A stretch of DNA of 56,939 bases from Girardia tigrina. Its lineage: Eukaryota. A program made the translations under genes and the position numbers. Under the pieces are notes generated by a model. That model made no database searches, was not told where the DNA came from, and saw nothing but the letters and a program-made list of their open reading frames with translations. The DNA lies in the NCBI GenBank assembly GCA_001938485.1, contig MQRK01230279.1, positions 86,633 through 143,571 on the forward strand, in the 5' to 3' direction. Below are positions 1-56,939 of the stretch, piece after piece; within the stretch, counting starts at the first letter, position 1; every line of letters begins with the position of its first letter.

Positions 1-110
1 GGACAAAGTGTATAGAGCTCAAGGGAGACTACGTTGAAAAATAAAATGATTTATTTATCAAAAAATCTGTGTTTTATTCCAAAAGTCACGGACTTATTGA
101 CCCGCCCTCG
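1..110 (+). mobile_element. 3' end of a mariner (DD34D-type) element
   Basis: 3-44 translates TKCIELKGDYVEK*, a typical mariner C-terminus. TIR-like end ...GACTTATTGACCCGCCCTCG is followed by TA (111-112). Confidence 0.85.
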
Positions 111-204
111 TATATTTTAAATTATTCATTAATATATTTTAAATTATTCATTATTATATTTAAAATTATAAATTAGATAACTGAACAAAATACTAGTGCA
201 AAAA

Positions 205-310
205 GGTTGATTTATATGAAGCAGTAGTTTGGATTTCAAAAGAATGGAATAGTTTAAAACCAAATAACTGTAACTATTTCCAATTTTTTACCAAGTCTTT
301 CAAAAATGCG
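205..310 (+). mobile_element. pogo/Tigger DDE C-terminal remnant
   Basis: LYEAVVWISKEWNSLKP, then after a frameshift TISNF; resembles the 'A..W..V...TI.NCF' motif of pogo/Tigger transposases. Confidence 0.35.
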
Positions 311-771
311 TATGTTAAAGAAGTGAATCCTGGATGTGATGATTTTCCATGCTTTGAAATTAATCCAAAATTTGAGGAACACATCTTGTTTGATCTAGTA
401 GAAAAGTTTGAAAATAAATGTTCTGAAAATTTAGAAGCAAATGATAATTCTGTAAAAGAGGTGGAAGAAGATACAGTAATAAAATGATTCGAAGCATATG
501 ACAATGCAAAAAAACTTGAAAAATAATTCCAAGTTAATATTTATGTTAAGATGAACAGAATATAATTTGATTGATAAAATTGAAAGAGAAAAATCATTTA
601 GACAATTGTAAATCATAATTTATTATGAGTCAAATAAATAAAAATTGTGATATATTTTTTGTGAAATCTTTGATATTGTTAAGTTAATAGATGTTCATAT
701 TATTTTGTAATATAAACATTTGAAAAAATTGGAGCGCTAGTGTTTATATTGTACAGGGTTAACTGTATATA

Positions 772-1198
772 CAGTCAGGTGCAAAAGTTTGTGAGCGCTT
801 GTTTCTATTCTGCTTTTTGTTGTTGCACTGCATGTTTGTGTATTCCTTGTTAAGTATACATAAACCATTTAAATGATTAAATGCATATTTTATTTTTATT
901 GATTTTCAAGTTATAAATTGTCATTATTTATTTTAGAATCATGCCTATCCGCGACAAGGAGCTAACAACAGAACAGCGTGCAGCAGTTTGGCATTGCAGA
1001 AGCACGGTGTTTCTTATCGACAAATAGCTACAACTCTTAATGTTTCTATTGGAGTTGTGTGTCAGACTGTTCAGAGAAAAAGGGAGACTGGTTCCATATG
1101 TTCAAGATCTCGATCTGGTCATCCAAGGTCAATATAATTGCATTTGGGTACAAAAGATAATTTAACAACAAGGGTTTACAAACTTTTGTACCTGACTG
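772..1198 (+). mobile_element. Internally deleted Tc1-like element
   Basis: TIRs CAGTCAGGTGCAAAAGTTTGT / ACAAACTTTTGTACCTGACTG with TA on both sides. Frameshifted HTH N-terminus from 941 (MPIRDKELTTEQRAAV...SYRQIATTLNVSIGVVCQTVQRKRETGS..RSGHPR); catalytic domain missing. Confidence 0.85.
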
Positions 1199-1220
1199 TA
1201 CATAAATATATAATATTTAC

Positions 1221-1532
1221 TTCATTTGCAACATTTCCCATAAGATTTGATCCCCTTTTCAAAAATCTGGTTCCAGCAAAATGTCGACTTCGTCGTGCAA
1301 TCAAGCATACAATGATATCAATACAACCGGCCCCAGCTGATATACAAGACTGACCAACGTAGCCGTGAATGAGTGCCACTATCCAGGAGAAACCAATTTC
1401 TAATCTATTTTTCTTAGGTTTTAAAGCTTGAGGCCACAACGACCAATTCCACACAAATCGATCATTGATTAATAATTGTTGTTCGTTTATTCCATTGAAT
1501 ATTAGAAAGGAAGATTCATCCTTTTCAAATAA
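1221..1532 (-). CDS. FIG4: FIG4/Sac3 polyphosphoinositide phosphatase, coding exon 4 (gene continues beyond the left edge)
   Basis: 104 codons, cag| acceptor, |GTAAAT donor, phase 0. Contains FVWN..W..LIHGYVGQS and LIARRSRHFAGTRFLKRGSNLMGNVANE, diagnostic Sac-domain/FIG4 motifs. Confidence 0.92.
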
Positions 1533-1741
1533 CTGTAAATAAAAAATATAATGTAAAGTTGTATTTAACAGAAATACAAAACATTTTATCTTAAATAGAT
1601 ATTCTAAGAACATAATAAATACAATCACAATAAATTCATACAAAGCATTATAACGGATCATTAAATCAGTTTTAAAATTTACAGAATTTCGATAACTAAT
1701 CATTTTCAGAGAAAAATATACAGTCGACTCCGGATAATCCG

Positions 1742-1983
1742 GATAATCCGGTTTACTCGATACAATCTATGAATCTCTACTGTATAAATATTCGCATAAC
1801 TCGATATTCAAAACTCCGGATAACTCGATAATCCGGTTTACTCGATACAATCTATGAATCCCTACTGTATAAATATTCGCATAACTCGATATTCAAAACT
1901 CCGGATAACTCGATAATCCGGTTTACTCGATACAATCTATGAATCCCTACTGTATAAATATTCGCATAACTCGATATTCAAAA
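1742..1983. repeat. 85-bp tandem repeat (about 2.9 copies) in the Tigger left subterminal region
   Basis: Unit starting TAATCCGGTTTACTCGATACAATC recurs at 1744, 1829 and 1914; copies are near-identical. Confidence 0.95.
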
Positions 1984-2350
1984 TAAAAAAGCAAAAGCAG
2001 GGCCAGTTGAGAAACATAATTTTCGATTTTTTATGTGAATCTATTAAATGTTAAAAAATACATGTAATATTTAATTAATGTAATATGTTGTGGAATTAAA
2101 AACAATTACAATTTGTTTAAGTGTTTAAAATTGTAAATTTGTATAAATCAAACTTTTTGAAATTTGAAAATCGGTCTTTGTTAAATAAAAACGACATTTT
2201 ATATAAAAGTGTGATTGTTTTATTTCAAGTTTGTTGAAAAACTAAAGATTTCGATTTTATTTCGAACAAAAGTTAAAACAATAATACAATACAATACAAT
2301 AATTAATTCAATTTTAGTTTAAAATATCCCTGCTCCTAACACTGACAGTA

Positions 2351-3174
2351 ATGGCATCAAAATCAAGTAGCTTTACAAGATCGTGCAGCAGTAAAACCAT
2401 TGCAGAAAAGCAAGAGATTGTTCAATTCATCATCTCCAATCCTACCTGGAATCAAAAGGATGTGTGTTCCAAATTCGGATTAAAGCAGTCTACATTGATA
2501 ACTTACTTGAGTAATAAAGAAAAAAATCATCGAAGAGTATCAGAACATGGACTTGGCATTAAAGAAGAAGAGAAGTCGTCCTTCGAACTACAAAGACGTA
2601 GACGCCGCTCTGCTAATGTGGTTCAAGCAGAAACGTGATGTTGTTCTGTGTTTGGATGGCGAGATACTGCGGACTAAGGCCACTGAATTTGCAACAATGC
2701 TGGGCTTAGAAAAATTGGACGAGAATGGAATAACATTGTCGTTGGAAAATAACCGTTGGAAAAGTCGGCATGACATTCTGTTCAAGGTTAGGTCAGGTGA
2801 GGCAAGATCTATAAACAATGAAATGGTCTCGGATTGGAAGGAGAACCGCCTACGAGATATTCTACGCAATTACAGGGCTGAGGACATATACAATGTAGAT
2901 GAAATCGCCTTATTCTGGAAACTTCTACCAGATCAGACATTTTCTTTCAAAAAAGAAAAGATTCACGGAGGAAAAAAAATCCAAGGAGCGAGTGACCATA
3001 CTTGTAGGCGTTTCAATGACAGGGGAGAAACTCCCATTTCTTGTCATTGGTAAATTTATCAATCCTCGCTGCTTCGAAATCCGGGATGATTGGCACAATC
3101 TTCTGAGAATGGCTTCAACGATGGGACCACATCTGGACAAGAAAAGTAATTCTAATCGTTCACAGATCAATTGA
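2351..3174 (+). pseudogene. Tigger transposase pseudogene (frameshifted, truncated)
   Basis: Three overlapping frames: HTH_psq-like (TIAEKQEIVQF..), DVDAALLMWFKQKR..GEILRTKA, IYNVDEIALFWKLLPDQT, KSKERVTILVGVSMTGEKLPFLVIGKF.NPRCF. Confidence 0.9.
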
Positions 3175-4639
3175 ACATGGCTCGCAGACTTCTAAACTTT
3201 GTCGAGGAATCTGCCTCTGTTAGAGTGAAGTAAACATTAATTACTAAGTAGTGGTAATGTTTGAGCTGCTCATTAAAAATGTGAAATGAATTAATTGAAT
3301 AAAGGACTAATTTTATTTATCGTTATTGTTGTATTTATACTTTTATGATTTGTTATTGAAACATAGTATAAATTATTATTTGTTTATTATTGCTTTTTAA
3401 CATTTATTACTGCACACATCAACCTCTGTAGATATGTATATTCTGTAGTATATCATACCTGTACAGAAGAATTACTGATTATCTCAACACATGGATATCG
3501 GAAAGGTTGTTCGGTTATCTCGATATTCGCTTAATTCGATAAGTTTCAAAAGTCCCAAACATATCGAGTTATCCGGAGTCGACTGTAATTATAAAATCTC
3601 GAGCTTATAAAATAAACGTTCAAACTTCACTTTCTAGAACTTTAAGAGTGTCAAGTTCAGAGAGACGTCTTTTAATGAAATTATATCCAGAAATTGAAAA
3701 AGTGTGCAACATTTAAAATAAAAAACTATTAAATCCAAAAAAAATTAATATCCATGTTTTATGTGTGCAGAACTCTACTAGATCAACAGATTTTTTTGTT
3801 ATCTTTTGTAGGAGGGAAAATTACTCGACATTTTTTAAATAAATTTATTATGTTATTAGTAACTAATTAAATCTTTTGTAGAAGAGAAAATTTCATTTAA
3901 ACAATTTTTTTCAACCAAAATTTTCACATTATTATTTATTGTCATCGAAAATGAGGGAGTGTGCAAAGTTTGGAGAAAATTTATTGAGGCCTTCAAAAGC
4001 AATCACAATTTTAAAAAGGCCTTCAAAAATAGGTTTCTAGTTTCCATGGATACATATATAGTAAGCAAGCTAATATTAAAGCATGGAATACGTTAATTCG
4101 CACAGAAATAATAACAAGAAAAATACGCTGTAATTAATTCTTATATTAAACTTTTCTTAATTCTCATGAGTTAGCCAGAGAACAAGTAAATGAATTTGAA
4201 TGGATTTGGTTGAGTTTTAATGTTCCTTAATGTTTCACTCAAAAAAATAAATATCAAATTACGGAGTTCGAATCTACATCTTAAATTTTGAAATCTTATT
4301 TTGGAAATTCCGCAATCAATTTTCAAAGGAGTTCAAATTTAAAAAAGAAATTTCATTGATTTGTAATATAAAACTGCCAACTGTTTATACAGTTAATATT
4401 TATTTCAATATTGGTTATGTGGAAATTCAACTTACAAGCAAAAAATTATCTTAGTTTGTTGCGTTATTTATAAGTTAGGCATTATAGAATTTCAACTCAA
4501 AAGCGAATAATCGATCACAAAAAAACATCGTGACAGGAATAACAACGAGAACTCTTGAAAAAATATATTTATCCGTACACGTTGTGATAACTTATTCTCC
4601 AGCGGGGACAGGTCGTTTCTCCTCCGACGTTTGTAACAT

Positions 4640-5340
4640 TTTTATCATTTTCAGAAGGATTTTTATTTTTATATAATATATCAGTAACCACTTAGTGTAT
4701 TGCATGTGAGTAACATATTTGATTAATTATTAGTGACATTTGGCCAAATTGTTTCATAACCGCAGCACCATCACTTGTTGCTGCAACTATGTTTTTATGT
4801 TGTCTCAGCATCACAAGATCATGCTATCGAAGCTAATCTTAAATTAAAATTTTTTTCGACACTGCGTAAATTGATATTCAAATATCTGCTGTGTATCTTG
4901 CTAATCCATTCATTTAGAGTTATGGAAAACTTTCTATAATCAGTTTTCATAGAATCTAATTCATTTATTGTTTCATTTGTAACACATTCATAAAATGAAT
5001 AGATAAGGTCCATTACTTGAGAATTTTTTTGTAGTATAAAATATAATCGTTGTTGCAAAGAGTCTCGTATGAACAAACTTGACAATCCATCAGAAGAAGT
5101 ATGTTTTGATACAATTTCTTTTAAAGTACTCCTTTGCTGAAAATTATTGATAATAGATTGTTTTTGTGGACAATGAGAAAAACTCCAATTCAGTTCGGCA
5201 TCATACGTTTGTCGTTTATCGACTGTTCCTGATTCTTTGTCGGTTATTTTATTATGAGCAGTTTTCAGACGATTGTGAAGGCCACTTGTAGATTATTCTT
5301 TGTAGAGTAACATTTATTTAATTTTAAATTGACGTTTTTC
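4640..5340 (-). mobile_element. hAT transposase remnant (BED-finger region to first catalytic motifs)
   Basis: Minus strand: STSGLHNRLKTAH (BED-like), FSITLNEWIS..RYLNINL (degenerate 'SLTxDEWTS'), IVAATSDGAAVMKQFG. Confidence 0.65.
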
Positions 5341-5725
5341 ATTATAAATTGAGAATTCTTAATTTTAAAATGAATCAAAATTCAATCTAAAATGAAAAAA
5401 AAATCCCAAAATAAAATGTAAACACGATATTATAGATGATTAATTCTGATTATCTTAAATATGAGCTCAAAGACCGGTTAGAATTCTGTAATTTTCATGA
5501 AACAAATCAGTATTAAAAACCGGAAAACTCTACCTAACTTTAATAATTTTAGAAGTATAAGAGGATATTAATATTTGTAAATAGATTTTGGAATAATTTT
5601 AACTTTGTAATACCTAGTTTAAAACTAGTGATTCTCGTAGAGCTTCTGTAGTAATTATAGATAATGTTCCATTATATTATTATTATTATTACTAAGTATT
5701 ATCAATATAAATAAAAAGTACTAAC

Positions 5726-5938
5726 AAACGACATATTGTATTGAACTGTGTTACTTAGGTCGTACGTGTAACTAAAATAATTGTCATTCGATAGATCGAC
5801 CGAATTAAACAATCCTAGGTAACTTTTTTCATCTGGGTGTTTGGTTTGAGGCAAATAATAGTTAAAATCCGTCTTTGTTGCATTATCCCATGGACTAGGG
5901 ACATTTCCTGGTAAATAGATCATTTTGGTTTCATCTAC
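5726..5938 (-). CDS. FIG4: FIG4 coding exon 3
   Basis: 71 codons, phase 0, tag|GTA ... TTT|GTTAGT. Translation VDETKMIYLP...HPDEKSYLGLFNSVDLSNDNYFSYTYDLSNTVQYNM matches the FIG4 'HPDEARY..F..VDL..NFYFSYSYDL' motif. Confidence 0.93.
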
Positions 5939-6429
5939 CTAAAATGAATTTGTAATAATAATAGTTGAGATGAAAGTATAATGTAACGAAATTGATAAAT
6001 TTACATGTTTACCCTTTAGTCCAGAGTATAAGATTATATAAAAAGAAGATTTATAAGTTCTTTAAGAAAACTTTTAATTGAAATTTTCAGATTGTGTAAC
6101 TTTACAAATTGTGTAACTAGCATATACTTAATAAAAAAGTAAGAAATTAATTGTAACAATAGTTAATTACAAATGAATCAACAAGGAGTCGCAAAGAAAC
6201 GATGAGTATCTCAATATTTGCCATGACACATTCATTGACTATTTGGAATCATATCATTTTAGAGCCTCTACACAATGGAAGAGGTGTCTTTAACAATTAA
6301 GCAACTCAGTAATATCAAAGCATAAAAGTCAAATGGGGTGATTGCAGAATTTTTAAATCGAAAGTTTACTCCCTATTTCGAAAACTGACTGAGGATTTTT
6401 CAAAAAATAAAAACATAAATGCTGTTTTT

Positions 6430-7500
6430 TGTCTAAATAATATGACGATTACAAAAGTACCTTTTCATATCTCTGTAAAAGAATTAATAAAGTACCAACA
6501 ACTGGACCCGACTATCAGTAACTTCCGTCAACCATCACAAACAAAAAGAAAAACCAAAAATGAACTCTGGGTGGATATATCCACCAAAATACCGAGAATC
6601 ATTCTACTCGATGACATCGGTTCCTAGACGTCGAAATATTATAGTCTCTGCCACCCAGGACCCAATGTTATAATTAAACTATTGAGCAAAAGATACATGT
6701 AGCCTAATTGCGAGCTAAAATTCGAAATTGGACAAGCAATTAATTTATATTAACAAATCAGAGTTTTACACTGCATCATCATAAGTCGAAAGAAAATGAG
6801 AACAGTGGACATCGATTTAGTTGATCCACTCCCAAAAAGGAAAGATAAAAATATTGTTTTACTATTATTGACCGGCACTCCAGCTGGAAAGATGTTCTTT
6901 TGAAATCTCCGAAACAATGGGAGGAAATGTAGAAATATCGATTTGATTCCCTTGAATGCATCATAAGCGACAATGGTCGACAATTTATGTCAAATATATT
7001 TAAAGAGTTCTATAATAGGTATGACATCAGTCATTAGCACACCACGTGTATTATCCACAAAGCAAAGGTAAAAGGAACAAATGCACGGAACTCTCAAAGG
7101 AAGCATTGTGTTTAACGCCGAGAAAAATTGATTAAGAAGACTACCACATGTTCTTCTAGGCTTGCGAAAGGAAGTCAACAACTTTAGACTCTCACCATCA
7201 CAAGTCTTGTTGTGCAAATCTATATGGCGGCCAGGCGATGTCATCATTCCAAACGTCAACCAATCAGATATCGAAATCTCAGACGACCAGTACTAATGTC
7301 AAGATCATTTCATCCAAAAAGATTTGATGACCTGTAAACAAGTTTGGGTAAGATGGAGCTCCGACGACCCCAGCATCTAATCTATGAAGGACCCTTTAAC
7401 GTACTACGACGATCAGACGATAACAAAGTAATCTCAATTTAAAGACACGGAAGAGAAACCAATATCTCCATTGACCGTAAAAAACCTACATTTCTCATAC
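6430..7500 (+). mobile_element. Degenerate Gypsy/Ty3 pol fragment (integrase region)
   Basis: Broken frames give SLCHPG (zinc-binding region), VDIDLVDPLP..KYCFTIIDR, LPHVLLGLR and YEGPFNVLRR (GPY/F). Confidence 0.7.
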
Positions 7501-8024
7501 CTACTTTTCCACATCTGAGTTTGGAAGTATATAGGCATAATTAATGCCAAATTATTTAAATTCAACTACATATATTAAAAAATAAAAGACTAATTATGTT
7601 GCTTAAATGTAATATTTGATTAAAATCAATAAAATTTTAAAAAGAACTTTATTCTTGATTTTTTAATGATTTCTAATAATTTGAATAAAGAGAAGATCTT
7701 ACACAATAAGATTTTGAATTGTTAAAATTCTGTATTTATATTGTTTAAGTAACAATATGAAAAGTTTGGTAATTAATAAATACTCTGTACAGATCTTTAA
7801 CCTTATTTTCATTAAGAATATAACAGTTATATTAATATTGAGATTCACAAAAACTGTTAGGAGCCGTATTTAACCAAGTACTAGTTTTCTTTCTGTGAAT
7901 CTTGGTCTCCTACGTATTTTTGCCTGTTCTATTAATAAATCCAGAAATGATAAATTATTAATATTTTCTGTTTCAGTAGTAAATTTAATATTCTGATACA
8001 GACAATTTAGGTACTTTTAAAAAT

Positions 8025-8059
<35 letters not shown>

Positions 8060-8062
<3 letters not shown>

Positions 8063-8522
8063 TCAAACCTCCTTATTTACCCCCTTCCAAATTTACCACT
8101 TTTTCTTCGCATGCCATTTGAAAATTGAGAATTTATATTATGAAAAATGTATTCGAGCAAATTATGAAAAAGGAAAAATAAACTGTTGAAAGGTTTAAAA
8201 AATATTGAAACGTTTTTATTTGACGAAAAGTCGAAAAAATTGAAAAAATAACTGATTATTTTAAATCAGTCTTATTTGGATTTTAGATAAATATTATTTG
8301 GATTTCTTCGCTTTTTTGTACTGTTATAATACATTATTAAGTTTAAAAAAAAGTGACTATAATTTTTTATAATTGTCCATTTCACAAACTGACATATACA
8401 CCAAAATATATAAAAATTAACCTAACATGTTACCAAACAATTATTAAATAACCAATAATACCTCTATAATTTACAACTTTTTTTCGACTCCCGGAAATTG
8501 ACAAATTACAGAGGGTTGACCG
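8060..8522. mobile_element. pogo/Tigger-like MITE
   Basis: Imperfect TIRs CAGTCAAACCTC / GAGGGTTGACCG with TA flanks (left TA is part of a (TA)n run); non-coding interior. Confidence 0.6.
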
Positions 8523-8828
8523 TATTTATGTGCATATATATATAAATTCATTGATAAGATAATGTTCACTGAATATTATTCTTTCCAAATATTGCAACAT
8601 GGACCAATTATTTTATGAAGGAACATTCATAAATAGACTAACAACATTAAAGGAAGCCATTTACTCATTTTTATTACTAATCTGATAAATTAAAATGAAG
8701 TAAACATTGCAAAATTATCCAAGCAAATAAAGATTCAGTTAATATCGACTTTAATTTATAATCAAGATATTTTTCTACTTTATATTGAGGTATTAACCAT
8801 AGATAATACAAGAAGTAAAGTTATATTC

Positions 8829-8859
<31 letters not shown>

Positions 8860-9171
8860 AAATCAATAAAGATTGGTTGGTTGAGAACTAACTATTTTTT
8901 AAGTGTTTACAAGCTCATTATCTATATATCATTATTACTAATTAAATTTGATAAAATTTTGACAGATATTCATTGTTTTGAAAAATAACTACATTCCATT
9001 TTTTATCTTTATCAATTTTAACAGATTGAACAATTTCAAATATTTTTCCTTTAAGAATACAATTAAAAACAGAATATTAATTATATCTTTTCGAAATAAA
9101 TGAAATTAAATAATGCAATTATGAAACATAGGATAATAAATAATTTAAAATAATTATTCAAACAAAATTAC

Positions 9172-9306
9172 TTTATAAATTTTATGTTGTCCCAGTTGAG
9201 CAACTTGAGATCTCTTCGTGATCATAATCATATAGTAACCCTGTTTAAATCTGACAAATCCGACGATTCCAAAAGCATTTTCTATTAATATCTTTGCCGA
9301 TGTCAT
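9172..9306 (-). CDS. FIG4: FIG4 coding exon 2
   Basis: 45 codons, phase 0, aag|ATG ... AAA|GTAATT. Translation [45 protein letters not shown] (compare FIG4 AFGVVGFVRFLEGYY..ITKR..IYK). Confidence 0.94.
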
Positions 9307-9649
9307 CTTTAAAAAGTTATATTAATAATGACTTAATAAAAGTTTTATTAATAAATTTTCAATATTCCAAACTAAAAATATATAATTTATTTGAACTTTG
9401 AGACCTTGGCACTATTAAATAAATTATGTTCACAATTTTTGAAAATTATGATAGAGTAGGAATATTCGTTTATTTCCTTAACTGACTAATTTGTTTGCAA
9501 AGGAAGTGTGAAGAACTGACAATTTTGTGTGTTGGAAATTATTTTTTCTGATTGTTTAGAAAAATAAATATTCTGATGTTTATGTGAAATGAAACAAAAA
9601 TGACCGAATACATTAGCCACGCACATAGACAATATTTATGTATTTAATA

Positions 9650-9683
<34 letters not shown>

Positions 9684-9873
9684 AAGAACGATAATGTACT
9701 CGATTTTTATTATTAATTTTTTTTGATAAAATCCTTGAGTGCCGTTTGGTAACTTAAAATAATTATTGAAAAAATTAAAAATTAATAATAAAATAATTTA
9801 AAATAACGATTAATTAATCAAAATAATGATCAATTAATAAAAAAATGAATAATTAATTAAAAATAATTGTCAA

Positions 9874-11337
9874 TTCTTCTTCTTTCTTCTTTTGGTCCTT
9901 AGCTGTTAGGTCGCGGGTGCACCTAATTATCCATAAGTCTTCACCACACCTTTCTATTTGTAGCTTATCTTTTCAGACCTTCCGTACTCAATCCACTCCA
10001 TTCTTATAAATCGTCTGTCTATTATCTCTTTGGTCTTCCTCTTCGTCTTTCTTCTACAACTCTTCCTTCAATCATAACCTTCGCTAGTGCTTGCTTTCCT
10101 ATCTTATATCCGTAGAATTTCAGCTTCATTCTCTTGATGGTCTTTTCTATTGATTCTGGTCTTTTACCTAGTATTTCTGTCACACTCCTCCAGACAAAGT
10201 CGTTTGTCTTCTTTTCTTTCCACGTATCACTTCATTTCAAACGCTTTAAATCTATCCATTCTCTTCTTATTTATTGTCAAACTCTCGCATTCATAGGGAA
10301 GTGTTGCCCAGACAATAACCTTAGTGATCTTTATTCTGCTCTTGTTGTTGATTTCTCTGAGATTAAAAACTGTGCTAAGCTTAATCATTGCGCTTCTGAT
10401 TACTTTTTCAATCCTCCATTCTCTGTGGTAGTAGAGCCTAAGTGTTTGAAACTCTTAACTTGTTCCAGCCTCTCCCCTTCAATGTCGATCTACAGATTAA
10501 ACTCGTTGTTACGGCTTCTTAATACCATTATTTTGCTTTTTTTTCTCTGTTGATTTTCATTCAAAATTTCTTTGAAACTTTGTGCAGTCTATTCGTAAGT
10601 TCCTAAATCTCTACTCCATCTTTACTAATTAGTCATATATCGTCAGCAAATCGTAGGTTGGTTATTCTTGTTCCAATGAAATTTGCAATTGCAGTGGAAC
10701 TAATCAAGAATGGAAGTGAAAATACAGAGACAATTCTCCATGCTATATGCAACAAAATTTTAAAAGGTGGAGTTTGTCCCTCACAATGAACTGAATCTAT
10801 CCGCATTCCTATACCGAAGAAAGTAAAAATTTGAAAGTGAAGCGACTTAAGATCAATTAGTTTGATCAGTGATACATCAAAGGTCATGTTGAAAGTATTA
10901 CAAAGATGAATCACACCGAATGTAGAATAAGTTCTCAGCAAGATGCAGACATGTTTAAGAATGGACAACAGCCATATAGTGCAGATAACCAATCTGAGAC
11001 TGATTTCTGAGAAAACCATAGACTACAAAAGAATAATTTGTCATAACTTTATATATTTTTAAAAGGCTTTAGAAAGAATGGCACGATGCACTATGGCACA
11101 CTATGAATAAGCACAACATGGGAAACATATTACGAAAATTATTAAGAGCCTTCAAGATGACACAAAGACAAAAGTGTTGACAAGTGAGCAATTTAGCGAC
11201 TGGTTTAAATCATCAGTTAGAGTAAGACAAGGTTGCATTCTTTCACCAACACTGTCTAAACTTTTCCTTTATAGAATTGTTATGGAAGCAAAAGACGATC
11301 TGAACGATGTGGGATTAAGCTGCGGAGGAACAAGAAT
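9874..11337 (-). mobile_element. RTE-clade LINE, 5'-truncated with 5' inversion
   Basis: (AAG)n-like tail at 9874. Minus-strand RT C-terminal half starts GTRITNLRFADDI (10674 downward). 10675-11337 is the adjoining upstream RT segment on the plus strand (IPIPKK, ISLISDTSKVMLKVL, VRQGCILSPTL, ending GLSCGGTR). Confidence 0.88.
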
Positions 11338-11770
11338 GATTAATTAATAAAAAAATAATGATTAAATTTTGAAAAAATGATAAATTAATTAAAAACAAAT
11401 GATTAATTAATCAAAAAATAATGAATAATTAATTGTAAAAACACTGATAAATTATTTTTAAAGTAATGATAAATTAATTTAAAAAACATAATTAAATATT
11501 CAAGAAATAAGGACAAAGTAATCAAAATCGAATGAATAATTAATTAAAAATAATAATTAATTAATCAAAAAGTAATGAATAATAATTTTAAAAATTACTA
11601 ATAAATTATTTTAAAATTAATAATAAATTATTTAAATAATAATGATAAATAAAATGAGGCAAATGATTGCTTAATCAAAACATAATTAATAATAACAAAT
11701 AATGAATAATAATTGCAATACGTATTGATAGATTATTTAAAAAATTATAATAATAAATCTAAAAATAAAT
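11338..11770. repeat. Degenerate AT-rich minisatellite (about 20-nt AATAATGATAAATTAATTAA-like unit), also at about 9760-9870
   Basis: Recurring aataatga(t/a)taattaat variants on both sides of the RTE insertion. Confidence 0.7.
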
Positions 11771-11821
11771 TTCAGTAAAATTCGGTCAATACTCAAATAT
11801 GATGTACAAATCAATTCTCAC

Positions 11822-12046
11822 AGAAATAATCGATTGAATCACCCCGGCGATGTTCTCGTAATTATATGTGTATTCGTCCTCGATTACATTCAAGAACCAC
11901 TCACTGCAATCGACTTGTTTTCCGTCCATCGTCCATCGAGATAATTTGAGAATTTTAAAAACGGTTTTCTCACAATTCGATCCGATAATAATTATTTGAT
12001 GAGGTGTTTCGTACACATCGAACGAATCGAGAACGGGAAATAACAT
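11822..12046 (-). CDS. FIG4: FIG4 coding exon 1
   Basis: ATG at 12046, 75 codons, TCT|GTGAGA donor. VYETPHQIIIIGSNCEKTVFKILKLSR...VIEDEYTY matches the FIG4 N-terminus (LYET...LVGSN....RVLKIDR...DD..VY). Confidence 0.88.
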
Positions 12047-13598
12047 TTGTGGTTTATGGCACCCGATGAAAGGAAGTATTATTCGTTGTCAGATGTTAGA
12101 TTAATACACCAAAGGAAAATTTTCAATAGACTCAAGGTCATTAGAATATTTAAACAAAAAGTTATTTCCAAAAAATCGTTTGTTTTATCGTTTTTGATTT
12201 CATGATTTTGTTTAAGTACCGGTAATTGGGAAAAATTGCAATTAAAGCGAAGTTATTTTTCAAAGAAAGTAATTTATAAGCTAGTAGATTTTTTTGTTTT
12301 TAGCATTTATTTGTTTAATCTTTGGTCAGTTAAAAAAATCCATTAATACAAAATAAATAAAAAAGTACAAATTTTTAAAGAAAAGTTCTTGAAAATTCCT
12401 GATACTGACGAAAAATGTTTTAAACTTGGGACTTTAAAATAAATATTCATAAAGTACTGAAAAAAACAATGCCAAATCAATAAATAATAATCAAAAGTGC
12501 CACCTGGGTCAGAAAGAATTTTGAATTTAAATTTTTTCCTGTTCGCTATACATTCAAACTCGGTTATCTCGAATCGTGTGGGGCGGAAAAAAATCTAGAT
12601 AACCGAGTGTGACTGTTTATGTCGGTGGAATTTTTACCATATTCAGGTAAAATTTTCAATAATTGTAATACATTGTATATGTGTAATATTAGAGTAAATT
12701 GAAATAAATAAATTTTATTTAAAACAAAAATATGTTTCTATATGTAACAATATTCAAACAAATATTCGTTAATAAAATATTTCAATATTAAATTAATATT
12801 CGTAAAATAAATATTTCATGTATTTCCCCATCCCCATCAGACCCTTACATAATCGGACCTAAATCCATGCCAGTCTTCTAAATACTTCGGTTTGCTCCAA
12901 ATGCGAAATCGAATATCTTTTGAATGGATGAAAAAAGTAACCTACAATTAAATTTTTAATTAACCCACAATGTAGGTTAATGAAACGTGTTCGCCATCCT
13001 AAAAACACGAGAGAGAGTGATTTAAGTTTGAGGAGGTACCTAAAAACGTACGAAAGTATTTGTTTCGCGATAAAATATCAATGATTCGTTCTTGCTGAAT
13101 TCATCAGATCCGAAAAATTACAATGATCAATTTAACGATAAAATCAAAGAAATCCGTTTGCGACGATTATTATAAGAAATGTAAAAGTTGTTTCAGAAAG
13201 TCTTTGAAATTTACAAAAGTTTGAATTTGAAAATGAATCGTTTTTTTGTGTTATGAGAAATGACGACAATTGTTCAGAATAGCTCGAAAGTATATGATTG
13301 ATTGATGGCAAAATTATTTGATTATTAAAAAAAACTTTTCGACGTTCGATTTGAAGAAGATCCGAAAATCTCTCCCGATATTTACATTTTAAAATTAAAA
13401 ATTTTATCGAAAATAATCTTTTTATTTGAAATTTTGAATATTATTTTTTTTGTTTGATCAAAGCAAATTGTTTAAATGTATAAAAATTATTATTTTCGGC
13501 GCAAGTTTTTATTGAATTTAAATGATAAAGAGTCGCCATTGAATTTGTGTGGTGTAAATAAATAAAAATTTTGCAAATTCGAATTTTTTACTGGTCTT

Positions 13599-14620
13599 TT
13601 GGTTTTTCTTATCGATAAAATTTTCTTAAAAATGAAATCAGTCACTCTAAAACTTAATATTCAACAAAATTCTCAAATGCCGAGCATTGCGAGTTTGGAG
13701 AGTGAAATTCAGAAAAATATGAAAATAAAAAAGAATAAAAAAAATAACCCCACGGTCTCGAACAAGCTAATTTCCTTTCTCAAACTAATGTCGACATATG
13801 TTCAACCCGATGTCCTTCTGCTTCCATCAAAAACAGACACACCGCGATCTCATCAGAATGACTCCTTCACATCTATACCAGTCGACAACAACATCGCGGA
13901 CTTCCCCCCGGGAATCGCGGCACTCGTCAATCTCGATATGTCGGGAAACGGTATCGAGTTCGTACCAGCGATGTTCGTGGATCTGTCGAATATGAGGTCA
14001 TTGAATCTGAGGATCAATCGAATCAGAGAGATCGCATCACTGGCCGGTCTCGTTTGTCTCCAGGAATTGTTTCTAGAACTTGTCGAAATCTTTCAAATGT
14101 CATATATGAAAGAAAACGAATTTTTCGATCATTTGGTGAATCTATTCGATCTGTTTGTGATATATCATCAGTTTCTTCGATCAAAGAGAGTTTGTGTTCC
14201 TGAAACCATTTACTCAAGTATAGCAAGTGCCAAATTCGATCAAAATTATTTCCACAGAATTCTATGACTGGAAGGAGTTCTTTGAAAAGGAAATCCAAGT
14301 GCGCGGAGATAAAAAAAAGCCAGAAGCAGACAGTGGTGAATGTCGATTTTTGAGTTCCCCGCGTCCCGCAATCCACCCCCTGTAGCCAGCCCGCCGCGAC
14401 CACCTCGCTGCGCCCGCTCTGGCACCATCAGTATTAAAAGTTCGACGGAAACAAAAAAATTATTGAAAAGAAAATTTTTTCGAATTTTAGTTTTAGTTTG
14501 TTATGGAACATTTCTCGTTTGTCTTCCGTTGGTCGAGAGTTCTAGATCTTCGAATCTCAGCTGCAACAATATCGAGCACATCACATTTTAATAATTTGCA
14601 AAGAACCAAAACATGAGCCA
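13599..14620 (+). pseudogene. Degenerate leucine-rich-repeat gene fragment with upstream CpG-containing AT-rich region
   Basis: LRR consensus LVNLDMSGNGIEFVP..LSNMRSLNLRINRIREI..LVCLQELFL. Downstream, L*LEGVL*KGNP and NLSCNNIEHI are separated by stops and frameshifts. Confidence 0.65.
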
Positions 14621-15683
14621 GAATCTCCTATTCTGAGGATCTTAGGTGACAATGAATATAAATTTTTACACGATTTCTTAATAAATCTCTTTCAATAATC
14701 AATGATTGTCCTTAACAAGAATATATGACTTTGACTTTAGAGTTCTTGCCTCTCAGAATGAGTCAATGTGCATGAAGTCTTATAGATTGATTATAATTAA
14801 TATTATTATGGTTAGCCCTTAGTAAATGTTTCATATAACCACAGATAAGCGGTCCACTGTAAAGGACTTTGTGGGAAATTTTATAAATGGGTGCAGCATC
14901 AATAGTTAAGAGACGATGAACACAATTAGGTCGCAAAAATTTATTTCATTACAGGGTTTCTTTTTTGAATTCGTATTCTGATTTGTGTTCTTGAGCACTG
15001 AGCAGATGGTTGAGTTCTTGGACACTGATAAGATGAGCAGCAGATGGTTCTTTGATGTTCATTGGAACTGAGGTGACCATTCAGTAGTTGAACACAAATG
15101 GTTACCTATCCGTCAGATATATGTTTGTGTGTTCATATCTGGAGCATAGATGAGAGAGGTTTTAGTCTCAGAAAGCATACAATCAAACACTTGTTACATT
15201 CACTCTTTCAATCATATTCAATAATCATCTAATACATTGTTTGTCCATCATTAATCTTTTTTGTTATTAATTGATACATAGTGTGTTGTATGACTCAACC
15301 AAGATTAATTTAATATAACGTTGAATTACTTTTGGTTTGGATTGAGTAATAATAATAGGTATTGTAAGACCTTTCATTGGGGGATATTCCTTGTACTAAC
15401 CATAAATCTTTTCAATAAAGATTTTACAGTTTTAGTCTCAGAAAGTCAACAATGAAACCCTTATACTAATTACTCTGAACCAGATATAAGCTAACAAAAT
15501 AAGACATCGGAAGAAAAAAAGTAAAAACTGCTAACACGATTTGATATTGGCTTTTATATTGGGTCATAAGTCAAACCATCAGATATTGCTCTGATTACTG
15601 AGGTTGAACTCTCTGTCATAAATATAACAGCTCGTTAATATTGTTGACTCATGAATCTACAGTCGCTCTCATCTCTCATTCCT

Positions 15684-17070
15684 TGTAGCAACCAATATGT
15701 GTGCCGATGATACACGAATGCGGCTATTCTCTGTAGAGTCTATTTCTAGACAGAGTTCTATTTTTAGAAACAAATTTTCAAGCGATTCTCCACTATTGAT
15801 TAATCGCATCGGATATTTTTCTCGGGTTTTTTTCATTTAATAATCTGGACTGATGTCTCGGCATAGGGTAATTCATATTCATTGTGAGAACGGAGACAAC
15901 GACGACGAAACTTAACTCTCTCCCTAGACTGTCAAAGTAGGATAAAATCAAAGGTTAGTTAGAATTATTTATTAAGCAAACCATACTCATAATATACATA
16001 TATTTAGATTAATCAAATAGAGATGAAACGATAAAACGAGAATAATTATAAACAAAAACTTAATTACAGTATACTTGGTATCCGGGAATGATCCTTAGTT
16101 CCTTACGATTTTCTGCTTCGTGCCTTATTGAATAGTTCGTGCTGTTTAACGCTGCCAATGACTTGAAGGTTTGAATCTATCGGATATCTCGATTAATAGC
16201 TGCTCGATTTAATTCTCGCTCTCTTCGATTTGTTATCCAAATGGTTCGTTATTATTAAAATGTTTTTATTAAAAGGTTCTGTTCTTTCTGCAAATCACCG
16301 TCATATTTATAACAGCGATTGTATGCCTGACTTTATCGTGGAGATATTCTATTGGTGGAGCTTGTTGATTCTTGGTTTTTATTTGACGGGGTCTACCACA
16401 CATTCCGGTTTCTAGCAGTGCTCCCATTATTCTCGGAACGCGTGATCTGTATTATTCATGGATGAATCATGCTGATTAATCGCATGATGGTTTCGCGGTT
16501 GACTCATGCAGGTTTTTTAATTAATTCTTCTTATATTTTAAATAATTTCTTAATTTTGCAGGGGCTATAACTCCGTTCGGGAATATGTTATCGTCTCGCG
16601 GGTCTCACCCATGGACTCGGTTCACTGAGAGCTCTTTGGAGAGGTTCTTGTGACCCTCTATGCCTACGGGGAAGATCAGTAAGAGCTTTGTTATTTTCTG
16701 GGTTCTTTTCTAATTAACTTTTGCGCTTTTAAGGTTTATAACTTCTCTCGGGGCTGTGTGATCTGTTGGAGAATTATTGCAGGGCGGTTGTCAGATTCCT
16801 CTCAACGGGTGAGTTTTCAAATGGCTCTGACCGTTTTTCTTTATGTTGTGTTTTTAGCTTTACAATGTTCGCGATGTTTCATGGAGAATTCAAGAGCACG
16901 GAATTACACTTAACTTTGTCATGACTTTTAAATAAATGTATAGAGTCTCGTGGTGTTTCTTTTTCCCGCTTTATAAATGATTTTCTGTGATTGTACTACG
17001 TGTCAATATGTAAATGTATGAATGAATCCTCGAACGCAACACAAATAATGATTTTTGGTTCTTAAATTGC
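15684..17070. mobile_element. Probable nested LTR fragments
   Basis: Non-coding and GC-richer, with LTR-like ends (TGTAGCAACC at 15684; minus AGTTATAGCCC at 16572; minus purine tract AGGGAGAG near 15920). No TSD could be assigned. Confidence 0.3.
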
Positions 17071-17480
17071 TACCAACCGTTAAACTCTCGTCGTTATACG
17101 CTACTTCCATCCCATCGTTTGGATAATCAAATGGAAGTTATGAATATAGATATACTCTGTGTAAATGTGTTATCAATAATCATTCTGATTTATAAATAGA
17201 CCTCAAATATTTTGAAACGTAATATCAAGTATTTATGTATCTAGTAGTCATAGAGAGGTGGTGAAAGTCTTATAGGAAATTAAAGTTATCACCTTTACAA
17301 GAAGACATACACATTCGTACCCGGAAAATTCATATTTTGTGGCCCCCATGCTCTCTGAGTAATATGGCTTATTTCGTGTGATAACGCATTTCTGATGCTG
17401 ATAGACAATATTTTTAACAACTGATTGGAAATTAGTGAGTTTTCTGGTGATGGTCAGATAGTCTTCTGTCATATTATAGA
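17070..17480 (-). mobile_element. Degenerate LTR-retrotransposon (BEL/Pao-like) integrase fragment
   Basis: VVKNIVYQHQKCV (zinc-binding-like), CVCLLV, RMIIDN (SDN-like) and W.G motifs across broken frames. Confidence 0.4.
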
Positions 17481-18123
17481 TTGTAATGCGGCTTTGTGTG
17501 TCAATTTTACTTATTCTCTAATTAATTTATTAATTCTATTTTAAATTGACAATACAAATTACGATTTTCGCGTTTTTACTCTCACGGCTCGACTATTCGC
17601 TATCTCCGGACATATTGTAATAGTTATCTAGTAAAAAATTAACAAATAAGTACCTTGTGTTTGTTGCATGTGCAATAAATTATAATTTTCCATATTTTTT
17701 TTTAAAATGGACTTAGACTTTTTTTTACTCTTTAAGTCTAGATGCACTGCGTATGAGGTATGTTCGATGTGCGTTTTGTTTGTAAGATAGTTAGAAATTT
17801 ATTTATTAAAATTAAGACTTCGTTATTGCAGTGACTTAGTTTTAATATCTGTTTAAATGTATTTTATGACTTTTGATTAGTTATTTATTTTTAGTATGAA
17901 AGTTATTATAAAATTCTGATACTTCACTCTTAATTACAAGAGACTGTACACATATGTGTCAAAGCTTGAGACAGCTTTTTTTCTTTGAAAAACTCGAAAC
18001 AAAATATTTTTAGAGCGTTATATCAATTATTGATATAGTCTACATCATAAATAAATCAATTGATGTAGAAATCCAATAGAAATTATATCATAATTAAGAA
18101 AAGTAAAAAAGATTAGAATCTCA

Positions 18124-19248
18124 ATGATTCCATTTCTAAACAAGGTGCAAGAATGTTTCAAGATAGTCGGTGAATTATTATTTTCCATGAACAGAGTCGA
18201 TAAAAGTTGTCAGTTGACATTCAAACATGATAATAATGAAATGAAAATGTATTTCCTCTCAAAACAATCATTTCTGATCATTCTCACGATTATTAAAAGT
18301 TACATTACAAACGTTTTTACAGAAGATAGCTTTCTTGAAGATAAACTCGATGAAATTTTAGTGAAACTTCTGGAAATTATCAAGTTCATATCAGATGATC
18401 CGCATATTGATTATAGAAAATATAAGAAATTAAAAAAACTACAAAATTCCTATGAAAAAAGTATTCAAGATTACAAACAACCGGCTGAGAATAGAACATA
18501 CTCGAGAACATATTTCAAGAATCACGTAATGAAAATCTTGAGCGATTATGCAGTAGAAATATCGAAAAATTCCGACAAAATTCTTAATCAAAATGTTTTT
18601 GAAGGCGAACCGTTCGTTCCGAACAACATATTGTCGTACATAAACGATTCTGTTTCGCTAAATATCATTAACAATAAAAGTTTCTCGAGTATCATTGAAA
18701 AATTTCTTATTTGTGAAGATTTAATTTTTGTTAATTTGACTCGATTTCGAGAAAGATTGTTTTATTTATCCGACAATGATACTCTCAGTGGGATAGACGA
18801 CAAATTAACCTTTGTGGATAATTTCGACGTATCCCAATGTCTGTCAGTAGCGAGAAATAAATCACCACAATATCTCAGACCAAACGATTATTCTCCATCA
18901 ACATTTCAGCGAGACCACACATTAATAACCATGAGTAAATCAATCACAACTGTTTTTTATCCATCATCAAAGGACGACAATCAAGAGATTCTTTGGAAAG
19001 CTTGCGATAAATGGGAAATTTTGAAACCTCAATTTTCGGAAGTTTTAGTTTCAGGTGTCAACAATGAAAGTGAAAATCGAAACGTGTTTGAAAAGTATAA
19101 AAATGACAAAGATACTCATTCTACAAATGGCATGAAGACTGATAAAATCGGTATGACAGAAGTTAATGACAAAAATGATCCATCAATTCATGAATTTAAT
19201 TGGACTAAGGAATATCCTACAATATTGAAGGAAATTACATTTCTTTAA
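18124..19248 (+). CDS. Hypothetical protein, 374 aa, no recognisable family
   Basis: Longest uninterrupted ORF in the window; AATAAA just after the stop (19254); possible 5'-UTR intron GTATGT(17758)..TTTTAG(17894). Confidence 0.6.
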   Translation: MIPFLNKVQECFKIVGELLFSMNRVDKSCQLTFKHDNNEMKMYFLSKQSFLIILTIIKSYITNVFTEDSFLEDKLDEILVKLLEIIKFISDDPHIDYRKYKKLKKLQNSYEKSIQDYKQPAENRTYSRTYFKNHVMKILSDYAVEISKNSDKILNQNVFEGEPFVPNNILSYINDSVSLNIINNKSFSSIIEKFLICEDLIFVNLTRFRERLFYLSDNDTLSGIDDKLTFVDNFDVSQCLSVARNKSPQYLRPNDYSPSTFQRDHTLITMSKSITTVFYPSSKDDNQEILWKACDKWEILKPQFSEVLVSGVNNESENRNVFEKYKNDKDTHSTNGMKTDKIGMTEVNDKNDPSIHEFNWTKEYPTILKEITFL

Positions 19249-19587
19249 CATTAATAAATATTTATTAGTCTGCTTTTATTAAGATAATCATTCTCTGATA
19301 AGTTTGTTTCTTATGTGTTTTATAATAGTTAATACTAAAATCTATAATGAAATTTGAATATATGCAAACAGAAGTTCACATGATTAAAAAATCAGTGAAA
19401 TGAGCATAAATTAACTAAGGGAATAGAAGGAATGCACCCATTTTCCTATTCTCTCTTCGATGCATTTAGAAGGTAAAATTGTTGAGGTGCTGTTCGAGTT
19501 GTTGGGGAAAACTAAAGATAATACAATTAACTCATCACGTTCACTGTTTATGGTTACATCAAACTCCATCAAATTTTTGATATTAAC

Positions 19588-20456
19588 TGTGAGGGTGACC
19601 GTGCTTACACTAATAATACACTAATAATAATAATAATAATAATACACTAATGTATGTTAAAACCTGAAAACCAAATTGATCAAACGAAAGTACGTCTTTG
19701 ATCAATTAAGTTTTTTTTGATGTAAAAATATATTTAAAACAAACGTATAAACGATGAACTTTAATCTTGATTCGAACAATAATCACAGTCGAAATAATAT
19801 TCGTCAATATTTGAAAAAACAAAAAAATAACGTCACTTTATGCCGAAAATGAGATAATACGAACTTCAATATCTGATGGCTTTTAAATCATTTCTTTATT
19901 TTCTTTCTTGTCTTCAATCGTAATAATTTAATGCGTCGAAAGGCGAAATGAAGAGAATGTCCACAGCTAAAAGGCTGATATCAAAAATAAATCGCAGCGA
20001 CTTTATGATTAGTAATTGCCAACAGTTAATAATTATTAATGATTTTTTTATGGATTACTTTTTGAACTTTTAATTCTCATAGTAATTCTATGGAGATATA
20101 ATTATAATTTTATATAATTGTATTTCTTGTTTTTCTCCATTATTTTTAGACTTCTTCTCTCTCTTGAACGACTTCTTCTTGAACTTCTCTCTTGAACTTC
20201 TTCTTCGTCTTTATAATAAAAATAATTTTCTTTTTCTTTCAGACAAAATAACCCAAATAAACAAAATAAATAAAAATAAAGTAATCTACAAATCTCATCT
20301 GTAAATGTTTGAACATCATCACATAACAAAGAGGTATTAAAAAAATTGAAAGCGAAGGAATTCTGCACAAATAAAACAAAGGGTAGAAATAAAGTTAAAG
20401 AGAAATCAAATCATATTAACTTTCTTTGTCACTCATGAAATAAGTAGGGCACTACA
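19588..20456 (-). mobile_element. Solo LTR (869 bp) with 5-bp TSD
   Basis: TG...CA ends (TGTGAGG / GCACTACA); TTAAC at 19583-19587 and 20457-20461. Minus-strand TATAAAG near 20212 is followed by a purine-rich GAAGTTCAAGA repeat tract. Confidence 0.75.
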
Positions 20457-20502
20457 TTAACTTTATTTTAAATGATTTAAAACATTTTATTAACCATATT
20501 TA

Positions 20503-21690
20503 CGTGGGCTGCCCGAAAAGTTATTAGCCTAACAATGAAAAACAAAATTTAAATGTAAAAAGATACATTTATTTTTTAAAATAATCTCCCAAAACATTAA
20601 TACATATATTCCAACGTTTTTCTAACAACTCTATCCTTTTATTAAAATGATTTGCCTCGAACTCTGCAAAATAACCGTTTACAGCTGCAATAGCTTCATC
20701 ATTTGATGTGAAAAGCTTTCCTGTAAGGAAATTTTTTAGGTTAGGAAACAAATAATAGTCCTGAGAGCCATATCTGTGGAATAATCTGGATGATCAAGCA
20801 ATTCGTACTTCAATTCATTCAATTTAGCCATCGTCAAACCATTACATTGTCTTGAAGTAAAAAGTGTTTTTCTTCTTCAAACCATGTCTTTTTTAACGCA
20901 TTATTGCATCCAGTTGATCCAAAAGTCTTGAGTAATATTCTAAGTTGACTGTTTTACCTTTCTCAAGATAATCGATCAATAAAACACCTTTATAATCCCA
21001 AAACATTGCTGTCATAACCTTCTTGGCTGAATAAACTGTTTAGCCTACCTTGATGAACTTTGGCCACCTCCAATCCATTGTTTTGACTATTGTTTTGTTT
21101 CTCGTATATAATGATGGATCCATATTTCATCCACAATTATAAAAGGACGTTTAAAATCCACTTTATTTTGCCTAAAACGATCCAAACAAGCTTGAGAATT
21201 TCTCATTTAAAAGCGTTTGTAATCGATTGTAAACAAATGCGGCACATATCTTGCACAAATCTATTTCATATGTAATTCTTCACGCAAAATATATCAAACT
21301 CGATCTTTTGAGATGCCTATGACATCCGCTATTTCACTTACTTGGACACGTCGATCATCTAATACCGTATCATGTACTTCACGAACGATTTCTAGCGTTT
21401 TCGCAGTTTTTGGACGTTCACTACGTGGTTCATCCTTTAAAAGACCACTCTTAAATTCTGAAATCATTTTTTTTACTGTGGTATACGAAGGAGCACTTTC
21501 TCGTAACACATTCACCATATCAGTATGATTTTCCTCTACTTTTAATCCTTTCATAAATAAATATTCAATTACCACCCGATTTTTGAATTTATCCATTACT
21601 AAAAAAGTCAATATCAAGTCCATTTTTAATGGCTTTTAAACAAAGAAAGAAATGATACATAATTATTAAGAACACTAATTGGATTTTTCA
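20503..21690 (-). mobile_element. Mariner element, degenerate transposase
   Basis: TA + TIR CGTGGGCTGCCCGAAAAGTT. MDKFKNRVVIEYLFMKG..PSYTTVKK..DEPRSERP; LFPNLKNFLTGK.FTSNDEAIAAV...KRWNICINVLGDYF. Confidence 0.88.
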
Positions 21691-21699
21691 TACATTTAT

Positions 21700-22275
21700 T
21701 TGTGAAGAGGCGGTACTGCAAGTTCAAAGAAGGTGACTGTGAATTTGAAGATGCTCCAAGATCTGGACGTCCTTCGAAGAGTCTAGAAGACAGAATTGAA
21801 GATCAACTGATGATGAATAAACGGGCAACAACTCGAGTGATCGTAGAAGAAATTGGTGAGTGTCACTAAACAGTGTGTTGGTGCTTACAGAATATGGACA
21901 AACGGTATTTGGATAATGTCTTGATCCCACATCAATTGAGTGATTCGAACAAACAACGTCGAGTCAAACTAACTGCTAGAAATGTTGCCGAAGAATAACT
22001 TTTAAAACCAGATGATTCTCGAGCACCATTTATCAGGCAAATATTTTGAAAACGAAGCCGAAGTTACCGCAGAGCTTGACATTCGGTTTGCTTCGTGGCC
22101 GAAGGATTTCTTCCGTGAAGGTATCCAGAAGCTGTCAGACAGATGAGGACGATGTATCAACAATTCCGTCAATTATTTTCAACATTTAAGTTCACATGAT
22201 TGATCATCCAGTTAGTTATTGACATTTTCAAATGCATTATTTGTTAAGAGCGTTAATACTTTTGTTACAACTGTC
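21700..22275 (+). mobile_element. Second mariner family, internally deleted fragment
   Basis: KFKEGDCEFEDAPRSGRP; PHQLSDSNKQRR; WFASWPKDFFREGIQKLSDR*GRCI. Confidence 0.75.
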
Positions 22276-23619
22276 AATTATTTTTAACTTAACTTTATTT
22301 TTCAAATTTACCTGACAATCTTTGTTTTTAAAATTAATGTTTTGTATCAAAATTTTTAAATTTTATTTTTAAACCAATATCATTCCTCTTTTCGTAAAAT
22401 TTTTTTGAACTTTTCTACATTCTCATCATCTGTTTCTTGTACAATATATATATATATATATACGGAGCAGGACAACTCACAGCAGAAAATTCGCCACAGG
22501 CAACTAATCTTTAAAATTTGATTTTTGTCATTGTATTCAAACTTTATTTTTGATCTTTGTGAATTAATTAATTATAATTTTCCTACAATCCGAAAATAAT
22601 TTAAAATGTAATATAAAATCTATTCTTTTAATATATAACATATTAATTTCTTTAAAATTGTTTCGTCTTTTCAGTATTCTATATAAATTTATTCCTTCTT
22701 TTATTTCTTTTTAACCTTTTCAAATTATACTGTATAAATATGTGTCACGTATATTTAAAAAATAAGAAAATTTCTTTAAAAATAAAATTTTCAAAATGTT
22801 TGACTTTTATCATTTTTAATGTATTTTACATTTCTACAAAAAAGCAAGCGTCAATGACACGAGTTCATTCAGATAACATATGAAAGCCTTACGATTATAG
22901 GCAAATTCTTTTATTAAAAAAATGTTTATAATATTACAAACACAAAAAAAGCTTTTATAAATAAAACATAGATAAAAGTATTTGCACATTGGATTAAATT
23001 AGGTGAAAACACTAATACAGTAGTCGGCCTTTTTAGGGACACTTTTTAGAAAATCGTACCTATTAAACAGCCATGTCTCTAATATTTTTATAATTAATTA
23101 ACAGTTAAAATCCAATTAAATTTATAAAATATATATTGTGTATTTTATTTTTGACCTTTTAAAGGCAAAAAATAATATACTGTACATAATTGTATATTAA
23201 TAAACAAGGATAAATCGAATTGTGCACTCCTTAAAAGAAAATCATGGCACAACTGAATTGAAACCAAAAAGTATTCTGAAACGTCATAATAAGGTAGAAC
23301 TCCCAATCATTAAAGAGACAAAAGATTTTGAAAATGCCGAACGTATAGACGAGGATGAAATTTGATGGAACCAGAAGAAGAAAATCGACTCATTTTCCAA
23401 TAATAAGCATTGAAAAGTACCTTGAATGCCCTTGGTAGAATGAATAATAAATTTATTATAATATATGTATCAGGTCGGGATGATTTTTTATCTTTACAAA
23501 GTTTTATTTGGAGTTCTATTTCCTTATTTTAATATTAGGCCACCAACTTATGATTACGACACTTTGCCGACCATTTTTATGATAATAAGTTTAACCTATT
23601 ATTTTTATATGGAAAAATA

Positions 23620-23709
23620 TCTGTTACGTTACGCCTAGAGGGGAATCCAAAGTTTTGTTACGGTCTATTACAGGGAGGCAGAGGGGAACTAGTATTATGC
23701 GAACGAGCC
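23620..23709. mobile_element. Orphan Zator-like right terminus
   Basis: TGTTACGTTACG..GGGG..TTTTGTTACGG..GGGG..ATTATGCGAACGAGCC resembles the right end of the Zator at 55650-55760. Confidence 0.5.
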
Positions 23710-25328
23710 ATAGTAACTTATAATTTGTTTAAAACTTAACAGTAGAAAAATCATATTAAAAATTTTAAATGGTTATTTAATGAAGTATCACAAACTTACA
23801 TAGAAAATTAAGAAACTGAACGCGCTATTTATTAAAATTTATTTATAAAACTTTTCAAATTTATCTAAGGGGGTACAAACCACCCTAAATTTGTTACCTT
23901 AGTATTATTTTTTTAAATTTGTAATTCGCAAATGATGTTTATATTTTTAAAAATTATTGACAAGTTGACAACATAGCAAATTTTCTGAAGACTTCTGTTC
24001 AAAAATTCACAAAGTTCAAAACCACTGGTAGAGAGCAGTATTCAAATTTATTTTAAAAAAGATTGATTTTTAAGTCTTTTATCTCACCAGATCAATTTTA
24101 AAAAATTATGAAAATTCCGAATGATAAAATGATTTTCGTCATAACATTATTTACTGATTTCATGATGACCGATTTTGTACAAAATAGTTTTACAATATTT
24201 AATTTTCTATTATATTTAACTTAAATCGAAAAATATTCATAAAGATTAATTATAACTTTATGAAGACTTGCCTTCGATTTCCATTAGAACTTAAATTATG
24301 AACTTTTTTTTAACTTTTCCCTATCGACACGGATACGTGACAAAATCCACGGTGTAAAATTAAATTGTTCCATTATCCAATTTTAAAAAAATAATTAAAT
24401 ATTTACATTCATATTAAACCCTGATGAAATCGAATAATAAAACTGATGCTAATACATAGTTTTGCACTGTGGAACAATGTAAACAGTGTTTAAGTGGGAA
24501 TTAATATGCTATTCTACACTAGTAATAAGTTTATTTTATACAAATGCAGTGAGATGTGGTAGAAAGGACATAATTGGCTCTAGACTCTGACCATCATATA
24601 TTTAGTACAATGAGCTAACTGTAACACTACATGTGTTTGGAAACACAGGGTTCCAGAGCCATTTATGATCCGAAAAATAGACCAATCTAATACTACGCAA
24701 TATGCACCACCCATTTTTCATGCACCAGTGGAAACATTCACCATATGCATTTTTAAATAACGTATCATAACCCGAAATAAACATCTACGAAAGGTGTTGT
24801 TATCATGCCGATTTACAAATGTATTATTTAATATCAATTGAGATGATGCAACAATTTATTTACTTTCACATTCAATTGTACATGCATTTGCTATAGAAAT
24901 TTATAAATAAAATAAACCCAAAACAAAAAAGAACTCTAAAAAAGTCCAATTATGATTAATTTCAATCAATAAAGGAAGCATCAGAAAGATTTAAACGTAA
25001 ATTTCGTCCTTTGGAAAAGTGTATTTACAATTTTTATTTACAAAGACTAACGAGAAATAACTATAAAAAATATATACTTTTTTTGAGTACTACAAAAAAA
25101 TAAATTTTCACAACAAAAAGTTACACAAACGAGCACAAAAAAATATAAACGTTTAAATATCAGTTTTAAAAACACCGATATTTGTATTTTTTTAGTAATA
25201 TGTGATTTTTTATCAATACTTTAAATATTTGTCGAATATAGTAAATATATAATAATTACAGATTATAAAAATGAATTTTTTTACGTAATTCTGATCATTA
25301 AACTCGATCAATAAGAAAATTAAACAAA

Positions 25329-25799
25329 TTAATTAATGAAAGATAATCCATTGACTTGGTAGTATGATTGAAGACGCTTGATTTTTGCTCTTACAGCTTG
25401 AGGTGTTCGACGTTTAGAGAGGTAGGAATTAGTAAGCCTAGATCTCACTTCTCCAAGACCGGGACACAGACCTCGACGAAAATAATCTTCGAAAAGTTTG
25501 ATAATCATCTGAACCTCTTCAGTGTTAAAGCGACTAGAGACTGTTACAGTAGGATTAGAATTATGCAATTCCCCTGGCTGACAAGGTTTGACTAAGTAAC
25601 TGATAGTTTTGTGCTCTCGGTCAATAAATTCGTACAGACCGCTGTTCGTGGTTGCTGTGTTATGATTATAAGTCAAAAGCGAATTATTTTCTGTTCCACT
25701 GCTGCTGCTTTGAACAGCTTCTGATTCGAGTGTCATATCTCTTATTTGATTCTCATCTTGGATATCATTTATCCATTGTTGGACAAACTGCATTCTCTC
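25329..25799 (-). CDS. Terminal exon encoding a C-terminal Myb/SANT-like helix-turn-helix (probably exon 3 of the gene starting at 40100)
   Basis: ttttcag|GAG AGA ATG acceptor (phase 0), 156 codons plus TAA. Ends RFNTEEVQMIIKLFEDYF...P...VRSRL...RRTPQAVRAKIKRL. Confidence 0.7.
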   Translation of the reverse strand, partial: ERMQFVQQWINDIQDENQIRDMTLESEAVQSSSSGTENNSLLTYNHNTATTNSGLYEFIDREHKTISYLVKPCQPGELHNSNPTVTVSSRFNTEEVQMIIKLFEDYFRRGLCPGLGEVRSRLTNSYLSKRRTPQAVRAKIKRLQSYYQVNGLSFIN

Positions 25800-26592
25800 C
25801 TGAAAAGTATAAACAATATAAAACGCTTAATATTTTTTTTGCATATAATATCATCAACTGAATTATTCTAATTGTCAAAACGACTTCAGTGGCGCCAAAT
25901 GACTAATGTGTTAAGAATGAAACATATTTATCGAAGACAGAATTGACATTGTCAGGTTTTATTTAATCAAACCATTCCTTTCCAATCATAGAACTAATGA
26001 AAATAATTCTTTGACTCAATTCTTTATAGATCGAAATCAAATAATATAATCATAATAAATTACAAACTTTTTTATTAAAGATGTTTTTATATGTCAATTA
26101 ATACATAAATATAAAATTTTTGAATTAAAAAATTGAGATCTACTTAACACTAAGTAACATTATTTTTGATACATCCATGTAAACAATAGTTCTTACATTA
26201 GTAATAAAAAAGTAGTTCATATATCACTTGATCATTGGCAACATAACTAGTGATTGCTATAATCCATAACAGAATATTTATTAACCTATAATGACCTAAA
26301 AACGGCCAATGAATAACTGATTGAGGTAATAATATGTCCCTTTGGATTGAGGGTTTGTGATGATACACACACATTTACGCGTACATACGCACACACACAT
26401 ATATACTCGCACAATTGAATCTATACCAGTGCGTTTTAAATCTGTAAACCAATAAATTAATCTCTATTCCTTTTTAAATTTTGAAAAATAAAAATATTTA
26501 CTTCAAACTAAAGCTACTGAAAACTATTTTTAAAATGATTTTTTTCTTTACTTCCTACCAATGCAAACAACAATATAAACACATTTTATTAA

Positions 26593-26829
26593 CCCATATG
26601 GCACCTCTGTACCTGATTGGGTACAGTGAAACAATTGAAGGCAGTTGTAATTTTTTACTTATTGCTGCTGGAACACAACATTATGGTAACATTAGACAAA
26701 TTGTGTACAGATACACGAATTAGGAAAAAATTAAAAGAAGAAAATACTGAAGAATACAAACAAATCATAAAAATTCCATATTAAACGTTTCGTATTAATG
26801 CTTTTGGTTTTATTTTGGCGGTTAATGGG
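26593..26829. mobile_element. piggyBac-like MITE
   Basis: TTAA|CCCAT...ATGGG|TTAA; imperfect TIRs CCCATATGGCACC versus CCCATTAACCGCC. Confidence 0.45.
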
Positions 26830-27491
26830 TTAAACAAAATGATGCAGAAGTAAATCTTCACATAAAATGACGGTTGCATGATCATTAAATCAAATTTATT
26901 TGCTTACTTTAATCATCATCAATGATTATTTAGTTTTCAATCAGTCACAGTTTTTTACTTAAATATCTGATATTTAATATATTTTAAAAATCAATTAACA
27001 AATAAACATAGCTGCTATTTAATACATTAAGGAACTGAATATTCGGTCCTATAAGAACATTATTAAATTAGAAGTACTAAATATACAAAATTAAGAAATA
27101 GAAATATCGATATATTATTTACAAATTACCTTTTTCACTGAGCACTTTATTAATTTTTAAAGATTTAGAATAACCACTTTGATTTAACAAGAAACTTATC
27201 TTATATTGGTTCACAAAAAGTCCCGGGTGAAGTATATAAATCAGTATCAGTTTTTCTTTTTATGAATTCTAGTTCTTGAGAACTAAAGTTATCCAGCTTT
27301 TCTTAAATCTGTTGAAAGTAATAATAAACTAAATTCCTTGTTAAATTAAAATGGTTATTCTAAATTGTTTTTTTTTAAAAGTTACAAAGGAAACATTGGA
27401 TAAAATACTTTTAAAAGAGAGCGCTAAAAATCAGTGTTTTGTTTCTCTTGATGGTCTAAGAAAGAAATTGAAGTTACTTGAGATATTAATA

Positions 27492-27655
27492 CAGTATAAC
27501 CTCTAAATTTGGCCAAAAATGGGGAACGCCAAAGCATCTCCATTTTTATTTTCTCCAATTTCATATTCCAATAATGTATCATCTTCCTCCATAGGATCTT
27601 GAATATCTACTTAAAAATCTTTAAAATTTTGGCCAAATTTAGAAGGTTTCCATTG
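27492..27655. mobile_element. Small pogo-like MITE
   Basis: Inverted repeats CAGTATAACCTCTAAATTTGGCCAA / TTGGCCAAATTTAGAAGGTTTCCATTG. Confidence 0.55.
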
Positions 27656-27659
27656 ATTT

Positions 27660-28170
27660 TTAAAAGATTGTTTCTAATACTAAAAAGTATATCACGATCT
27701 CATAAAATTCAAAATATGTTCAGTAATAAATCTATATTACTTTTAACACCGCGTTCTATTGTTGTTTATGAATATAAATGTAAAGGATACTACAAACATT
27801 GAAGATACTGCCTGTAATCTCTGTAAACGAATTCAAGAACATTTTCGAAGAGGGTAAGAACATTGAAGCAAAACATTGGAAAAATGTAAATGTGATAATA
27901 ATATTGATAACTTCAAGATTCTGTGTCAACGTTTTGATAGTTATTCGGAGAGTACTATATGAATCATTATTAATAAGGTCGCATTGCTCTAAAATCAATG
28001 TTTAAGTTGCAGTCTCAATGAGCTTTTTGTAAATTTTTAATTAGCATGGTTTTTGATGTTATTTCTTACATACGCAAAATTGTTGCATTTATATACATGG
28101 ATTATATAATTAGTTAGTGACTTGATTAAGACGGTTGATCCATCGAAATATATTATCTATAAAAGTATAT
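27660..28170 (+). mobile_element. Penelope-like element 3' remnant (GIY-YIG endonuclease)
   Basis: Across frameshifts: SIVVYEYKC.GYY, RIQEH, KHWK, DNFKIL, LYESLLIR...KIN, typical of the Penelope-like GIY-YIG C-terminus. Confidence 0.6.
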
Positions 28171-30699
28171 ATTTTATGGAAGACTTGCTTTCATAAAATG
28201 ATAATCCTGATTTAAAGATTATAAATTTTTAATTATAATAATTTTTTCAGATGCAAATTTTACTAAAAGCGAGTATCTCTCTAAAGTTTTGACTAGCTTT
28301 GGATGAGGTAAATGCCCTCATAACCTGTGCAAAATACATATGAGGAAAATCATTTCTTTTTTACTCAGTTCATGAAAAAACTGAAGCGATTAGTCATTAA
28401 AGTAATGTTTAATATTTTACAAGGATAAAATAAAAATTTTACAAATCGAGTTATTTACTGTTTGTTTCTCCATTTCCCTTCATAATAAATGAGTGAGAAA
28501 AAACCGGTATTCATCAAACTCAACTCTTATAAATATTCTGGGTTATCAAAATTAACAAGTCAATTAAATTTATTTTTTTATTAATTTTCACCTTCAGAAC
28601 TACTTATTTTTAAAAGAAAGTTACTTATAAATTTCAGTTAATGACTATGAAATAGTTATGTCACCATTATGTCATTTAATACTCTATGTAATGTTTTAAA
28701 GCAGTGATAGTCAATCTGGTCCGATGTAAAAAGATTTTTCCTGTTAATTTAAATATATTTTTTTTAAAAAACAATATGTTGACAATATTATTTAAGGACG
28801 TTTTTATTTATTAGGCATATTCGATTTCTAGATTTTTAGATATACGTTGCGCTTTGATGTACAAAGATTCAAAGCTATAAAAAGACCTGAATAATGTGTT
28901 AAGATTATTTGCTCTTGTATTCATAGCACAAATTATTGTTGGTGCAGGTGTTTATTGCTTCTTTGTATTCATATAAATATCAATTTTTGCTAAACATCAC
29001 ATAAAGAGTTAAAAACGCATTGTTTGCTATTATTTTTTTTACATTACTACTTAAAACCCTTTTACATTGCTTCTGTTCAATATAATAAACAACTTATAGA
29101 AACTTAATATGAAATGTACTACGAATTTCGTTTTTTTCTTATGCACATTCAGAATTAGCTTCATGTCTTTAAGGGAATGATAGCAAAATATTTCCATGTA
29201 GGTGTGATACTGTGTATGTAAGGTACTTTGTTAGTACATTTGTTAGTGTACTAAAATAATGTATTTGTATGCTTTAAGTTTTCTCAACTCTACTTTTTAA
29301 ATTGTTTAAACCTTCCTACTTTATCAATTATCAATACTATAGAAAAGGTGGGCGGTAAAAATATTTTACAATCAATTAAGGTAAAAAAGTGGGTGGTAGG
29401 TATGAAAAGGATAACTACCCATCTTTTAGAGTGAAGTTGGAACATTCATTTAAGGATCCTAAGATTTTATATACGTTTCATATGTAATTCTCTCCTAACT
29501 CTCCTTAGATTGAGTGTACATAATTTTACAATTTTCTAATTATTCTGAGATATACCTATTTGTCAGTTTATCGAGATGGACTGTCCGATGAAAAATAAAT
29601 TTAAAATTAAATAAAAATCCATTTTTTCCGATATCTACATGAGGACAGAGATTCAATTTTATTCGAAGATTTTTTGTAAAAATAATTTTATTTAATTTTT
29701 AATCCCATCGTTATAAAAATAAAAAAAAACTTAATTTAAAGAGTTCATTAAATCATGTTCTAAAAATTTATATTTAATGAATTACATATTTTGTCAAATT
29801 AAAAACTTAAAAGTTCTTTAATTTTTAAAAATATTTAAATTTTGTTAAAATATACAGAAAAAATTATGGTATATTTCTAAATTACATTTATCATCTTTGT
29901 AGCATACATATAAAATTACAGTTCTTTTTAAAAAGTGCGATGTTAATAAACAATTTTAAATCTGTGACACAGGAACTTGAACATGATGACATCCCAAATA
30001 CAGACATTATATTTTATTATGGTATCATTTTACCTCATTTTAATTTAATCCGGGAAATACAACTCATTTCATGTCAACATAAATTATGGGAAAATACTGT
30101 GAAATGTCTTCTGATCTGGATCAGACCTACAATCATTCTCTATTAGCTCTAGTTTTATACACCCAATCATTGATTTGGGCGTTATTTGTTTTCTATATTT
30201 TCGACTTAGTATGACTGAAAAATGGATTAATTCTTTACTTTTCTTATGTAGCCACTGACGAATTTGTAGAATTCAAATGCAGTATTTACAAAATTGCAAA
30301 TTTCTTTTAATTTTTGAAATATTGTAGATAATATATTAATAATTTATTTAACATATTATATGAAAAAATAGTATAATTTCTCACAAGGAAACTGTTTTCT
30401 TATAAGTATTTTTAATTTGTATTGATTTAGAAGTATTTTAGTTTAGAAAAATGTAAACATCGAAGAGCTCTACTTGAATTAAACGAGATCAGAATTTAAA
30501 TACAAAAATACTTTCTGTGGTAAAAATAGAAAGTTTATAAGAGGTATCTTATATTCAGAATTAAAACCATATTTCATGCAATGGTTTTTTTAATTTAAAT
30601 CATTTTTAAAAGATTGTGTTGCTTCTTTTAATAAAAAATTATATTGAAATGGCGCTAAAGTAAAAGTTTTTTTGACCAATTTGCTATTTATTATGATTA

Positions 30700-30911
30700 C
30701 AGGTTTTTTTCGAATATAAGACCACCTTGAATATGACCATTTTTGCCATTTTGTGGTTGATTTTTGTGTTTATATTTTTAATAATTAAATTTGCGTGTTT
30801 ACCTTATTTGTCCTTGAATATAAAACCATAGTCTTATATTCAAATCTGCAAATGACCAAAAATGATAAAATTGTCATATTTAGGGTAGTCTTATTTTCGA
30901 AAAAAAACCAA
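30700..30911. mobile_element. Tigger-like MITE
   Basis: TIRs GGTTTTTTTCGAATATAAGACC / AGTCTTATTTTCGAAAAAAAACC plus internal GAATATAA(G/A)ACC repeats. Confidence 0.6.
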
Positions 30912-31768
30912 TAATACCAACAAATACTTAACTACTCTTTGGTTTTTAGACTGTCATACAAATGGTTTCATTAGTTGAAGATATTTTTAAGTTACTATTA
31001 GAACCGCAAAATATAACTTCTACATTTCTTATCACATGAAAAATTGCGATTGATCTTTAAAAAGATAGAATAAGTCTGTAATTACAAAAATTTATCTAAG
31101 AATTTTATTTTCAAAAGAATGTTTAACAACTTTAGAGACAGGCAAATGTCTCATTATTCATAAAATGTAATCAGTACTATATGAAACTATAACAAATTAT
31201 ATATTTCGATTATCTTGCTATAAATTCGGTTACTTTGCTCTCTTATTATAACTCAACGTCGCCTTTCATACTGAAATATATAAATATTTACAAGCGGAAA
31301 TATACAAATTGTGTGCTGCTTTCAACAACGAAGAAAAAGTACTACAAGTATGTAGTCAAATACTAACAGATCTCAAGACCGAAATTCGAGGATGATTACG
31401 AACGAAGCACAGATTTTATTATATTTATAATCGTCGAAAAAATGTGTTTGAGGTTAACACATTAATACAATGAATATAATGTAATAAATCAATTGATATT
31501 ATCTACCAGTATAATTGTCAATTCCAAGTGTGGTATTTGTATTCATTTTCACAAGACTAATGTACCTATATATTTACATTATACAAATTTCTTACTAATT
31601 CCATTTTAAAAAATTCATATTAAAATGAACTACTTTTAGGTGCTTTAATTTATTATTAAATGAAAATAAAGTATTTACTTTTTGTTCGGTTTAAATAAAA
31701 AAAAGGAAAAATTTAAAAACTAAAATAACTATGTATACGATATATAAATAATAGATACTGGTTAATTT

Positions 31769-32465
31769 ATTGAATCCTGTTCGCGTTTTATTATTATGAT
31801 GATATAGCGGTAACTCTGCTCGAAATTGAAGTTCTATTGAAAAAGAAGTTTTTCCCAGTGTTATAAAGAAAATAAAGAGTTATATTAAAATAGATTTTTT
31901 TTCTTTCACCGAAATTAATCTAATAAAAGCTACAATGAATTTTGATGGCCAAATCAGTTTTGATCCGGACTTTCTGCCGTTTAATGCAACTATTAAATAC
32001 AATATGTCAAACCCGTTGGTAATATAACGATCGCAGCGTGAATATCATAATGAGACGAGCAATGAAACAAACAAATGATGAGCTTTTAGCAATCGAACAT
32101 GAAAGGAATCACCAAATCTTCGTCGAACAAACCAAACTGGTAATCGTGCGATGTGACAGCCGAATAACCATCAGCGGTGAATGTGAAACCGCCATCGTCA
32201 AGGCTCCATTGGATGATTGTGTACGACCCACCGACCCAACCTGTCGGGGCAAAACGAGAATCGTTGCGAAATCGCATCGCTAGACTGACGAGAGACGTTG
32301 GGACATCTCCTAATCGTTCCACGGAGAGACGGAGGCAAACTTTCAATTTATGAGTATGTGATATTTGTATATTTATATATTAAATATATAAATAATCCTC
32401 CCACTTTTGACGAATAGTAGGGCTGTAACACATGATAAAAGGCGCTTCCACTGTGCTACCGCGAC
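31769..32465 (-). pseudogene. Degenerate tRNA-like or SINE-head sequence split by the 31800-32430 insertion
   Basis: Rejoined minus strand GTCGCGGTAGCACAGTGGAAGCG-CCTTTTATCATAATAATAAAACGCG-AACAGGATTCAA has a Pol III A box (TAGCACAGTGG) and a stem-loop spanning the junction. Confidence 0.3.
31800..32430. mobile_element. Solo-LTR-like insertion (631 bp)
   Basis: TG...CA with imperfect inverted termini TGATATAGC / GCTGTAACA; flanks TATGA / CATGA (4 of 5). The minus-strand start TGTTACAGCCCTACT resembles that of the 20456 LTR (TGTAGTGCCCTACT). Confidence 0.55.
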
Positions 32466-32912
32466 ACTTTTTTTCATTTTGCATTTTTGATCTTCTGTTT
32501 ATTTGTTCTGTATTACAGATTGCTTATTTAAACCTCTTTTTTGTTAAACTTTTTCAATATGCTTCTTTATAACTAAAACTGTGTTCAGTGTTTATTTTTC
32601 ATTCTTACAAAACTTAAAAATCAATTTAAAAATTTCGGTTACTTTTGGTAAATAATGAAATGGAAGATAAAATATACCTTGTGAGGAAGTATCCAGTTAC
32701 ATTGAAAGTCAAATGTTGAATTAATAATATTCTGTTATATTATTTGAGGTTTTGAATTTTAAAAGCATATTATCCTAAAAATATTGTTCTTTAATGTTTT
32801 TTATAAAAACATTATAAATAAATTTTTGTGTGCTTCTATATAAAGACTCTCTGAATTATTGTGTTTTATAACAGAAAAAATACTTTGTGGTATCTTATAC
32901 ACACACAGACAC

Positions 32913-32953
<41 letters not shown>

Positions 32954-32956
<3 letters not shown>

Positions 32957-33098
32957 GACTACAGATATATCAAAGTGGCATTTGCCAAAAAACTTGGGTA
33001 TAACCGTAGTTCCATATAGCCATAGCATCACCTTCCATTACCTAAGCACTGATATTTAGTCGGCACAATAACATATCTTCGATATATACGGAGTACAC
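32954..33098. mobile_element. 145-bp MITE within (TA)n
   Basis: TIRs GTGGACTACAGATATATC versus GTGTACTCCGTATATATC (14 of 18 match); TA runs on both sides. Confidence 0.55.
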
Positions 33099-34643
33099 TA
33101 TATATATATTCTTATATATTGTTGTGTATAAACTAATTGATAGTTTGAATTGAATAACATAGATAATGTGGTACGATTATTATTAAGTATGTCTAGACAA
33201 TCAAGTTTAGAATACAGTGAACAGTTAGTGTATAGTAAATATAATCACTGTTATTTTTTAATTTGAATAATTCCTTTTATATGTTTACTGTTAGAAGATA
33301 CCTCTAAAATTTAGAGTAAGATCAAACCGAATCGGATTTTATTTTTTTTACTTTCGATAGAAAAATTTACTTTACAAATTCTTCCAATATTACAGCATTT
33401 TATTCTTGAATAAGTTAAAAATTAATAAAAATCAAACAATTTTATGGTGATAGAAATATGATATACTAATAAATAATTGATTAAATTGGTTGCCCTCCTC
33501 ATATAAAAAGTTAACTACAACAAATGACATTGTAAATACAAATCTTGAATATATATTCAGAATTTTACAAATAAAAATCATTTAAATAATTAATATAAAA
33601 TAAGCTATACATAGCTAAAGATAAAATCCGTATACGAAAATACTTTGAAATTGTTACTACACAAACTTTAACTAAAAGCACTCTTAGTCTTACAATTTTA
33701 AATATCACAGCATTTAAAGAGAAAATTGATTATCATCACTAGAGTTTTTTTATAATATCAACACAATTGTAAACGCATTCTTTAACATTAAATATATAAA
33801 GGTAATCTCACCTAAAATCATTAATTTGTTATGTGCGGAATTTTATGGTCAACCGTGACCGTTACTTAATCCAAAAAGTATTTAACATTTAAAATATAGA
33901 AACATTTTTCAATTTGTCGACATGATGTATATAAAAACCCCTAAAGGTCGCAAAATTGATATTCTTCAATGTCTACTTATCAATGTTTATTTATACTCAT
34001 TTTAGGTTTATTGTTTATGATTAATTTTATTTATTTAATGGTATTTAATGATTCTTTGGTTAATAAAAATTACTAATCAAAAATTTTATAAATTATCAAA
34101 ACGTAATTTATATTAATCATTCAAAATAGTAATATAATTATGATTTTCGGATAATTTTTAAATGTTTAAAATATTACATAAATCGAATCATTAGGTAGAC
34201 CCATAACCAAGTAGTGATTTTGATGTAAATATTTCTTTTAGATTTCTTTTTTAGAAAAATATATATATGAAGAAAATAATGCAAAACTTTTCTCTCATCA
34301 ATTTAGAATTTATTTAATTCAACTAAGCAATACTGAATTATCAATAGTTGAATCAAATAATATCTCAAGCTATCTATGTTTACATATGGTCAGAACTTTT
34401 TAGTTTTGTTAGTTACAATCTGCAACTTTGTCGTGACTGGAGTGATTAAATCCATAATTGACCATTACATATGTTTATGAGAAAATACAAAAAATCTAAA
34501 AAAATGACCATATATTCTGGTTATAAAGAATTCTTTATTTTAATGAATGATAAAATAAAGATAATAATCAGAAAACACTGAAAACGGTAGTACTTCTTTT
34601 ATAAATAATCTGTTCAGGAATAGAGTGTTTCGGACCCAGTCGG

Positions 34644-34646
<3 letters not shown>

Positions 34647-34684
<38 letters not shown>

Positions 34685-34734
34685 NNNNNNNNNNNNNNNN
34701 NNNNNNNNNNNNNNNNNNNNNNNNNNNNNNNNNN

Positions 34735-34774
<40 letters not shown>
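34647..34774. repeat. (TA)n microsatellite spanning an assembly gap; other (TA)n runs near 8028, 8829, 9654, 32916, 35133 and 36479
   Basis: Directly visible; 50 N at 34685-34734. Confidence 0.95.
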
Positions 34775-34777
<3 letters not shown>

Positions 34778-34815
34778 CGAAAATATAATTTGATTAAAGC
34801 TTTTCTTATCCAACT

Positions 34816-34857
34816 ATTGGACATGTTTCGATGTTTATATACATCATCATCAGCAAT
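34816..34857 (-). ncRNA. Minimal type I hammerhead ribozyme (minus-strand copy)
   Basis: Exact reverse complement of 35020-35061. Confidence 0.7.
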
Positions 34858-35019
34858 TTTCTATTGAATTGTTTGAATAATACAATTTAATCATTATTCA
34901 TACCAAAAATCTCATGGATTTTAAAGACTGCATAGAAAGTATGCCACAACACATAATTCGAGAAATGGTGGTATTACAAAATATAATTTAATTGTATTAT
35001 TCAAACAATTCAATAGAAA

Positions 35020-35061
35020 ATTGCTGATGATGATGTATATAAACATCGAAACATGTCCAAT
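35020..35061 (+). ncRNA. Minimal type I hammerhead ribozyme
   Basis: ATTG-CTGATGA-T-GATGT atataa ACATC-GAA-ACATGT-C-CAAT: helix I ATTG/CAAT, core CUGAUGA and GAAA, 5-bp helix II, palindromic helix III (ACATGT), GUC cleavage triplet. Confidence 0.75.
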
Positions 35062-35126
35062 AGTTGTATAAGAAAAGCTTTAATCAAATTATATTTTCGA
35101 AATACTAAACTTGCGTTCACAAGACT

Positions 35127-35164
<38 letters not shown>

Positions 35165-35166
<2 letters not shown>

Positions 35167-36478
35167 GTGTATCAAAAAAACAATACAGTGAAAAAATAAT
35201 AATAACTTGTAGTTATAATGGTGAAACACGAAGCTCTGTGAAATTTCCATGATTTTCCATACATTTTTCAAGACGGTGAATGAAACAGCGATGAACCGCT
35301 GAGTGTCACACAAATCAGGTGCTGTACGTATTTCATTAAAGGAATGATAAATGCAAGCTCGTAACTGTTCTGTGTTAACAAATGGTGAATGTGCATAAAT
35401 TTTGTTTTTTACTGCACCCCATAAGAAAATATCACACATTGACAAGTCTGCGGGCAAAGATGTCCAATTCAGAGTGAGATGAGCACCAACCAATCGATCT
35501 TCAAATTCTTGCTGCAGAAAAGCTCGTGTTTGTAAAGTAGTGTGTGCTGTTGCGCAATCTTGTTGAAACCACACTTGTTTGAATCGATTAGCACCAAACT
35601 TCTCATGCATTTCCATCGTAAGCCACAATACCAACTCTCTGTATTTTTCTGCATCAACATTAACACCATCTGGAAGAAAGTAAGGCTCAAAGAGATGCCC
35701 ACCACTGAGAGCAGCAAACACAGTCACTTTCCTGAATTGATTATTATATCGACATAATGAGATGGTGGCCGCTCGATACCCTATACAACTGCATTTCACA
35801 CTTGCATGTGGCCGTTGAGATACACACTGGCTTCATCAGATGAGAAAAAGAGAGTCGGATCAACATGACTGCCGTAAAAGAGTTCCAGAAGAGGGCCACA
35901 AGCTCTTTTACGCAGATACGGTGAGTTTCAGTTAGGTGAGGCACCACTTGCAAAACATAGGGCTTCAGCAGCAGGTCATGACGGACAATATTTTGGACAC
36001 AATGCTGACTCAAACACAAATCACGTGCAACGTGTCGAATTGATTTGCTTGTCCCAATAATCTCTCTGGCCACATTCATTATATTATTGGGTGTGCGAGC
36101 TGACCGCTTTCTTCCAAAATGTGAGCCACTATGAGAGTTACTGATACTGTTCTGGTTACTAAGGCAGTATCGGATATTAATTTTCTTCATTTGATATTGA
36201 GTGTCACATTCAATGTGGGAAATTCTTTGTTGAGAGCCTCACCAGCTTTACGATAACTTCCATGCAAATGGTAAAGGTCAATAGATCGTTTGCGCTGTTC
36301 AAGAGAGAGTTGCGGTATTGTCAAACATAACACAGCAATAATGAATTGAGTGTCTCAAATGATTATTCACACGCAAATTCACATGTCATGATGCACGATG
36401 AACAACACACGGCCACTGTATTGTTTTATAAATACAAGTTATTATTATTTTTTCACTGTTGTTTTTTTTGATACACTG
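35165..36478 (-). mobile_element. Tc1/mariner superfamily DD41D (rosa/Visitor-type) element, frameshifted
   Basis: TIRs C(C/A)GTGTATCAAAAAAACAA..CAGTGAAAAAATAATAATAACTTGTA with TA flanks. FSSDEA; WFQQD-x41-DIFLWG (41 residues counted between the last two Asp). Confidence 0.88.
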
Positions 36479-37489
36479 TATATATATATATATATATATG
36501 ATTTTGTTCATAAAATAAATGAAGATATTAAAGAAATTTTTCTTGTATAAAAAATATGTGAATAAATTTTTAAATACAAGGTAAAATTCAGAATATAAAA
36601 ATCATTTTAAATTAAAGTTAAAAGAAAGAAAAAAATTAGTTAAATTTTGCATTTCAAAAGATTTGCCTTTTGAAAAGTAAAATTTAATAATAATTAAAAA
36701 ATGTTTGTTGTTTAACTGTAGAAATGAATGTAGTTTTAAAATTTTTGAATAAAAGTTTTGAATTTTCGAGATTATCTTTACTAAATATGATGATAAATTC
36801 CACTATCAAAAATTGGAAAATTGTTTCTCATTAGCATTGAAAATGGTTTCATTAGCAGGTGGATGGAAAAATTAAGAGAATGTAAAACGGCCCTCCTTAG
36901 GGTCATAAATCTTGATTGTTTCGTTTAGTTTTGTCGAAACCCACTCGAGATTCTTATCATAATAAATAAGGTTGATTTATTTTAGTAAGTTATAACGGTA
37001 AAACAAATATTTTGGAACAAACAAACCATTTAGACATAAATCCATTAGCTAATTTTAATAAGAATTCTGATCGTTTTTTCAAATTTGTTTATTTGAGGTC
37101 TTAATAAATTATAGGTCAAGTGAATTTTTTAACCTTTTTGTAAGCGGTATTTTTAGTTTTTAAAAAATTGGTATGTAACAAATTTTTCTTTCGTAACACG
37201 ACTTTTAGGACATAACGTTTTAGATATCTGAAGATGATACATTAATGAATTTAAGGTTAATAACCCTTAGTTGATCATGAAAGTTGAAAATGATGTGCAA
37301 TTTGTTGACAAACGATACATATAACTGGGACATGTTTCAAATGAGTATTATAAATATTTAAAGCATTTATTATAGAGGAGAAAAATAATCGAATCATTCG
37401 ATGCGCAATGCAGGGTAACTCATTGTCAATGAACTCATTGTAACTCATTGCAGTGAACCACTATTAAATAATATTTACAAACTTAGTAA

Positions 37490-37770
37490 TATTCAAATCA
37501 ATTCCTTAAAAATAAGATCCCATTCGGATATTAAGTTGTCTTCACCATTGCTTAAAATTGCTTTTAATTGAAAATGCTTGTCTATATTGTGATTTTCACA
37601 TACTAATTTATATCGAATTAATCCATATCGAGATAATAATTTGATACAGTTCAAATTTGTTTAAGTTATAGTTGCTAATTCATGCGTCACTATATCCAAT
37701 TCAGTCAAATCCATAACTGGCAAGATATAGTCAAGTATTTGAGTGAGAGCTCGAGGTCGTCCGGCTAAGA
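37490..37770 (-). mobile_element. Possible Merlin/ISXO2-like transposase N-terminal remnant
   Basis: MDLTELDIVTHELATIT*TNLNCIKLLSRYGLIRYKLVCENH resembles the 'L...GL....C' N-terminus of Merlin transposases; one in-frame stop. Confidence 0.3.
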
Positions 37771-38303
37771 TTATTTAATGATTATTGATGTAAAGTTTAT
37801 TGTTTTATATTAACAATTAAAAAATAATTTAACGCGGGTAAATAGTGACTTCAAAAAAGATTTTTTACGAATAAAATCTTCAAACTAATATAATTATTGC
37901 ATAACACATGTTTTTTTAATAAATCGAAATTTCGGATTGATTCAAGACACTTCATTTCTCGGCATTTTTTTGCAAATGAAAAAAATTAAGCAACGAAACC
38001 CAATAGAAAAAAAATATCTGAGCATTACAAATATGTTTATTACTTTCATCATCATTACTAAAGAAAAATATTTAAAATATTTTTATTATCGATTTTAAGA
38101 AATTTATATTCAAATTTTAATTTTTTCTTAACACTTACTGAATTAACATATTCGTAGACAATTGATATTTATTATAAAAATTCTTTTTTGCTTTAAATTA
38201 TTGATAGAAAAAAACTTTTAATTATGAAACTAGTATTTTACAGTACGATAGTGGAATAAAAATATTTTGATGGAGTTCTTTTTTCATACTGTTTATGAAT
38301 GTA

Positions 38304-39430
38304 TTGGGTTGAGGAATAAGTTCCCTCCGTTTTTTGAAAAATTAAAATTTTATTTTTTAACCAAAAAGTTACTACAAATTAATCACAAATATAATCTCCG
38401 CCATTGTTCACGACTTCTTCACAACGTTCAACGAGTTTTTCAATGCCTCTTTGGTAGAAATCGCCCGGTCTTGACTCGAAGAATAAAGCCAACCAAACTT
38501 ACAGTTCTCCATTATTGAACGAAACACCACGCAAAGCGTTAGAAAGCGAACGGAAAAGATGAAAATCAGATGGAGCCAAGTCTGGTGAATACGGAGGGTG
38601 CGGTAACACTTCCCAACCAAGCGTTTGAATGGCTTCTTTTGTCAGTCTGGCAATATGAGGACGTGCATTGTCGTGTTGCAAAATAACGCCATGTTGTCGA
38701 TCCGGATGTTTTTGTCTTATAGCGGCATTGAGTCTATGCAGCTGTTGAACATAAAGTTCTGCATTCACTGTTTGGTTTCGAGGAAGCAATTCATAATGAA
38801 TAATCCCTTCCCAACCCCACCAAACGCATAGCATTGTCTTTCGTGGATGAAGATCCTGTTTTGCTCGCGGTGTCGATTGTTCTTCTCGGCTACGCCATTC
38901 TTTGCGCTGTTTCATGTTGACGTACAGGCACCATTTTTCATCGCCCGTTACAATTCGATAGTTTTTTTATCACAATCCATTTTTTCCGCCAATTCTCGAG
39001 TGGTTTGACGCGCTTCTTCGTGCAAAAGTTTGTTCAAACGCTCTTCATCGAATTTATTTGGTCGTCCTGAACGAGGTGTATCCTTGAGGTCAAAATTGCC
39101 AATTTTAAATTTTGCGAACCAATCACGAGCGGTTCTATCAGCTATAGCACCTTCTCCGTATAAAGCACAAAGCTCTCGGGCAGCGTCTGCGGCTTTGCGC
39201 CTCGATTATACGCAAACAATAGATTGTATCGGAAATGCTCATTTTTGTCGACTTGACACTCCATTTCAATGGTCTAAAAATCGACAAAAATTAATCTGAA
39301 TAAAAAAACACAATACACTATTTTTAGAGCAAAACAATAGCTTTCAAATAACATTATATCAAAAAATTTGATTTAAATATTAAATTGATTAAAAATTCAA
39401 AAAACGGCGGGAACTTATTCCTCAACCTAA
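38304..39430 (-). mobile_element. Mariner (DD34D) element with internal deletion
   Basis: TIRs TTGGGTTGAGGAATAAGTTCCC / GGGAACTTATTCCTCAACCTAA with TA TSD; HDNARPH...HPPYSPDLAPSDFHLF. Confidence 0.93.
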
Positions 39431-39792
39431 TATTAAAATATTTAATTAAATGTGTATTTTATTATTATAATATTTAAATAAAGCCCTATTAGAAAGCAAA
39501 ACACCGGTAAATCAATTGATCATTTAGCTAATGTTTTTAAAGCATTTATTATGCTAATATAAAGGGTGATTTTTCTTTTCGTAAGTCAGGGGTCACAAAG
39601 GGATACTTTTAATGTGTTTTAAATTTAAAAAATAGAATCAATTTATTCAATAACATTTCCATAGAGAAGTGTTATTAATCTTTAAATTTAAATTCAACTC
39701 TGGTCGATTAACAAAGAAAATTCAAAATTAAATTTAAAGTTTTAAAATTCACATATTTTCAAATTAATTAACAAAGAAACAAGTAAATTTAC

Positions 39793-39897
39793 GCTCTCTA
39801 ACAAACACGGAGGCAAACAAGGTGAAAGACGTTCAATTTCAATGGAGCTTTTAGTAATGTTGGAAGGCATATTGTACAAGTTGTCGTTCTCTGTGAT
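39793..39897 (-). CDS. Exon 2 of an uncharacterised minus-strand gene
   Basis: tttacag|ATC ... AGC|GTAAAT, 35 codons ITENDNLYNMPSNITKSSIEIERLSPCLPPCLLES, phase 0 at both ends. Confidence 0.55.
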
Positions 39898-39944
39898 CTG
39901 TAAACGACACATCATTATAAGAAAATCCATTGAAATCGAAATAC

Positions 39945-40100
39945 TCGTGGAATTTTAGCATCAAATATCTGATTAATAAAACCGTCAATGGATTTTCGTC
40001 CTTTTCTCGGTAAAAAAATGCATTTTGAATTGATATCCGTCGGCGGCGGAAAGTTCTGATAAATAAGATATTGATGTTGTCTGGGTAGAAATAAAACCAT
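39945..40100 (-). CDS. Exon 1 of an uncharacterised minus-strand gene
   Basis: ATG at 40100, 52 codons, CGA|GTATTT donor. A 47-nt GT-AG intron removes the stops and joins two adjacent ORFs in frame. Confidence 0.55.
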
Positions 40101-40908
40101 TATTTGTTATTTCAGTGATTTTTATTAATTTTTTTAAATTTTAAAAATTTAAATTGAGTAATAATCATAATTTGAAAATTTGAATAAATTACCTTGACAT
40201 TATAGAGAAAAAAACGATTAACTGCTCAAGCTGAAAGTCGTATTTTTTTCTTTAGAAAATAAGTTGACCTTCAAAGCTTTACACCAACGTTTAGTGGTTG
40301 TTAAAAGACGAATTTAAATTTGATTTATTTACAGTGGAATTATTTCTTTGTATCTGATACAGTGATTCAACATTATTTGTTGCTGAAAAACATTTAAACA
40401 AATTTTCACAGATGATTTGGATTTAGTGAATTTTTCGGGACTGATTAAATTTGATTTAAAAAGATTATGAGATATGAAAATTCATTTGAAAATCGGTTTT
40501 TTAGAACGATTATTGAAAATCATAATTAATTTTTAAATAAATATTCTGTTTTAATGTCGTTTTAATAAAGAAATGTCGTTTTTTGACTTAATATTATTCA
40601 ATTTTAGTATCTGACATTCAAAGGCGTATTTTCGCATTAAAATTTTTTTACATTAATTTTACTTGCTTTATTAATCTTAATATTAATATTTTCCAATTAA
40701 ATCAGTTTTTTATTGATAAACTTATAGAATAAAACTAAGGATATTTAGTTATTTCGAATTTACCCATCGTAAATTAATATAAATGATATAACATTAACTT
40801 TGTGGCATTGTCTCGTGATAAAGTATCAATATTTGAACGTTCTCGGTAACTTCAATTTTTATTAGTGTTTTTTAATTAACGCTTTCGTTTTCTTATATCG
40901 TATTTATA

Positions 40909-41929
40909 TGTTGAGTATATAATATTAATAAAAGTATTTTATAAATTTGTTTTAACTAATTAAAAAGTTAAATAGATTTATTTACGAAGAAACAAGCAAA
41001 TTTACGCTCTCTAACAAACACGGAGGCAAACAAGGTGAAAGACGTTCAATTTCAATGGAGCTTTTAGTAATGTTGGAAGGCATATTGTACAAGTTGTCGT
41101 TCTCTGTGATCTGTAAACGACACATAATTATAAGAAAATCCATTGAAATCGAAATACTCGTGGAATTTTAGCACCTTCACCTAAATTAAATAATAAATTA
41201 TATATAAATAATTAAATTAAGATTTGGTAAGAAAGTTATTTAATAAATAAAATTAGTTTAAGAAATATTTACATCAATAAAATAAGCCAATTATTTTAAA
41301 AGGTAAATAAAAAGAAATCAAATTAAAAATAACAGTATAAAAAGAAGAAAGTTTTAAGAGAAGGAGAGTCAACAAACTTGAGAAGAAGAAAAGTTATATT
41401 TCAAAGAAAGTTTCAAAAAGAAAGCCCTTAATTATTTCTTAAAGTTATAATTTGAGTTATTTTCAAAAGCAAAGAAGAAATATTTTAATTAATTGAAGGA
41501 AGGTTAACCGAAGAAAGAACCTAATTAACCATAAGAAAAAAGGGTTAATAAATCTTGTAATAAAAGCAAATCGGACGGAATTGATTTCCTTGGAGGAGAA
41601 ATCAATTGTAATTAACAGATAACAAGAGTTATATAAAACCAACGAGTGAAATCTGAAAATCGACAAAGGTACGAACTGCAAAATTTAAAAATAATTATAT
41701 ATTTTTATTTAAAATATTTTTATATATTTTCCTAAAATCAGTAGGGCAGAAGAATGTTCTTCTCCCTTCTTATCTAAAATATAAAATCTTTAATAGGTTA
41801 AGTTTTCCTTAATTACTTTTTAATAATTGTGACATTGTAAAAATTGTACCTAATAAATAAATATTTTTATAAAGACATCTTCTTAGTTTTAATTTCTACT
41901 TTATCTATAAATCACCTTATATCCCAACA
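40909..41929. mobile_element. Solo LTR (same family as 45102-45859, opposite orientation) containing a 187-bp foreign insert
   Basis: TGTTGAG...CCCAACA, 4-bp TSD TATA (40905-08 and 41930-33); visibly alignable to the reverse complement of 45102-45859. Confidence 0.8.
40987..41173. repeat. Direct duplicate of 39774-39960
   Basis: 187 bp, 2 mismatches. Confidence 0.97.
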
Positions 41930-42910
41930 TATATTTAAGGAGAAAATTTATATTTATGATTTATTTATATAAAAAAGAGAAAGTAAGAAGATAACAAAAC
42001 AAAGAACTGTAATTGAACAGAAATTTTTTATAAATTAAGGAATTTAAAAGAAGAAAAAATATAAGGTAAAGTAAAAAAACGCGTTAACATGTAAAAAATT
42101 ATTTTTCAATTTATTCTTATGTGTTTACTTTGAACTATACCTACTCTACCGCACTGTTATGAATATTTGGGGTTTGTCCTTCTAATTATGCTAGCAATCA
42201 TGTAAGTAAGGAAGTTATGCTCACAGTTCCTGCTTTAATTTGTCAACATGAGAATGCATGAGAAGTGATTTCAGTACTATCTAGAGAACCTCAACATTTA
42301 TGGTGAAATTCAGGTTCGATTCCTGGATAATATAATGACAGAGGACGAAACATCCCTTGATATCGACAGCTGCCGGACTTCTATCCACCAATCAAGAATT
42401 ATGGCCATGGGGCGGACCGTACGAATCCGGAACATCATCCCATTTTTGTTTGGACGTATGGGAACAAATTCAATCTCAAAACTTCAATGAACATAGTAAG
42501 TTAAGTTTTTATTCACTGATTTTCTTTTTTCGATTATTATAAACACCCTAACTTTTCAATATATACTGCTATTAGTCGTTGTTACTCTCCAAAATGCCCA
42601 TCTTCCAAGATCCTTTTTTTCATTCAGGACCCATAATAATTCTAACACTTTTAATGAAACTGTTTATTTTCTCCATTTTTTCTACCTTTCCACAAGATTG
42701 CAACTTTCTGTCTCCAACGTCTCCAGAAATATCCGAATTAATTCTTTGAAGGTTCTAGATCCCAAAGCACTTTAATCTTGAGGTTTTTGGCTAATTTGAC
42801 AGATCAGTCTCAAATTCAGCATCCATACCACCTGACATATTACAGTGTTCTTCCTCTTTATTTCTTTATCTTTTTAGTGTTCATTAAATCGCATCAGCAG
42901 TAGCAACCAA

Positions 42911-43937
42911 TTAAGAGTTTTTTTAAGTGATATGTAATTTAATTTTTTGATTTTTAATTTTGAAAAAAATTCTTAATTGGATTTGCGACCCCTGAAATTT
43001 TTAAAACTGAAAAATTCAGATGCGCATTAAAAAAATTTTAAAACAATAAAAATTTTTTTGAATGATAAAAAAACATTACCGTGAAACATTGGATTTTCGT
43101 TTCCCAATAATTTTTAATGTATAAAAAAACAATTAACAGTAATTTGTAAATTTATAAATTTGTTTTATTAAATCAATGAAGTTAATAAAATTTTAATTGA
43201 AAAAATTAATTGAAAATTTTAATTTTCAATTCTAATGGGTGAAAATTATTCGACTAATGATAAATCGAACGCGAATATCCGTCAAAATAACGGAAATTCG
43301 TTGATCAATTTCTCTTCGGAAAGTTCGCATGTCAATAGCGGCGCATATACGAGCGTTTTTCATCCCTCATCGATCGCCGCTGTCAACAGATCGAATCAAA
43401 ATGATTTGACCGGCTGTTTAAATGACACATTTGCGCGGGGATTGAATGTGAATCCCGGATCATTCGCGATGGCTAAAAATCAGCGACCAAGAGAGAAAGA
43501 TTTACCGATCTTGAATAATGAGGAACTCATGAATTATCGGTATATGACTGAAGGGAATCCCTTCCAGGCGGCACGGAACATATCCATGTCTCCTAACTCT
43601 GTTTTGTCGAGTCAGTTCAAACACCAGAATTACTCACAGGGACACGCACATGGTCCTAGACACGCGGCACATGGATTACTGATGAAGCCACCTCTCCAAC
43701 AGCAGCAAGCACGACAATCCGTTGCCGTTTTGTCACAAATGACCGAACCACGATCTTCCATCGTCTGGATCACGGTGCGTGCGAGTGTGGTGGCGACCCT
43801 TCGAAAGTACGAACGTCACTAAAATATGGTAAGCCTTATCGATCGGCGAGCGAATTGTGCCGTGTCGCATTTTAGTGCGTGACCACTCGTTTCGTTCCAC
43901 AAGATCCACGGGACACATCTCGGGCAAGACAAATATG
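42911..43937 (+). pseudogene. Inserted gene 5'-end cassette: AT-rich leader, 195-aa ORF (43235-43822) and a degenerate RRM
   Basis: Interrupts the BEL integrase, flanks ACCAA / AACAA. N/S/Q-rich ORF, then SSIVWIT..LRKY.NVTKI..IDRRANCAV..FS..KIHGTHLG, which is RRM-like (SPEN/RBM15 style) with indels. Confidence 0.6.
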
Positions 43938-45101
43938 AACAACAACAATATTCCTCTGTTATTTTCACAGTCTTTAACATGTATCCTAACACTTTCTTCA
44001 TCAGTTTTACTATAACCTCGTAAAAAATTAAAATGCGGGGTTCGAGTAAATTTGAATACCCTCTTGATTCTCGAGTAAGCACCAGAACAATCTTCCTTGT
44101 AATTTTTCTCAACTATATCTTTTACTACTTTGATTGAAGTCAAAACAATTTGTCCCATTTTCGGAAACTATGAAGTTTGGTTTTCACCTTCTTCCGATCA
44201 TTAGCTCAAACTCTTACCAGAAGGTATCCGTTTCTAAACATTGAGCTACCTCTATATGAACCGATATGGATTGTAGACAACTGAACATACACACGTTTTT
44301 TTATCTCTCATTTTTCCTCTTCCTACATTGATGTATATTGGTTCGACTTAATCCTTCGCTACATTTATGAATGGTCTGCTCGACTCCACAACACCGAAAC
44401 TCGACAGATGCGCCATAATCTGGCTCCAAGTTTTTGCTGATTTTCTTTGACAGTATACACACTAATTCATGCATCGTTTTTTTGACAATCCGGAGACATT
44501 TGATAAAGAATAAGCAGTTGAAGCTAGGTTATCCAATTATCCATATGTAGGATAATCGGATAGCGTATATCTTAATATAAGAACTCTGCATTTAACAAAC
44601 GACTATTGGTGTGTTTTAACCCAAGCTCGTCAATTTTTGGATTACTGATTTCCATCCAAAATTTGGTGCATTCATATTTGGTCATATCTAAACTTTTCTG
44701 CTTCACTATCTAGAATTTCCTCTTTTAACAAATTGTCTTCTTTCTTATTTAGATTTTCTCTTTGATAATTATCGAATAATTGCTAATTATATTTAGCTTT
44801 AAACCTCCACGCCTATTCTTGAACTCTTGCTAACATTGAACAAATCAAAAAGTTCTCAAGGTTAAATCGATCATTTCTATTATACTCTTCTGTTTATTGT
44901 GTCTCAATTAGTTACACCTGAGGAAAGATGATTTCCTTTTGAGGATGATTTCGTTCTACCTCTCATTTCCATCTCAGTCATTCTTCATCAAATAGATATA
45001 TTGGGTTCTGGATCAAAAGAAGATATTATTAACGCAAAACTTTATTTCTATAACAATTTAAGTTTTTTTTAAACAAATATTTTCAGGAACTTTCGTACTT
45101 T

Positions 45102-45859
45102 TGTTGGTATATCGGTGTGATTAAATTAAAATAGCAAATAAAAATAAAGAAATAGGATTTAAATATTTTATTTTTAATATACAATGTACAAAATTTTTAA
45201 GAAGTATAAATTTCTAGGAAAGGTATTTAAGGTCTTAACCTATATTATGAATTTGTAGTTTTGGTAGGACGAGAAAAGAAATTCTTTTACCCGAATGAAT
45301 TTTAATATAACAATATAGGGATTTTAGTATTTATAATTTATATACTTCGCACCTTTAATTCTCTTTTCAAATCGAGGTTTTAATACAATTTTTTCTTTCT
45401 CTTTTCTCAAGTTCAGCTGGATCTTTTTATAGCTGATTTTGACCGATTTAATGGCTAGGCTGTCAGATTTAATTTATTCAATGGCTAGGCTGTCAGATTT
45501 ATTCTCTCCGAAAATTTAGATTAGGTAAAATTTTCTTAATTAAATTTCGTGCTTGAAACTTTTTTTAATTATCTGGATATTATTAATAATTAAGGGCCTT
45601 TTCTTTCTGAAGATCTTTCCTTTTTATACTCTTTCCTTACGTTTTATTTTTCTTATTTACTTTTTAAATTAATTAGATTATCTCTCTATGATAAATATTT
45701 CTTGTTTTATTCTTGATTGTTTATTTTTTCTAATTATTTCTAATTTAGTTATTTATATATAATTATATTTAATTTAATAAAAAAATAAAGAAAATCTTAT
45801 TTTATCTTATGAATTAAATCAACTACTTTTATTTTTTATATTTTATATTTACCTCAACA
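45102..45859. mobile_element. Solo LTR (758 bp) with 4-bp TSD
   Basis: TGTTGG...CTCAACA flanked by CTTT on both sides; internal 22-bp tandem AATGGCTAGGCTGTCAGATTTA x2. Confidence 0.85.
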
Positions 45860-48791
45860 CTTTCTTTTCACACAAACCATTATAAATAAAAATAGATATA
45901 AATATAGATATAGAAATTATTATTTCATTTATTAAAAATTATATTTTTTACTCGCCTTTTGTTAAAATTTATACATTATAAATTTTGTCACAAAGATTTA
46001 AATTTCCCATTATATTTTACATTTTAAATTAATCGTTTCGCCATTACATTTCGATACAATCACATTTTCCAAAAACAAAATTAAAATCGCATTTTAATTT
46101 ACTTCGATTTAATTGTGTACAATAAAAGTTACAAAAAATAGTTTAGTTTATTTTCATTTCGCAAATAAAATATTAAACTTTATATTCCTTTTTATTTTAT
46201 TTCAATTAAATATTTCCATCAAAATTAAAATTAACTTTATTACTTTATAATAAATCTTTTAATAAATCTACCATAAAATTTATTTTATTTTTTACAAAAA
46301 TTAATTTTTACATTAAATTCGGAAAATCTGATTTTAACATATCTACAACACTATTTTACGAAATGTAATTGTTTAATTATTAATTTGATCAGATTGTAAA
46401 TTCAAAAATTTTATGAAGTCAACGATGCTCCTAACAAGATATATTATATGTCAACCCGAAAGCCATTCTACCAAAGAATTGTTGTCGTAGATTGCTATGC
46501 CTCTGGATAATAATCATCTGAATTCAACTTTTACACCACATGTCTCCATTGATTTGTGTGTGTCAATTCGTGGATCTTACTGGCAATATTCGTTATAAAT
46601 GATTTCAATTTATTTCAATTGTTATTAAACCAATTTGACACACCTTGGCTGTCCAATAATAAACTTTTTATTTTTAAACTGGGAGTTCGTTCAGCACTCT
46701 CTATGGTAATTGAGCTTTGATAAAGCCACCATTAATTCCAATCTATGGAAGCTAACAACTTTCTTGTTTTCATCTTTAACTTCGCCATTACTAATTTTTC
46801 TTGATATCTTCCCCTACTCGCTCTCTTAGGTAGATTACTGATCCGAAGAATTTTGCCGAAGCGTCTGTAAAATGATGTATTTGTTAATCATTGTTGTCTT
46901 GTTTCATTAAACTTTTTGTATTCTAATTTTGTTCACTGTTTCCGAGAATATTTCATCTTTTACAGCACCATCAATACATATTTCGTGGATAAGCACTTTA
47001 GCTCTAATAACGAATGAATATATCAGTCCCAATGGTTCAAATACTTTGGTCTTTGTACATAAAAAATCACATCTTGTAATCTCCATCTTTTCATCAACCG
47101 TCATACCAATGACAAATTGGTCATCTGCCATATTCAAACAAATCCTTAACGTTTTCATGGGCAACTTATCTTTATCCTCTAAATCCAATTATCTTTTAAT
47201 ATTAGACAACCGTATTCAGGTGGTCATGAAAATTTCTTGTCTTTTTGCTAAATTTTCGTTTAATTTGATCGCCATCGGGTCGGTTTGGTACCGAATTCAA
47301 GCTGTCATTCATATATACAGATTTCAATATAGTTTCCACTGCTCTCGAATGTTATTTTAATTATTTTCTGGCACCTTCCTGTGACACAGATTGTGCTAAG
47401 AATGGTAAGAGTTTAACCTGAATATTATTGTTCCATTACGTAGAACTGCGCTACTCATTGTCTCATCATAGAATACTTAGACATTTGGAATTTTATGGCT
47501 TCATCTTTATCTGCAAGTACATTTCAGCTATATCACTCCTTAGTATAATTCGGTACTAGCGAAATCTCAGTAACAAATACACAGTATCAATTTTATAATT
47601 TTGGACCACTCTCTAGCTGATCCTTTAGATTTGCTCCTCGGACATTTGCTGCTGCTTTGAATACCATGCGAACTTTATTAGCTTTCTTATCATACCGGAT
47701 AACTGAAAAATTAGAGACCCAACACCTTGTCTCTGTTTTTCTACTCTTCATCATCATAATATGATATTTCCTTTCGTAATTCTTTTGGTTTTTCTTCTTG
47801 CCCTCAACCCACAAAAACTACACCAACAGAGAAATCAAATCAAGCCAAACCAACAAGCAAAGAAAAAAAATCCAAAACTAAAGCAATGAACATTCTTCAA
47901 TTGTTAATAATCAACTTTGAGAAATTTATTTAAATGTGAAAAAGACAATTACAGCACAAAGAAATTGTTAAAAGGGTTAGCGATATGTAAATAATCAAGA
48001 TGTCGAGCTACTCAACTGAGTTTCATCAAATTGTCTTTAATAAATATCTCTGTCTGACAAAGAAGTTGTCAGAATTCTTTGCCTTTAGACTAACAGAACA
48101 AAACTTTATATTGCCGAGAAGAAAAATAATAGTGTTGCTTAATAGCTAAAACAATTTCTTCCCGTAGTTTACTGAAGGAAATGAATTTATGTTTTTTAGC
48201 AATATCATTACTAAATGTAATCATATATACTTTTTTGACTGTAATTTATTCATATGCAGTTTCGTAAGCGACGTCTTGGTTGGTTGTAGCTGTTTCTGAC
48301 ACCTGCTTAAAATGGACAGGGTCGGACTCGTTCCGAATCAAGGTGCAACCCGATCGGTGGGCAACTCCATTCGGTTCCTAACTCCAGGTGATAATTGAAA
48401 TTGTTTCCCCGCGACCGCCTCAAATGATGTGATTATTGCCGGAATCTGGTGTCGGGCAGTTACGTGTCTGTTTTGTCGATCTGTGTTTAGTGACTGTTGA
48501 CACCTTCCCGTGAAAAGTGGTGGAAAAGAAAACTGCATATTAATTTTCACCTACTTAAACCCTGTCGGTACTTGTATTTTATGAAAACATGGACTTTCGG
48601 AATCCTACATGAGTCCAAGCTCTCTTAGTTCAGACGAATTATCGATATATAAACAAAATAAGAAGTCACCAGCAAGCATGAATGGCTCATAATTTTGTTA
48701 TTTACAGATAAAAATTCCAAAATTATTACCATTTTTTTGAATATTAAAACCAGTTTTAAAATTTGGATTTTTTAATTAATTTTTAATGCTA

Positions 48792-49307
48792 ATATTAAGA
48801 ACACCAATTTGACTTTTTATATTTTTATTTAAACAACAATTTTGAATGTCCTTAAGACAATCTTTGTCAAAACTTTCGTACATTTGCATTCAAAGCGAAA
48901 TTGGTTAATGAATTAATAATGCTGATTCTTGCTTTCCATTTTTGATAGGTCAAAAATCAAATAAAAATGTTTTTAATTATTCCAAAATTTTCCAAATCTA
49001 ACCTTGATTACCAACTGCTAAAATAAATAATATAGTCAATGATTATTAATGATTATTAATATAAAAAAATATATTTAAAACAAGTATTAAAAAAAACGAA
49101 ATGACCTTCCGAACAACCCAATAGTATTGATTAATTTATTATCGGCAATTTAATAATTATTTATTAACAAATAATTATTATGGGTTATATTAAGAACACC
49201 AATTTGATTTTTTATATTTTTATTTAAACAACAATTTTGATTGTCCTCAAAACAATCTTTGTCAAAACTTTCGTACATTTGCATTCAAAGCGAAAATTGA
49301 TTAATGG
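48792..49307. repeat. About 120-bp imperfect direct repeat (48792-48910 and 49187-49307)
   Basis: ATATTAAGAACACCAATTTGA...GCATTCAAAGCGAAA present twice with a few substitutions. Confidence 0.85.
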
Positions 49308-50681
49308 TTTTATTCTCATTACTTTTTTAGCAAATGAGGAAATAAATATTTAAATAAAATATTCACTCAAAACTTATTGGATAATAATTAAAATGATAAT
49401 TAATTATTTAAAAAATATTAATTTGATTTATTTATTAAATATTATAAACATTAATAAACTTATTTAAAATTTTAAAATTATTTGAAATTAAAAATAAATT
49501 TAAACATTACATATTTTTAGATAATAAGAATTAAAATATTAATCATCCATCTGGGTAGGAGAGACACATTTCTAAGTCAACATACACATTCAAACACAAA
49601 ACATCAAACATTCAAATATTCCTCACAGCTTATGTTTTTAATAGTTATTGAAACTTATACTTATTGATTGGATTTAGCTGTTTTGAGATTTTTGTTGGAA
49701 GAAAAATGGGACACAACACTAACGATTTGTTAACGATTTCTTGAATGAAGAAAGATCATGAAGTAATATTCCCTGTTCTAGATAAGAAATTTTATTGCTA
49801 CTACTAATGTGTGATCTTTAAGAATCTGAAAATAGAGAATTTTCTTCTTGGTCAGCAATGCGGATATCAAGTTCGAATTTTTTATATGTCTTTCGGACAC
49901 TTGAAGACACTTGATAAGAAGAGAGTCATCTAGATGAGAAATCTTAGCAGCTGGCTAAATATATTACAACGGTGCCTCTCGTTGATCGAGAAAAGGTCAT
50001 ATTATTATCACTGAACAGGATTCTTGGAACACGTCAATTGTTCGGGATGCAATTCCTAGGAATAATAATTAGTCGAAAAAAATGAAATAACTAAATAAAT
50101 GTTTTTACTCAGGGATTTTTGGTCAGAAAATTCATAAATTAAATTTTTTGGTTGATAATTTTTATATGAAAATTTAAACAAAATAAATTTATTATTACTT
50201 TCATAAATATACAAATTTAAAACAAATATAACAAATGGACATTAATTACTTCAAAAATTTATAGTTATTCACATAAATATGGGATGTTATAAAAATAGCG
50301 ATTTTCAAAAACCCTGTATATATTTTTAACTATAGAACTATTGATTAATCTTTTAATGTCTGTAAGGAGTTTCCATGATCAATGAGAACGAAATAATTCC
50401 AACAAGATTTATTTAGGTAATATTCGCTTATTACGTAACGCTTTAGGAGGGAGGGAGGTCAGTGATTTTGTTAATGTTTGTTACGAGGGGGGAGGGGGGT
50501 GCGAAAGGTTGTTACATAACAAAAAAAATTATTTTGCATTATTGCTCTACATTTCATTCCGTCTTAAAAAAAGAATATCTTTCAATGTTATGTTAAAACT
50601 AAAAATATGAATAGATCGGAATAAAATTTCGAAGACTCGAAGTTCTTTTCGAACTCAAATTTAAAGTTTAATTTTTTAATA

Positions 50682-52131
50682 TTAGGCTGGTCAAAAAATA
50701 ATGGCGGTTTTGGGACACAAACTTCAAAGACGTGCAAATTCACAGAAACAAAAGTTTATTAATCAAAGTATGAACCGTTGGCATCAATACATTTTTGCCA
50801 ATGAGAAACAAGTTGTTTTATTCCATCAGCATAAAATGCATCGGTTCTCGAAGCGATGAATTCTTGGAAGGAATTTTAAGCATCATTTTGGTTTTTGAAA
50901 ATTTTTTCACGTAAGAAGTTGTACAAATGCCTGAAAAAGTAGAAGTCCGTTGGCGAGAGATCTGGTGAATATGGTGGATGAAGCAGGGTTTCATAGCCCA
51001 ACTCATTAAGCTTTTGAAGAGTCACTTTTAAAATATGAGGTCTAGCGTTATCATGAAGAAGGATGGGACTTTTTCGATTGACCAATCCCGGACAAAGGGT
51101 TTTCAATTTNTTATGCATTTCATCAATTTCATGACAGTACCTCTCCGCTTTGATTGTTTCACCTGGATTCAAGAAACTATAGTGGATGATTCCAGCATCA
51201 CACCACCAAACTGTCACCATAACCTTACGGGGTCTTAGTTTCGGTTTTGGAAAGTTTTTCGGTACTTCATCTTTGTCCAACCACTGTGCAGATCGACGTC
51301 GGTTATCATACATGATACATTTCTCATCACAGGTAACAATACGATCAAGAAATGGATCGTTTTTATTGCGAAGATGATTGGGAGAACAAATTTCATAGCG
51401 TCGGTTCTTTTGATTTTCATTCAAATCATGTGGAACCCATTTATCAAGTTTCTTGATTTTTCCAAGTTGTTTTAAATGATCCAGGAATGTTGAATGACTA
51501 ATGCCCAACCCATCTGCAAGTTCTCTGATTGTTGTACGGGGATCTGTTTCCACTATTGTCCTCAAATTGTCATTGTTCACAGCAACTGGACGACCACGAC
51601 CTTCTTCATCTTCAAGGTTTTCATCTCCATCAGAAAATTTTCGGAACCATCGTTGCATTGTGCGTTCAGAAGCTGTTCCCTTACCAAACGCTTTATTGAT
51701 ATTGCGAGCCGTTCCCTGCTGCTTTACGACCCAGTTTAAATTCGTACAAGAAAATTGCTCGAATTTTAATTTTTTTCCATTATTAATTTAGCACCGTAAA
51801 TATTCTAAAAAATAACAGCAATATGTTAATAATGNNNNNNNNNNNNNNNNNNNNNNNNNNNNNNNNNNNNNNNNNNNNNNNNNNCTTTACGACCCAGTTT
51901 AAATTCGTACAAGAAAATTGCTCGAATTTTAATTTTTTTCCATTATTAATTTAGCACCGTAAATATTCTAAAAAATAACAGCAATATGTTAATAATGGCT
52001 ATATGAGTATACAGCTAGGCATAAGATTTCAAATAATATCTAACACTAATGCATTTAAACTTATATACATATCAAAGTAGATAAACAAAGTTTAAAGCTC
52101 AAAAACCGCCATTATTTTTCGACCAACCTGA
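50682..52131 (-). mobile_element. Mariner (DD34D, Mos1/Hsmar-like) nested in Zator
   Basis: TIRs TTAGGCTGGTCAAAAAATAATGGCGGTTTT / AAAACCGCCATTATTTTTCGACCAACCTGA with TA TSD; WVPHDL, VTCDEK, HDNARPH, YSPDLSPTDF. Contains an assembly gap. Confidence 0.94.
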
Positions 52132-52681
52132 TATGTAGGAGGATCTATTGGATACTAAAATGATATAATAGTATAAACTTAAATAATAAGTAGTAAATAA
52201 AAATATAAATTAGGATTACCAATATATCATCAATGTCAGTGTTGTGTTTCTTGTTGCCCAACAACAATCTGAAACGACCTAAATCATCAGTCGGTAATAT
52301 AAAAAGCCAATTCCCAAATCAAAAGCAAATTCAAGTCGTCTGCAATTCATTTATAGGGATGTAGGATTCTTATCGCCAAAAACCTTCAGAAACAGTAATT
52401 CATGATCGTGTTGAACAATTGTGGGGAAGTAAAACCTTAAATTCGTGTCTTGAAAATATGATGAAATTTACAACGGTTATTTTCGAAAAAAACATATAAT
52501 TTAATTTATTAATTAATTTTGTTAAAAAACAATTTGTTTAAATATTTTACTTTTTAAATGATTTCAAAAACCTTTCACTTCATGTTTTAAAATTGTACAA
52601 AAATGTGACTTTTAACAATTCTCAAAATAAAATAAAAATTTAATTTTTTCATTTACAGAAATTATTATTATTTACAGAATT

Positions 52682-55214
52682 ATGGACAAGAAATCATTGT
52701 ATGAAAAACTCTTCGAGGTATATAAGCGAGCTTATCCTACTATTTCCAAGCAACAAAATCAGCAAAAATGCAACGAATACTGGAATTCAATCAAAGCAAG
52801 TGTAGTGACCAAAAATTCCCCTAATTCGAAATCGGAATAAATTTGGTGATTTTAGTTCCGATACTTTATGAATTATCAATAAAAAAAATGGAAGAAGCTA
52901 ATCTTCTTTAAATAGTGGACGATTTGAGTTCGCATGATTCTTAATTAAAAAAATAAATCAACAACATTACAAAAAATATTATGTAAATAAAATGTGATTT
53001 TTAAAATTAAAGTTAAAAATTTATTTGGCATTGTAACTCAGAGAAAACATATTGTAAATTTTTATTAATCGAGTTTGTTTAAATATACTTTATGAAATGG
53101 CAAACTTGCATATTTTTGATTCGTTATAGTTTTATTTTCAATCTTGTCGTAAGAAAACCGATATGTCAGATAAATATGCTTCGTTTATCGGTACATGGGT
53201 GAACGTGAAATGCAAATCGTTCGTTTGTAATGGCACAATTGAAACAGTCCATGAAAATTGAATTTTATTATCGAATGCAGAAAATAGCGATTCTCAAATC
53301 ACATCGAAACACAAGGGAATCGAAAAATCAATAATTAATTCCGAATCGATCGACTCGAAACCGACAGTGGTAAATGTGTTTGCACCGGAGACACAGCCGC
53401 CAGTGATCAGGCGAGGCGGATCGAATTCGGTTATCGACAGAAACAATCGGAGAATTTCGATCGAATTCAATCCGTTGTCACGCGCGGTGGATAATTACAA
53501 TTCGAGGGAATGTCGATGCTCGAGGTGCAGAAACCAACTTTCCGACAAGACCCTCACAACTCCCTGTGGTGTCAATGCAGGTGGAGTCTCATGCACCTCC
53601 GCCACACACCACATTATATTAGCAAGAAATGATTTTCATGTCCTCTATGAATCGAAAATGAACGAACTTTCCAAGTCGAAAGGAAAAGGTTCATTGATGT
53701 CGTTCTTTACATCCAGTGCTAGTAAAGAAACCAGTTTGCCTTCAACAAGCAATTCTCGATCAAAATATATTTCTACGACTGAGTCTACATCTTCAACACA
53801 AGAATCGTCTAATACTATTCCAATTACTAATTTTCTAGAATATCCCAAACAAAACGCCATCAGTCAACAACTTTCAATTGTAAAAGCCGACATTGCTGGA
53901 TATTCACTTAGAGATAATGCTGATTTATTAACTTTTTATGATCAAGTCAAGTTTAAATCTCTCAAAATGAAGCTAAAGGAATTATTATTAGAAAAGGAAC
54001 TAAAAAATGCTCAGGACAACCAGAAACGACAAAAGGAATTTCGAGCTCAAAGAAAAAGCTTGAATGATGACATTTTAACAGAGCATCCAGAAATTGCTTC
54101 AAAAATGCTGATTCGTTCTAGAAAGGGAAGACCTGATATTACGGATAAGCAGCTTGAACTGCTCACCACAATCATAAAATAGCTACTTTAGGTACAGCAG
54201 CTGATGAAAAACGTCAATGTGAAATTTTAAACTATCAAGACTTTAAGTGAGCTTACTGATGCCTTGAGACAAAAAGGTTTTGAAATTGGTAAATCAACGG
54301 TGCATTATCATCTTCAACCAAGAAACTCTCGTTCTATTGATGGTAAAAAACATGTCAATACAGTTCCAGCTCGCTTAATCAAGGCATTGCGAGATAATCA
54401 TAAAAATCACCCGGATTCTGTTTTTTGCACAGCTACTTAAAATAATCTCCGTGAGATTGCATCATTTTTAGGTCCTGAGGAAGTAGCGATCATTAGTCAA
54501 GACGATAAGGCAAAAGTACCGATTGGTTTACCTGCAGCTAATTGTCAAGCGTCGTTGTTGATGAACATGGAATATCGAGTCACACTTCCTGATCATGATT
54601 GGGTTATTGCTCAATAACACTATTTGATACCTTCAGTTTATGCTGCATTAACGATTGATAACAACCGTTTTGGTGATCCAAATGCAGTTCAATATTCTGG
54701 TCCTACATACATCGCTGTAAAATCAGGAAAGCATTCTCATTCGACCGCATATTCGCATGCTAAAGATTTTGAACGTTTATATAATGTTGATCAGTTCAAA
54801 CGATTTCTTTTCGGTGAAAATAATTTATCAAAACCTGTAATGATAATTTTAGTTGATGGTGGTTCAGATGAAAATCCGCGTTATCAAAAAGTAATTGAAA
54901 CAGCTTTACATCATTTCATTGAACGTAGTCTTGATGTGATCTTCATATCTACTAATGCTCCCCATCGCAGTGCATTCAATCCAGTAGAACGTCGAATGGC
55001 TCCTCTTTCAAAACAACTGTCAGGACTCATTCTTCCACATGATAATTATGGTACCCATTTTGACTCAAATGGAAAAACTATAAATAATGATTTAGAATAC
55101 AAGAATTTTAAATTAGCTGGAGAAGCATTATGCGAAGTTTTCTCAAATATCATCATTGATTCTTACGAAACCGTTGTTGAATTTATTGATTGCGATAGCT
55201 CCGAGTTGGAATAA
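52682..55214 (+). pseudogene. Zator transposase pseudogene
   Basis: MDKKSLYEKLF..WNSIKA|RNDF rejoins in frame after removing the 52801-53626 insert. SQDDKAKVPIG..EYRVTLPDHDW, LIPSVYA, VDGGSDENPR, APHRSAFNPVERRMAPLS; several frameshifts and stops. Confidence 0.88.
52801..53621 (+). mobile_element. 821-bp inserted cassette with 5-bp TSD carrying an LSm-fold-like gene start
   Basis: GCAAG at 52796-52800 and 53622-53626; starts TGTAGTG. ATG at 53163 gives MSDKYASFIGTWVNVKCKSFVCNGTIETVHEN*ILLSNAEN...IINSESIDS. Confidence 0.75.
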
Positions 55215-55763
55215 ACTAATTTAATTCACAAATTTTAATTTAATTCAAATTCAGATTTTCCCAATAGAAAACTTCTATATTTAATACATTAACTTATTAA
55301 ATTCAAATATTTTAAAACTAGATAATATTTGAAAATATGATCATAACCTATCTTATCGAAAAAAATAGGAAGATTGGTCTGATATTGCATCAAATACCTC
55401 AATTTTTGCCAAGTTCAAAATCTGGATAGATAACGGTGAGTATTTTACATTTTTCTAAAGAACAGAGCATCGAAAAAATGCGTTATACATCAAACTTTGC
55501 TTAATTTTCTTCTCGATTTTTTAAGATATTAAAATTAATTCTAGTTACAATACAGGACGTAAAAATTGCGAAAACATAACCGTTTCTTACCCTGAATTCT
55601 TCTAAAAATTATCATTAAAAAGAATTAGATATAACTTTGTAAAAATATTTGTTACGTTACACAAGGGTGGAGGGTGGGTCAGGCGTTTTGTTACGGATTG
55701 TTACGAGGGGGAGGGGGCAAAAAAGGTTATTTTCTTGTTATGTAATAAGCAAACGATCTCTTA

Positions 55764-56939
55764 ATAATTCAAATTTTGCACCTTTCGAATATTTAAACAA
55801 ATCGGCTTTCAAGAGAATTTTTATAAGAATATTTGGAATCCATATTTATACTATATATTAATGATAATATTAAACATATAAATATTAATATACATTATTT
55901 ATGCTTACACCCCCCCTTCTTTAAAAGGTTTTAGCCATTTTATGTTTCGTCGTATTACTATTCCTGTTTTATTTCTTACCTCAAAACATCGGTCATGTAT
56001 TTTATCGATAATTTGGTACGGGCCTTCATAACGACCAGACCCTTTTTGTCTGTTTTCAATTTATATTAGTACCCAGTCACCTGGTACGAAAATATGTTTA
56101 GTCGTTTTCATCATCTGTTTATTGTTCTCACAATGTTTAACTTCTTCTATAACAGATTTATTATCAAGTTCATAATGCCATGATCCGTCCAGTGTCAATC
56201 GCTTTCCGAGAATCACTTCTGCGGAACTATATCCTATAGTTTTTTGTATTGAAGCATCTATGATAAATTCCATTTCTAGAAGTAATTCTACCCAGTTTTG
56301 TGACTTTCTGTCTTTTAATGTTGCATTTAATGAGTCTCGAATCGTCTGAAATTGTCGCTCTATTCTTCCATTCGTGCTATGATGATATGGACTGGAAAAT
56401 TTGATTTTGATTTGTCTGGCTTTGGCAAATTCTACAAATGACAGCGACTCGAACACCTTCCCACGATCCACGTGTATACATGCTGGTGATCCAAATTTGA
56501 ATATCCACTGATGCTGTATTGTACGAATGATGGTTGTTTCATCCTGATTGCTAACTGATCTTAAACTAACATATCTACTAAATCTATAGATTATTCCAAA
56601 TATATATTTTTTCTATTTACTGCCGGTAACGGTCCACAAAAATCCATATAAATATCATCGAATGGTCGCTTTGAGATTAAATCTATTGTTTCTTCTTTTG
56701 GGACTCCCGTATATATCTTGGACGTTTGACAGAATGGACATTCTCGTATGATTGTTTCGACATGTTTTGCGAATTCTTTAATATTATGATTAGTTCGCAA
56801 TTTAAATCGTGCTCGTAAAGATACAGGGTGCGGCAGCTATTTGAGAACACGTAATATAGACACCATATCTTTTTGTGTGTTATAATTACATAATTTTATT
56901 TTTGCTGGTAGACATGCCAGAAGCTACTCTTACGAATGA
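55764..56939 (-). mobile_element. Gypsy/Ty3 integrase, polypurine tract and start of the 3' LTR
   Basis: IRECPFCQ, YMDFCGPLP, HVDRGKVF, SSPYHHSTNGRIER, YEGPYQI; GAAGGGGGGG followed by TGTAAG (55909). Confidence 0.9.

Follow-up and report, generated by a model that had tools for sequence, protein, structure and literature searches.

Solo LTRs with pieces of host gene starts in Girardia tigrina and a possible exchangeable-leader strategy in two superfamilies of LTR retrotransposons

The window analysed here is a stretch of 56,939 nt from Girardia tigrina (GenBank assembly GCA_001938485.1, contig MQRK01230279.1). It contains four segments, termed cassettes A to D, whose borders and internal structure are listed in Table 1. 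A first-pass annotation of the same DNA had ascribed to them a common layout, namely an AT-rich leader, an ATG, and a CpG-rich, decaying coding sequence without poly(A). All four segments have the leader, the ATG, and a coding-like part richer in GC and CpG. Poly(A) is absent throughout, and the GC content is 0.19–0.25 in the leader of A, B, and C and 0.43–0.46 in the coding-like part. The borders then proposed for C are retained, while those of A, B, and D have been redrawn. The 5-bp flanking duplications are exact in A, C, and D, but the pair first assigned to B was a chance pair inside the element.

Table 1. Features of the four cassettes in the window. Host loci are given with percent identity.
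Feature	Positions	Strand	Remarks
Cassette A, solo LTR, BEL/Pao family, TG...CA	13061..14430	+	Ends common to copies; in sisters followed by primer site, ubiquitin, gag-PR-RT-RH-IN
A, target duplication	13056-13060 and 14431-14435		GTATT/GTATT, exact
A, leader and ATG (13632) module	13430..13713	+	Also in LTR variants that continue into the BIG1/Sec7 piece
A, further in-frame module(s)	13714..13880	+	
A, captured piece, exon 1 of host LRR gene	13881..14076	+	G000:C231107:51068-51272, 88%
A, captured piece, second host gene	14077..14290	+	G000:C242878, 92%
A, LTR 3' tail	14291..14430	+	Last ~80 nt common to family
Cassette D, older LTR-like repeat, TG...CA	31683..32466	+	Decayed ATG frame; CTTTT/CTTTT duplication, exact
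Cassette B, solo LTR, Ty3/Gypsy family, copies TG...CA	42873..43947	+	ATCTT/ATATT duplication, one mismatch
B, captured leader (~150 nt in host) and exon 1 with native ATG (43235)	43067..43499	+	G000:C217938:17810-18232, 84%
B, captured exon 2, same host gene	43500..43745	+	G000:C217938:21090-21337, 95%
B, family tail	43746..43947	+	Common to many variants
Cassette C, solo LTR, Ty3/Gypsy family, TG...TTA (non-canonical 3' end)	52801..53621	+	GCAAG/GCAAG duplication, exact
C, 153-codon frame, ATG to LTR end	53163..53621	+	Stop at codon 33 in the window copy

Instead of orphan cassettes, A, B, and C are solo LTRs from LTR retrotransposons; the BEL/Pao and Ty3/Gypsy labels were assigned by domain content and order. 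The annotation had regarded shared termini as not established, and this point is now settled, as fixed ends are common to tens to hundreds of copies per segment. Exact A 3' ends were counted 551 times, exact B 5' ends 520 times, and exact C 3' ends 33 times, with 0 counts for the control patterns. In the C family, 33 exact copies have TTA in place of CA at this end. A 5-bp duplication, exact or with one mismatch, flanks 16/17 delimited solo copies of A, 17/17 copies of C, and 15/15 distinct B copies with both ends. A further B tally, in which the ends were defined by the duplication itself, was circular and was left out. Insertion is integrase-type, as had been suggested, with a duplication of constant length. 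A primer-binding site adjoins the LTR in 39 copies of A, in copies of B, and in 4 copies of C, and a polypurine tract and integrase precede the LTR of B (copy L264) and of C (copies L004/L088). Among the A copies examined, no 3' LTR was identified. Readings as Hammerhead, Helitron, Penelope, or MITE sequences were set aside because primer sites and gag-pol are present, and the 25 longest inverted pairs in the window include no long arms at cassette ends.

Cassette D looks LTR-like and resembles a solo LTR. Of its three delimited copies, two have an exact 5-bp duplication and one has a duplication with a single mismatch. No primer site, internal region, or partner was found in the D copies examined, a search limited by their divergence, and 0/16 frames matched a host gene at E<0.1. 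Two cassettes interrupt TE coding sequence, as had been noted. Cassette B splits a minus-strand BEL/Pao integrase (right flank, tblastx E 4e-8 to BEL integrase; left flank, fit to the downstream domain of the integrase by eye only), and cassette C sits inside a DDE-like ORF whose Pfam support is only E 0.02. TE coding sequence is an incidental landing place only.

Inside each family, the LTR ends are constant and the middle is replaced by sense pieces of many host genes. At least 18 host pieces were identified in LTRs. Host Pfam families matched by sense frames number 14, and the antisense frames gave one doubtful match in 101. Four parent genes show intron loss, namely sideroflexin, the B parent, the second A parent, and AP-3 sigma, and the sideroflexin exons are joined in 26/26 copies examined. 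Since introns were removed in these four, which include parents of A and B, capture took place from RNA. The pieces are also biased to the 5' ends of genes. With the parent and other C-terminal loci set aside, 120 of 128 sideroflexin matches remain, and not one of them extends into the C-terminal 44 profile positions; the midasin piece covers residues 294–389 of 4910 and the BIG1/Sec7 piece residues 93–213 of 1937. In three parents, 40–150 nt of leader are retained, and the native start codon is often kept. By these sequence comparisons, the captured pieces are derived from host RNA and represent the front ends of genes, so that the repeated capture of host gene 5' ends claimed for this genome is borne out.

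The cassettes of the window illustrate this structure. In B, a 2.86-kb intron of the parent is absent, and the captured piece ends exactly at the exon-2 donor. The RRM-like label once given to this copy has no Pfam support; a true RRM is carried by sister B LTRs. The LRR similarity reported for A is confirmed, and the LRR piece ends at the exact splice donor of host exon 1, begins mid-exon, and lies wholly inside one exon. In the second A piece, 11 nt of one exon are joined to the next with loss of a ~50-nt GT-AG intron, and the 3' end falls inside a long ORF. A parent gene of the leader module and of the further in-frame module(s) of A was searched for and not found. When the parents of the UBE2G2, KLHL, BIG1, and Rab pieces were sought by DNA similarity, the best 40 candidates scored were all LTR copies.

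The front part of the C frame is likely derived from an EDC3-like (LSm) host gene, a name which, like KATNAL2-like below, we presume from characteristic motifs. The earlier LSm-like label survives in weak form, with an Atlas score of 0.81 but no match in a Pfam search of the C frame. PDB sequence searches with the C frame, the EDC3-like linker, and the KATNAL2-like piece gave no matches; a homolog search with the C frame also found none, which is weak as evidence, and the FDF family matched nowhere, its controls likewise being without a match. The parent exons of the C front part were searched for and not located. As candidate C parents, L279 was rejected as a truncated LTR copy and L287/L316 because of an LTR tail at the end, and the intron-bounded exon L361 (74%) matches longer C copies only.

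Sister copies retain the internal genes. The A family has a DUF1759 Gag (E 8.5e-5) followed by BEL-type PR-RT-RH-IN, and the ORFs of L185, L191, and L195 are taken by us to be BEL pol from characteristic motifs. In the Gypsy families, copy L083 shows the Pfam order Gag (DUF7041)-PR-RT-RH-IN, and B Gag matches C Gag with E 9e-24. In both superfamilies, the LTR frame continues across the primer site into a spacer and then Gag; the spacer is a true ubiquitin in BEL and, in Gypsy, a ubiquitin-like domain with a terminal Gly-Gly. The tail of the family is reached in a stop-free natural frame by 14/18 pieces; the pieces from which the tail peptide is not reached in frame are those of the A subfamily of the window, KLHL, claudin, and the KATNAL2-like gene. 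The LRR frame does not reach the Gag frame in the A subfamily of the window. In the A family, the ubiquitin end is in frame with the LTR end in 11/17 copies, and one natural frame of 860 aa joins the LTR end, ubiquitin (Pfam E 4e-27), and DUF1759. The tail frame of family B continues through the primer site in 5' LTR copies and is linked to Gag by overlapping peptides in two copies, and for C the link from primer site to Gag is seen in 2/4 copies.

In profile searches, the Gypsy spacer matches an OASL-like protein in its ubiquitin domain (E 3e-9) and also an unnamed Gag that is preceded by such a domain (E 2e-8), and the spacer scores Atlas 0.93 against ubiquitin clusters. Against the BEL ubiquitin, hhalign gave a probability of 2%; the fold model is poor (pLDDT 50, best Foldseek E 0.06). 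Some copies of the elements have lost Gly-Gly. Homolog searches with the Gypsy spacer and the BEL Gag region found none, which is weak as evidence. The spacer is likely cut by host deubiquitinases, freeing Gag, and the elements likely borrow host translation starts.

The reading that we favour, and judge fairly probable as a whole, is that A, B, and C are solo LTRs with spliced 5' pieces of host mRNAs. Most of the pieces are in frame, across the primer site, with the Gly-Gly spacer (ubiquitin or ubiquitin-like) and with Gag. Splicing of host exons into the 5' LTR is the likely source of the pieces, and host deubiquitinases likely cut the spacer. The donor of a host exon would be joined by splicing to a cryptic acceptor that lies in the 5' LTR of an element in sense orientation; the product would consist of host leader, exons, LTR tail, primer site, and gag-pol. 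Minus-strand strong-stop DNA would then extend into the host leader and jump to the 3' LTR at short A/T runs, and this jump would copy the piece into both new LTRs. Later microhomology switches and new captures may replace the front, giving the nested mosaics seen at the junctions. The first AUG of the frames is that of the host, and variants with Gag in frame may have spread. The ubiquitin or ubiquitin-like spacer would make Gag indifferent to the fused front. Finally, LTR-LTR recombination, an established source of solo LTRs, leaves solo LTRs, which resemble gene starts with a 5-bp duplication.

The junctions bear on whether splicing is needed. Each capture could instead be a switch of reverse transcriptase onto a co-packaged host mRNA in strong-stop synthesis, without splicing into the LTR, an explanation that is unlikely but deserves consideration and corresponds to a mechanism described in the available text of PMC5131818. 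Microhomology is present at many junctions (6 nt at sideroflexin/BIG1, where the sideroflexin junction lies 12 nt inside an exon, and 6–7 nt at the KLHL and Rab-module junctions), the 5' end of the LRR piece falls mid-exon, and the element expected in a parent intron under the splice-in model was not found. No LTR remnant was found in the examined parts of four parent loci. However, parents were located for five 3' junctions, and three of these junctions (those of LRR, the B parent, and AP-3 sigma) fall exactly on exon ends, at splice donors (P ~0.001 at 5% chance each), which switching on mature mRNA does not predict. One of these three also has a pyrimidine-AG acceptor on the LTR side; for the two others, an older LTR variant was not found. 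It is rather doubtful that the captures are passengers upstream of the true Gag start, with in-frame junctions kept by chance or to avoid nonsense-mediated decay and with ubiquitin acting in stability, budding, or as a decoy. Clear selection was not seen in within-family variant counts, in which pN/pS is 0.5–1.5, like shifted-frame controls, and stops are only weakly depleted. The A linker contains its own Met codons, so that Gag may not need the host AUG, and 4/18 pieces are out of frame with the tail. On the other hand, a ubiquitin fold with Gly-Gly at its end stands immediately ahead of Gag in two unrelated superfamilies, and in Gypsy families that have short LTRs but the same primer site, the frame is closed after ~5–35 codons.

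Two further explanations are much less probable. Chimeric joins in a fragmented short-read assembly are very improbable as the source of the mosaics. The assembly has 255,254 contigs, and many break ~100 nt from the common A end, but tens of diverged copies inserted elsewhere show the same mosaic, and each has its own matching 5-bp duplication, and a genomic assembly cannot remove introns. Least credible of all is the DNA-level process proposed in the first-pass annotation, in which integrase or repair would copy gene starts, promoter included, to new places. The 5-bp duplications and AT-rich leaders are real, and the LRR piece alone lies within one exon. Nevertheless, introns are precisely missing in four parents, for which this idea is refuted; the annotation itself had named spliced captures as evidence against it. 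Moreover, the cassettes are solo LTRs of BEL/Pao and Gypsy elements, whose ends are the termini of LTRs and go with primer sites and polypurine tracts, and similarity to the parents stops 40–150 nt before the ATG. The system behind the pattern is different from the one first proposed, and arguably stranger.

We tentatively suggest that two unrelated LTR superfamilies may have converged on an exchangeable-leader strategy. Highly expressed host genes would supply a 5' leader and start codon, which the LTR, as an exon trap, would keep exchanging. Gag could be made behind any of them because its spacer, ubiquitin or ubiquitin-like, would be cleavable, and the elements would gain renewable, host-like 5' ends for translation and perhaps for hiding from or redirecting small-RNA silencing, with hundreds to thousands of gene-start copies scattered in the genome. 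LTRs are usually regarded as units that supply promoter and terminator and do not code for protein. Where LTR elements are known to capture genes, the captured piece sits between the LTRs and autonomy is lost, whereas here it lies inside the LTR and gag-pol is kept. Gene starts are captured preferentially, and a protein linker is built in, which the two superfamilies acquired separately. A solo LTR brings a leader, an AUG, and an open frame to its landing site, as C does, and this offers a testable route of exon shuffling. Host housekeeping mRNAs may also become targets of transposon-derived small RNAs. In such genomes, inflated gene-family counts and confused annotation are to be expected (~120 sideroflexin fragments from one gene).

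Coding sequence in LTRs is known from Ty1, whose gag starts inside the LTR and reads through the primer site, and from MMTV, whose sag lies in the LTR. These are single, fixed ORFs of the element itself, in contrast to the exchangeable host-derived module described here. The ubiquitin insertions of the pestivirus BVDV are cleaved by host hydrolases. According to the available text of PMC13517609, pestivirus polyproteins have acquired cellular ubiquitin, single or doubled, immediately ahead of a protein whose N-terminus must be free, and such insertions are sporadic and self-limiting in these RNA viruses. Here, entire retrotransposon families instead carry ubiquitin as a fixed component, which in Gypsy takes the form of a diverged, ubiquitin-like domain. 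Burro/giant Gypsy and other ORF-capturing LTR elements of invertebrates contain host-like domains, including a Ubi2/SUMO-like motif in the polyprotein (Arkhipova and Yushenova 2019, PMC6431247). In the portion of that paper available, such captures lie downstream of pol, between the LTRs, or inside ORF1 after Gag, and variable host 5' ends in the LTR ahead of Gag are not described. Pack-MULEs, too, are mobile elements that carry host gene pieces as mosaics, but in the accessible text they are DNA transposons with terminal inverted repeats (PMC6431247, PMC13317346), as opposed to the LTR termini, 5-bp duplications, primer sites, and intron loss found here. Unlike LINE retrocopies, which are 3'-anchored and have poly(A) and variable duplications, the present pieces are 5'-anchored, lack poly(A), and have a constant duplication of 5 bp.

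LTRs built from the 5' ends of host mRNAs were not found in the literature searched, although the supplements of Tan et al. (2016) might list LTR-internal cases. A close known case is LTR-mediated retroposition in animals, in which spliced, partial host mRNA pieces are joined to LTR-element sequence. The parts of that study available report, as here, multi-gene chimeras, more 3' than 5' truncation, and secondary amplification, with the piece replacing internal ORFs between the LTRs to give a non-autonomous element (Tan et al. 2016, PMC5131818). Microsimilarity at junctions is also reported there; here it is present at several junctions, and three others are exon ends instead. In our case, the piece lies inside the LTR upstream of the primer site, and sisters keep gag-pol. 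It mostly shares the frame of Gag, from which a ubiquitin spacer separates it, and its 3' end is in many cases that of an exon. Another close case is that of SVA_F1 and pt_SVA_D6, in which host first exons were spliced to an acceptor of the element and amplified as a subfamily (Damert 2018, PMC6139936). In the text available, capture was deduced from coincidence with the 3' end of an exon, earlier captures can supply the next acceptor, and SVA, which L1 copies and which goes back to one or two founders, is neither a coding nor an LTR element (PMC6139936). The system in G. tigrina differs in that strand transfer into the LTR would be needed, in its apparent translation before Gag, and in its range of at least 18 pieces.

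All four cassettes, A to D, are dispersed repeats whose ends are fixed. For C, the same 821 bases were matched in most of 43 rows (the best 40 of 296 candidates scored), and its 22 delimited copies showed an exact 5-bp duplication in 15 and one mismatch in 2, with a primer site after 3 and a polypurine tract before 2. Past the primer site, the internal region encodes Gag (DUF7041), protease, reverse transcriptase, RNase H, and integrase, which is the Gypsy order. The 5' end of B has 520 exact matches in the genome, and a 5-bp duplication flanks all 15 distinct two-ended copies (10 exact, five with one mismatch), five of the 20 loci having been left out as truncated, short, or duplicate. Sister copies of B either follow a polypurine tract preceded by integrase or stand ahead of a primer site and Gypsy genes. 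The 3' 21-mer of A is matched exactly 551 times; a primer site follows 39 copies, and the internal genes are of the BEL/Pao type. In the 22 delimited A copies the duplication was exact in 13, had one mismatch in 3, and was absent in 1, and a primer site was present in 5. The fixed ends, duplications, primer sites, and internal genes of the copies identify A, B, and C as solo LTRs, and we regard this identity as virtually certain. D, with TG...CA ends and a duplication in all three delimited copies, is probably one as well; a primer site, an internal region, and a host match were all looked for in D, and none was found.

The first-pass annotation had described cassettes with a shared layout at these sites; they are indeed real repeats with 5-bp duplications, but the borders given to B were wrong. 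B interrupts a BEL integrase, and C is inserted in a DDE-like frame; both are cases of ordinary nesting. The LTRs of family C end in ...TATATTA and not in the usual CA, both in the window and in 33 exact copies, and their 5-bp duplications are clean. The C-family LTRs L087 and L231 have identical ends and differing middle frames. Copies of D at 75-85% identity (L062-L078) keep traces of one ATG-initiated frame, for which no family match was obtained. The genome (1.43 Gb in 255,254 contigs) is AT-rich and lacks CpG depletion, and the window is composed of nested transposon remains.

Features of the window and of related loci (window positions unless a locus or contig is named)
Feature	Position (strand)	Remark
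A	13061-14430	BEL/Pao solo LTR
B	42873-43947	Gypsy solo LTR; first annotated as 42911-43937
C	52801-53621	Gypsy solo LTR
D	31683-32466	Probable solo LTR
Frame in D	31936-32280
EDC3-like piece in C	53163-53470
Mariner/Tc1 and Tc5-type transposon remains	50876-51787 (minus), 38302-39432, 35175-36469, 2318-3174	Two with terminal inverted repeats
Integrase core	56061-56612 (minus)	Pfam rve, E 5e-11
BEL-like pol fragment	46907-47188 (minus)
85-bp tandem repeat	1742-1996	Three copies
Related AT-rich arrays	9754-9869, 11303-11671	22-bp unit
Open frame, 384 codons	18094-19248 (+)	No Pfam match
Open frame, 165 codons	25329-25826 (minus)	No Pfam match
Exon-like frame	11786-12088 (minus)	Presumably resembles start of FIG4/SAC phosphatase; no Pfam support
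Viral fusion glycoprotein family match	L308:942-1400 (+)	Upstream of A LTR end; E 8e-11; possibly env-like gene
N-terminal myelin proteolipid/M6 gene piece	L092:2361-2816 (+)	Opposite strand beside A LTR; Pfam E 4e-8
L185, BEL element	G000:C236717:22500-32499 (minus)	Ubiquitins in tandem; full pol

Copies within one family have common ends and different middles. Frames taken from LTRs and some flanks, 88 in all, were scanned against Pfam, and 14 host families were identified inside the LTRs, namely AP-complex small chain, MAP65/PRC1, sideroflexin, Ras (Rab), UBE2 conjugase, LRR, A20 zinc finger, DCB (BIG1/Sec7), HSP70, RRM, peptidase M1 N-terminal, BTB, AAA_5 (midasin), and claudin. Matches to SPT5, Snf7, and a viral fusion family were left out of this count, as they probably lie in flanks, and weaker matches pointed to a dynamin-family GTPase, a short-chain dehydrogenase, and a mitochondrial carrier. 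The 101 antisense frames, a set from delimited LTRs that was built differently from the sense set, gave one doubtful match. We take the captured genes to include Rab24, UBE2G2, HSD17B12, KATNAL2, EDC3, XPF, mitofusin, and LRRC47. Comparison of the window with L293, L316/L342, L359, and L360 shows the EDC3-like piece in LTRs with BEL-type tails as well as in Gypsy (C) LTRs; either the gene was captured twice, or it was exchanged between superfamilies.

The capture of gene starts, as proposed from the first reading, is recurrent. Of 128 matches in a sideroflexin family search, five lay on one multi-exon parent locus and three were C-terminal pieces elsewhere; the other 120 were confined to profile positions 1-275 of 319. 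Very long genes are also 5'-biased, with pieces covering residues 294-389 of 4910 in midasin and 93-213 of 1937 in Sec7. HSP70-type and PRC1-type pieces extend to mid-protein. Inner mosaic pieces have no gene start of their own, which is expected where newer captures displace the fronts of older ones. In the sideroflexin-bearing A LTRs L126, L128, L138, and L147, which exceed 2 kb, about 1.3 kb precedes the ATG.

The same annotation had attributed these pieces to DNA-level copying of gene 5' ends, and this part of its interpretation does not hold. Sequence upstream of the ATG is retained, and introns are removed. In the best-kept sideroflexin copies, similarity begins approximately 70-90 nt 5' of the ATG, against about 10 nt in decayed copies, and consecutive exons are joined without introns in all 26 copies examined. 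The parent of the B copy in the window, on contig G000:C217938, contributed a leader of about 150 nt, the ATG-bearing exon 1, and exon 2, and its 2.86-kb GT-AG intron is exactly missing from B. In the window, cassette A holds a segment of LRR-gene exon 1 and, in frame behind it, a piece of a second gene that lacks a short intron of its parent; in AP-3 sigma pieces three exons are joined behind a retained 43-nt leader. Parents were found for A and B and were not located for D, nor for C in a search for its parent exons. Longer C-related pieces in other LTRs match one intron-bounded exon at 74%; they carry an FDF-like motif that presumably marks EDC3. It is highly probable that the captured pieces come from RNA.

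Parents were located for five 3' junctions, and three of these junctions coincide exactly with a splice donor (LRR exon 1, exon 2 of the B parent, and AP-3 sigma exon 3), and past them the LTR continuation differs from the parent's next exon. At the LRR junction, a pyrimidine-rich AG precedes the downstream sequence in that sequence's own parent. The sideroflexin piece ends at a 6-nt match that lies 12 nt within an exon, and the piece from the second A parent stops before a GT within a long frame. Junctions between modules often show microhomology of 3-7 nt, 5' junctions are located in A or T runs, and the pieces are present in both 5' and 3' LTR copies. Many primary captures may have arisen by splice-in, strand transfer would fix the pieces in both LTRs, and template switching may have shuffled them later. 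Element sequence was not found in the examined parts of four parent loci, which slightly weakens a version of splice-in acting in cis. The full mechanism is somewhat favoured.

In C, an ATG within the LTR opens 153 codons that run to the LTR end and on through the primer site, and this frame matches that of Gag in two of four distinct 5' copies. The A frame runs on past the LTR end, across the primer site and a linker, into a ubiquitin whose LRLRGG end is intact and which Gag follows; the LTR end and the ubiquitin end are in the same frame in 11 of 17 rows, seven of them stop-free, and one natural frame has 860 residues. In at least one copy each, 14 of 18 captured pieces, the misses including the window's own A subfamily, reach the family tail peptide (encoded by the shared 3' part of the LTR) in a stop-free natural frame (P 1e-4 at one-in-three chance assuming independence, which the pieces do not have). 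Gypsy families that have short LTRs and share this primer site served as a control; their frame closes soon past the site, and read-through is therefore not general. Clear selection was not seen in variant counts among copies.

One A-family copy, L185, carries two ubiquitins before Gag, which suggests capture from polyubiquitin mRNA. In B and C, the 80 residues ahead of Gag are conserved from one family to the other and finish with Gly-Gly in several copies. This spacer reached only E 0.01-0.03 against Pfam and a probability of 2% against the BEL ubiquitin with hhalign; its fold model was poor, and nearly all top structure matches were ubiquitin folds. Its Atlas score to ubiquitin clusters was 0.93, and 180 features were shared. 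When 1.8 billion proteins were searched with a profile of the spacer, five matches were obtained. They include an OASL-like protein, matched in its ubiquitin domain (E 3e-9), a multi-ubiquitin protein (E 8e-4), an unnamed Gag that this domain also precedes (E 2e-8), and a repeat protein that is unrelated.

A literature search, with most subscription journals and Repbase outside its scope, returned no report, in the portions of text available, of LTRs that contain host 5' ends and are separated from Gag by a ubiquitin spacer. Within the sections consulted, ubiquitin insertions are described in BVDV (PMC13517609), one TE-to-LTR template switch is cited (PMC13317346), and a review (PMC6431247) assigns a Ubi2/SUMO-like motif to Burro and places LTR captures after pol, between the LTRs or within ORF1. 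In excerpts of two further studies, spliced pieces take the place of internal ORFs (Tan et al. 2016, PMC5131818), and first exons are spliced into SVA (Damert 2018, PMC6139936).
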